This document shows, piece by piece, positions 1 to 63,859 of a stretch of DNA of 63,859 nucleotides. This DNA comes from Malacoraja senta (Eukaryota): NCBI GenBank assembly GCA_038087875.1, contig JAXLNO010001653.1, forward strand, positions 142-64,000. The letters are read 5' to 3'. Position numbers and translations under genes: made by a program. The number at the start of each line of letters is the position of its first letter. The first letter of the stretch is position 1. A model generated the notes under the pieces. That model made no database searches and was not told where the DNA came from. It saw only the letters and a list, made by a program, of their open reading frames with translations.

Positions 1-288
1 CCAGCCCTTTCACTCCCTTCTCTGTCTTTCTCTATCTCCCATCCTCTCTCTCTCTCTCTCTCTCTCCAATCTAAACTAAACACAGTTAAAATTAACTTCC
101 CTCTCCTCTCCTCTCCTCCTCCTCTCCTCCCGTCCCCTCTCCTCTCCTCTCCTCTCCTCCCTTCTCCTCTCCTCTCCCCCTCTCTCTGCCCACCCTCTCT
201 CCTTTGCCTGGGCCTTTGAACTGGGCATGCACTTGCCCTGCCATGGGGGAGATGCCTGCTTATCCAGGCCCAGGCTCCGGGCCTAACA

Positions 289-480
289 ACTAGGCCAAGA
301 ACCAGGCTTCTGAGGCCAGGAACTCAAGACATAGACTCAAAGCCCAAGGACTAGGCCGGGAACGAGGCTTTGAGCCCCACAAATCTAGACACAGGCTCAA
401 AGCCTAAGAACTAGCCGAGAACCAGGCTTTTGAGCGCAGAAACTCAAGACACAGGCTTAAAGTTGAAGAACTAGGCCGAA
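289..480 (+). repeat. ~60-bp tandem repeat, about 3.2 copies
   Basis: ACTAG(G)CC recurs at 289, 350, 410 and 470 with conserved AACCAGGCTT...GAG...AAGAC...GGCT.AAAG. Confidence 0.8.
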
Positions 481-2711
481 TCAAATATGCCGTCATGCAC
501 TTGCCATGTTCTTCTCTGTTTTCATGTTCTACAATAACATTCTACAATACATGGATTAGCGTGGGGCCCCTATGCTCGTGGGCCCCGGGCAACTGCCCAG
601 CGTTCCCATGCGTTAAGATGGCCCTGCTCCTCCCACTCCTCACTCCCCTCCTCTCCTCTCCCCTCCCCTCTCATCTCCTCTATTCCCCTCTTCACTACTC
701 GCCTCCACTCTCCTCCCTCTCCCTCTCCCTCTCTTCTCCCCTCCCCTCAAATCCAGCACAAAGGTAATTGTAATATAGTGGAGGTGAGCGAATCTCCTCT
801 CCTCAATTCTCCTCTCCTCTCCTCTCCTCTCCCCTCCTCCCCTCATCTACTCCCAACATCTCCATTCTTTTCTTCCCCTCCCCTCCTCTATCCTCCCTTC
901 CCCCTCCCTTTCTCCCCGCCCCTCCAAACCAGCACCAAAGATAATTGTAATATGGTGGAGCTGAGAGATTGTCTCCTCTCCTCTCCCCTCCTCTCTTCTC
1001 TCCTCTCCGCTCCTCTCCTCTCCTCACCTCTCTTCACTACACTTCAATCCCCTCTTGTTCCTTCCTCTGCTCTCCTTTCCCCTCCTCCCCTTTCCCCACA
1101 ACTTCTCCCCTCTCCTCTTCCCCTCCTATACACCGTCCTCTCCACTCCTCTCTTATCCCCCCCATCTCCTCTCCTCTCCTCACCCCTCTCATCCCACTCC
1201 CCTTTTCCTCTCCTCTCCACTCATCTCCTCCTCTTTCCTTCCTCCCTCTCTCTCTCTTTCCCCTTCCCACAAATGCAGCACTAAAGATAACTGGAATATG
1301 GTGTAGGTGAGAGATTGTCAAATCCCTTCTCTCCTCCCCTCCGCTCTTCGCTCCCGTCCTCTCCACCTCTCCTCCACCCATCTCTTCTCTACCCGTCCCC
1401 TCTCCTCGCCTCCCCTCTCCACTCTGCCCCTTTCCTCTCCCCACCACCCTCCTCTGCTCTCCCCTCCAAACTCCCCTCCCTCACCATCCCTGCCCTCTCC
1501 TCCCCTCTCCTCATTCCTCCACTCACATATCCTCCTCTGTGCTCCCTTCTCCTCTCCTCTGCTACCAACTCCCCTCCTCTCCCCCCCCACCTTTCCCCTC
1601 TCCTCTCCTTCCCCTCCTCCTCTCTCCTGCTCTTTTCTCCTCTCATCATCCCCTCTCCTCTCTATTCTCTCCTCTCCCCATCTCTCCTATCCCCTCCCAT
1701 CCACCCCTCTCCTCTTCTCCTCTCCTCCACCCCGCTCCTCCTCCCCACTCCGCTCCCCTCCACTACTGTGCTGTCCTCTCCTCTACTCATCCCTCCCCCT
1801 CCCATCTCCCAACCCCCCCTAACCTCTCCTCTCCTATCCTGTCCTCTCTTCTCCTTCCCACAAATGGAGATGGTGGTGGCGAGAGATTATTCCCTTTAAT
1901 CTCCTCTGCCCCCATCCCCTCATTCCCTCCTCTCCTGTCCCCTCATTTGCTCCCCTCTCCTCTCCCTTCCCTCCACCTTCCTTCTCCTCCCTCATCTATT
2001 CCCCGCATATCCTCCCCTCCCATCCTCTCCCCTCTCCTCCCTACCCCTCTTCTATCCTCTCCCCTCCTCCCCTTTCTACACCCTTGCTCTCCTCTCCTCC
2101 TCCCCTCTCCTCTCCCCTACTCTCTCCCTCCCCTCAAATCCAGCACCAAAGATAATTGTAATATAGTGGAGGTGAGAGATTGTTCTCTCCTCTCCCTCCT
2201 CTCCTCTCCTCTCCCGCCCTCCCCACCCCTCGCCTCTCCCCTCATTCACTCATCTACTCCCCACATACCCTCTCTTTTCTTCCCCTCTCCTCTCCTCCCC
2301 TCCTCTTTGCTCCCTCTCCCACTCCCTCTCCCCTCACCTCTCCTCCTTTCTCCCCCGCCCGACCGCTCTTCTCTCCCCTCCCCTCTTCTCTCCGATTCTC
2401 CACCTCTCTCCTCCCCTCTCCACACCTCCATCCTCTTTGCTCCCTCTCCCTCTCCTCTCCCCTCCTCTCTCCTCCACCTCCCATCCCCTCGCCACTCCTC
2501 TCCTCTCCAGCTCTCCACCCCTTCTCTCCTCTTCACGCCTCTCCTCCCCTCCCCTCTCCCCTGCCCTCAAACCCAGCACCCAAAAAAATGCAAAATGGAT
2601 AGGTGTGAGATTGACTCCTCTTCATTCCCCATCCCCTCTCCTCTTCACCCTTCCCCTATTCTCTCCTCTCCTCCCACCTCTCTGCTCCCCTCAATCTCCC
2701 GCTCCCCTTCA

Positions 2712-2957
2712 TAGAAACATAGAAAATAGGTGCAGGAGTAGGCCATTCGGCCCTTTGAGCCTGCACCGCCATTCAATATGATCATGGCTGATCATCCAAC
2801 TCAGTATCCTGTATCTGCCTTCTCTCCATACCCCCTGATCCCTTTAGCCACAAGGGCCACATCTAACTCCCTCTTAAATATAGCCAATGAACTGGCCTCA
2901 ACTACCTTCTGTGGCAGAGAATTCCAGAGATTCACCACTCTCTGTGTAAAAAATGAT
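2712..2957 (-). mobile_element. CR1 LINE 3' end fragment
   Basis: Encodes FFTQRVVNLWNSLPQKVVEASSLAIFKRELDVALVAKGIRGYGEKA and ends in the family tail ...CCTATTTTCTATGTTTCTAT. Confidence 0.9.
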
Positions 2958-3984
2958 GTTCTCATTTCCCCTCTCATCTCTCCTCCTCTTCCTCTCTCCA
3001 CTACTCTCCTCCCCTCTCCCTCATTCTCTCTCCCCTCACTAGCACCAAAGATAATTGCAAAATGGACTAGGTGAGAGATTGTCTCCTCTCCTCTCCTCTC
3101 CTCTCTTCTCATCTCCTCCCCTCACATTTCCTCCACATACCCTCCACTCTCCCCTCCTTTCCTCACCTCCCTTTCCTCTCCTCTCGTCTCCTCCCTGCTT
3201 CTCTTGTAAATCCTGGCCAAAATAGAGCCAAAATAAAGCAGAGGATTCATGCATTCAAAAGACCTTTTAGCCATTTGTGTATAAGAAGCCACAGGCTGCT
3301 AGCTGGTGCCGGGCAGTCCAGGTTCCAGATCGGTAGCTCAGATAAGGAAGGTCCAAGTATCTTTGTAATTGTTAGTATGTATGAGAATCTTGCAGAGGAA
3401 CTCCAAGGTATTGTAAATGTATGAATTTGATTGGATTGCTGCAAAGGGATTGTAAATAATGTAAATAATGTTACAAGACAGTTACTCTGCTGTTTGTTGA
3501 TTGAGTGTTAAAACCTGGCAGAATTGTTTTGTGTTCCAGGGTAAATGTCCTCACCAAAGAAACTAGAGTAGTATCTTCACCAAAGATACTAGAGTAGTAT
3601 CTTTGGTCCTCACTGCCCTGCATCTCTCCCCCTTCCGTTCAAATCCAGCACCAAAGATAACTAATATAGTGGAGGCGAGAGATTGTTCTCTCCTCTCCTC
3701 TCCCCCCTCCCTTCCCCTCGCCTCTCTCCTCATCCCCTCATCTATTCCCCACATCTCCTCTTTTCTTCCCCTCTCTTCCTCTCCTCTCCTCCCCTCCTCT
3801 GCTCCCTCTCCTCTCCCCATCACCTCTCCTCTCGTCTCTCCTCTCCCCTCACCTCACCTCCTCCCCTCCACTCTTCTCTCCCCTCCCCATTTCTATCCTC
3901 CTCTCCTCTCCTCTCTCCACCCCTCTCCACTGCCCTCCTTCCCGCTGTTCTCCACCCCATCTCTCTTCTCCTCGGCTCTCTTCT

Positions 3985-5330
3985 AAGGAAGTGGTTCTAG
4001 AAATCGTGGATGCATTGGTGATAATTTTCCAATGTTCTATAGATTCAGGATCAGTTCCTGTGGATTGGAGGGTAGCTAATGGTATCCCATTTTTTAAGAA
4101 AGGCAGGACAGAGAAAACAGGGAATAATATAACCATATAACCATATAACCATAACAGCACGGAAACAGGCCATCTCGGCCCTTCAAGTCCGTGCCGAACA
4201 TTAATTTTTTTTTTTAAATTAAAAATAAAATACTTCCCCCTAGTCCCATCTACCTGCACTCAGACCATAACCCTCCATTCCTTTCCCGTCCATATACCCA
4301 TCCAATCTATTTTTAAAGGATAACATCGAACCTGCCTCCACCACTTCCACTGGAAGCTCATTCCACACAGCTACCACTCTCTGAGGAGGGAGGAGAGATA
4401 GACCAGTTAGTGGTGGGGAAGATGCTGGAGTCAATTATAAAAGATGAAATAGCGGCACATTTGGATAGCAGTAACAGGATTGGTCCGAGTCAGCATGGAT
4501 TTACGAAGGGGAAATCATGCTTGACTAAACTTCTGCAATTTTTTGAGGATTTAACTACGAAAATCGACAATGGAGAGTCAGTGGATGTAGTGTACCTGGA
4601 CTTTAAGAAAACATTTGATAAGGTCCCAAATAGGAGATTATTGGGCAAAATTAGGGCACATGGTATTGAGGGTAGAGTGCTGACATGGATAGAAAATTGG
4701 CTGGCAGACAGGAAACAAAAAGGAGGGATTAACGGGTCCCTTTCAGAATGGCAGGCAGTGACTAGTGGGGTACCACAAGGCTCGGTGCTGGGACCGCAGC
4801 TATTTACAATATACATCAATGATTTAGATGAAGGGATTCAAAGTAACATCAGCAAATTTACTGTGAGGACGATGCTGTGAGAATGCAGTGTGATGTGGAC
4901 AGGTTGTGTGAGTGGGCATATGCTTGGCAGACGCAGTTTAATGTCGATAAATGTGAGGTTATCCACTTTGGTAACAAAAACAGGAAGGCAGATTACTATC
5001 TAAATGGCGTCACGTTGGGAAAAGAGGGAGTACAATGGGATCTGGGGGTCCTTGTTCATAGGTCAATGAAAGTAAGCATGCAGGTACAGCAGGCAGTGAA
5101 GAAAGCGAATGGCATGTTGGTCTTTATAACAAGAGGAGCTGAGTATAGGAGCAAAGAAGTCCTTCTGCAGTTGTACAGGGCCCTAGTGAGACCACACCTG
5201 GAGTATTGTGCACAGTTTTGGTCCCCTAATTTGAGGAAGGACATTCTTGCTATTGAGGGAGTGCAGCGTAGGTTTACAAGGTTTATTCCCGGGAAGGCGG
5301 GACTGACATATGCTGAGAGAATGGACCGGC
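3985..5330 (+). mobile_element. Degenerate CR1 LINE RT fragment, interrupted by a reversed LINE/SINE tail at ~4135-4385
   Basis: ORFs 4410-4880 and 4877- encode QHGFTKGKSCLT, VYLDF, SGVPQGSVLGP and RPHLEYCAQFWSP, with frameshifts. Confidence 0.85.
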
Positions 5331-5640
5331 TGAGTGATAAATGTCAGCATCTAGAGGCTAACCTAGCACATACTTTTGTAAACTGTATAAAAATCAAAAA
5401 TTTCTGCATTGATATTTTTAGAATAATTTCTGAAGTTATTAATACTAAATTAGATCCCGATTCAAAACTAATAATACTTGGCATAACAGAACAAAGTCTA
5501 ACACTCACAACAAACCAAAGAGACTTTCTTGACTACAGTATAATAACTGGGAAAAAATTAATACTGACATTTTGGAAAGGCCCTATAACCCCCACAATTG
5601 AAATGTGGATTATGGAAATGTCGGAGACCCTATGTAGATC
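5331..5640 (+). mobile_element. L1-clade LINE ORF2 C-terminal fragment
   Basis: DKCQHLEANLAHTF...LDPDSKLIILGI...KKLILTFWKGP; near-identical to 35090-35400. Confidence 0.75.
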
Positions 5641-6789
5641 AGTGCATGCTCCTTTAACAAAGTGACCTCACCACTACTAACCACTCCCCATTATCTTCAG
5701 TATAATTGTAGCCTCCCCACCCCCAGCTCTCTCTCTAGCTCCGGTGACGGACCACGAACAGCTTGGGCACTATGTGTGTGTATGATTACTATGTCTGCAA
5801 TAAACTAGTAATGAAGACTTCACGTGTCTGACAAGTCTTTACATGGTGTCACAAAGTCCAAGCTTGCGTCTCCTGTCTATCGTTTTTTTTTGTTGTTTTC
5901 TCCCAGTTTTTCTTTTCCAACCCTTTATTTACCATGGCCAACTCGTGTCGTAAGCCTGACATGCTGGTGTTTGACTCCGACTGAAGACCTCCTGGCGCCT
6001 GTACAATATTCTGTCGGCGTGGGGCGTTTTGGCATTTGCAATACTGAGGATCAGGACATATTTCCAAATCAGAATGGCGGTCAATTTGGATCTTGATCTG
6101 CAGGTGCTATTTTTACACGGTAGATTTCAAAGGGAGAATAGCACTAATTGCCCGCTTGGAAAGCGAAAGGGTGTTGATTCCACCGTCCAGAGGAAAATTA
6201 TTATAATTTCCCATTCAGTGGCCAAATGTAACACCAGTCCAAATGAGTCTTTTCTTCCCAGGACATAAACACTTACAGCTTCCAAGTTCGCGCGAGTCCC
6301 ACTGTGTGGTCAAAAGGCTGGTGATTCAATTATTATTTGAACAGAGATTGATGGAGGAGGAGTTAGCTTGGTAAAGTTATTGAGTGTTAAGGCAGTTTAC
6401 ATCTTGCTACAATACTACACCTGCAAACAACTTTGCTGACATTCACACATTTCCTAAACATGGAAGTCATATCTATACCAAAATCCTTGATTTAAATCAG
6501 TTCATACAAACAAAAATTAAGGGCAGCTTCGCAGCAGCCGAACAGATGCCTCGCAGCGTCTGAGACGCGGGTTTGATCCCGACTGCGGATGCTATCTGTG
6601 TGAACGTCGTAGGTTCACACTGACTGCGTGGGTTTTCTCCGGGCGCTGGTCTCCACCCACATTCCAAACTCGTGCAGGTTTATAGGTTAATTGCCCCTAG
6701 TAAGATGTGTAAGGTGCCAAGGTGGGATTAAGTCATCGAATCACACTTCGGTGAAACGGGCTTTTCGGCACAGCATGCCCCATCTACAT

Positions 6790-7140
6790 TATTCCCAACT
6801 CCCCACGCTTGGCTCATAACCCGCTAAACCTATCATATGCATGTACCTGTCCAATTGTCTGTTTATTGTTATGATAGTACCTGTCTCAACCTCCTCCTCT
6901 GGCAGCCCGTTCCATATACCCACCACTCTTTGTGTAAAATATTTACCCCCCAGGTTCCTATTAAATCTCGCCACTCACCCCCTCTCACTGTAAACCTATA
7001 CCCTCTGGTTCTCGAGTCCCCTATTGTGAGCAAAAAACTCATGCGCATTTACCTGATTGATTGCTCTCATAATTTTGTAAACCTCTTTCAGATCACCCCA
7101 TCCTCCTGCACTCTAAGGAATGAAATCAGAGCCTTCTCAA
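6790..7140 (-). mobile_element. Old CR1-type 3' fragment
   Basis: Encodes FTQRVVGIWNGLPEEEVETGTI, the CR1 C-terminal motif. Confidence 0.65.
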
Positions 7141-10100
7141 CCTCACCCTCCCTGAACATAGACTCAGTGACTTGCAGAACAGTTCAGCATAGGAACAGGC
7201 CCTTGGGCCCACACCTTCTGTTCTGAACGTGATGACAAGTTGAACTAATCTCCTCCACCAACACATGTTCCATATCCCTCCTTTCCCTGCATATCTATGC
7301 CTTTCAAAAGACTTCAAATGCCACTATCAAGTCTCCTTGTAAATCTTCTCTGGACTCTTTCCAGCTGGTGTGTTAAAAACAAAGTGCATGAAGAATTCAG
7401 TGTGTCAGGCAGCATCTGTGGTGGGAATCGACTGACAACGTTTTGAAGTCACCAGTCTGAACAAGAGTTCCAGCCTGAAATGTCGGTGGTTCATTCCATC
7501 CCACAGATGTTGCCTGACCCACTGTGTTCCTCCAACAGTTTTGCTCAACGATCCAATATCTGCAGTTTCTAGTATCCCCAGATATCTGTTAACTGTTACC
7601 ATTCATTTGCCCTATTTTATTACATTTTGTATTACATTTCTGTTAAATTATGTTGCAGTCTTGGAAATGTTTTCACCTCAGCTGCGAACCTGCATTCCTA
7701 GTGTACATTGCTACTTTAATCATGCTAAATTATGATCACTGCCATCAAAACACCTCATCACTCCCACTACAATACTACTCCCATCTTGCAGCCAAGCAAT
7801 ACCCACCATTTTCTATACAGTCGCCTTAATACGATTTCTTAAATTAATTTGAGAACATCTGCACTCTGCTTCAGTGACAGATAATATTAAGTGTAAATTC
7901 ACAACTATTTATTGTTCTGGGGTGGGTTATTTTGCACCATATAAACAGGCCAAATATTTATCCTTCCGTATCCCTAAGTTTATTTGATATACAATGATAA
8001 ATACAAATCAATGGATCATTTAAATGTTTACTGTGCTGATGGAGACCATTCATCCTATCAGGCCAATGCCACCTCTCTACTGGAGAAAATCACTTGTTCA
8101 ACCCCAGCCCTTCGACTGTAGTTTTGCATGTTTTTGCTCACAATTAGTTTATCCAATTCTCTCTTTGTGATGAAACATAAATAGGATTCGGATCAATGAA
8201 CGGAGAAAGAAAATTTCAGGGGTACAAATGACTATCTTTATTACATCAAAATACAAGATAAAGCGTTAAAAAAGAAATGAATCTCATGGCTTTCAGCTCA
8301 ATGTGTTAAATGATAGAAGCCGTGGCAAATACCATCAAGTCTCACAGTCTTCTGCCCATTGGAGACTCCTATTTATGATGGCTGGTATAGAGATCTGGCA
8401 GGCCCAGCCACTGTACTTCAAAAGTTCTGCATTAAATCAAGCACCGAGCTATTCTTGCATGTCTCGGAGAAAAGAAAGGTTTAACTTATCCTTTAGCTGC
8501 ACTGTAAATATCCTTGTAGGCTCCTCCATAATTTCCCAGTTATTCTAAGCGAGCCCTCAATCATCTAATTGTTTCCCAAAGCCAGCCTACTTGCTTACCA
8601 TAAAGTGCAGTTTGCAGAAAATGTCATCATAGGTGAAAACCCTGTTTACCTTTTCCAATGCACTAAGGGCATAATTGAGCCAATTACACAACATCTACGT
8701 GCCGTACACTTGAAATTCCAAACGCACGTTGCATAGAATTCCTTGTCCACTCTCAAACCCTCCAGCAAAGTGAGCAGCCTCCCTATCCATTCTTCCCATC
8801 AAAGATTGATAATTTTCCAGAGCTCCAAGAACTTAATATGTGATTCACCACCCTCTGACTCTAGAGATTCCTCCTTATCCCTTTCTAAAGATACATCATG
8901 TTATTCTGAGAAATGTACTTGCCAAGACCATGGCATCTGCAGTTTTAGTCTCCTGATCTTAGGAAGAATGTTCTTGTTATGGAGGGAGTGCTGTGAAGGC
9001 TCATCAGATTTCAGGTATGGGAGGACTAATGTATGAAGGGCGATTTGGGCGATTAGTTTTACATTGTGATTAGAACCATTCAAAATCAACTACAACATTC
9101 TTATGGGTCTGTACAGATTGAAGAGAGTCAAGAGTGTTTTATTGTCATATGTCCCAGATAATATAATGAAATTCTTACTTGCTGCAGCACAACGGAATAT
9201 GTAAACATAGTACACTGTAAACAATATGAAAAGCGAGGGAGAGAAAAAAAATCAGTGTGCATATATATACACATACTCACAGGTACACACACACACACAC
9301 ACACATATATATGTGTATATATGTACGTATACATGTATTCAAGAGGGAAATCCGGTCAGTTCAGGGCCCAGTGGTCAAAATCTGATGGTCAGGCTTCAAG
9401 TTGAGATGAAGAGCGATTACTTCTCCCACAGAATGATGAAGGTGTGGAATGTTATGCCACTGGAAGCAGTTGAACACAGAACATTGAATTTATACAAGGA
9501 GTTATATGTTATTTGTATGGTCAAAGGATCAGAGAAATAAAAGGAACAAGGTATAAATTTTAGGTCACAATTGATCACATGGAATAATAGTTGAGGCTCA
9601 AATGCCTGAATTCCTATTACTTTTATATTCTGCATTTCAACATTTTTGTATTTATCGTGGCCACATTTCCTCTGCATCGAAGAACATGATAACTGGGATT
9701 CTTAAAAGGAACCGAGACCCTGGTGCCAATGCCTTTTTGCAGATGCATACATTGGTTTGGTGTTCACAAAGCAAGGACAAATCAGAAATAATTTTCTGAA
9801 CACGCCATCCATTGCTATTTCAATGTGCTTACCCAAGATACAAAAAAAGAATACTATATTAATCTATATTAAAAAATGTTTGGATAAAATAAACAAAACA
9901 CAGTCATCGAATGTCCCTGGGTAAGTCATCCACCCCCTGCCCTCCACCCCTTTGAGAAGTGGCTGAAGGGAGATATTAAAATACATAAAGCTTTTAAATG
10001 AATCACTATGGTGAAAACATTTCCACCATAAAATCCAGCAGGGAATTCGACAGAGAATGCTCCCTCTCCTTCCCTCCCACCCAATACAGGTGAGAATGAG

Positions 10101-10979
10101 GATCCAGATCAATAAATTGCATTTACGGGAAGGCTGGGCAAGCACAAAAGAGAAAAGAACAGTCGGTTCTACATTGGAGAATCCAGCATAGACTTGCCAA
10201 CCATGTTGCAGATCGCATAAGGTGGGAAGAGGGTCATGTGGACTATATGCAACAGTATTGGCAGGATCGGCAGAGTGGCCTGTTCCTACACACTTGTCTC
10301 CACTACAACCTTGTATTACTTTGACTGCCAATTCATTTTTGATCATTTTGTTCCCATTCATTCTTTACAAAATACAAAATCAACTTTGACGTAAGATTTT
10401 CTTAACAACAATTTAATTTTGCGCCTTGCATATTATATCTTTCATATTATATCTTGCAGATTCCATATATCTTGCCTTTACTTCGCAACATGAAGCCACT
10501 ATAGAACAAGGTGCAATCCAATGTGTTTACTTGGATTTCATGCCAATCTATTTCCAAAAATCTTATACTCAATAGTCCATTCATCAAGCACATTCTACAG
10601 GCAACTATTATTAGGTGAAATCTCAAGAGCAGAACTTGTACCAAATGAGCCACATAAAATGTACTTGATCTCTGTACCACCAGTCACCGTGGATAATTTT
10701 ATATTCTTATGGATGATAAATTCTTTGCATTAGATTAGAAATGTACAAAGTACAAACAATCAAGACTTTTGACATCATCAAATAACCAAGCGTTATGTAA
10801 CAACATTTATTGGTGCTGTGTCTCAGACTAAATGCAGTGTTAAAACAACATATATTCTATCCAATAATGACTGTAGCTAATGGAATCTGCAACTAAAAGC
10901 AACTAATGGAATCTGCAACTGAAAGCATTCAATGGCTCAAGCAAAATTATTGGGACAAATGGTTGATGTCACAAATAAG

Positions 10980-11410
10980 GTCAAGAACCTGCACCAGATC
11001 TGTTAGGGAAGAGGATGGATTGCCAATATATAGCAATCAGGGAGGAATAGGACAGAGGCTGGTAGATCAAACGTAGAACCAGGTGGGAAGAGGATAATGG
11101 GTAGATGGAAACAGGTAGGAGAGGAGGAGGAAGAGGTGAAGAACAGGAGAATAAACTGTTCAAATGAGACAGAGGTTCACTTGCACCACTTTCAACTTTC
11201 TATACTGCAATCATAGCTCACGCTGTGGAGAAACTAGCTTAGATGTCAACCATTTTGTAGAGCACACCCCTTTGAAGTAAAGATCATCCTGAGATCTGTT
11301 GTATGGTATTTTAATACCCCTTCCCACTCTCACACTGACCCATCTGTCGTTAACCTTGGGCACAGAAAGTTTTAAGTAAAATATCTGATAATCCACCTGG
11401 GTAACTTACA
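10980..11410 (-). mobile_element. Degenerate Penelope-like (GIY-YIG) fragment
   Basis: Nucleotide similarity to the better-preserved copies at 37480-38285 and 58190-59245 (agaggttcacttgcacc, tctacgtttgatctaccagcctctgtcc). Confidence 0.55.
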
Positions 11411-13883
11411 AGCCGATGGTATGAATATAAAGTTTTCACATTTCAGCTTATCCATACCACTGGTGTTCATTTGTTCTCCCAGCTGATTCCACCTGCCACT
11501 TACCAGCCTCTGCCCCATTCCTCCTTCAAACTGTTAGAATCTTCCCATCCTCTCCTTCAATTCTAATGCAGTGCCTTGACTTGAAATGTTGGTATATGTC
11601 ATTTGCCTCCACAGATGCTGTTTGACCAAGTACTTCCACTTTAACAGAGGTGCCGGATCGGTGCTCAGGTGAGCTCCGGCAGCACTGCACCCCTGGGTTT
11701 AAAGTGAGGAGGATGATTTAGTAGGAACCTGAGAGGCAACCTTTTCTACTAAGAGGTTACTGGGTGTATGGAATGAGCTGCCAGCGAAGGCAGAATCACA
11801 ACATTGAAAAGACACTTGGACAGGTACATGGATAGAACATGTTGAGAGGAAAGTGGGCCAAACGCTGGCAAATGTGACTAACCTAAATGTAGCATCTTGT
11901 TCAGCTTGGAGCATTAGGCTGAACTACCTGCTTCCATGCTATATGGCTCTATGACTCTTTGTTAGATGAACATAAACATGGCAATTGGAGTTTAATGATG
12001 GAAAATATGTGCTCACACACTCTGGTAAGAGCAATTCAAAGGAAGCTATTATCTAAATGGAGTGAGATGGCAAATGAGTGGAGTACAAGAGATTCAAGTG
12101 TTTAAAGTGCAAAACAAAAAGCCAGCAGGTAGATGCAGCACACAACTCAGAAGGTAATTAGCATTCAAAGGTAGGTTACTATTGTAATTATGGTACATGA
12201 TGTTGCTAAGGACAAACCAGGAGCACTGTGCACAGCTTGGTCCTCAAATTTAAGAAAGGATATATTAATATTGGATATCAGCTAGAAGAGATTTCTGGAA
12301 TAAGCAAGTGTTGCCTAACCATGAATGGCTGAAATCACTGGTTCTGTGTCCCTTGGAGATGACAAGAAACAGAGTTAACCTTATGAATGTATTAAAGAGG
12401 CATGATGTGGTGGTGAATTGATGGATAATGCGTGGATATATTCTAAAAGACCAGGGAATTGTGTCTTATGTGGAATAAGCACAGTAAAGGAGTTGAGGCC
12501 TCAGGCATATCAGCTGTTATCAACATAAATTGCTAGATAGCTCTAATTTGTACAAATGCAGGGCAGACTATTGAGAATTTCTGTCATGTTTGATAAACTT
12601 AATTTAACTCTTTCCATTTATTTCAGTTCCTGCATTTTAATCACATCCATGAAATCATTCTACTCAGCGATTGGTTAGCAGTGCACGTTCTGCTTTGGTT
12701 GAATATTTTGATAATCTGAGGAGGGAAATTAAATATTAGACAACAAAGAAATGGCATAGCAGAGAACAGAACTCAGAAAGATGCAACTAGTTTATTCACT
12801 TTAACTGTTGATTCATCCCACATAACATCTTCCTTCCAGATATAAAGGCACAGCGCCAGACACCTGGGTTTGATCCTGACCACGGGTGATGTCTGTAACG
12901 AATTTGTACCTTCTCCCTGTGATTGCATAGGTTTTCTCCAGCTGCTCCAGTTTCCTCCCACATTCCAAAGACAGATGTGCAGGTTTGTAGGTTAATTGAC
13001 TTGTGTCCCTAGCTTATGTGGGTGATCATTGGTTGGTGCGGACTCAGTGGGGCTGAAGTGTCTGTTTCAATGCTCTCTCTCTAAACTAAACAAAAAACTC
13101 AATACTCCTTCAAATAGTTTCGTTCACACAAGTTCTATGTTATCTAACTTTCGCTTCCACACTAGGATCAAATTACAGAGACCAATTAACCCACAAAACT
13201 GGCATCTTTAGTATGTGTGTGAAAACTGGAGGACAGTGGAAACCCATGCGGTCATAGGGAATACATGCAAACTTCACACAGCCGACAAGCGAGGTTATGA
13301 TTGAACTGATGTCTATGACGCACTGAGGCAGCAGCTCTATCAGCAGCGCCACTCTGCCTCAGGTTACGTCATGTTCAGCACAAACGTTGTTGGACAAAGG
13401 ACCTGTTCCTCTATTACAGGGGCATTCCCATTCACCGTAAAATTCAGCGAACTCAGCACCATTGGGTCACTGGAAATATTCCCTGCCTGACCATCAGATC
13501 CCTCCAGATGAGTCGGACAGACACCAGTTAGGCAGCATCTGCCTGCAAATGATTCATGTCCCTCAAACCCCTGCATCTCCATGCACCCACGAAGGTGCAC
13601 CCCAGACGCCACCATCCCTGGCAGTGCTTTCCAGGCACACACCACATAGTATGTAATAAAAACTTGCCCTTTTAAAAAAACTGCAGCTTCTACCCTGCAC
13701 TGAATATAATGCAATAAGTTAAATGCCATAGTAGGCATTTAGTTAATTGGGATAATTTTAGTCAATTTGGAGGTGTGATTGCAAATCTTGTACAATATCA
13801 TAAACCAAGTAAAATGTGACAAAGTCAAAATGGCCGGGCACAAAGAACAGAATAATCATGAACATCAATAACATGTCAATAAC

Positions 13884-16348
13884 CTGTACCTGCCTTCTCT
13901 CCATACCCCCTGATCCCTTTAGCCACAAGGGCCACATCTAACTCCCTCTTAAATATAGCCAATGAACTGGCCTCAACTACCTTCTGTGGCAGAGAGTTCC
14001 AGAGATTCACCACTCTCTGTGTGAAAAACAAAAATTCTCATCTCGGTCCTAAAGGATTTCCCCTTAATCCTTAAACTGTGACCCCTTGTCCTGGACTTCC
14101 CCAACATTGGGAACAATCTTCCTGCATCTAGCCTGTCCAACCCCTTAAGAATTTTGTACGTTTCTATAAGATCCCCCCTCAATCTTCTAAATTCTAGCGA
14201 GTACAAACCGAGTCTATCCAGTCTTTCTTCATATGAAAGTCCTGACATCCCAGGAATCAGTCTGGTGAACCTTCTCTGTACTCCCTCTATGGCAAGAATG
14301 TATTTCCTCAGATTAGGAGACCAAAACTGTATGCAATACTCCAGGTGTGGTCTCACCAAGACCCGGTACAACTGCAGTAGAACCTCCCTGCTCCTATACT
14401 CAAATCCTTTTGCTATGAATGCTAACATACCATTCGCCTTCTTCACTGCCTCCTGCACCTGTATGCCTACTTTTAATGACTGGTGTACCATGACACCCAG
14501 GTCTCGTTGCATCTCCCCTTTTCCTAATCAGCCACCATTCTGATAATAGTCTACTTTCCTGTTTTTGCCGCCAAAGTGGACAACCTCACATTTATTCACA
14601 TTATACTGCATCTGCCATGCATTTTCCCACTCAACCAGCCTATCCAAGTCACCTTGCAGCCTCCGAGCATCCTCCTCACAGCTAACACTGCCCCCCAGCG
14701 ATGTGTCATCCGCAAACTTGGAGATGTTGCATTCAATTCCCTCGTCCAAATCATTAATATATATCGTAAATAGCTGGGGTCCCAGCACTGAGCCTTGCGG
14801 TACCCCACTAGTCACTGCCTGCCATTGTGAAAAGGACCCGTTTACTCCTACCCTTTGCTTCCTGTCTGCCAGCCAGTTCTCTATCCACATCAATACTGAA
14901 CCCCCAATACCGTGTGCTTTAAGTTTGTATACTAATCTCTTATGTGGGACCTTGTCGAAAGCCTTCTGAAAGTCCAGATATAACACATCCACTGGTTCTC
15001 CCTTATCCACTCTACTAGTTACATCCTCGAAAAATTCTATAAGATTCGTCAGACATGATTTACCTTTCATAAATCCATGCTGACTTTGTCCAATGATTTC
15101 ACCACTTTCCAAATGTGCTGCTATCCCATCTTTAATAACTGATTCTAGCAGTTTCCCCACTACCGACGTTAGACTAACTGGTCTGTAATTCCCCATTTTC
15201 TCTCTCCCTCCCTTTTTAAAAAGTGGGGTTACATTAGCTACCCTCCAATCCTCAGGAACTACTCCAGAATCTAAAGAGTTTTGAAAAATTATCACTAATA
15301 CATCCACTATTTCTGGGGCTACTTCCTTAAGTACTCTGGGATGCAGCCTATCTGGCCCTGGGGATTTATCGGCCTTTAATCCATTCAATTTACCTAACAC
15401 CACTTCCCGGCTAACCTGGATTTCACTCAGTTCCTCCATCTCATTTGACCCCCGGTCCCCTGCTATTTGCGGCAGATTATTTATGTCTTCCTTATTGAAG
15501 ACAGAACCAAAGTAGTTATTCAATTGGTCTGCCATGTCCTTGTTCCCCATGATCAATTCACCTGTTTCTGACTGCAAGGGACCTACATTTGTTTTAACTA
15601 ATCTTTTTCTCTTCACATATCTATAAAAGCTTTTGCAGTCAGTTTTTATGTTCCCTGCCAGTTTTCTTTCATAATCTATTTTCCCTTTCCTAATTAAGCC
15701 CTTTGTCCTCCTCTGCTGGACTCTGAATTTCTCCCAGTCCTCTGGTAGGCTGCTTTTTCTGGCTAATTTGTACGCTTCATCTTTTGTTTTGATACTATCC
15801 CTGATTTCCCTTGTTATCCACGGATGCACTACCTTCCCTGATTTTTTTTTTTGCCAAAGTGGGATGAACAATTGTTGTAGTTCATCCATGCAGTCTTTAA
15901 ATGCCTTCCATTGCATATCTACCGTCAACCCATTAATAATCAATTGCCAGTCTATCTTGGCCAATTCACTTCTCATACCCTCAAAGTTACCTTTCTTTAA
16001 GTTCAGGACCTTTGTTTCTGGATTAACAATGTCACTCTCCAACCTAATGAAGAACTCAACCATATTATGGTCACTCTTGCCCAAGGGGCCACGCACAACA
16101 AGACTGCTAATTAACCCTTCCTCATTACTCAATACCCAATCTAGAATAGCCTGCTCTCTCGTTGGTTCCTCTACATGTTGGTTTAGAAAACTATCCCGCA
16201 TACATTCCAAGAAATCCTCTTCGTCAGCACCCCTTCCAATTTGATTCACCCAATCTATATGTAGATTGAAGTCACCCATTATAACTGTTTTACCTTTGTT
16301 GCACGCATTTCTAATTTCCTGTTTGATGCCATCCCCATCTCCACTACT
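13884..16348 (-). mobile_element. CR1 LINE, 5'-truncated, with long ORF2 (partial APE + RT)
   Basis: ORF 16363-14528 (MGDFN, LDWVLS, PGPDRLHPRVLKE, LDFQKAFDKVPH, QGSVLGP, FADD) continues after a frameshift in 14512-13973. Terminal tail is missing. Confidence 0.95.
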
Positions 16349-16476
16349 TTGAAGGAAGTCCAAGGAAAACTCTTTGTTACAAGATGAACTTCGTGAACAA
16401 AAGGATCAAATTGATATCTTGCGCACCCTGGGACAGGAGAGAGATTTGAAGATTGAAAAATTGGAACGGAGAATGA

Positions 16477-17007
16477 ATGAAAACACTTCAGCAATACAAG
16501 TCTAAAAATATGGACTTAGAAAACAGAAGCCGTCATTTGAATTTACGAATTGTTGGTTTGCCGGAAGGCCAAGAAGGAAATAACGTTATAAAATATGCTT
16601 CTAAAATGATAAAGGAAACATTCAACATTGAGCACAATGAAAACCTTCCATTCATGGATAAGGCACACAGGATTGGGAAGAAATCCGGTAATAAACCGAG
16701 ACACTTGATCATTCGGTTTCATTTTTTGCAAATGAAGAAGAATATTCTCCAGGCTACAAAAAAGTTGGGTGTGGTTGAATATGAAGGATATAAGTTTCGG
16801 TTTGTCCCTGATTATAGTTACGAGCTTTTGGAAATAAGAAAGACTTTTTATAATGTAATGTCTGATTTGTATAAGAAAAAACTGCGCCCAGCTCTATTAT
16901 TTCCAGCTAGATTGCGTATTCGGCTTTTCAATGGTAACTTTCGATTTTTTAACAGTCCTCAAGACGCCTCCAGCTTTCTGAAGAGCTACGACGAGGAAGG
17001 GGAGTAA
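16477..17007 (+). CDS. L1 ORF1p (RNA-binding protein) C-terminal part
   Basis: DLENRSRHLNLRIVGLPEG, AHRIG...PRHLIIRF, LLFPARLRI are hallmark L1 ORF1p motifs. Confidence 0.85.
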   Translation: MKTLQQYKSKNMDLENRSRHLNLRIVGLPEGQEGNNVIKYASKMIKETFNIEHNENLPFMDKAHRIGKKSGNKPRHLIIRFHFLQMKKNILQATKKLGVVEYEGYKFRFVPDYSYELLEIRKTFYNVMSDLYKKKLRPALLFPARLRIRLFNGNFRFFNSPQDASSFLKSYDEEGE

Positions 17008-17586
17008 ATGATAGCTGATTAAGTTATAATTGGAGATTTACTGTTCCTATTTTGACAACATTTCGTATGGTAATGATTAAGAATTTAACTGGACGAGTTG
17101 TTTTTCTTTTATATATATTCTTTTAAGAATTTCTTTGTTAATTCGTGTTCCCCTGTCGTTAGACAAACTAAGAGAACGCAGTTCTTGTTTTTCATATCTT
17201 GACCTTGGATAATAATAAGCAGCATTCCATGCCAGTCTGTATTTTTTTCTTCTTCTCTCTCAAAGAGATAATAACGAATGTGTTATGATGTAGTGGTTAA
17301 ATATTATTCTTTTTATGCTGAGCGCTGTTACTGGGAGAGATGGGATTGGGGAGGGGATTAGGTAGCTTGCTGACTGTCTATTGGTCAGTTTGGGGTTCTA
17401 CAGGGGTAGGAGGGGGGAAGGGGGAGGGGTCTTTTGTTCCCTATTTAGTGATCTTCATTTGTGCAAATTCTGAACTACAAAATTGGCTGAAATGTCGTCA
17501 CTTAGATTTTTCTTCTTCCAGTATTATGAACTTTTAGGCTTTAAGAAATTAACCCATTACATCCCACATGATTTTTTACAAGCAAT

Positions 17587-20500
17587 ATGGATAAAGTTAC
17601 TCATTTCCTTTCATGGAATGTGAATGGCTTGAACCATCCCATTAAGAGGATTTAAAAAAAAAAAGTTCTTCACAGACTAAATGCTCAGATTATCTTTGTT
17701 CAGGAAACTCATGTAAGGCAAGATGACAAGTCACGATTTTTCAAGTTTTGGAGAGGACCGCAGTTTCATTCAAATTCACAGGCTAAGGTGAAAGGAGTCT
17801 CTATTTTTATTGACTCCTCAATTCCGTTTGTTCACCATGAAACAATTTCTGATCCATATGGCAGATTCTTGGTGATTACCGGTGTCCTTTATAGGCAAAA
17901 TGTCGCTATGGTGAATGTCTATGCACCAAATATTGATCACCCTGAGTTGTTTAAACAGTTAATTGCATCCTTTCCTAACTTAAATGAACACTTTTTAATA
18001 ATGGGTGGAAACTTCAATTGCTGTTTGAATCCCTCGATTGATAGGTCTACATCTGATCATACGCTTCCAAATAAATCAGCTAATTTTATTAATTCTTTTT
18101 TACTTGACTCGGGAATGTTAGAAATTTGGAGATTCTTACACTCAAATGACAAAGAATTTTCATTTTTCTCTCATGTATATCATAGTTATTCTAGGATCTA
18201 CTATTTTATACTAGATTCTCGGCTATTTCCATCGGTCATTGCATGTGAGTATGATGCAATTGCTATTTCTGATCATGCACCAGTGAAACTATTGATCAAA
18301 CTACCTGATTCCAAGTTTAGTGCTAAACAATGGCAATTTAATGCTACTTTGCTTCAAGACTTAAACTTTATTAAGTTTATGAAAGATCAGATTGCTTTTT
18401 ACTTCTTGACAAACTCTAATGAAGATATATCCAATGGTATAGTTTGGGATGCTTTTAAGCCATATATTCGTGGACAAATTATTTCATACTCCGCGGGATT
18501 AAAAAAACAAACACAAAAAGAAATACGCACATTGGCTGACGAGATTAAAGAAATTGATAAAAAATATTCAAAAGCTCCTAGTTTAGAGCTCTATAAGAAT
18601 AGAGTTGAACTTCAATTGAGATATGATTTGTTATTAGTATCACCGATTGAGAACCAGTTACTTAAAACCAAAAGTAAATTTTATATAAATGGCGAAAAAT
18701 CTGGTAAATTACTTGCTAATCAATTGACAGCAGTGTCGGCCAAGCGTCAGATTACTAAAGTGAGTAAACGGGCTGGTACAGTAACTGTAGACCATGATGA
18801 AATTAATAAATCCTTTCAGGAATTTTATACCTCCCTATACCAATCAGATTTTCCTACTGATTCCAATATAATGCATGAGTTTTTAAAGAAACTGAACTTA
18901 CCAAATTTACCATACAATGAGTCTCTGTTGTTAGATGAACCCATCGCGGAAGATGAAATACAGAAAGCAATTTTTTCAATGACTTCTGGTAAAGCTCCCG
19001 GTTTAGATGGGTTTACAGTAGAATTTTTAAAGTATTTCTCAAATTTATTGTCTCCATGGCTATGCAAGGTATTTAAAGAAGCCTTTTTAAGGAATAGATT
19101 ACCACAATCTTTTTATGAAGCTTCTATTTCTTTAATTTAAAAAAAGATAAAGACCCTACTGAAGTGACATCATATAAACCTATATCAATGTTAAATGTAG
19201 ATTTTAAAATTCTTTCCAAAATATTACCTATGAGATTGGAAAAGATTTTACCGCAAATTATCTCTGAAGATCAGACAGGTTTTTATTAAAAATCATTACT
19301 CATTCTTTAATGTTAGGAGATTAATAAATATTGTATATACAGCGTCTAATAAAACCCCAGAATGTGTCATCTCACTTGATGCCGAGAAGGCTATTGATAG
19401 AGTAGAATGGAATACGTATTCAATATACTTGAAAAAGTTAAGATTGGTCCAAAATTTATCTCTTGGATCAAACTGCTATATCTTGTACCTCAGGCTTCTG
19501 TATTTACTAATAATCAGAGATCCCCTTTTTTCAGGCTCTTTCAAGGTACTAGACAGGGCTGTCCCTTAAGTCCTTTACTATTTGATATTGCTTTGGAAAC
19601 TTTAGCGACTGCTATTAGGGAATTCCCTAATATTGTTGGTATTGTCCGCGGGAATAAGACACATAAGCTATCTCTTTATGCAGATGATCTGTTATTATTT
19701 ATTTCTAACCCTGAGAAATCTATTCCGGCAATAGTAGCATTACTTAATCAATTCAGTAGTTTTCTGGTTATAAACTAAATCTTAGTAAGGGTGAGCTTTC
19801 CCATTAAATAATTTTGTTTCGAGTTATGGACAGTTTCCATTTAGATTGACTACCAAAAGTTTTACTTATTTAGGTATTAAGATCACCAAGAAACACAAGG
19901 ATTTATTTAAAGCTAATTTTATTCCTTTAATTGACCATATTAAACATCAGTTCACTAAATGGTCACCAATTTCCTTATCCTTAATTGGCCGAATCAATGC
20001 TATTAAAATGTTCATTTTTCCTAAATTTCTGCATATATTTCAGACGATACCAATTTTTATTGCCAAATCTTTCTTTGATATTATAGACTCTAAAATTTCT
20101 TCATATATATGGCAGTATAAAAATGCCAGACTAGGTAAAAAATACCTACAGAAATCAAAAAAAGTTGGTGGTTTGGCATTGCCGAACCTTAGACTCTACT
20201 ATTGGGCAGTCAATGTCCGTTATTTAACATTTTGGACAAAAGATTTAGAAGATACCCAATGCCCTGGATGGATAAACCTAGAACGTGATTCCTTACAAGA
20301 GCTATAATTGGCTTCTATTCTAGGGACCTCGTTACCTTTTACAATTACGAGATTGAATAAATATATGACGAACCCAATAATAAGACATACGTTCCGAATA
20401 CGGTTTCAATTTCGTACGTTTTTTGGACTATCTGATTTTATCCAAATTTCTCTTCCAACCATCTAGTACTGATCAAGTTTTTTTGTTATGGAAGAGGAAG

Positions 20501-21284
20501 GGATTAGTAGCTTTTCGTGATTTGTTTTTGGAGGGTTGTTTTATGTCTTTCGAACAACTCTCCAATAAATATAACTTACCTAATTCACACTTTTTTCACA
20601 CTAATTTTACAAATTAGACAAAAGTTGAACCCTTATCAGAAAGGATTAATAATGACTATTCATGAGTTGATTTTAAAATTACAAATAGATACATTTGATA
20701 AAATTAAGAATGACTGGGAAAGAGAACTCCAAATTTCTTTATCTATAGAGAAATGGGAGAGGATCCTTCAATTAGTCAATACCTCTTCAATGTGTGCAAG
20801 ACACGCTTTGATACAATTCAAGGTGGTCCACAGAGCTCATATGTCAAAAGATAAGTTAGCTCGTTTTTATGGTCAGATAAATCCTACCTGTGACAGATGT
20901 AACTCTGAAGTGGCATCACTGACCCATATGTTTTGGTCCTGCCCTCTTTTGGAAAAATATTGGAAATAAATTGTTGATACTATTTCGGTAGTCTTAGGTG
21001 TAGATTTACAACCTCATCCTATTACTGCAATTTTTGGGCTACCAATGTTAGATTCTATTCATTTGTCCCACTCCGCCCATCGGTTGATTGCTTTTACCAC
21101 ATAAATTGCCAGAAGATTTATTTTCTTTAAATGGAAAGATTCCAACCCTCCGACCACACTCCAGTGGTATTCTGAAACGATATCATGTTTAAATTTAGAA
21201 AAAATCAGAAGTGACATTATTGAACCCTTGGTTAAATTTGATAAGACTTGGGGAATATTTAATGAACACTTTCATACAACATAA
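17587..21284 (+). pseudogene. L1 ORF2p (endonuclease, reverse transcriptase, Cys-rich domain), frameshifted
   Basis: ATG 17587 gives SWNVNGLNHPIKR; then FVQETH, SDHAPV, KAPGLDGF, GTRQGCPLSPLLF, LYADD, CDRC...HMFWSCP. Several frameshifts and stops. Confidence 0.9.
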
Positions 21285-21770
21285 ATTGTTCCCTCTTTAA
21301 CTGTTATAAAAATTATTTTACCTTCATAGGGTGGAACGGACTTGACGACAAACAGACTTAAATTGTTGAATTTCTCAGTTCAGATTCGGTTTTGCTCTGT
21401 TTTGTTTTATTTATTTATTTTATTTTTATTCTTATTTTATTATTATCAATTTTTTTTTTTTAAATTTAGTTTAGGGGGGTTTTGTTTTTTCTTTTTCTTT
21501 TTGTCTTTTTATCTTTGCTTTTTTTTACATTTATGTTTCCTTTTAAAGATTTAACTATATTTACATAGAGACCGAGAGGTCTATATTCATTGTGTATTTT
21601 GACACTGGTCTCATATTAGTTTATACCTGTTATTAATGTGTTTAATCCTGATCCCTATGTATCAATACCATTGTTATGTTTACCATTATTCTTTTTGCTC
21701 TGTTTTTTATGTTTTATTTTTGTTTTTGTTTTTTGGAACAAAAACAATAAAAAGATTTTAAAAGAAAGGT

Positions 21771-22245
21771 ACTGAATAAAAAAGTTGGGATGTTCTGCTA
21801 CAGTGGTACAAGATGTTGGTGAGGCCACATTTGGAGTATTGTGTTAAGTTTTGGTCACTCCACTATCGGAAGGATGTCATTAACAGGGCCTGTGATTCAA
21901 GGAGAGGATGAGAATGCTTGGACTTTAGTCCTTGGCACGCAAGCGGCTGAGGGGTGATCTTATAGAAGTTTATAAAATCAAGGAGCATAGATAGATTGAA
22001 TGCACAGAATCTTTTAACCAGCCTTATGTAATCAAGAACCAGAGGACTTAGGTATAAGGTGAGAAGGAAACGAGTTACTCGGAACCAGAGGAAGTGGAAA
22101 TATGGAAGAACATTCCAGGGGAAGGTGTTGAGGCAGGTATTAAAAATAATTTAGAACACATCTGGACAGGTACATACTGTAGATAGGAAAGGTTCAGTGA
22201 GATATGGGTCATTTGCAGGAAAATTGTAGTTTAAACATGGCATCT
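21771..22245 (+). mobile_element. Old CR1 3' fragment
   Basis: Nucleotide motifs gtgaggccacatttggagtattgtg and cggctgaggggtgatcttatagaagtttataaaatc match the CR1 C-terminal coding region. Confidence 0.7.
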
Positions 22246-23029
22246 TGGTTGGCCTGGCCAAGTTGAGGCAAAGGGCCCATTTCCATGCCGTATGACTCTA
22301 TGGCTCCATGGGCTTGAAAAGCCAATTCTTTTGCGTTTCACTGCTAAATGATAGTTAATCACCCTCACTATTAGTGACCACAATGGCAGACCCATGACAA
22401 TGACTGGTTTACAGTGATAATAAGCTAACCATTGCCTCAGTTCAAATATGCATGTCGTTGATGTTCAATGACTAAATTGTTGCTGCATTCTTAGTTTTGG
22501 CAAGGTTCTGATCTGGGTGCTGGAACTGTTAGACATCTTGATACCATGAAAGCAGAACCTCAATTTCAGGAAATATACTTGCTGAATGGTGTCTCAGACC
22601 AGCAATGCCTGGGAACATTGTATTTTGAAGAGGAAATATTACACAACCAAGGCCAAGTGCTCAAGAAAGCTGCACGTCTGTTATTTCAATGAAAACTCTG
22701 CTCTTCATCCATCTTGTCATTTTGATCACCCAGTTTAGTTTATAATATTGTATAACATTTGCAATCAATTCTCGCAGTTTATGACATTTACAGCTGGCGT
22801 GAAGATGCATCAGTCAATACCTTCTGTCTTCCAATTCAGTTTATTTAATAGAAAGATAGAAACATAAAAAATAGGTGCAGGAATAGGCTATTCGGCCCTT
22901 TGAGCCAGCACCGCCATTCAATACAATCATGGCTGATCATCCAAAATTAATACTCCGATCTGGCTTTTTCCCCATATCCCTTGACTCCCTTAGCCCTAAG
23001 AGCTAAATCTAACTCTCTCTTGAAAACAG

Positions 23030-23322
23030 TGATACAGTGTGTAAACAGGCCATTTGTGCCACCAAATCCATACTAACCAGCAATCACCCATTCATAATAG
23101 ATTTCCCATCCACCCCTACACTATCAGGGTGACTTACCGAGGATGATTACCTGCACACCTGCTCATCTTTGGGATATGGGAGGAAACCGGAGCTCCCTGA
23201 GGAAGCCCACATAGTCACAAGGAGAACGTGCAAACTCCACGTAGACAGTACCCGAGGTCCAGATTGAACCTGGGTCTCTGGCGTTGTGAGGCAGCAGTTC
23301 TACCAGCTGCACTACCATGCTG
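23030..23322 (-). mobile_element. tRNA-derived SINE (HE1/V-SINE-like)
   Basis: Reverse strand shows an A-box-like TGGTAGTGCAGCTGGTAG, a B-box-like GGTTCAATC and the family body. Confidence 0.7.
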
Positions 23323-24215
23323 CATTATGTACAAACTCTAAATCCTACACTGACTTTCCCTTCCACTTGTTATATTCAACACAATAACTCCTTTACACAG
23401 GAGGAAAGTGAACTGCAATTCATCACCAGAATATATCTTACAACAGTGTGATCACAGGCAAGAAACCAGTGATATAGATGACTGAATGTACACTAAAACC
23501 CTGATCATCCAGCTCTCTTGGGGTTTGGGAAATGGTAGATTTTAAGGACTGCTGCATGTTACTCCAAACATACTTTAATTCAACTAATTTAAGCACTTGT
23601 TGAGCAAGTCAGTGGTTGAGGTGCATCTGTACACTACTATCAGACTTAAGCGGAGGAATACCCATTGTAATTTGCCTGAAGAGTCTCGAACCAGATTGTC
23701 ACCTATCCATGGTCTCCAAGGATGTTGCCTGACCTGCTGAGTTACTATAGCACTGTCCCTCACAGTCTTTCCCAATCTTATAAATCAAAAATAGTCAGCA
23801 TCTTTCTACATCATAGTCATGGAAATATGCAGCATACAAACATGGCCTTTGTCCCACTGACCTGCACCAACCATTCATGTACACTAATCCTACATTTGTC
23901 CCACATTCTCATCAGCTCTCCCCACATTGTATCATGCACAATCTAGGGGACAACTAACCTACCAAACAATGTTTTGGGGATGTGGGAGGAAACCAGAGCA
24001 CCTGGGGAAACCCACATGGTCACAGGAACAACATGCAAACTCTACAGATACAACAGCCGATGTCGGTATTTAATTCAGGTCTCTGGCTCTACTGTGCTGC
24101 TCTGTTTCACATTGTAGTCCACCTGTCATGTTGTTGCTCATTCATTCGGCTTTCCACCTTGAACCATTTCTCCCACTACTCACATTCCCACTTAGTTTTG
24201 AGTTTTCCAGCAACA

Positions 24216-24535
24216 GCGGCCTTGGTGGCAGCTACTGTGTGCAGCAGTAGAGTTGCTGCCTTACAGCGCTTGCAGCACCGGAGACCCGGGTTCGATCCCG
24301 ACTACTGATGCTGTCTGTACAGAGTTTGTACGTTCTCCCCATGACCGCGTGTGTTTTCTCCGAGATCTAAGGTTTCCTCCCACACTCCAAAGACGTACAG
24401 GTATGTAGGTTAATTGGCATGGTGTGTGTGTGTGTGTAGGATAGTGTTAATGTGCGGGGATCACTGGTCAGCGCAGACTCGATGGGCCGAAGGGCCTGTT
24501 TCGTCACTGTATCTCTAAATTAAACTAAACAAAAC
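24216..24535 (+). mobile_element. tRNA-derived SINE (HE1/V-SINE-like)
   Basis: GTAGAGTTGCTGCCTTACAGC...GACCCGGGTTCGATCCCGACT head, conserved body, CTAAA tail. Confidence 0.8.
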
Positions 24536-24611
24536 TAGTAAATGTTAAACTGCAACCAATCTGCCTCGTAACTGACTTGGATCATGAACAGTGCGAGCCC
24601 CCAACAGAGCA

Positions 24612-24925
24612 GCACAGTGTCACAACTGGTAGAGCTGCTGCCTCACTGCGACACAGACCCGGGTTCAATTTTGACCTTGAGTGCCATCTATGTGGAGTTT
24701 GCACGTTCTCCGTGTAACCGCATTGGATCCCTCCAGGGGCTCCGGTTTCCTCACACATCCTAAGATGTGTCAGTTTATAGTTTAATTGGCCACTGTAAAT
24801 TGCCCCTAGTGGGTGGGTGACTGGATGAGAAGGTGCAATGAGATAGAATTCATGTGAACAGGTGGTTGGTGGTTGGCATGGACACGGTGGGCCGAAAGGA
24901 CTGCTTCCATGCTGTACTTTTTAAT
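24612..24925 (+). mobile_element. tRNA-derived SINE (HE1/V-SINE-like)
   Basis: Same head and body. Further approximate copies: 6521-6785, 12845-13092, 13160-13358, 23925-24110, 29520-29800, 30770-31060, 43414-43612, 48900-49045, 50705-50925, 51590-51735. Confidence 0.75.
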
Positions 24926-25173
24926 GACTCAATGATATCTCTAGGATTTGGTGCAGTGAATCCATAATGTTTAACTTTTTTTTTTACACTGAATTCACAA
25001 TTTTCAAATATCTGATCATCAGAAACATTTAACAACAGCACAAAGGCTAGTTGACAGTGGTGACTGTCGAAGCATTTGAAGTGTAGCTGCTGCCTTATCC
25101 TACTTGAGATCGATCATTTCTTCAAGCCCAATACCTTTACTAGCAACAGTTCATCACAATTTTTCCATCTTAC

Positions 25174-25281
25174 CTCTCCTCTTTTTTCTCCACCAAACAA
25201 TTACTGCCAAGACAATAGCCAGCAATATCAGCACACACACGGCAATAAGGCCTATGTGCCTGTCTTTCTTCCCATTTCCTT
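25174..25281 (-). CDS. MHC class I connecting peptide/transmembrane exon
   Basis: Acceptor ttctttatttttcag-like tract (cttatttttcag|AA), donor AGAG|gtaaga; 108 nt, phase 1/1, in frame with alpha3. (E)GNGKKDRHIGLIAVCVLILLAIVLAVIVWWRKKRR is a 21-residue hydrophobic helix followed by a basic stop-transfer cluster. Not present in the ORF track. Confidence 0.88.
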
Positions 25282-26979
25282 CTGAAAAATAAGAATGCAT
25301 AATTTTACATATCATTTGTTAAGCTGTGCAGCTAAATAGATTGGCACTGTCTGAAGACTTCAGGGTGAAGAAGGGTCTCGACCCGAAATGCCTCCTATTT
25401 CTTTTCTCAAGAGATGCTACCTGACCACTGAGTTACTCCAGCATTTTGTGTCTATCTTTGGCACTTTTCAACATATATAAATATGTTGTTTTGAATCATG
25501 GAGTTCTGCAACATGGCAAAGGGACAATATATGTTCTGTACAACTCTATGATCTATGGCACCATCACAGCCACAACTTAATTCAAGAAAGAAGGTGAATT
25601 GAAAGCAGAAAGCTTTAACCCTATATAAACTATCATCTGTTTTGGGGAAAATGTTGGATTCCTTTCAGTAATGGCAGAACATTTAAGTAATAACAAAACA
25701 ATAAAGTGCATTAACAGGAAAATTGTAGAAAGAAAGAGATGCAGATACTGATTTATACAAAAGCTTTAGTTTAGTTTATTGTCACGAGTACTGAGGTGCA
25801 GTGAAAAGCTTTTGTTTCATGCTAACCAGTCAGTGGAAATAATATACATGATAGACACAAAATGCTGGAGTAACTGAGCGGAATAGGCAACATCTCTGGC
25901 GAACATGGACTCAGTCAGAAGGATCGTGACCCGAAACATCACCTATTCCTTTTCTCCAGAAATGCTGCCTGACCAGCTGAGTTATTCCAGCAATTTGTGT
26001 CCATCTTCGGTGTATACCAGCATTTGCAATTTCTCCCTACACATGGACAGGTGACATTTCGTTTACGGACCCTTCTTCAAACTTTGTTTGAGAAATTGAT
26101 TAGAATTCTTTGAAAATGAAACAGGAACCCGTAGACAATGTATATTTGAGCAGCAGTAGTTTGCAGGTGTGCACAGCCTAAAATTTAAAAACAAAATGAT
26201 GGAAAAGCAGAATAGGTAACAAAATTGGAATGAGAAACAAAAGAAATACAATATATTGTAGAGATCCAAGCGTCGTGAACAAATCAATGTTTTTTTAAGA
26301 AATACAGTTTTGGCCCACTCGCGTTTAGTAAGGACTTGAGCAAAGTTCCCACCGTTGTAATCGGGCGCACCAGTTGACTGGCGATTAACTCATCACCAAC
26401 TCCCACCAAAACCCTGTCATGTGATAGTCCCTGCTCCCCTGACGAGGGTTCTAGCAATAAGTGGCCTGACCACCAGATGTCGCCAGAATATCTGGATTTT
26501 CATAAGTTATCTGATCAAGTGATGCAAAGGCAAATGGCTTATGACATTGGGGGTAATAATTAGCATGAATGGAAAAACAATTAAGAGCAAGCAGAGTCTT
26601 AAAGGAGTGTTTAAGTTGGGAAACTGCAACTGCAGGATGGGAATCAATGCAAGAAAGTGAACTACTTATCGTTAGTATTAAGAGCAGATGAAGGGACTGA
26701 TGGCGCTGTAGCCTAGATTGCTGATGATACATAGATAGGTTGAAAATTAAGTTCTGGAGTATGTCAACAGTCTTCAGAGTGAAACATCAGATTCCTTATT
26801 TGTGCATTGTTCGAGGGAATCTTCAAAAGTGAACATTTGTGTGGGTTAGTGCAGCATACCTGGAATCAAACTACTACGATCGCTGTTTGTCAGGCAGTTA
26901 TATTTTTTTGTTGCTGAAGCTGTAACTTGCGTCACAGAACTTACTTCATTAGGTTTAGTTTTATTAATGCCAGATGTTT

Positions 26980-27650
26980 CAAGATAGTGCAAAGGTTTGT
27001 TTTGTATGCTATCCAAACAAATTAGATAATACTATAGATAAATAAAAAACTAAAAAACAATAGATAGAGCAAAGAGGAGGATACAGAGTACAGAATATAG
27101 TTCTCAGCATTGTAACGCATCAGTTCCATAGACAATGTTCAATGTGCAATGAGGTTGAGGTGAATCGGGCATTAAACCTACATTATGGAAGGACCCTTCT
27201 GAAGCCTGATAAGAGATGGAAAGGGGGTGTTCCTGAGTCTGGCAGTGCATATTTTCAATTTTCTGTACCTATTGCCTGATGGGAGCAGGAAGGAGGAATG
27301 ACCGGGGTGGGATACGTCTCGGTTTCCAAGGCAACCATCAATAGTGGGAAGTCTGGCCTGTGTGATGATCTTTAACTCTTTGTATATTCTTGCAGTCTTG
27401 GGCAGTGCAGTTCCCAAATCAAGATGTGATGCAACCCAACAACATGCTGTCTCTAGCAGCATCTATAGATGTTTGCTGGAGTCACCAGAGACATGATGAA
27501 TATTCTCAGTCTCCTGAGGAAGTAGAGGTGTCGGTGTGCCCCCTTGGCTATGTGGCCAGTCCATGACCGAATATTGGATATATTCATGCCAAGGAACACA
27601 AAGCTCTCAATCATTTCCACTTTGGACCACTGATTCGCATTGGGGCATGT
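26980..27650 (-). mobile_element. Degenerate L2/Rex1-type LINE 3' fragment
   Basis: Reverse translation TARIYKELKIITQARLPTID...HPGHSSFLLPSGNRYRKLKICTARLRN resembles the copy at 59590-60300. Confidence 0.6.
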
Positions 27651-27977
27651 ACTCCCCCAGTGCCTTGCTGTTAATCACATCATGAGGAAAGATTCATTTA
27701 TTATTTAAGCATACCTTTCATGGATTTCAGTTCCACCACTGAGAATCTCAAATACTCCTTCCTTGTATATTAGTTATTTATTTATTTTTGATAAATGTTC
27801 TGTTGACAAAGTCTTCTGCTCATGTGGAGAGTGGGTGCTGATTATGTGATTGCTTAGAGCAACACCACTAAACAAAGAAAGTTTAAGCATCTTGGAATAT
27901 GGGATGTAGTCACAATGGTTAAAATGGATACAACAGAAGATAATGATTATCTATGAAAGAATATTTAACGTTCTTAC

Positions 27978-28244
27978 CCCAGATGATGGTCTTCCCACCG
28001 GGCAGGCTCCTGTGATCGACATGACAGGAATACTGTTTCCCATCATACGGATCATACTGAAGGACAGACTTTAGATGATATGTTCCATCGTTGTTGGGTA
28101 TGACCCCAGAAGATTTGGTCTCAGAGACATGTTGACCATTCTGCAACCAGCTGACATTGATGGCCGGTTGGTAAAATCCAAACACAGTGCAGTACAGGAC
28201 TGAATGATCATCAGGGCGGGCAGCGAGAGTGACCTCAGGGGAAA
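27978..28244 (-). CDS. MHC class I heavy chain, alpha3 (Ig C1-set) exon
   Basis: Acceptor tcttactgtcttgtag|TT, donor TGGG|gtaaga; 267 nt, phase 1/1. (V)SPEVTLAARPDDHSVLYCTVFGFYQPAINVSWLQNG...IPNNDGTYH...YSCHVDHRSLPGGKTIIW shows the C1-set Cys/Trp/Cys, PNxDGTY and YxCxVxH motifs. Confidence 0.95.
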
Positions 28245-30025
28245 CTACAAGACAGTAAGATGGTTATTTTCATCTTCAGTAAAACTTGCACAGTCACCCA
28301 CCACAAAATATTCTTCAGTCTACTACAACCACCAAGTTACTGCCTACATCTGCCCCATTTTGCCTCTTTCGTCACCATCAACCAACCACGTGGTTTAAAA
28401 GGGATTGTACGCTCCCTGTTAAGACAGTACACAAGAAAGTTTGAAAGCACGTACCATTAAATTCAGGAACAGCTTCTTCCCCGCTGTTATTGGACTACTG
28501 GATGATTCTCATGTAAGATAAGATGTTGCCCTGATCTTCCAACCAATCTCATTGTGATCCTTGCAACTCTTTTTGATCTGCACTTTCTCTGTAACTGTAA
28601 TGCTATGATATTGTAACCCGATATTTTGCACTCTGAGTATTTTTTTCTTGGCACTGTTCTACTTGTGGATGGCTTGATTGCACATGTGTAGTATGATCTG
28701 ATTGGATAACACAGACACACTTTTGACTATATCTCAGTTCACGTGACAATAATAAACTAATACCAACGGCAAATCTTTTCACTATGGCATATTATTGACA
28801 ATAATAAATAATTGACAAGTTACGAAATGAGGGTCAATTGGGGAGGGACAAGCTTAAAATTGGCAGTATTTTCTCTCCTCTTCAATAAGAGATAACAGAG
28901 ACCAGTCATTTGTTTACAAAATCTCTTTTTGCAGAGTGTGGTCATTCTCTGGCGCTCTTGACCCCAGAGATTTGTGAAGACAAAATCATTGGAAGTATTT
29001 AATGTGGCGGTAGTTAAACTTTTGAAAGATTGGAGAATTGAGTGCAATGAGGAACTGGCACCGATCAGGAGTTGATGCCTGAGGAACGTCAGCCATGGTC
29101 ATATTGAATGGTGGGCAGGTTAGAGGACCAAATGGCTTACTCGGAAACTTGATAACCGAGGAGAAAATCAGGCTTCTGAATGATCGTTCCATAAGCTAGG
29201 GTTCTGTCCAATTGACCACTACCCCATTACAGACAGTGGACTTTGTTTATGGAACTATGCAGGAAGGAACTGTAGATGCTGGTTTAAACCGCAGATAGAC
29301 ACAACATGCTAGAGTAACTCAACGGGTCAGGCAGCATCTCTGGAGAGAAGGAATGTGTTACGTTTTGAGTCGAAACTCATATCTAATGGAACTGGTGTGC
29401 TACATTGCTGAGAACTATATGCCACAGTCTGTACCTTCCCCTTTGCTCTACCTACAGTACTTGAGTTGACTTGATCATATATATGTATGTCGTTATCTCA
29501 TCCAATTGGATATCATGGAACTGTACCTGGAAAGTTGCTGCCTTACAGTACCACAGACCAAAGTTCAATCCTGACAATGGGTGCTGTCTATATAGAGTTC
29601 ATATATTCTCCCTGTGACCATGTGAGTTATCTCCGGGTGTTACAGTTCCGTCACATTCAAAGAAGTGCAGGTTTGTAAGTTTTTTGGCTTCTGTAAATTG
29701 TCCCTAGTGTGTAGGATAGAACTAATATTTGTGTGGTCATTAGTCCGCACAGGTTCAGTGGGCCAAAAGGCCTATTTCAATGCTGTACCTCGAAACTAAA
29801 CGTGACAATAATAAACCGCAACTTATCCCTGTGCCTATCTGTAGATTAGTGTCACTCATACTGTGGCTCCGCCCACAGGCTTGTTAGACAGCTCTCTCTC
29901 TCTCTCTCTGGTAGACTGGTAGTAAGCATGCTGAGAAGAAAGCACCTTGTGTTTCCTCTGCAGAGTTACTAATAAAAGACTATGGATTTTAACCACTATG
30001 TGTGAGTTTGATCATTCTTCCAACA

Positions 30026-32075
30026 CAGGGCTTGAAATTAGCGGTTGCCCGGTGCCAATGGCAACCTAAAAGCCATGCCATTTTGCCCGGCTTGGCAAGC
30101 AACCGGGACACCTGCCCGCCCGCCATCCGTGTCCAGGTCTCGGGTTCCGCTCAGCAAGGCCGGCCGCCGAGCCCTGCACATGCGCACTGCCACGGCAACT
30201 GGTCGGCGTCGGCCACTTTCTCCCTCCCTTTGCATTGTGGGAGTTCTGGCCGCCATTGCTGTCCGGTCGCTGCCTCAGCTGGAGTAAGTCTTGCTTCTTG
30301 GTTTCCAGGTCCTCCAAAAATATTCGAAATGGAATTTAAACTGGTGGACCCACCACCACCAAACTCCAAACTGAAAAATAACAGCCTATTGCATTTTATC
30401 CGTTTATTTATTGTGTATATATATGGTCTATAGTATAGAGACACACTGAACTTTTATCTCCTGTTCTGTATTATGTTTACATATTCTGTTGTGCTGCAGC
30501 AAGCAAGAATTTCATTGTCCTATCTGGGACACATGACAATAAAACTCTCTTGACTCTTGACTTGGACTTAAGCAAAAAAGGGTTCTTGGGGGAAAAAAAC
30601 TACCTTAAATTTAGTTGCGTCTGGTTGGGTACCTATAGTAGGGTGACAACTATTCCATGCTTTAATTGTGCGGGGGAACTCCATGGAGCAGCCAGCATCT
30701 CTGGATAGAAAAAATTGGGTGACATTTCTGGTAGAAACCCTTCTTTACATTTCCTCTGGTTTTAGTGTTTTTAGTTTAATTTAAAGATACAGTGTGGAAG
30801 CAGGCCCTTCGGCCCACTGAGTCCACGCCGACCACCGATCACCCGTACTCTAGTTCTATCCCACACATCAGCAACGTAAGTCAAGACTGTTTTATTCTCT
30901 CACGTCCCAGTTAGAACAATGAAATCCTCACTTGCAGCAGCACAACAGAATATGTAAACATAGTACTCTGTAAACAATGTTATAAACGAGAAAACAAAAC
31001 TCCACACAGACAGCACCCATATTCAGGATCAATTCTGGGTCTCTGGCAATATTAGGCAGCCAATTTATGGGCAATGTACTGCCCCAATATCCTTGAACTG
31101 ATTTAAGCATACAGTAGCTGTAAAGTGGGACATAGCGTCACTTAGAGATTTAAGACTGAAAATGGATAGTTTCTTTTTTTTAGTAACCAAAGTTATCAAC
31201 GTATAATTTTTTGTGTGTTGGAAAATAAAATATAATGGATAACAGAACTTGTGTGAATGGGTAGACACAAATGCTGGAAAAACTCAGCAGGTGAGGCAGC
31301 ATCTATGGAGCAAAGGAAAAAGGTGACGTTTCGGGTCGAGACCCTTCTTCAGACTGATGTCGGGAGGGGTGGGGGGCAAAAAAGAAAGGAAGAGGCAGAG
31401 ACAGTAGGGTGTGGGAGAGCTGAGAATGGGAGGCAGGGGGAGGGAGAAAGCAAGGACTATCTGAAATTGGAGAAGCCAATGTTCATACCGCTGGGGTGTA
31501 AACTATCCAAGCAAAATATGAGGTGCTGTTCCTCCAATTTGCGGTGGGCCTCACTCTGGCCATGGAGGAGGCCCAGAACAGAAAGGTCTGATTCGGAATC
31601 AGAGGGGGAGTTGAAGTGCTGAGCCACCAGGAGATCAAGTTGGTTATTGCGAACTGAGTGGAGGTGTTGTGCGAAGCGATCGCCAAGCCTGCGCTTGGTC
31701 TCACCGAGGTTGATCATACGCTGAATAACCATATTTTTGTTTGGAAGTGGAAAGAGATAATATAAATTGCATTCATTGCAACGTGTAAACAGAGATGAGA
31801 TACTGTATTGTAATTTTGATGCATGTCATTGTGGTATATATCATGTCTTCATTGGTGAATATGTTTAGTTTGTGACTTTATTTGAAGCAGAAATAATATG
31901 TGAATGTTTCATTGACCATAATTCTGACTGGTATCTACGCACTTCATCCGAGCACATTATCGCACGCGTCATGCAAGCCATCTTAAATGACCACCTAAGC
32001 TGTCATTTGGCAACCTAAAAAGCTGCCGAGGTTGCCCGGCTGGCAACAGGGAAAAAAAGTTAAGCGAGAGCCCTG
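30026..32075. mobile_element. Non-autonomous DNA transposon with CAGGGCT...AGCCCTG termini and a 5-bp flanking duplication
   Basis: CAACA precedes (30021-25) and follows (32076-80) the element. GGTTGCCCGG/TGGCAACCTAAAAG motifs occur at both ends. Contains nested SINE and Penelope pieces. Confidence 0.7.
31258..31710 (-). mobile_element. Penelope-like GIY-YIG 3' fragment
   Basis: GETKRRLGDRFAQHL...VAQHFNSP...RKLEEQHLIFCL followed by the terminal repeat. Confidence 0.85.
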
Positions 32076-33585
32076 CAACACTATCTCTTGTGTTGTTCCG
32101 TCTCTGGAACTAAGTGGTAGCTGCGCTTAACTGTTGTAGCATAACTGTTTATGCTGAACAATTCATGAAAAAAGTCTAAAAAGGATTAAAAAACAAGTGA
32201 TTCCAGCATGTTGAAAGATAATTGGGACTGATACGTAATGGGTGGCACTGCGACACAATTCCAGTGACGAGGGTTCGATCACATCTTGAAACAGAAAATC
32301 TTAAACTGAGGCAGGCGCCTCTACTTCATCAATCCAGTGCTGTTATGACACTGGGCCTTAACATGAGAATATGAGAAATTGGGTATTTCCTTGGGGCAAA
32401 ATCAGACTTTTCAGAGACTTGGAAGCTGCAAGATAGTCCTGAAATGTGGTGGATCTCTGCGTGCTTTTCCAGAAGAGGACGAATTGTACTTATGTACAGT
32501 ATGACTTGACTGGAGAGAATGCAGAACAACCATTTCACTGCAGATAGACACAAAAAGCTGGAGTAACTCAGCGGGACAGGCAGCATCTCTGGAGAGAAGG
32601 GACGGGGTGTCCAGCATCTGCTGTTCCATCCGAACCATTTCACTGCATCTCTGCATGCATGAAATTAAACAGAGTTATATAAAATGCAGACATACTGCAG
32701 TACTCAAGTAGGTCAGGCTGTCCTGATTTGGCAGGTGGATAACTTAACTGTAATTTAAAAAAACACAAAAACGTGCAGGTGTAACTCAGTGGTTCAGGCA
32801 GCATCTGGAAGACATGGTTACGTAATGTTTCAGCTTGGGATCCTGCTTCATACTTCTTGCATCTTGTCTTTCTGTCTTCAACTTAACAGTTGAAATGACC
32901 AGTTCTTTTATCGACAGGGAATGCAACTCGTTGAATGTGGAATTGAGTTTGAAAGGCTGCAACATGTCCAGACAGAAGCTGAGTTGTTGGTCCTCAAGGC
33001 TACTTTCACCCTTGTTATCCTAGTGTAAGAGGTACAGATGGATGGATCATGGTGGGTGTTGAATGGAGAATTAGAGTGGCAGGAATTAGGAATCTTAGAA
33101 AGTCCCATGGATTGAATGCGGTTTCTCCAGAAAGCAGCCATTCTATTTGTTTCATTGATGCGTTGTGGAAGATTACGTAATGAAAACTAAATGCAGTAGA
33201 TTTGACTGGAAGTGCTTGTGTTTCACGCTGTTTCACTTTGAAGAACTGCCTGGGTCTATGGAAAGTGGTAAATGGATGGATGTTGCTTGCACCAAGACAG
33301 GAAAGTAGAGGAAAGTTGTGGGGATAGTAGACAGACCAGGGAGCGAAAAAGGGAATGACTACTTCAAAATATAGAATGGGGAGCAGGGCAGGAGCGGAGG
33401 GAGAAATGGATTGACAAATTGAATCGGATTTAAACTGGGAGTAAGTATTCAACATGGAGGCTGGAGGAGTGGAAAACATATCCCTGCCCTGTCTAATGAG
33501 AATATATGGAACATAGAACAGTACAAGAACAGGACTTTCAGCCTGCAATGTCCATGTGGAACAGGATACCAAGTTAAACTAAGGC

Positions 33586-33862
33586 AACACAGAGGCACAG
33601 TGATAGAGTGGCTGTCTTACAGCATTAGAGACCCGGGTTTGATCCTGACTAGAATGCTGTCTGGATGGAGTTTGTACGTTCTCTCTGTCACCCTGTGGGT
33701 TTTCTCTGGGGGCTCCGGTTTCCTCCCAAATACAAAAGACATGCAGGTTAATTGGCTTCTGTAAATTGTCCCTAGCGTGTAGGACAGAAATAGTGAATGG
33801 GCAATTGCTGGTCAGTGTGGACTCAGTGGCCCAAGGTTCCTGTTTCTCTAAACTAAACCAAA
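33586..33862 (+). mobile_element. tRNA-derived SINE (HE1/V-SINE-like)
   Basis: GGCACAGTGATAGAG...GACCCGGGTTTGATCC head and CTAAACTAAAC tail. Confidence 0.75.
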
Positions 33863-34179
33863 ACTAATCTCCACTGCCTGCATGTGATCCATATTCTTGT
33901 ATTCCCTGCATACCCACGAGCCTGTCCAAAACTTTCTTAAGCACCATTATCATTTCCTCCTCTACCACCACTCCTGGTAGCGCATTCTAGGTATCAAGCT
34001 CTCTCTGTGCAAAAAAACACTTGACCTGCACATCTCGTGTAAATTTTGCCCTTCGAAGCTTAACGCTGTGCTCTTTTGAGATGTGTGATAGACATGCAAT
34101 CCCATTAGGGGCTGTCAACTGTGGTCAAGAAAATCCATGGTTAACTAATATGAAAGACATCAATTGCATTTTCTCCCTG

Positions 34180-36150
34180 TCAAACAGGGATGTAATGCTG
34201 AGGTTCTATAAGGCACCAGTCAAGCCACATTTGGAGCATTGTGAGCAATTTTGGGCACCATATCTGAGGAAGGATGTGCTGGCTCTGGAGAGGGTCCAGA
34301 GGAGTACAAGAATGATCCCAGGAATGAATGGGTTAACATATGATGACCATTTGATGTCAGTGGGCCTGTACTTGCTGGAGTTTAGAAGCATAAGGGGGGA
34401 CCTCATTGAATCATACAAAATAGTGAAAGACTGTTTGCTTTTGAAATTGGTTCGATTATGTTTGCTCCCACAAAATTGCATTAAAAAACCTATAGTGAAA
34501 ATCATATAATATATAGTGGTATACGAATTTGGAAACAATTAAAAAATACTTTAAAATTGGATAATTTATCACTCTGTCTCCCCATTATAAACAACCCTTT
34601 ATTCAAACCTTCCATGTTGGATAAAGGCTTTACACAATGGAAAAATTATGGCATTAAAAAGATGGGTCATCTTTATAGGAAAGGCACTTTTCTTTCATTT
34701 CAGGAGTTACAACAGATTTACGGACTACACTCAAATAACTTTTTCAGATATTTACAACTTAGAGATTACATTAAATCAAATACACAAGATTACAGAACTA
34801 GGGAACCAGAAATCCTTGATGAATGTTTGAATAAACATCCTAATACAGAAAAATTAATATCTCATATTTATAATACCCTCTTAGATAGTGAGGTCCTGCC
34901 AACGGATTTATATAGACACACATGGGAAAATGAATTAGGCCAACCCATAACGAAAGATATTTGGGACGAAAGTCTACAATATATACATCAATGCTCGTTA
35001 AATGCCAGACATGCCTTAATACAATTTAAAGTATTACATAGATTACATTATTCTTAAACAAAATTAAATAGAATCTTCCCACATATCTCTCCTATTTGTG
35101 ATAAATGCCAGCATTTAGAGGCTAACCTTTGTAAATTGTACAAAAATCAAAAATTTCTGGAAGGACATTTTCAGAATAATTTCTGAAGTAGTCAATACCC
35201 AATTGGATCCCGACTCAAAACTAATAATATTAGGAATATCAGAACAAAGCCTAAGACTTACAATAAACCAAAGAAGCTTTCTTGATTATAGTATAATAAT
35301 TGGGAAAAAATTAATATTAAAATTTTGGAAAGGTCCTATAAACCCCACAATTAAAATGTGGATTATGGAAATGTCAGAGACCTTACATTTGGAAAGAACT
35401 AGACTTGTCTTAATTGACAAACATGAATTATTTAATGGAATATGGTCTCCATGTATTGATTTTTTGAAAGGGTAAATTGGTTCAGCATGGGAATCTGACT
35501 GAAATCCAAGCTCAGGATTAGATGAATAGTTATGCTTTATAACCTACGGACCTATCTCCAAAGTTGTATTATTGGTAAATTATTCCATTCTTCTTTATCA
35601 TGCTTTTAAATTTCTCACTTTCTACCTATAAAACAAAACTAAATAGAAGCTGATTTAATATACAATTGATAAAGGAGGACCACTATTATTTTGATAGCTG
35701 GACTCCCACCTATTAGCAAAGTAGGATTGATATATAAGAAATGTTTGTATTATGATATGCACATGCTTCTAATAAAAATATTTAAAATAAATTTTAAAAA
35801 TAGTGAAAGGCTTGGATAGATGTGGATGTGGAGAGGATGTCTCCAATGGTGGGAGAGTCTACGACGAGAGGTCATAGTCTCAATATTAAAGGACATTCCT
35901 TTAGGAAAGAGATGAGGAGGAATTTATTTTGTCAGAGGGTGGTGATTCTGTGGAATTATTTGCCACAGAAGGCTGTGGAGTCCGTCAATGGATATTTTGA
36001 ATTCTTGATTAGTATGCACGTCAGGGGTTATGGGGAGAAGGCAGGAGAATGGGGTTAGGAGGGAGAGATAGATCAGCCATGATTGACGGGCGAAGTCGAC
36101 TTGATGGGCCGAATGTTCTAATGCTGCACCCATCACTTATGACCTTATGA
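34180..36150 (+). mobile_element. CR1 3' fragment split by an L1 insertion
   Basis: KPHLEHCEQFWAPYLRKD...RGDLIESYKIVK resumes after 35809 as GLDR..VERMSPMVGES...QRVVILWNYLPQ. Confidence 0.8.
34430..35796 (+). mobile_element. 5'-truncated L1-clade insertion with 13-bp TSD
   Basis: AAAATAGTGAAAG at 34417-34429 and 35797-35809. ORF2 C-terminus CSLNARHALIQFKVLHRLH, and AATAAA near the 3' end. Confidence 0.85.
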
Positions 36151-36463
36151 CTCAGTTGGCTTCCTCCATGTGCTCCAGTTTTGTCCCATATACCAAAGAC
36201 GTGCCAGTGAGTTAGTTGGACATTGCAAATTATCCGTCGTGGAGCTGAATGTAAGGAGAATCCGAGGGAGCTGAGTGCAAGTTGTGAGAGAGAGCAGTGG
36301 AATGGTTTGTCGACATTGCATAGAAAACTAGCATAGAATCAATGGGCCGAATGACCTTTCCCTCTGTCATGATTGGGTCAGAGATAATATGACTCATTGC
36401 CTCAGAGTGAAATATTACTCATTGCCTACCATCACAAAACAACATCCTTTGTTCTGAACTCAC

Positions 36464-36739
36464 CTTTTCTGGTCAGGTATGTCTTTCCAATTGCATAGTT
36501 TGTAAGCCATAGATCCACACAGTCATGTTCTAACAAGCTCTTGAAATAACGGTTCATTTTTTCATTCTTGTCCCATTTCTCTTTGAAGGGCTCAGCTATT
36601 GGATCATGCACCGTCCACTTTAGTTTGTCCTTATCAAAACTAAATGCATATCTTCCATCAAAAGCCAACTTCAATATCCCTACAGTGGGACTGTGATCGT
36701 CCACCTCACAACCAAACTGTCCTTGAACGTAGTGATAAT
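36464..36739 (-). CDS. MHC class I heavy chain, alpha2 exon
   Basis: Acceptor tttttatttcag|AT, donor AAAG|gtgagt; 276 nt, phase 1/1. (N)YHYVQGQFGCEVDD...AFDG...WT...KEKWD...EHDCVDLWLTNYAIGKTYLTRK has H93, Q96, G100-C101, D119-G120, W133, K146-W147 and C164. Confidence 0.95.
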
Positions 36740-36919
36740 CTGAAATAAAAATAAAAATCATTATTTGATTAATTGTTATGACTGGGTAATTTCTGAACAC
36801 CAGGGTACAAGTTATTTATATATGTCACAAGTAGCAAGGGTCACAGCATAGATCCCTGTGACAACTCTACTTGTCACTGAACTACAGCCTGAATATTTGG
36901 CCTTCCGTACAACTGTAGA

Positions 36920-37365
36920 GACCATATTATTGTATGGGTGTGATGCATGGACTCTCACTCCAGCACTGTCCTAGTCTCTTGATGGTACCTACACCCGAAT
37001 GCTCGGAAAAGTTTAAAATGTCAGATGGAGGGACCACATCACCAACGCCCAGCTCTATGGGGAGAATCCACCTCTGACCGAGAAGATCACGTTGAGAAGG
37101 ATGAGGCTCGCAGGTCACTGGCTCCGTTACCCAGAAATGCCAGCGAACAAGGTTGTGCTGTGGGAACCCACCCATGGAAGACTTGACCCAGGATGGCCAA
37201 TCAAGATGATGGTGAAGACGTTGATGGAAGACGCATGTGTAGAGATAAAAAAGGCCCTTGCCAGTTGCATGAAGGAGAGATGTGTGGTGCATCCGTCACC
37301 GTGCCCGTCGGAAACCAGCACGGCACTAATGTTTTCAATGATTATTATTATCATCCACTACACCC
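36920..37365 (+). mobile_element. RTE-clade LINE 3' fragment
   Basis: LLYGCDAWTLT...RWRDHITN..LY...RRMRLAGHWLR is the RTE C-terminal pattern; short (ATT)n tail. Confidence 0.75.
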
Positions 37366-37479
37366 CTCTGTCCTGAGGATTTATCCACATTTCTCTTCAA
37401 GTGATCCAACATCTCCTTCTTGCTTAACTTCAAAGTGTCCCTGCATGTTAGCATTCTCCACATTGATTCTCCATGTGTA

Positions 37480-38285
37480 AGAAAGAACTGCAGATGCTGC
37501 AGATGTTAAAATCGAAGAGAGACACAAAATGCTGGCGTAACTCAGCGGGTCAGGCAGTTTCCCTGGAGAGATGGAATGGGCATCGTTTTGGGTCGAGACC
37601 CTTCTTCATACTGATGTCAGGGGAGGGACAAAGATAGAATGTCGGCGGAGACAGTAAGACTGGTGGGAGAATTGGGAAGGGGGAGGGGATGGAGAGAGAA
37701 ATCAAGGGCTATCGAAAGTTATAGAAGTCAATGTTCATACCGCTGGAGTATAGACTACCAAAGCGAAATATGAGGTGCTGTTCCTCCAATTTGGGCTGGG
37801 CCACACTCTGACAATGGAGGAGGCCCAGAACAGAAAGGTCAGATTGGGAATGGGAGGGGGAGTTGAAGTGCTGAGCCACCGGGAGATCGGGTAGGGTAAG
37901 ACGGACTGAGGGGAAGTGTTCAGCAAAACGATCGCAGAGCCTGCGCTTGGTCTCACTGATGTAGAGAAGTTGACAACTGAAACAGTGGATACAGTAGATG
38001 AGGTTGGAAGAGGTGCAAGTGAACTTCTGCCTCACCTGGAAAGACTTTTGGTCCTTGGACGGAGTCGAGGGGGGACGTAAAGGGACAGGTGTTGCATCTC
38101 CGGCGGTTGCAGGGGAAAGTAGCCGGGGAGCGGGTGGTTTGGGTGTGAAGGGACAAGTTGACCAGGGAGTTTCGGAGGGAACGGTCTCTGCGGAAAGCAG
38201 AAAGGGGTGGAGATGGGAAGATGTGATCAGTAGTGGGATCCCGTTGGAGGTGGCAAAAATGATGGAGGATTTTATGATGTACGTA
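37480..38285 (-). mobile_element. Penelope-like GIY-YIG fragment
   Basis: FQVRQKFTCTSSNLIYCIHC...LYISETKRRLCDRFAEH, followed by the terminal repeat. Confidence 0.85.
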
Positions 38286-39302
38286 CTATTAATAGTCCTT
38301 ACTATTCTCCACGTCTTCCTTGGTGAAACCAAACCTCGCCTATATCCACAAACTCCAAGCACATATTCCCTTCTATATCCTTAAGCAATCCACCTTTTGC
38401 TGCAATGGTTGCCTCGCCAACAGTATGTCTGTCCCTTCCTTCTTTGTGTCCATTTTGTATGTGTTAAATGTATATTCTTTCGTGTTCTTTTGCTTGTTTT
38501 GGGGGGGGGGGTTGGGGGAGTTGTGGGAAACTTTTCCTAATCTCTTACCTCGACGTTGATGCGATATTTTCTGTATCGTATCTCCGTCCACAATGCGGCC
38601 TAACATTGAGGAATGGCGGCCTTTGCTAGAGATCGACCGGGAGATCCATCGCAGGAGCCTGTGGACTTACCATCATGGAGCTCGCGATCCCTGTCGGGGA
38701 TCGACTTTAGGGCTCCAACTGTGAGAGCCTGCAAGACTTTAACATCGCGGAGCCCGCGGTCCCAGGTCGAGACCGACATCCGGGACCTCCAAGCCGCAGG
38801 AGTTTCGACCGCTCCGACCGCTCCGATGTGGGAGTTTCAATTCCCCAATGGGGGTTTCGACCACCGACTGCAGATTGTTTGACTGCCCCGACCGCAGGAG
38901 ATAAAGAGGAAGGAGATTAGACTTTATTGCCTTCTATCACAGTGAGGAATGTGCGGGCTCCTCTGTTGTGGATGTTTATGTTAACTTTTATGTTATTGTG
39001 TGTCTTGTTGCTTTTTTTAGTATGGTGTATGGTAGTCTGCATTTCAATGTACCTTAATTGGTATATGTGACAATAAACTAACCATGAAACCTTGAAAAAG
39101 ATGTGGGATTTTCTGTAATCCGACTCACTAAAGCCACTTTGTGGCCTTTATTAGCCCCTTTAATTTTAAGCTTTAGAGCAGTTGTTCTTAATCTTTTTGG
39201 CCCCACGACCCCATCGGGCATTCTTGATCAGTACCATGACCTCTGAAACAAAATTTGAAAAAAAACAGCCCGATTTATTAAAACATGTCTGCCATTGCTC
39301 AG

Positions 39303-40998
39303 TCAATGGGATGGCTGAAATTGCTTCGCAGTCATCAGGCAATCAAAACGAGCACGAATGCTCGACAGGCAGCATCGCATGTCAGTGTCGATCACAAGCC
39401 TATTGCGTACCTTCGTTTTCAGAGTTACCATAGTGGAGAATCCACCCTCACAGTGAGAGGTTGAGGGGGAATGGACCAATAGGGTCAGGGCCCTCTTCGA
39501 AAGAGCAGGACAGTCCTTCACTTTCAGCCAAAACGTGGCGAGCTCTTGTTCCATGAAGTCACTCTTGAGCTGCGCATCTTCACAAATTCGGTAAAATTCA
39601 ACCTTCGTAGTCACGTCAGTATCACTGATGGCACCGCCTTCAACGGAAAAGGGTCGGAAGATCCACTGATCACGAGAGCGGTCGTCCAGTCTGGGGAAGT
39701 AACATTCGATGGCTTCACTAATTGCCAGAAGGTGGGTTGAGATCTCCTCATGGAAGTGGCATTCAGCATCAGGCGTAGCATGGAGGAGCGTCGTCATCTC
39801 AGGGAAGATAGTCGAGTCACCGTCCTGGACTCTTCTCTGGTAAAGGTTCCTCCTGAATGCTGCCACTTTGCCATTGGGAGGTTTCCTTGAAGTGACAGGT
39901 TCAAGGAATTCACCTCAGCGAAGAAGTCAGCCAAGTAAGCAACCTTCATCACGAACAGTTCAACCTGCATCTTTTCATGAAGCTGATTCTCCTTCTCAGT
40001 ACCCCTTCTCTCCAAGAACAGCGCTATTTCCTCTCAACGTTGAATCACATGATTGAGAAATTTACCAGTGCGAAAGCCAGCGCACCTCTGTGTGGAATAA
40101 CAGAATAGTGAAATCGGCGCCCATTTCTTCACACATCGCTTTGAAGATTCTTGAGTTTGTTGCACTCTCTCGGATGTGGTTCACAATCTTCACCACATCT
40201 GAAAGCACTTCTCGAAGACCAAGAGGGAGAGTCTTCATCACTAAAGCATGGTGATGTATCATGCAGTGGGTGAAGGAGACATGGGGAGCGACATCCTTCA
40301 CGAAGGCTTGGAAACCGGATCTGCAGCTGACCATGGAAGGTGCCCCAACTGTACACATCCCGACAAGGCATTCCCACCAAGCTCATGTTTGATGAGGAAG
40401 GCTTCCAGCATTCTGAACACATCTTCTCCCCGAGTGGTAGTAGCCAATGGGTCCGAGAACAGGTACTCCTCCGCATGGCTTCTCCATTGAGGTAATGAAC
40501 GTAGACTAGCAGTTGGGAACATGAGGCAACATCTGTTGACTCTCCCAGTTGCAGTGAATACACTGGACTGCTCGTCACAGCCCTCACTACTTGCAGCAGA
40601 ATATCATTACTCATATCCGAGATTCAACTTTTGACTGTGTCATTCAAAAGGGAAATCTGCCTAAACTTGTTTGACTGCTCTTCCCCCAGCACCAACTTCG
40701 CTGTTTCGAGAAGGCGTGGCTTGATAAGCTCTTCACCGATGCTGTGAGGTTTCTTAGTCTGTGCGATTCGATAAGCAATCCGGTATGAAGCCTCCAACGC
40801 TGCTTCATTTTGATGAGCACAGTTACCCATTGAATAGATGCGGGATCCCTTGAGTACGGCTTCTTTTCGTTTGAAATAGTCCCCGCTCTTCCCCGCCAGG
40901 TTACTGTGACAAGACTCCAAATGGATCTTCAGTTTGCTGGGCTTCATGCTCTCGTGACTCAAAACCTTGGCACAGAGAACACATCGCGGCTTGACCAC
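39303..40998 (-). pseudogene. hAT transposase (BED zinc finger, CxxH, dimerization domain), multiply frameshifted
   Basis: KPRCVLCAKVLSHESMKPSKLKIHLESCH, LGESTD, CTVGAP, HCMIHHHAL, HTEVRWLS and CEGGFS...RNRL are spread over several frames. Confidence 0.9.
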
Positions 40999-42360
40999 GG
41001 ATTTTGAACAATGCTTGTGAAGCCCAACTTGAGAAATGTTTTACTATACGTGCGCGTCTTGGAAGACATGGTTCACAACACACACTGGGCCTGAGAGGAA
41101 TTTTATCAGTGGGTACAAAGTTTATTTTGGGCCTCATTCCCTTCTCCATTAGTCATCCTGTTTTTATCCACTATGCTACAGTTTTATGCCATGAGCTGGA
41201 GACTGCACGGCAAAAAGGGGTATGGAAGATGAGAGAGGGGTGGGATGGGGCGCTCTGTTGATTTTCTGCATTTGAGGCCTTATGTCCCTATACACCCTCC
41301 ATGATAAATATAAATAAGTATAAATAAAATAAAAGGATCAGAAAGCTCATTTGTTTTCCTTCACTCTATTGATGCTGCCTCACCCGTTGAGTTTCTCCAG
41401 CATTTAATCTAGCTTTGTTTTGAACATCTTTGTTTATGCTACAATACAGATAAGGAGAAAGAATTCACATTGAAACATCTTTTTATGTTTCAATGCAGTT
41501 CATATCATCAAAAGACATAATTATTTGTAAAAAGTAAAAGATTTATTATATAAATTTATTTTATATAAAGAGGTTTCCTGGCCTTTTTTTGTGAAAAATG
41601 TCAAATCACAGCATAAAAATGTATTGTTCTGGCAATGTATGATTCAATACTATTGATTCAATACGTTGACACCGTGGAGCTGTGGTCTGCGGAGCTTCTA
41701 ACCGCGGGCGTGGCGTGGACTTACCATCCGGATCCTGGGATCCCTCGCCGGGGATCACCAGAGACGAGCTCGAACCGCTGGCTCACATCCTGAAGCTGCG
41801 GTCTCCAGCAGGAAAGTGCCGAGTCGGGACCTCCAAGCCGCAGAGTGTGTTTGTCCGTCCCAACGTCGGAGTTTGGATCATCCCGACGAGAGGGCCTTGT
41901 ACATCGGGCCGTCCCTGGATGCGATTACGGAGGGGTTATGGCTCCGAACACGGGTGAACAAAGGAGGAAGACTGGCTGAAACTTGTTGCCTTCTACCACA
42001 GTGAAAAATGCTGTAGTGGATGTTTGTGTTCAATTTTATTGTGTATTGTGTGTTCTTTTTACGTGTATCACTGCTGGCAAATTCACTTCACTGCACCTTC
42101 GGGTGTATGTGATGAATAAAACTGACTTTAACTTTGAATACTTAGCCTGGCCAAATCCACAAGACGTTCATGAGACATTGTCGACCTTAATCAGCTTGAG
42201 TTTGCTAAATGACCTCTCTGCAGAAGCTACTGTTGCTGGAATTGTTAATAGTATTCTGAAGCTAACACAAACATTTGGAAACAGGTTACCAAGTCAATAG
42301 TCTGTTAACAAGTTCAACAGATCTAATGGTTTTAACTTCATTTATAAAATTCACCCTCCC

Positions 42361-42505
42361 ACTAACACACACATACACTCAGACACACACTCACTCACCT
42401 ACTCACATACACCCACACACATACACACACCCTCACCCACGCACTCAGCCACACACATACACACACCCTCACCCACTCACTCACACACACCCATCCACAC
42501 ACTGA
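42361..42505. repeat. Imperfect (CA)n microsatellite
   Basis: Directly visible CA-rich tract. Other simple repeats lie at ~9283-9330 (CA/TA) and ~29891-29909 (CT). Confidence 0.85.
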
Positions 42506-42791
42506 CCCAAACCCAGGCCCGGACCACTGAAACAGACGCGGCTGCCGACTCTCACCACCTCCCCGGGCGAGGCCACCGCAGCCACTGTCGCTGACCTTCA
42601 CTGTCTTCAGAAAGCCAATGATGCTGCTGCCCATATCTCTACTCCAGCTCCCCACGGGCCTCCACCAGCGACTCTGCCGACCCTCGCCTCTCCACCGGCC
42701 ACCAGCGGGCCAGACCCGTCACCTCACCAGAGTTCCCAGCATAGCACCAGGCCCACAACCTAAACCATGCAGTCAGCACATGGTCTGATTG

Positions 42792-42973
42792 CTGGCTCCT
42801 AGTGCTCCCCCCCCTCCCTCCTACAGGGAAGACCCATCAATAGTGATGACTCTGCTGGGTCCTAGTGCTCTCCCCCCTCCTTCTCCTACAGGGAAGATCC
42901 ATCAGTAGTGATGACTCTGTTGGGTCCTAGTGCTCTCCCTCCTCCTACAGGGAAGACCCATGAGTAGTGATGG
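42792..42973 (+). repeat. ~63-bp tandem repeat, 3 copies
   Basis: Units start at 42792, 42855 and 42920: CTGGGTCCTAGTGCTCTCCCCCCTCC..CTCCTACAGGGAAGAYCCATCARTAGTGATGACTCTG. Confidence 0.85.
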
Positions 42974-43995
42974 TTCTTCCCCTTCCCCCTCTTTTAATCA
43001 GGTTACCCCGACCACACACCCGCCAGTTAAAATTCCCTGCTATATTATGGATCACAATTTCTACGAATTACGATATATAAAACTCTGAAGGCACAAAATG
43101 TGAATGCTAGTCTTCACAAAATATATGCAAACATTTTCTGAGATTTCACGAAATTCCCACCCCCCCTCCTTCAGCTCCCGGGCTCCTATTGGACTCTGGG
43201 CCCGGGTACGATGTACCCCCTGCACCCCCCTCTCATAGGCCCTGTGTATACGTACGCGCATTCGTGAACAAAATACTGTGTGTGGTATGTACCTTTGTTA
43301 GGTTCCTCAAAATAGGCTCAACAAATTGATGTTCTTTACAACCCCTTCATGACCCCCGGAAAACCCCCAAGTGACCCCCATGGGGGTCATGACCCCCAGG
43401 TTAAGAACCACTGCTTTGGAGATACATTGCTGAAACAGGCCCTTCAGCCCATACTAGGGACAATTTACAATTATACCAAGCCAATTTACCTACATCTCAG
43501 AGAAAAGCCACACAGGTTACGGGGAGAACATGCAAACTCCGTACAGTCACCACTCGTAGTCAGGTTCAAACCCGGGTCTCAGGTGCTGCAAGGCAGCAAC
43601 TCGTGTAAGGCCACGATCTCTTGGCTTTGCTTATAGTTATTATCATGTTTTATCTTCTATTGTGTTCTTTTTGCTTATTGCATATAAACAAATGTAAAGC
43701 TGCACATAAGGTTGGATCTTTTCGAGGCCCGAGCTGCCCCATCTTTTACCACAAAAGTGCTTCCTATATTTAGAGAAACATAGATATAATAAGGCTCACC
43801 CCTCATGGGCATTGAAGGCTTTCTCTAAAATATGGAGACCATTAAGCTGTTCACTGCCAAGTTTATTTTTCACTATTGGCCATGATCCTTAGTGTACTCG
43901 GCGGTGGCATTGAACAGGTTAAAGATATCCAGTGATTGAACAGGTTAAAGATATCCAGTGATGTGTAGCTGCGCTACCCTTCCTTGGTATTTTTA

Positions 43996-44677
43996 AGGGC
44001 CTGTCCCACTTACCTGTCCTTGGCACACAAATTATGCGACCTCATGGTCGCGTTGAGGCTCACGGGCATCGTATGGCCGCGCGGGACCGGTCTCACTGAG
44101 AAGCGCGGAGGGGTATGTAGTTGTGCGCGACATCGTGCGGGGCTCCAATAATTTTGTAGTGAACGAAATCTTCGCGCGCCAACGGCCTGTCGCGGAACTG
44201 ACGGCCAAAGTGGGACAGGCCCAAGACCCTGGCGCGACGCAAAGTCTCACTTTCAACAGGAGCAGAAGCAGGCAAACGATCGCTGAACTCGGCCTGGGGC
44301 TCACGGCCGTTGCGGTCCGGATCCGCCCCCACTTCTACTCCCAGAGCGGGGCCAAGAAAATTGAAGATAGACACGAAATGCAGGAGTAACTCAGCAGGAC
44401 CGGCAGCATCTCTGGAGAGAAGCAATGGGTGATGTTTCGGGTCAAGACCCTTCTTTTCAGACTGAAGAAGAGTCTCGACATGAAACGTCATCTATTCCTT
44501 CTCTCCAGAGATGCTGCCGATCCCGCTGAGTTACTCCAGCTTTGTGTCCATCTTCAAATGACGTCACGCGCTCCAGACGGCTGTACGTACGCATGTAATC
44601 GCGCCCGACCTTCGCCGGACCATCGTGGCTCAACGCATAATATGCGTGCCAAGGACACGTAAGTGGGACAGGCCCCT
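43996..44677. mobile_element. PIF/Harbinger-like MITE
   Basis: TIR AGGGCCTGTCCCACTTACCTGTCCTTGGCAC.. versus ..GTGCCAAGGACACGTAAGTGGGACAGGCCCCT; TTA on both flanks (43993-95, 44678-80). Confidence 0.8.
44361..44557. repeat. Palindromic (MER6-like) element nested in the Harbinger MITE
   Basis: TTGAAGAT...ATCTTCAA with arms inverted around CTTCAGACTGAAG. Arm sequence equals the Penelope terminus; many partial copies across the window. Confidence 0.8.
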
Positions 44678-45324
44678 TTACTTAGATGATTCATTCCCTC
44701 TGGCATTGATTGATGAATCAAAGTGGGGGGGGGGGGGTGATGGAATTTGTAAGGATTTGCTGAAGTCAGTTTGCTTAAAACTGCTCACTCCTTGAAAAGG
44801 AGAGTCTGTGAACTTTAGCCCAGACAAAGAACAGTTTGTGAACTCAAGGTTATAACTGATAAAAACCTAGGCACAACTGTGAACAACAACCCTTTATTAG
44901 GATGAAGGTAATGAGCTAATGCCAACCATTCCCCTGGGACCAGGAGTAACAAGGAAGGGTCAAAACTTGGATGATGTTTTCATTCCAATAAGAAACTCTA
45001 CAAACAATGATAGCTGAATAAAACATACTTATGTTGTATAGATGAAGAGCCTCCTTTTCAAGCTGCTTTCTGCAGTCTTTTAGTTGTTCTGCAGATCCTT
45101 TACATTCTCTCGTTTTCGTGTTTTCAAGAAACACCACAATTAGCCGAATGTATACTAATTATAGAAACATAGAAAAATAGGCACAGGAATAGGCCATTCG
45201 GCCATTTGAGCCAGCACCGCCATTCAATATGATCATGTCTGCATCTAGAATCAGTAACCCATTCCTGCTTTTAGAAACATAGAAACACAGAATATAGTTG
45301 CAGGAGAAGGCCATTCGGCCCTTC

Positions 45325-46510
45325 ATAGATACATAGAAAATAGGTGCAGGAGTAGGCCATTCGGCCCTTCGAGCCTGCACCGCCATTCAATACGATCATG
45401 GCTGATCATCCAACTCAGTATCCCGTACCTGCCTTCTCTCCATACCCCCTGATCCCTTTAGCCACAAGGGCCACATCTAATTCCCTCTTAAATATAGCCA
45501 ATGAACTGGCCTCAACTACCCTCTGTGGCAGAGAGTTCCAGAGATTCACCACTCTCTGTGTGAAAAAGTTTTTCCTCATCTCGGTCTTAAAGGATTTCCC
45601 CCTTATCCTTAAGCTGTGACCCCTTGTCCTGGACTTCCCCAACATCGGGAACAATCTTCCTGCATCTAGCCTGTCCAACCCCATAAGAATTTTGTACGTT
45701 TCTATAAGATCCCCTCTCAATCTCCTAAATTCTAGCGAGTATAAGCCAAGTCTATCCAGTCTTTCTTCATATGAAAGTCCTGACATCCCAGGAATCAGTC
45801 TGGTGAACCTTCTCTGCACTCCCTCTATGGCTATAATGTCCTTCCTCAGATTTGGAGACCAAAACTGTACGCAATACTCCAGGTGTGGTCTCACCAAGAC
45901 CCTGTACAACTGCAGTAGAACCTCCCTGCTCCTATACTCAAATCCTCTTGCTATGAAGGCCAACATACCATTCGCTTTCTTCACTGCCTGCTGCACCTGC
46001 ATGCCTACTTTCAATGACTGGTGTACCATGACACCCAGGTCTCGCTGCATCTCCCCATTTCCTAATCGGCCACCATTTAGATAATAGTCTGCCTTCCCGT
46101 TTTTGCTACCAAAGTGGATAACCTCACATTTATCCACATTATACTGCATCTGCCAAACATTTGCCCACTCACCCAGCCTATCCAAGTCACCTTGCAGTCT
46201 CCTAGCATCCTCCTCACAGCTAACACTGCCCCCCAGCTTAGTGTCATCCGCAAACTTGGAGATGTTGCCTTCAATTCCCTCATCCAGTTCATTAATATAA
46301 ATTGTAAATAGCTGGGGTCCCAGCACTGAGCCTTGCGGTACCCCACTAGTCACTGCCTGCCATTGTGAAAAGGACCCGTTTACTCCTACTCTTTGCTTCC
46401 TGTTTGCCAGCCAGTTCTCTATCCACATCAATACTGAACCCCCAATACCGTGTGATTTAAGTTTGTATCCTAATCTCTTATGTGGTACCTTGTCGAAAGC
46501 CTTCTGAAAG
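45325..46510 (-). mobile_element. Young CR1 LINE 3' portion with open RT C-terminal frame
   Basis: ORF 46554-45415: DFQKAFDKVPHKRL, QGSVLGP, FADD through to the C-terminus without stops; complete 3' tail. Confidence 0.95.
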
Positions 46511-48280
46511 TCTTCGAGCCTGCACCGCCATTCAATATGATCATGGCTGATCATCCAACTCAGTATCCTGTACCTGCCTTCTCTCCATAACCCCTGATCC
46601 CTTTAGCCACAAGGGCCACATCTAACTCCCTCTTAAGTATAGCCAATGAACGGGCCTCAACTACATTCCGTGGCAGAGAATTCCAGAGATTCACCACTCT
46701 CTGTTTAAAAAATGTTTTTCTCATCTCAGTCCTAAAAGATTTCCCCTTTATCCTTAAACTGTGACCCCTTGTTCTGGACTTCCCCAAAATCGGGAACAAT
46801 GTTCCTGCATCTAGTCTGTCCAACCCCTTAAGAATTTTGTAAGTTTCTATAAGATCCCCCCTCAATCTTCTAAATTCTAGCGAGTACAAGCCGAGTCTAT
46901 CCAGTCTTTCTTCATATGAAAGTCCTGACATCCCAGGAATCAGTCTGGTGAACCTTCTCTGTACTCCCTCTATGGCAAGAATGTCCTTCCTCAGCTTAGG
47001 AGACCAAAACAGTAGGCAATACTCCAGGTGTGGTCTCACCAAGACCCTGAACAACTGCAGTAGAACCTCCCTGCTCCTCAAATCCTTTTGCTATGAATGC
47101 TAACATACCATTCGCTTTCTTCACTGCCTGCTGCACCTGCATGCCTACTTTCAATGACTGGTGTACCATGACACCCAGGTCTCGTTGCATCTCCCGTTTT
47201 CCTAATCGGCCACCATTCAGGTAATAGTCTACTTTCCTGTTCTTGCCACCAAAGTGGATAACCACACATTTATCCACATTATACTGCATCTGCCATGCAT
47301 TTGCCCACTCACCCAGGCTATCCAAGTCACCTTGCAGCCTCCTAGTACCCTCCTCACAGCTAACACTGCCCCCCAGCTTCGTGTCATCCGCAAACTTGGA
47401 GATGTTGCATTCAATTCCCTCGTCCAAATCATTAATATATATTGTAAATAGCTGGGGTCCCAGCACTGAGCCTTGCGGTACCCCACTAGTCACTGCCTGC
47501 CATTCTGAACCCGTTTACTCCTACTCTTTGCTTCCTGTCTGCCAGCCAGTTCTCTATCCACATCAATACTGAACCCCCAATACCGTGTGCTTTAAGTTTG
47601 TATACTAATCTCTTATGTGGGACCTTGTCGAAAGCCTTCTGAAAGTCCAGATATAACACATCCACTGGTTCTCCCTTATCCACTCTACTAGTTACATCCT
47701 CGAAATTTTTTATAAGATTCGTCAGACATGATTTACCTTTCATAAATCCATGCTGACTTTGTCCAATGATTTCACCATTTTCCTAATGTGCTGCTATCCC
47801 ATCTTTAATAACTGACTCTAGCAGTTTCCCCACTACCGATGTTAGACTAACTGGTCTGTAATTCCCCGTTTTCTCTCTCCCTCCCTTTTTAAAAAGTGGG
47901 GTTACATTAGGTACCCTCCAATCCTCAGGAACTACTCCAGAATCTAAAGAGTTTTGAAAAATTATCACTAATGCATCCACTATTTCTGGGGCTACTTCCT
48001 TAAGTACTCTGGGATGCAGCCTATCTGGCCCTGGGGATTTATCGGCCTTTAATCCATTCAATTTACCTAACACCACTTCCCGGCTAACTTGGATTTCACT
48101 CAGTTCCTCCATCTCATTTGAGCCCCGGTCCCCTGCTATTTTCGGCAGTTAATTAAGTCTTCCTTAGTGAAGACAGAACCAAAGTAGTTATTCAATTGGT
48201 CTGCCATGTCCTTGTTCCCCATGATCAATTCACCTGTTTCTGACTGCAAGGGACCTACATTTGTTTTAACTAATCTTTTC
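46511..48280 (-). mobile_element. Second tandem CR1 copy with small deletions
   Basis: ORFs 47783-48112, 47486-47743, 46996-47493 and 46560-47081 tile the same RT region in shifting frames. Confidence 0.92.
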
Positions 48281-49175
48281 CCCCATATCCCTTGATTCCT
48301 TTAGCCTTAAGAGCTAAATCTAACTCTCTCTTGAAAGTACGTTGTTTAGATAAGAGCCTTCTTTTCAAGCTTCTTTCTGCGGTCTTTTAGTTGTGTTTTG
48401 CAGGTGCTTTAGTTTGTCTCGTCTTCTCTCTGCTGAATATGTAACAACTACAAGCTGTGAATAACAAAAAATCCTTGAAAACTAACACTGGACTGCGAGT
48501 GTGAGTACAAAGCATGTTCTAATGTGACCCAACTTCAGTCTGAAGTAGGATCCTCACGCGAAATATCTGCCTTCCCATGTTCTCCAAAGATGCCACTTGA
48601 CCCGTTGAGTTCCTTAGCACTTTGTGTGTGGAGGAAAGCAGCCTCTGCTCTTCCTTTCATCTACAATTGTTAAATAGTTCAATCCAGACAATTACTTCAA
48701 TTTTACACTGTTGACTAAAATGAGAAAGAAGGCAGTTCAAGGATAAATAACTGCCCATCAATCCATGTGACAGAGAAAGAGGCCTTTCAGCCTCCTGAGC
48801 CCACTCTAGCCCAGAGAACAAAACCATTCCACCACTAATTTTCCCCAAAACGGATCTTCCTCATTTCTATCAATGCCACAAATCCACCTATTTGCAGCGG
48901 TGGCTTAATCTACTAAATCAGCACATTTTGGTATGTGGGAGGAAACTGGAGAACAAACATTGTCACAGGGAGAATGCTTATACTCCACACAGACTGCACT
49001 GGAGATGATTGAACACGGATCACTGGAGCTGTGAGGCATCAGCGCTCTTTGCTATAAGCAGTCATAGAGAGTCACACAGCAGGGAAACAAGCCCTTTGGC
49101 CCAACGTATCCAAGCTAATCAAGATACCCCATTTAAGCTAGTCCCATTTACCCTGCAATGGGTAGACATCATTCA

Positions 49176-49660
49176 AAACGTTTCTCTCTAGATGTCAGCT
49201 GCTCTACATCGGTGAGACCAAGCGCAGGCTTGGCGATCGTTTCGCCGAACGCCTCCGCTCGGTTCGCAACAACCAACCTGATCTCCCGGTGGATCAGGAC
49301 TTCAACTCCCCCCTCCCATTCCAAATCCGACCTTTCTGCCCTCGGCCACCTCCATGGCCAGAGTGAGGACCACCGTAAATTGGAGGAGCAGCACCTCATA
49401 TTTCGCTTGGGCAGTTTGCACCCCAACGGTATGAACATTGACTTCTTTAATTTCAGGTAGTCCTTACTTTCTCCTCCCCTACTCAGCTCTCCCTCAGCCC
49501 ACTGGCTCCACATATTCCTTTCTTCTTCCTGCGCCCCACCCCCCCCCTCCCACCCACCCTCACATCAGTCTGAAGAAGGGTTTTCGGCCCGAAACGTTGC
49601 CTATTTCCTTCGCTCCATAGATGCTGCCTCACCCGCTGAGTTTCTCCAGCACTTTTATCT
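49176..49660 (+). mobile_element. Penelope-like GIY-YIG 3' fragment
   Basis: CQLLYIGETKRRLGDRFAE...RKLEEQHLIFRLGSLHPNGMNIDF plus the terminal repeat. Confidence 0.85.
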
Positions 49661-51803
49661 ACCTATGCATGTCCCTGTCCATGTGTCTTTTAAATATTGT
49701 TATTGTACCTGCCGCAACTCCATTCTCTGGCAGGTCATTCCATATGCTGACCACTCTCTGAGCACAAAGATCGCCCCCAAGTTCCAATTAAATCTTCCCC
49801 CTCTCACATTAAACCCATGTCCTCTGGTTATTTTATTCCCCTTCTCTGGGTAAAAGGCTCTGGGCATACAGTCTATCAATTCCCCTCATGATTTTAAGCA
49901 CCACTATATGATCACCCCTCAGCCTCCTGTGCTCCATGGAATAAAGCCCTGGCTTGCCCAATCTCTCCCTCTTGTTCACACCCTTGAGCCCTGACAATAT
50001 GCTCATAAATCTCATAAACATAACAATGTTGCAGATAATATGTGCACCATAAATAATGCAAATTAAAAAAATATTTTTGAAGGCAATATGATTCAATAAA
50101 CATGGTTCAATGAATCAGATGATAATGTAATAAACGTCATTCACATGTATTCACATATAATTTGAAAATAATAATAAATATTGCAAGATGAGGAAAATTG
50201 ATAGAAATTATGCCCAGTGCATAATATTTTGACGTATTGTTCCCTGTTTGTACCCTCACCCTGTTTTAGTCCAGTTAAAGATTAATAATATAATGTGTTT
50301 AATGTGTAACCGAAGAGGTAACAAAAAGCAATGTTTTCAGAAATAATTAATCATGAATGAATGACACTTTATAGTGACATGTGACAAGTCACAGTGAAAT
50401 TCTTTGTTTTGTAAACCCAACGTATGTCAAGATTCTTCACATAAAGGGCACCGACAAAGTTATAAAGTCTCCCACACCAGGTCCTCCTTTGTCCCCCACC
50501 CACCCCCCACCTCACAATGGTTCCCCCACGCCTAGTCCTGCTTTGTTCAATGGTACACTACGAATGTCATTGAATTAACACAGTAATGGTGATAGGACTT
50601 ATTGATTTACAATATAAAACGTGTCCAATTGCAATTTATATGGATATACAAGTGTGGTGCAGACGGATTTGGGCAGCTTACTTTACAATTGGTGCCCAAG
50701 ATAATTTAGAGATATAGCACGAAAACAGCCCTTAGAGTCCACAGTGACTAGTGATCCCCTTTGGCATACAGGCTTGGAGTGTGGGAGGAAACCGGAGCAT
50801 CCGGGGAAAACCCACGCAGGTCACGGGGAGTACGTACAAACTCTGTACAGACAGCACCTGAGGCCAGGATCAACCCTGGGTCTCTGGCACTACAGCAGTA
50901 TCACTACGGCTGAACCACAATGCCATTTAGGTTATCCTTTAAATATTTCACACTACTTTTCTTTCAACATTTGTCAATAAAAGTCAAAACAATTGGTGAG
51001 GTACGCAAGGGATTTTAACCATTCAAAAAGCCGCCATCATTTCAATTATTTGTAAAATGCTGGAACACACAGCAGGTTCAACAGAACCTATGGAAAGAGA
51101 AACAAAATTAATGCTTCAGAATTGTGAGAATGTGTAAGTTACAGACAGGAGTGGGAGGCATGGTTGGACATAGGGAGTATCACTGATAAGGTAATGACAG
51201 GTTTCCATGGTGATAAACTGACAATGAAGCCATCAGACAATGGCATTTTTGGTTTTTATTTCACATTTGCAGCATCTGCAGTTCTTAGGTTAGTGACTCA
51301 GCATGGAAACGGGCCATTCGGCCCACCAATTCCATGCCAACCATCGATCATCTTTCACACTAATTCTATGTTATCCCAAAATGGACACAAAATGCTGGAG
51401 TAAGTCAGGGGGAACACTCTGTCTGAGGAAGGGTCTTGACCTGAAAAGTCATCCATTCCTTGTATCCAGAGATGCTGCCTGTCCCGCTGAGTTACTCCAG
51501 CACATTGTGCCTATCTTTGCTGTAAACCAGCATCTTCAGTTCCTTCCTACACATCTATGTAATCCCACTTTCTCACCCATTCTCAGCACACAAGAGTAAT
51601 TTGCAGAGCCCAATTAACCTACAAACTCTCACGTTTTCAAGATATGGGACGAAACCGGAGCACCTGGAGGAAATATCTGTGGTCACAGGGAGAACGTGTA
51701 GTCAGGATCAAACCTGGGTTTCTGGCACAGCGAGAAATTTCTTTGAGATGTTTTTTTATGAACATTGATCACACTCCAAATGTATAGAAATGAATGAACT
51801 AAC

Positions 51804-52064
51804 TTGCTGTTTCATTCTGCCTCCGCGTCCATTCATCGACTTGCCCTTTGATGATTCCATGGAAACCAGTTTCAGAGACCGTATTTGTTACCCAGTAATT
51901 CCTGTCAAATGCAGCCGCCATCCATTTCTGTCTTGGAACTGTAATGACCATGTTTTTGTCATAATACTGTATCTCACAACCGTCCAGAACACCCACGACA
52001 CTATATTCCGGTAGATGAGTACTCCCGTGGTTCAGGGTGTAGTAATAGATCAGTGTGTGAGGCC
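51804..52064 (-). CDS. MHC class I heavy chain, alpha1 exon (non-classical-like)
   Basis: Acceptor tgtgtctag|GG, donor GCAA|gttagt; 261 nt, phase 1/1. (G)PHTLIYYYTLNHGSTHLPEYSVVGVLDGCEIQYYDKNMVITVPRQKWMAAAFDRNYWVTNTVSETGFHGIIKGQVDEWTRRQNETA aligns to class I alpha1 (HxLxYxxT, VG-x-x-D, YW at 59-60, R84, N86-E-T sequon). Confidence 0.93.
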
Positions 52065-52435
52065 CTAGACACAAATAAAATAATACAATTATTGTCAAGT
52101 AATAAACATTTCTATGGATAGGAAAGGTTTGGAGGGAAATCAGCAAAACACCAATTGGATTTACATTGCACTAAACATGATATCATTTACCCTGTATCTA
52201 TAGATTGTGAACGGCTTCATTGTAATGTAGTTTTTTCACTGACTGGATAGCACACAAGAAACATTTTCACTGCAAAACAGTACACGTGACATTAATAATA
52301 AATTAAACAAAGCTAAAATATAGATAGGTGGGTCAAGGGTAGATGAGGCATCTTGGCTGGCATAGATAAGCTGGGCTGAAGGGCCTGTTTCTATGCTGTA
52401 TATGATTCTAAATGTCAAGCTTACTTAGATTATTT

Positions 52436-52728
52436 TAGTTTAGTTTAGAGATACAGTGTGGAAACAGGCCCTTCAGCCCGAGTCCGCACAGATCCCCGCA
52501 CATTAACACTATCGTACACACGAAGGACAATTTACATTTATATCAAGCCTATTAACCTACAAACCTGTACGTCTTTGGAGTGTGGGAGGAAACCGAAGAT
52601 CTTGGCGAAAACCCATTGGTCATGGGGAAAATGTACAAACTCCGCACATACAGCACCCATAGTCAGGATCGGACCCGGGGCTCTGACACTTTAAGGCAGC
52701 AACTCTATCGCTGCCCCACCGTGCCGCC
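52436..52728 (-). mobile_element. tRNA-derived SINE (HE1/V-SINE-like)
   Basis: Reverse strand GGCGGCACGGTGGGGCAGCGATAGAGTTGCTGCC...GGTCCGATCC and CTAAACTAAAC tail. Confidence 0.8.
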
Positions 52729-53255
52729 CTTACTGATCAACATTTGGAAATATGATATTCAGATATTCCACCCACAAAGGGAAGTCACGGCAGTTATTTG
52801 GTTCACAGGCCACCATTTATTGCTCCGTGTGTCATTAAAGAGTAAAATCTTGGGGTAGGTATTGGAAATATCAGGAAGATAAAAAGAGATCAGGTCCCAA
52901 AATAGTTAGTATGGACTTGATGGGTCAAAGGGCTTGTTTCTGTGCTGCACTCTCAATTAGTTGCATCACATCATATTTATAAGTCGTAACCTTCAGTTGA
53001 TTAGTCTAACAAGGGTTCATTCGCTCGTGTGTCAGACAAGGTGTAGCTCACTGTTGGCTTCTGTCGTCGTCCAACATGTTGACAGAATTCGTCGCCCGAT
53101 GCATCTCAGAGTGCATCGTGTCGTCGGTTCCGTGGATCGCCACGAGGAGGCTTCTGCATGATCCCCCACAAAAGGGTGACACGGTGGAACAGCGGTAGAG
53201 TTACTGCCTTACAGCTCAAGAGACCGCCAGGTTCAATCCTGACCATGGGTGCTGT

Positions 53256-53731
53256 CATAGAAACATAGAAAATAGGTGCAGGAGTAGGCCATTCGGCCCT
53301 TCGAGCCTGCACCGCCATTCAATATGATCATGGCTGATCATCCAACTCAGTATCCTGTACCTGCCTTCTCTCCATACCCCCTGATCCCTTTAGCCACAAG
53401 GGCCACATCTAACTCCCTCTTAAATATAGCCAATGAACTGGCCTCAACTACATTCTGTGGCAGAGAATTCCACAGATTCACCACTCTCTGTGTGAAAAAT
53501 GATTTTCTCATCTCGGTCCTAAAAGACTTCCCTCTTATACTTAAACTGTGACCCCTTGTTCTGGACTTCCCCTACATCGGGAACAATCTTCCTGCATCTA
53601 GCCTGTCCAACCCCTTAAGAATCTTGTAAGTTTCTATAAGATCCCCCCTCAATCTTCTAAATTCTAGCGAGTACAAGCCAAGTCTATCCAGTCTTTCTTC
53701 ATATGAAAGTCCTGCCATCCCAGGAATCAGT
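53256..53731 (-). mobile_element. CR1 3' fragment inserted into a SINE (SINE halves ~53175-53255 and ~53732-53935)
   Basis: The SINE sequence GGGTGCTGTC|TATATGGAG is split by a CR1 end with a full tail. Confidence 0.85.
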
Positions 53732-54087
53732 CTATATGGAGTTTTTACATTCTACCTGTGGGTTTTCCCTGGGTGCTCCAGCTTCCTCCCACACTCCTAA
53801 GATGAGTTTGTAGTTTAATAGGGTTTGGTAAAGATTATAAATTGTTGCTAGTCTATAGGATATTGCTACTGTACGGTGATCGCTGTTCAGCGTGGACTTG
53901 GTGGGCTGAAGAGCCTGTTCCAATGCTATATATCTATACCATCTTCAGCTGCAATATTCAGTAAGTTGTCCAAATCGGATTGCACCATGCCAGTACATCA
54001 AGAGCAGACTAAAAATATCAATGTAACATTTAACTTCTGCTTTGATATGACCTCCTGGTGACTTGTTCACCACATCCCCCTTTGACA

Positions 54088-54101
54088 GGGAGTTCCCCAA
54101 T
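54088..54101. promoter_or_regulatory. NF-kB-like site overlapping a CCAAT box
   Basis: GGGAGTTCCCCAAT matches GGGRNWYYCC and lies in unique sequence ~2 kb upstream of the alpha1 exon. Motif match only. Confidence 0.2.
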
Positions 54102-54625
54102 CATCTCACTGGAGAGGCCCCACATTCACACTTACTCAAATACCACACATTTCCTGCTAGACTAGTTTTTCAACTGTTTACTCTCACAGTCTGCCCTGTG
54201 AACATGCAGAAATTAACATCACAAAAAATCAGGATTGAACAACTCATTATCAACCTTAGACACAGAGTGCTAAAGTAACTCAGCGAGACCGGCAGCATCT
54301 CTGGAGAAAAAGGCTGGATGACACTTTGGGTCGGGACCCTACTTCAGTCTCAAGCAGGGTTAGTCTGAAGAAGGGTCCCAACCCGATACATCAGTCTGAA
54401 GAAGGATCCCAACCTGAAGCTTCACCCAGCATCACCCATCCTTTTTCTACAGAGATGCTGTAGAACACCTCTGACCCGTTGAGTTACTCCAGCACTTTGT
54501 GACTCTTGTGGTACAAACCAGCATCTGCAGTTCGTTGTTTCTACATCATTATCTATCTCTTTGAGAAAGCGTTCCCATAGAATTTGCATCCTAACAAAAT
54601 AAGATCACACAAAGTTACCAATAAG

Positions 54626-54945
54626 GGCGGCACAGTGGCACAGTGGTAGAGTTGCTGCCTTACAGTGTTTGCGGTGCCAGAGACCCGGTTTCAATCCTGA
54701 CTATGGGTGCTGTCTGTACGGAGTTAGTACGTTCTCCCCGTGACCTGCGTGGATTTTCGCTGAGATCTTCGATTTCCTCCCACTCCAAAGACGTGCAGGA
54801 ATGTAGGTTAATTGGCTTGATGCATGTGTCAAATTGTCCCTCGTGTGCATAGGATAGTGTTGGTGTGCGGGTTAGTCGCTGGCCGGTGCAGACTCAGTGG
54901 GCCGAAAGGCCTGTTTCCACGCTGTGTATCTAAATTAAAAAACTA
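54626..54945 (+). mobile_element. tRNA-derived SINE (HE1/V-SINE-like)
   Basis: GGGCGGCACAGTGGCACAGTGGTAGAG A-box region and GGTTTCAATCC B-box-like; full body. Confidence 0.8.
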
Positions 54946-55467
54946 AAGAACCTATTTTACATATCTCACTTCCTTTGTTGGTTCACGCAGTGTTCTCTCT
55001 GGTGTAGACTGCTTGAGCCATTTTCAGTGCTTATTCTGGCTAATAGAGATAGCAACATGAAAACCACAGAAAGAATCTTAAAATAAACTGAATCCTGCAG
55101 CATATAAACAGGCCCTTTTGCCCAATCTTGTCTATGCTGACCGAGATGTTTATCTACAATTACATGAATTACGCCCTTATCCCTCCCTGACTTTCCTACC
55201 AAAAGTCCAAATGCTTTATAGACATTGTGATTATATCTGCCTCTACCATCTCCCCTGCAGCTCATTCCAGATAACTACTGCGGTGAGAAACGTCTGCTCA
55301 GATCCCCTTGACATTTCTCTCCCATCACCTTAAACCTCCAGTTCTAGTCCCCACTGCCCCGGGAAAGAGACAGTTACTCTCTATCCTATCTATACCCTAA
55401 AGATAGACACAAAATGCTGGAGCAGGGCAGGCAGTATTTCTGATGAGAAGGAATGGATGATGTTTAG

Positions 55468-55834
55468 AAACGTCACTCATTCCTTCCCTCCAAAGATGCT
55501 ACCTGTCCTGCTGAGTTACTCCAGCATTTTATGTCTGTCTTCGGTGTAAACCAACATCTGTTAATCCTTCCTGAAGAAGGATGTCGACCCGAAATGTCAC
55601 CCATTCCTTCTCTCCAGTGATACTGCCTGTCCCACTGAGTTACACCAGCATTTTATGTCTGTCTTCGGTGTAAACCAGCATCTGTAGATCCTTCCTGAAG
55701 AAGGGTTTCGACCCAAAAAGGTCTCGACCCGAAATATCACCCATTCCTTCTCTCCAATGATGCTGCGTGTCCCACTGAGTTACTCCAGCTTTTTGTGTCT
55801 TTCTTCAGTTTAAACCTGCATCTGCAGATCCTTC
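55468..55834 (+). repeat. Head-to-tail array of ~124-nt Penelope-terminus-derived units
   Basis: CTGAAGAAGG restarts at 55571 and 55695, preceded by a partial first unit. Confidence 0.8.
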
Positions 55835-56149
55835 CGACACAATCTATAGCCCTCATTATTTCACTCCTGCATTCTAGTGAGAATAAATGCAGCCTATCCA
55901 ATCTCTTCACATAACACCAGACCTCTATTCCAGGCAACAACCTGGCAAAACCCTTCTGCACTACTTTTGATGCCATCACATCCTTTTTAGTTTAGAGATA
56001 CATTGCAGAAACAGGCCCTTCGGCCCACGCCAACCAGTGATCCCCACACAATAACGTTAGTAGTGGAGCGACCAGAAGTCTACACAATACTCCATGTGCA
56101 GCCTAACCAATGTTTTGTTTGATTTCTCAACTCATATACTTGATGCCAG

Positions 56150-56730
56150 AGTCTATTCAGTTATACAGGGCCTTGGTGAGACTGCACCTGGAGTATTTTG
56201 TGCAGTCTTGGTCGCCTAGTTTGAGGAAGGACATTCTTGCTATTGAAGGAGTGCAGCAAAGTTCACCAGGTTAATTCCCGGGATGGCGGGACTGTCATAT
56301 AATAAAAGAATGAATCGACTGGGATTATATTCACTGGAAATCAGAAGGATGAGAGGGGATCTGATAGAAATAGAATACTAATAAGGGATTTGACAGACTA
56401 GATGCAGGAAAAATATTCTCAATGTTGGGGGAGTCCAGAACCAGGGGTCACAGTTTACGAATAAGGGGTAGGCCATTTAGGATTGAGATGGGGAAAACCT
56501 TTTCACCCAGAGTGTTGTGAATCTGTGGAATTCTCTGCCACAGAAGGCAGCGGAGACCAATTCACTGAATGTATTCAAGAGAGAGTTAGCTCTTAGGGTT
56601 AACGAAATCAAGAGATATGGGGAGAAAGCAGGAACAGGGTACTGATTCTGGTTGATCACCCATGACCATATCGAATGGTGGTGCTGGCTTGAAGGGCCAA
56701 ATGGCCTACTCCTGCACCAATTTTTATATG
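56150..56730 (+). mobile_element. Old CR1 3' fragment
   Basis: cagggccttggtgagactgcacctggagtatt ... cacccagagtgttgtgaatctgtggaattctctgcc and the CR1 tail. Confidence 0.8.
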
Positions 56731-57423
56731 TTTCTCTGTCTAAGTGGACAAACATGCCAAAGTGCATTTTTTGCTTTCCTGTCTACCCTTGTCAGCATTT
56801 TCACGTATCAATGAACTTGCAACCCAAGGACACTCTGTATATTAACACCCCTCAGGTTCTTACCGTTTATGTCCTAGCAGAACATGACATGCCGACACGC
56901 ACAACTTCACACATGTCTGGATTACATTCCTTCTGCTATTGCTCCATCCAGCTCTCTAGCTAATCTGTATCCCACTGGATCCATAGACAACCTTCTTCAA
57001 TGTACATGTCATCTGTAAACCTACTAATCAAACCACCAATATTCACATCCACATCATATATACTATCCACTGCAAAACACAAAGGGCTGCAGGGACTCAG
57101 CAGGTCAGGTAATATCTGGAGGGATTTTTTCCCCACCAAGGATAAATATTATTCAGAATAATGAAATGTATACAAAACAAGAACAGGGCAAACAATGTTT
57201 CTGCCATTCTCAGTGTCCACACATGGATTAATTACGGTTATTTTTGGTTGTGTTCACAAACTATCCTTATATCAAGCACCCTTGCCACTCGTATAGCCCT
57301 CCTGGGTTGATAGCCCGTCCCTTGTTTGAGGGGCGTCTTCACCAGTTGCAGCCCCCCAATGTATTGCCACGAAGGACCCTAGACTGTAGACCTCCACTGA
57401 GCCTTGGTGTTGGCTGCACCAAG

Positions 57424-58120
57424 CTCCAGTGAGTCCCTCAGCACGTAGTCCTGCAATCTGGAATGGACAGATGATGTTTTGGGTCAGACACTTCTTCAGA
57501 CTGATTGTAATAGAAAGCTGAAAAAGAGATGTGGGGCTGGGACAAAGCCTGGCAAGTGATACAGGTGATAAGACATAAAATGCTGGAGTAACTCAGCGGG
57601 CCAGGCAACATCTCTGGAGAGAAGGAATGGGTGCCTTTTTAGGTCGAGATTCTTCTTCAGACTAGTTGGGGATAAGGGAAACAAGAGATACAGACAATGA
57701 TGTTGAGAGATAAAGAACAATGAATGAAAGATATGCAAAAAAGTAACGATGATAAAGGAAACAGGCCATTGTTATTTATTTGTTGGGTGAAAACGAGAAG
57801 CTGGTGCGAGTTGAGAACAGATTTTGATAAGTAGACGGGTGGAGTAAGTGGCAACGGCTAGAGGTGAAAAGGTGACAAAGGGTCTGAAGAAGGGTCTCGA
57901 CCAGAAACATCACCCATTCCTTCTCTCCAGAGATGTTGCCTGTTCCGCTGAGTTACTCCAGCTTTTTGTGTCTTATCGCCTGTATCACTTGCCAGGCTTT
58001 GTCCCAGCTCCACATCTCTTTTTCAGCTTTCTATTACAATCAGTCTGAAGAAGTGTCTGACCCAAAACATCATCTGTCCATTCCAGACTGCAGGAGTACG
58101 TGCTGAGGGACTCACTGGAG
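57424..58120. repeat. Long inverted repeat (~237-bp arms, ~220-bp spacer)
   Basis: 57424-57661 is the reverse complement of 57883-58120 at high identity. Confidence 0.85.
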
Positions 58121-58189
58121 AGTTTTAACCAGCATCAGCAGTTCCTTCCTGTACATCGTGCCTTGTGCAGCATTGTTCTGTGTCTCCAA

Positions 58190-59245
58190 ATAGAGTGTAA
58201 ACGTTCCTCCGTCTACGCCGCATCTGCTCCCAGGATGAGGCGTTCCACACCAGGGCATCTGAAATGTCCTCATTCTTCAGGGAACGGGGGTTCCCCTCCT
58301 CCACCATAGATGAGGCTCGCACCAGGGTCTCTGCCATACACCGCAACACTGCTCTCTCTCCCCATCCCCCCACTCACAACAAGGGCAGAGTCCCCCTAGT
58401 CCTCACCTTTCACCCCACCAGCCGTCACATACAACAAGTGATCCTCCGTCAGTTTTGCCACCTCCAACGTGACCCCACCACTCGCCACTTCTTCCCATCT
58501 CCCCCCATGTCTGCCTTCCGCAAAGACCGCTCCCTCCGTAACTCCCTTGTCAATTCTTCCCGTCCCTCCCGTACCACCCCCTCCCCGGGTACTTTCCCTT
58601 GCAACCGCAAGAGATGCAACACTTGTCCCTTCACCTCCCCCCTCGACTCCATCCAAGGACCCAAGCAGTCGTTCCAGGTGCGACAGAGGTTCACCTCCAT
58701 CTCCTCCAACCTCATCTATTGCATCCGCTGCTCTAGATGCCAGCTGATCTACATCGGTGAGACCAAGCGGAGGCTTGGCGATCGTTTCGCCGAACACCTC
58801 CGGTCGGTCCGCAATAACCAACCTGACCTCCCGGTGGCTCAGCACTTCAACTCCCCCTCCCATTCCGTATATGACCTCTCTGTCCTGGGTCTCCTCCATG
58901 GCCACAGCGAGCAACACCGTAAATTGGAGGAAATGCACCTCATATTCCGCTTGGGCAGCCTGCACCCTAGTGGCATGAACATTGAATTCTCCCAACTCTG
59001 CTAGCCCTTGCTGTCCCCTCCCCTTCATCAGCCCTCTGGTTGTCTCCTCCCCTCCCCCAGCCCTCGGGCTCCTCTTCCGCCTTTTTTCCTTTTTTCCTTT
59101 CTTCTCCCCACCCCCTTTCAGTCTGAAGAAGGGTTTCGGCCCGAAACGTTGCCTATTTCCTTCGCTCCATAGATGCTGCTGCACCCGCTGAGTTTCTCCA
59201 GCATTTTTGTGTACCTTCGATTTTCCAGCATCTGCAGTTCCTTCT
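58190..59245 (+). mobile_element. Penelope-like element 3' part (GIY-YIG endonuclease) with terminal repeat
   Basis: ORF 58264-59004: FFRERGFP, RVPLVLTFHP, CNRKRCNTCP, NLIYCIRCSRCQLIYIGETKR, VAQHFN, LHPSGMNIEF. Confidence 0.92.
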
Positions 59246-59589
59246 TTAACACAACAGAGTGTAAATAAAACCTGGCATCCTCTGTGCCATTTAAATTAAT
59301 TATGATTGATGTATATTTTTATTCCATGCAATCTTACAAAGTATTCCACAATACACCACTCGGCAGCATTCAGTGGATGGTGCCTGAGGCAAGGCAGCTC
59401 TTTGAACTAGTTCATGGATCACATGTGTATTCTTTTTACATTGTCTTTTACAATTTAGTTGACCAATTAGTTTAAATATTTTTCCCCCAAGTTACTGAAC
59501 TTTTTCCACAGGAAGTACTTTTTTATGGCCCATTCTAGTGAGAATATTGATGACTGAAAAACAAGAAAACTGTTCTTCTGTACTCACTC

Positions 59590-60310
59590 TAAACTCATGA
59601 CTGCGTAGCTAGACGTAGTCCGAACTCCATCATCAAGTTCGCCGACGACACCACTGTTGTGGGACGAATCACTGATGGTGATGAGTCAGAGTATATTAGT
59701 GAGATCGACCGATTGACCAAATGGTGCCAGCACAATAACCCGGCCCTCAACACCAGTAAAACCAAGGAACTGATTGTGGACTTTGGAAGAGGTAGGATAG
59801 GAACCCACAATCCCGTTTATATCCCGGGACGATGGTGGAAAGGGTCAAGAACTTCAAATTCCTGGGCATGCATATTTCCGAAGATCTTTCCAGGTCCCAA
59901 CACACTGACGCAATCATAAAGAAGGCACAGCAGCGCCTCTACTTCCTGAGAAGATTACGGAGAGTTGGTATGTCAAGGAGGACTGTCTCGGACTTCTACA
60001 GGTGCACAGTAGAGAGCATGCTGACTGGTTGCATCGTGGCTGGGTTCGGCAACTTGAACGTCCAGGAGCGGAAATGAATCCACAAAGTTTGTGACTACTG
60101 CCCAGTCCATCTTCGGCTCTGACCTCCCTTCCATCGAAGGGATCCATCGCAGTCGCTGCCTCAAAATGGCTGCCAACAGACCCGCACCATCCTGGCCACA
60201 CACTCATCTCTCCGTTGCCATCAGGAAGAAGGTGCAGGAACTTGAAATCTGGAACATCCAGGTTCAAGAACATCTTCTTCCCCACAGCCATCAGGCTATT
60301 AAACACGACA
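59590..60310 (+). mobile_element. L2/Rex1-Babar-type LINE RT 3' fragment
   Basis: IIKFADDTTVVG, LNTSKTKELIVDF, KFLGMHISEDLS, KKAQQRLYFLRRL. Confidence 0.8.
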
Positions 60311-60517
60311 TCAAACAAACTCTGAACAATAACAGCCTATTGCACTTTAAATGTTTATTTATTGTGTATATATATGGTCTATGGTATATAGACACACTGA
60401 ACTTTTATCTCTGTATTATGTTTACATATTCTGTTGTGCTGCAGCAAGCAAGAATTCATTGTCCTATCTGGGACACATGACAAAAAAAAACTCTTGACTT
60501 TTGGGCAGCACTATTAT

Positions 60518-60878
60518 GGGTGGCACGGTGCAGTAGAGGTAGAGTGACTGCCTCACAGTGCCAGAGACCCGGGTTCGGTAGACCTGGTAGAGTGACTGCC
60601 TCACAGTGCCAGAGACCCGGGTTCGATCCTAACTATAGGTGCTGTCTGTATGGAGTTTGTACGTTCTCCCTGTGATCTGCATGGGTTTTCTCCAAGACCA
60701 TCGATTTCCTCCCACACTCCAAAGACATACATGTTTATAGGTTAATGGGCTTGGTGTAAATATTAAATTGTCCCAGGTTTGTGTGTAGGGTAGCGTTAAG
60801 GTGCGGGAATTGCTGGCCGGTGCAGACTCGGTGGGCCAAAGGGCCTGTTTCTGCTCTATATCTCTAAACTAAACTATT
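60518..60878 (+). mobile_element. tRNA-derived SINE with a duplicated head
   Basis: GGTAGAGTGACTGCCTCACAGTGCCAGAGACCCGGGTTCG occurs twice (~60538 and ~60586). Confidence 0.8.
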
Positions 60879-62274
60879 AACGTGTGTACCAAATCACTGA
60901 GGAGAATAAAGTCATCGAACACAGAAATTTGTGTCATAGTTTAAAAATAAGGGATAGGCCATTTAGGAATGAGATAAGGAAAAACGTTTTCACCCAGAGA
61001 GTTGTATATCTGTGGTCTTCTCTGCCACAGAAGGCAGTGGAGACCAATTCACTGGATGTTTTCAAGATAGAGTTAGATTTAGCTCTTAGGGCTAATGGAA
61101 TCAAGGGTATGGGTAAAAAGCAGGAACGGGGTACTGATTTTGGATGATCAGCATGCGTGCTGGCGCGGTCTTCACCCTCTGACATCTAGATTATGAAGGG
61201 TATCTTCAACTCAAAACCTCCCAGGCCTAGGGACGTAGAGATATGGGTTGTTAACATTGTGCTACGTCAATTCGCCGGTGGGCTCCAGCTACATCCCTGT
61301 CCTTGGTCAAACTCACTTACTCGTGATTATGCTCATGGCGCTGAGTTCAGCGCAACGGGTCCAGTCATTGCATAAGTTAACACTGGATAGGAAGATCTGC
61401 GGGCAATAATAAGGTTTTATGTTTATGACTTAGTCAAGCAGCGTAGACCAGGGGCATAAGGTCAAACTAGATGTTTGCATATCCCATGGACCTTGGGTTG
61501 TGTGGGGTCACACATCTACACCAGAATGTTAAGGTCCCTAAGAGCCTTATAGACTCTGAACTAGCAACATTGTTAGTTACATAAAACCTCGTTAGAAGGT
61601 ATCACTACAGACCATCTCCAGGGGGTTAAACGGGTCTGGCTTACGGGCCTACTCCTGCACCTACAGTATTTTCTATGTTTCCATGTAAATCTCACATTCC
61701 AATTAATCTCCTCTCTCAATTTTCCCACCACCCACATTCACTTGGGGAAAATTACCTTCCAGTCAAATAACTTGATCCTACCTCACAAATGTTTATAAAC
61801 ACTTTAAGTGTAACCTTGTTAAATGTCTTCTGAACAGAAGTGATTCATCTTCCCATTTTCTCTACCATCTCAAAAATGTAGATACTTCAGCCGGCATAAC
61901 TACACTTTTACACATCCTTACTCTTCTCTCTGATAAATTCACAGCAGGTCAAGAGCACAATTGCTCAAGCCCTGAGGAATGTATTGCTGGACTCGACTCT
62001 CAATATTAATCAGCAAAAGACCCATGTTCTAGGCTATGATTACATTACAAATCTATCATACAACCTTTCCATTTTCAGTGGAAAATAAGGTAAAATAATG
62101 ACATGGTGCTATAAACTTGACACAGAAATATAACATGTTGGAAATGATCCAACAGCATCTGTGGAGGTAAATAGAGTTGCAACAATTTAGTTGCCAAATT
62201 AAATGATGAAAGTCTAGAACGCGAATTCAGATTTCCTCTCCTTAGGCTTGAACTTTTCCTTGCTTTCTTGGTAT

Positions 62275-62560
62275 TTAGTTTAATTTAGAGATACAGTGCA
62301 GAAACCGGTCCTTCAGCCCACCGAATCCACGCCGACCAGCGATCCCCGCACACTATCACTATTCTATGCACGCTTGGGACAATTTAGAATTTTACTGAGC
62401 AAATTGGTATGTCATTGGAGTGTGGGAGGAAACCGGAGGAAACCTGCGCCTGTCATGGGAAGTACGTACAAACTCCTTGCAGACTGAAACCGTAGTCAGG
62501 ATCAAACCCGGGTCCCTTGCGCTGTAAGGCAGCAGATCAGCCGCTGCACCACCGTGCCAA
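62275..62560 (-). mobile_element. tRNA-derived SINE (HE1/V-SINE-like)
   Basis: Reverse strand GGCACGGTGGTGCAGCGG...GACCCGGGTTTGATCC. Confidence 0.8.
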
Positions 62561-62629
62561 ACCATATTTTTAGCATTTCCTGCCAAATCCTAAACTGTAT
62601 CAGAAGATGACTTCTCATGCAATCTTGGT

Positions 62630-63479
62630 CTTATGTCATTTCAAATATTGTTTTGAAAATATTACTACACACTCTAGGTATGTTACAAAACTTACCTTCA
62701 GTGGCGCTGCAGTTCTGTCACTGCCCGTGTGCGCGACTTTGGCGCCTTTGAGAGGGGGGCGGGTTTAAAATGCGATATTTCGGCAGCCTGTTCTAAACGA
62801 TCTTGAACAGGTTAAATAGTTGATGAAGAAAAATCGCTTCGACTGCCGTTTTATTACGTTTATTAAAATTAGCGCTTTATAATTTAATTGTTGGAGTAAA
62901 ATTAAAATCATCTTCAAATGCCGTCAACGCCGACAACGGGACAGATTTCACGCACGGGACAAGGCAAGGTACACCGTTTATTTTTTCGTATAAACCTGCT
63001 TCTTAGGATGCCTTTAATAAAAATTTCAAGTTGCGAAAATGTGATTATGTAAATATACCAACCGGCAGTATTTTTCCTGCCGATATTGGGGTTTAATTCA
63101 GTGTAACCGCAACGTTCCAAACCAGCGCGTTCCACAAAATCCCACTCGCAAGATGATTTAAATGGCCATTAATTTACAGGAATTAAACACTAAATTCCTT
63201 CCATTTGGCCCATAAATTAATGACAATGAGATTAAAAAATAATGTTTTATTGTGAATTCTTGTGTGAATGTTATTTGGACACTTAGGCTTTTTTAAAATG
63301 TTAACTTTTTCTTAAGAAATGGATAGATATTTAGATCTAGTAATTGAATTTTGTAATTAGCTACAATTGGGTAACTAACTAATTATATGCTTTAATTTCA
63401 GGTCATCCAAGTAAGATTGTTTCATATTTGTTTCAGAATGCTTCAATCTATAATAACTGAAAATTTCATTAAGTTCTCT
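62630..63479. mobile_element. Unclassified non-autonomous DNA element, possibly Kolobok-like
   Basis: Ends ...AAGTTCTCT followed by TTAA (RR...YY termini with a TTAA target fit Kolobok). The left end was not found. Confidence 0.35.
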
Positions 63480-63482
63480 TTA

Positions 63483-63859
63483 AGGCTCTGTCCCACGGGT
63501 TTGCGGTCATTGGCGGTGAAGCGCGGCGTCGCCGGAAGAGGGGACCGCATGGCAACCGCGAGAGCGCCGCACGGATGCTGCGCGGGGGCCGAGTGATCTC
63601 CTTACGGCCGGTTCCACGAGCCTGCGGCGTCGGGTGATGACGACATCACGCAACGCGCAGCGCTATGCGATGACATCATCGCGCAACGCGACGCGCTACG
63701 CGATGACGTCATTTCGTATCGCGGGGCTGTGGCGGCGGTAGTGGTGATCGCGGCGCTGTGGCGGCGGCTGTGGCAGTGCCCGTGCCGCACACGTGCCTCA
63801 CTGGCGGCGGCTGTGGCGGTGCCCGTGCCGCACACTTGCCTCACTGGCGGCGGCTGTGG
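63483..63859. mobile_element. PIF/Harbinger-like MITE, runs off the window
   Basis: TTA followed by AGGCTCTGTCCCAC resembles the TIR at 43996; GC-rich interior with short tandem repeats. Confidence 0.6.

What the first reader, a model, noticed from the sequence alone, without database searches (positions are those of the whole stretch)
25174..52064. Intact, spliceable non-classical MHC class I gene hidden in 27 kb of transposon-filled introns
Seen: four exons with canonical GT-AG sites, all phase 1, form one stop-free alpha1-alpha2-alpha3-TM frame with both disulfides and the N86 sequon. Known: cartilaginous fish have classical UAA plus several non-classical lineages (UBA, UCA, UDA, UEA among those described). 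Inference: the residue pattern excludes classical UAA and probably UDA, which is reported to keep nearly all anchor residues. It could be a divergent member of a known lineage or an undescribed one; I cannot assign it by eye.
Basis: partly seen in the sequence, partly recalled or inferred. Interest (0 to 1): 0.8.

Follow-up and report, generated by a model that had tools for sequence, protein, structure and literature searches.

The report
Skate UGA class I-like gene
The four exons are real and belong to a skate copy of UGA, a shark-and-ray MHC class I-like gene lineage that is already named, already crystallised and described as CD1-like, so this is an ordinary orthologue and not a new lineage.

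Summary
On the minus strand, four phase-1 exons with AG/GT borders (alpha1 51804-52064, alpha2 36464-36739, alpha3 27978-28244, TM 25174-25281) read without a stop. I add a fifth coding exon, 12.5 kb further downstream (12675-12715), which encodes the tail DYQNIQPKQNVHC and the stop. The leader exon is not in the window.

The lineage is not new. All three domains match PDB 9CH4, "shark nonclassical MHC class I, UGA", at E 1e-33 to 1e-37. The next-best chains score about 1e-9, 1e-12 and 1e-27. The spliced protein is 92% identical to a RefSeq protein of Amblyraja radiata. The window is collinear with that 78-kb locus. In a tree it nests inside skates, then batoids, then a 17-member UGA clade.

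On the window's own branch the coding sequence changed four times more slowly than flanking introns, so this copy has been under constraint. It does carry private radical replacements: Pro to Gln in the invariant FYP motif, Y171N and M80T.

RNA-like contigs of a related organism end exactly at the predicted exon borders. Expression of this exact copy is untested.

Earlier notes of this scan report several other UGA copies on other pieces of this genome. Interest is low.

The parts
51804..52064 (-). Alpha1 exon (phase 1). Y7, Y59 and R84 are kept, and the NET sequon lies at position 86.
   Evidence: Sequence and splice sites. PDB 9CH4_A E 2.2e-37. 95% nucleotide identity to the Amblyraja exon.
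36464..36739 (-). Alpha2 exon (phase 1), with the C101-C164-type cysteine pair. K146 and W147 are kept. T143 is F, Y159 is L and Y171 is N.
   Evidence: Pfam MHC_I E 1.9e-12. 9CH4_A E 1.4e-33 and alignment to 7CPO.
27978..28244 (-). Alpha3 exon (phase 1), an Ig C1-set domain. It carries the private changes FYP to FYQ and HSS to HRS.
   Evidence: C1-set E 5.8e-19. 9CH4_A E 6.6e-34. Contigs of run X3 end at 27978 and at 28246.
25174..25281 (-). Connecting-peptide and transmembrane exon (phase 1), ending in the basic stop-transfer stretch WWRKKRR.
   Evidence: 97.7% nucleotide identity to Amblyraja. An X3 contig leaves the stretch exactly at 25174.
12675..12715 (-). It encodes the cytoplasmic tail DYQNIQPKQNVHC plus TAA and carries a Tyr-x-x-Ile sorting-type motif.
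   Evidence: tblastn with P0154 and P0156. Acceptor and stop read. The same exon is present in three other skate loci.
12617..12622 (-). AATAAA 53 nt after the stop. It is a candidate polyadenylation signal only.
   Evidence: Read. Not tested. One X3 contig carries about 465 nt beyond the tail coding part, which suggests a longer 3' UTR in that organism.
12716..25173 (-). Intron of 12.5 kb between the TM and tail exons. It holds LINE copies on both strands.
   Evidence: ORF 14528-16363 has Exo_endo_phos_2 plus RVT_1. Collinear blocks with the Amblyraja locus.
36740..51803 (-). Intron of 15 kb between alpha1 and alpha2. It holds reverse-transcriptase and other transposon remnants.
   Evidence: ORF 45415-46554 has RVT_1, E 2e-20. 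ORF list.

Best explanation
This is the skate orthologue of UGA. UGA is a non-classical MHC class I heavy-chain lineage of sharks and rays that specialists describe as CD1-like. The window holds five of its six coding exons. The leader exon lies an estimated 20 kb or more beyond the window's right end. Inferred mode of action, taken from the lineage and not tested on this copy: the heavy chain folds as alpha1/alpha2 groove plus a C1-set alpha3 domain, pairs with beta-2-microglobulin, and binds lipid-type ligands rather than peptides with anchored termini. It is routed through endosomes by the Tyr-x-x-Ile motif of its 18-residue tail (RKKRR-DYQNI...) and is displayed to T cells. This copy has been under purifying selection on its own lineage and is probably functional. 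It nevertheless carries a few private radical replacements whose effect is unknown.
For: Lineage. Each domain's best PDB match by far is 9CH4_A (E 2.2e-37, 1.4e-33, 6.6e-34). The next chains score about 2e-9, 6e-12 and 1e-26. The title of 9CH4 is 'Crystal structure of shark nonclassical MHC CLASS I, UGA'. The Stegostoma member of the same clade matches 9CH4 at E 6.7e-170.

Orthology. The spliced product is 92.1%, 90.2% and 89.6% identical to the Amblyraja, Rhinoraja and Leucoraja proteins. Exon lengths, phases and AG/GT sites are identical in four other skate loci, with no indels. The window is collinear with the Amblyraja locus through introns and flanks, at 82-91% identity. In the tree the window sits in a skate clade (SH-aLRT 100), a batoid clade (99) and a 17-row UGA clade (99), in species-tree order.

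Constraint. Pairwise dN/dS is 0.35-0.52. On the window's own branch 9 of 953 coding sites changed, against 132 of 3601 flanking intron sites (Fisher p 2.5e-6). There were 8 nonsynonymous changes where 27.5 were expected at the intron rate.

Splicing. In the RNA-like run X3 (another organism, 98-99% identical in alpha3), contigs stop exactly at 25174 and 27978 and within 2 nt at 28246. Unique intron bins have zero depth. Logan contigs of 1.4-3.5 kb encode full 334-aa products with the DYQNI tail.

Function. [quoted passage not shown] The Tyr-x-x-(I/V) tail is kept in 13 of the 15 full-tail UGA proteins aligned.
Against: The leader exon and promoter are not in the window, so intactness is unproven. 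No public run holds this exact sequence; the best share of words is 0.59, so transcription of this copy is untested. The copy has private replacements at conserved sites. P205Q falls in the FYP motif, where Pro is found in 16 of 16 aligned relatives and in 60 of 60 fetched alpha3 domains. Y168N (Y171 in HLA numbering) falls where 25 of 26 relatives have Tyr. M80T falls where all relatives have Met or Leu (one related non-UGA protein has Tyr). The three runs laid, all from other organisms, read Pro and Ser where the window has Gln205 and Arg258. The window's own branch shows 8 nonsynonymous changes to 1 synonymous. Earlier notes of this scan, unchecked here, report other UGA copies in this genome, some of them broken, so this could be one of several paralogues. 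Lipid binding is known to me only from a review that cites a personal communication, and nothing was measured on this protein.
Confidence: 0.8

Rival explanations
1. It is a UGA copy that has recently lost its function: a young pseudogene or a redundant paralogue that still looks intact in the exons visible here.
For: There are private radical replacements at an invariant Pro of the C1-set FYP motif, at the Y171 equivalent and at M80. The window's branch shows an 8:1 ratio of nonsynonymous to synonymous changes, against 25:31 on the other branches (Fisher p 0.07). The runs laid read the canonical Pro and Ser. The leader exon was not seen. Earlier scan notes describe frameshifted and splice-broken UGA copies elsewhere in this genome (not checked here).
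Against: There is no stop, no frameshift and no broken splice site in five exons. Coding sites changed four times more slowly than flanking introns on this very branch, and nonsynonymous changes are at about 0.3 of the intron rate. The 8:1 ratio therefore comes from a shortage of synonymous changes (1 against 7.2 expected) and not from an excess of replacements. The terminal branch in the protein tree (0.034) is no longer than those of Leucoraja (0.05) or Rhinoraja (0.051).
Confidence: 0.17
2. It represents an undescribed non-classical class I lineage of cartilaginous fish.
For: Pfam does not recognise the alpha1 exon on its own.
Against: The exons are 64-70% identical to the crystallised UGA across all domains. 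The product is 92% identical to a RefSeq skate protein. It nests inside a well-supported clade spanning sharks, rays and skates.
Confidence: 0.01
3. It is a diverging UGA paralogue that is acquiring a changed ligand or partner specificity. On this reading the private changes are adaptive rather than decay.
For: Nonsynonymous changes outnumber synonymous ones 8:1 on the window's branch. Two of them (M80T, Y171N) lie at alpha-helix positions that face the groove in class I molecules (the positional reading is by homology). Sawfish and sawshark carry three UGA-type proteins each.
Against: The counts are too small to show positive selection. P205Q lies in alpha3, far from the groove. The locus is collinear with the single Amblyraja locus, as expected of the orthologue.
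Confidence: 0.04

Closest known systems
Shark UGA (PDB 9CH4, 'shark nonclassical MHC class I, UGA', released 2026-03-18)
   Same: All three extracellular domains align end to end without gaps at E 1e-33 to 1e-37. The disulfides, the N86 sequon and the groove-helix lengths are the same. The two fall in the same clade in the tree, through the Stegostoma orthologue.
   Different: About 64-70% identity (shark against skate). The window has Gln for the FYP proline, and Asn where 9CH4 has the Y171-equivalent Tyr.
RefSeq skate proteins XP_032898133.1 (Amblyraja radiata), XP_055521885.1 (Leucoraja erinacea) and the Rhinoraja longicauda protein P0164. All carry the automatic name 'class I histocompatibility antigen, F10 alpha chain-like'.
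   Same: 90-92% protein identity, the same six-exon plan, the same phases and the same RKKRR/DYQNI tail. The Amblyraja locus is collinear.
   Different: A different species or copy: 4.3-6% coding divergence and 8 private amino-acid changes. Intron sizes differ. The alpha1-to-tail span is about 39 kb here, 46 kb in Amblyraja and 16 kb in Rhinoraja.
Neighbouring class I-like lineage of Leucoraja (XP_055486430.1, P0006). It is possibly UFA, but the letter is not verified.
   Same: It sits on the same 127-kb Leucoraja contig as a UGA copy. It is sister to the UGA clade in the tree (SH-aLRT 86). Its best PDB hit is also 9CH4 (E 2.9e-60).
   Different: Only 46% identical in alpha1 and 39% overall. 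It has a long tail without the Tyr-x-x-Ile motif.
Mammalian CD1 (CD1b in particular)
   Same: This is a resemblance in how it works. The review reports lipid-type ligands for UGA (PMC12562908). The short tail has YQNI after a basic stretch, as in the CD1b tail; the CD1b comparison is from my own knowledge and was not tested here.
   Different: There is no specific sequence kinship. No CD1 chain appears among the alpha1 hits at E up to 1 or among the best 60 alpha2 hits. Pfam MHC_I_3 scores 16 bits against a cut-off of 35. CD1 is not among the 50 best structural matches of the orthologue model.
Classical class I: shark UAA (PDB 6LUP) and chicken BF2
   Same: The same fold (Z 22-23 for the orthologue model). 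Y7, Y59, R84, K146 and W147 are kept.
   Different: T143 is F, Y159 is L and Y171 is N. Sequence matches are only E 1e-8 to 1e-9 per domain.
Chicken YF1*7.1 (lipid-presenting non-classical class I) and zinc-alpha-2-glycoprotein
   Same: They are the next best structural matches after 9CH4 (Z 23.2 and 22.8). Both bind lipid-type ligands according to their entry titles.
   Different: Their Z values are tied with classical class I within 1 unit, and sequence identity is 25-31%. This is no evidence of specific kinship.

Membership tests
UGA lineage of elasmobranch non-classical MHC class I | Best and full-length sequence match to the reference UGA heavy chain (9CH4_A) in alpha1, alpha2 and alpha3 | tested here: met
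   E 2.2e-37, 1.4e-33 and 6.6e-34. The next-best chains score 2e-9, 6e-12 and 1e-26. Entry title.
UGA lineage of elasmobranch non-classical MHC class I | Nests in one supported clade with shark, ray and skate UGA proteins | tested here: met
   Skate clade 100, batoid clade 99 and 17-row clade 99 (SH-aLRT, quick search). The clade is anchored to 9CH4 by Stegostoma P0172 (E 6.7e-170).
UGA lineage of elasmobranch non-classical MHC class I | Conserved gene plan: phase-1 exons for alpha1, alpha2, alpha3 and TM, plus a separate short tail exon | tested here: met
   The same exon lengths and AG/GT sites occur in Amblyraja, Rhinoraja and two Leucoraja loci. The tail exon is at 12675-12715.
UGA lineage of elasmobranch non-classical MHC class I | Tyr-x-x-hydrophobic motif in a short cytoplasmic tail | tested here: met
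   The window has DYQNI. Skates, rays and most sharks have YQNI, YENI, YNAV or YNVI.
UGA lineage of elasmobranch non-classical MHC class I | Linkage to the MHC class Ib cluster | not testable with these tools
   No other host gene lies in the 63.9-kb window. Linkage is stated in PMC12562908 and PMC10751288 for the lineage only.
UGA lineage of elasmobranch non-classical MHC class I | Binds lipid-type ligands and pairs with beta-2-microglobulin | not tested
   Known only from the review's statement. Nothing was measured on this protein.
Classical class I (UAA) | Full set of conserved residues that hold the peptide termini (Y7, Y59, R/Y84, T143, K146, W147, Y159, Y171) | tested here: not met
   Five are kept and three are changed (T143F, Y159L, Y171N), by alignment to 8JQT and 7CPO.
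CD1 family | Sequence membership (CD1-type alpha1/alpha2 domain) | tested here: not met
   Pfam MHC_I scores 47.6 bits in alpha2. MHC_I_3 scores 16.1 bits against a cut-off of 35. No CD1 chain is among the alpha1 hits or the top alpha2 hits.

The most novel reading that the evidence does not exclude
This skate may carry several UGA loci, whereas the literature calls UGA single- or low-copy. The window's copy, with private changes at two groove-facing helix positions (M80T, Y171N) and in the alpha3 FYP motif, might then be a paralogue diverging in ligand or partner binding rather than the plain orthologue.
Probability: 0.07. Interest if true: 0.4.

Novelty: new member of a known kind. Interest (0 to 1): 0.2.

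Why it matters
It matters little beyond annotation. The result adds one more skate orthologue to UGA, a lineage already named, already crystallised and already predicted by RefSeq in three other skates. Three points are useful. Second, the UGA exon plan and Tyr-x-x-Ile tail are kept across skates while introns vary several-fold in length through transposon load. Third, this copy replaces the invariant FYP proline and the Y171-equivalent tyrosine. That is worth checking against reads of the same animal before anyone uses this sequence as the species' UGA reference.

Tried and rejected
Leader exon. tblastn with two orthologues, fuzzy peptide matching in all six frames, and blastn with 1.1-kb leader neighbourhoods of four skate loci found only repeats. 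I conclude that the leader lies outside the window.

Tail exon by motif alone. A search for Y-x-x-hydrophobic followed by a stop gave only false candidates. The real exon continues past the motif and was found by homology.

Pseudogene reading from the 8:1 (7:0 by the strictest count) ratio of nonsynonymous to synonymous changes on the window's branch. I set it aside as the main reading after the comparison with flanking introns showed strong constraint.

My first impression that three private changes hit near-invariant columns. A recount left one invariant column (P205), one nearly always Tyr (168) and one always Met or Leu within the UGA clade (80). S258R lies at a position where other class I relatives have Lys.

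Expression of this exact copy. No run holds more than 0.59 of the sampled words. The only read-laying run therefore tested relatives and not this animal.

Literature. '9CH4' as a search term gave only chemistry hits. No primary paper on UGA or UFA is in the library. The supplements of PMC10751288 do not name UFA or UGA genes. The two J Immunol lineage papers are not held.

The search of earlier findings by sequence was blank.

No GPR139-like gene is in the window.


Full report
OBSERVATION

The gene lies on the minus strand.
- alpha1, 51804-52064 (261 nt)
- alpha2, 36464-36739 (276 nt)
- alpha3, 27978-28244 (267 nt)
- connecting peptide and transmembrane, 25174-25281 (108 nt)

Each exon follows a pyrimidine tract and AG, and each is followed by GT (GTTAGT, GTGAGT, GTAAGA, GTAAGA). 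Every length is a multiple of three and every exon starts with two bases that complete a codon, so all are in phase 1. The joined frame is open throughout. Pfam recognises MHC_I in the alpha2 exon (E 1.9e-12) and C1-set in the alpha3 exon (E 5.8e-19). The alpha1 exon alone finds no Pfam family. Both cysteine pairs and the NET sequon at position 86 are there.

The TM exon ends in ...WWRKKRR plus one base before its GT, so the coding sequence must continue. tblastn with skate orthologues finds the continuation at 12675-12715. The DNA there reads ...ttccctcctcag|AT TAT CAA AAT ATT ... TGC TAA. With the carried-over G this gives DYQNIQPKQNVHC and a stop. An AATAAA lies 53 nt after the stop. It is only a candidate signal.

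The leader exon is not in the window. Protein, fuzzy-peptide and DNA searches with four orthologous leader regions all failed. In Amblyraja the leader lies 31.8 kb upstream of alpha1. In Rhinoraja the distance is about 15 kb, and in the two Leucoraja loci about 18 and 22 kb. The window offers only 11.8 kb upstream. Its last collinear block (61653-62599) corresponds to a point still about 20 kb short of the Amblyraja leader.

The introns hold LINE reverse transcriptases and other transposon remnants.

WHAT IT IS

Each domain was searched against all PDB chains. One chain, 9CH4_A, stands far above everything else:
- alpha1: E 2.2e-37; next best 2e-9
- alpha2: E 1.4e-33; next best 6e-12
- alpha3: E 6.6e-34; next best 1e-26

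The entry title, obtained through a structural search with a model of the Amblyraja orthologue, is "Crystal structure of shark nonclassical MHC CLASS I, UGA", released 2026-03-18.

An exhaustive HMMER search with the alpha1 exon found only three representatives below 1e-30 among 1.8 billion proteins. They are RefSeq or UniRef proteins of Leucoraja erinacea and Pristiophorus japonicus, and the Leucoraja cluster also holds a protein of Amblyraja radiata. A word-based search with the Amblyraja protein added Rhinoraja, Pristis (three proteins), Mobula, Hemitrygon, Heptranchias, Heterodontus, Stegostoma, Scyliorhinus, Cetorhinus and Mustelus.

The window's spliced product is 92.1% identical to Amblyraja, 90.2% to Rhinoraja, 89.6% to Leucoraja, and 58-71% to rays and sharks. 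The Stegostoma member matches 9CH4 at E 6.7e-170, which ties the clade to the named molecule.

In a maximum-likelihood tree of 50 class I-type proteins, the window falls in a skate clade (SH-aLRT 100), inside a batoid clade (99), inside a 17-row UGA clade (99). The branching follows the species tree, and the window's end branch is of ordinary length. The tree was a quick search, and rows outside the UGA clade are unlabelled.

ORTHOLOGY AT THE DNA LEVEL

The Amblyraja gene spans 77.7 kb. The window aligns to it block after block in one order and orientation, from beyond the tail exon through every intron to upstream of alpha1. Identity is 82-91% outside exons and 94-98% in exons. The four other skate loci have the same exon lengths, phases and AG/GT sites, with no indels.

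IS THIS COPY ALIVE?

Pairwise dN/dS among skates is 0.30-0.61, and 0.35-0.52 for pairs that include the window.

On the window's own branch, polarised with Amblyraja and Rhinoraja, I count 1 synonymous and 8 nonsynonymous changes. Taken alone this looks like relaxed constraint. Against 25:31 on the other branches, Fisher p is 0.07.

The same three-way comparison on flanking intron sequence, keeping well-aligned stretches only, gives 132 window-specific changes in 3601 sites (3.7%). The coding sequence has 9 in 953 (0.94%). Fisher p is 2.5e-6. At the intron rate 27.5 nonsynonymous changes are expected and 8 are seen; 7.2 synonymous changes are expected and 1 is seen. The odd ratio therefore reflects a shortage of synonymous changes, and the copy has clearly been under purifying selection on its own lineage.

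What remains is the quality of some replacements:
- P205Q removes the proline of the FYP motif.
- Y168N (Y171 in HLA numbering) hits a residue that is Tyr in 25 of 26 relatives.
- M80T replaces a residue that is Met or Leu in all UGA proteins.

The other five changes (N101D, N106T, E242Q, S258R, N312K) fall at variable or tolerant positions.

TRANSCRIPTS

No public run holds this exact sequence (best share of words 0.59). The single read-laying run therefore used relatives.

In run X3 (guessed to be RNA, another organism), three contigs lie on the exons only:
- One covers 25252 down to 25174 and then goes on for 506 letters that are not the intron.
- One starts exactly at 27978.
- One reaches 28246. 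That is the alpha3 acceptor plus two bases that also fit the end of alpha2, and 28 further letters lie ahead of it.

Unique intron bins have zero depth in X3, while the DNA-like runs X1 and X4 cover all bins. This supports the predicted splice sites in a close relative.

All three runs that cover the two places read G at 28169 and G at 28009 (plus strand). That gives Pro205 and Ser258, so the window's Gln and Arg are private to it.

Independently, Logan contigs of 1.4-3.5 kb encode complete 334-residue Leucoraja-type products with the DYQNI tail.

HOW IT PROBABLY WORKS

Shown here:
- A class I heavy-chain architecture with a C1-set alpha3 domain, one TM helix and an 18-residue tail.
- Five of the eight classical terminus-binding residues are kept (Y7, Y59, R84, K146, W147). 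Three are changed (T143F, Y159L, Y171N).
- A Tyr-x-x-Ile/Val tail is conserved from sharks to skates.

Taken from the literature:
[quoted passage not shown] Their crystal structure and mass spectrometry suggest lipid ligands (PMC12562908, citing a personal communication).
- PMC10751288 mentions UFA as CD1-like, from unpublished data.

Inferred: pairing with beta-2-microglobulin, endosomal recycling through the tyrosine motif (the YQNI of CD1b is from my own knowledge), and display of lipid-type ligands to T cells.

By sequence the gene is not a CD1. No CD1 chain appears among the alpha1 hits or the top alpha2 hits. Pfam MHC_I_3 is far below its threshold. CD1 is not among the 50 best structural matches of the orthologue model, where chicken YF1*7.1, ZAG and classical class I are tied behind 9CH4.

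EARLIER NOTES OF THIS SCAN

Several follow-up notes on other pieces of the same genome already identified skate UGA copies with the YQNI tail. Some have a 2-base deletion or a broken splice site. I reached the UGA assignment independently, through the 9CH4 title and the tree. I could not read those other pieces, so I cannot tell whether they are paralogues or haplotigs. Another first-reader note on this window says the alpha1 anchors are kept and the alpha2 anchors are lost. My reading agrees for Y7, Y59 and R84 and for T143, Y159 and Y171. K146 and W147, however, are kept.

VERDICT

This is a real gene and the splice plan is correct. It is extended by one exon at the 3' end and lacks its leader in this window. 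It is a routine orthologue of the known UGA lineage, not a new lineage. It is probably functional, with a minority chance that this particular copy is beginning to decay. Interest is low.

Noticed in passing
window 1-4000: A G+C-rich stretch (0.52-0.56) with extreme strand asymmetry (GC skew about -0.6). Its long ORFs are runs of Ser/Pro/Leu repeats on one strand and Gly/Glu/Arg repeats on the other. It looks like a large low-complexity or satellite-type block downstream of the gene.
   Followed up: no
window 58264-59004 (+), 37709-38362 (-), 31457-31732 (-), 49158-49460 (+): Repeated ORFs share a GIY-YIG-type motif. Pfam GIY-YIG scores E 1.9e-4 for 58264-59004, just under its cut-off. They look like Penelope-like element remnants scattered through the introns and the upstream region. 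Another first-reader note reports hammerhead-like cores at their ends.
   Followed up: partly
window 16477-20969 (+) and 14528-16363 (-): Two different LINE-type elements lie in the TM-tail intron. One, on the plus strand, has a coiled ORF1-like ORF and a long ORF2-like ORF; ORF 17788-19140 gave no Pfam hit. The other, on the minus strand, has endonuclease plus RVT_1 (E 5.4e-34).
   Followed up: partly
window 39303-40998 (-): A chain of ORFs (124, 161/98 and 187 aa) resembles a domesticated or decayed DNA-transposon transposase by eye. The two ORFs tested gave no Pfam hit at E 0.001.
   Followed up: partly
L004 102732-103604 (Leucoraja contig JAMYXN010000161.1): RefSeq isoforms X1-X4 of LOC129716032 join UGA exons to a GPR139-like 7TM gene about 34 kb downstream. 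A second, 57%-identical GPR139-like copy lies at 88001-88864. This looks like a read-through annotation artefact. No such gene is in the window.
   Followed up: partly
Leucoraja contig JAMYXN010000384.1 (L003 covers part of it): A second class I-like gene (XP_055486430.1, P0006) shares the 127-kb contig with a UGA copy. It is 46% identical in alpha1, sister to the UGA clade, and 9CH4 is also its best PDB hit (E 2.9e-60). It is a candidate for the other CD1-like lineage (UFA), but the letter is unverified.
   Followed up: partly
window coding exons (own branch): Only 1 synonymous change was seen where about 7 are expected at the flanking-intron rate (Poisson P 0.006). Synonymous sites of these short exons seem constrained, or the filtered intron rate overestimates the neutral rate.
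   Followed up: partly
window about 51975-51977 (-), alpha1 residue 30: An extra cysteine in alpha1 (LDGCEI) has no obvious partner. It is kept in 14 of 16 aligned UGA-type proteins.
   Followed up: no
Amblyraja L001, Rhinoraja L002, Leucoraja L003/L004 against the window: Gene size varies several-fold among skates with an identical exon plan. From leader to stop the gene spans 77.7 kb in Amblyraja, about 64 kb in Leucoraja and 31 kb in Rhinoraja. In the window, alpha1 to stop alone spans 39 kb.
   Followed up: yes
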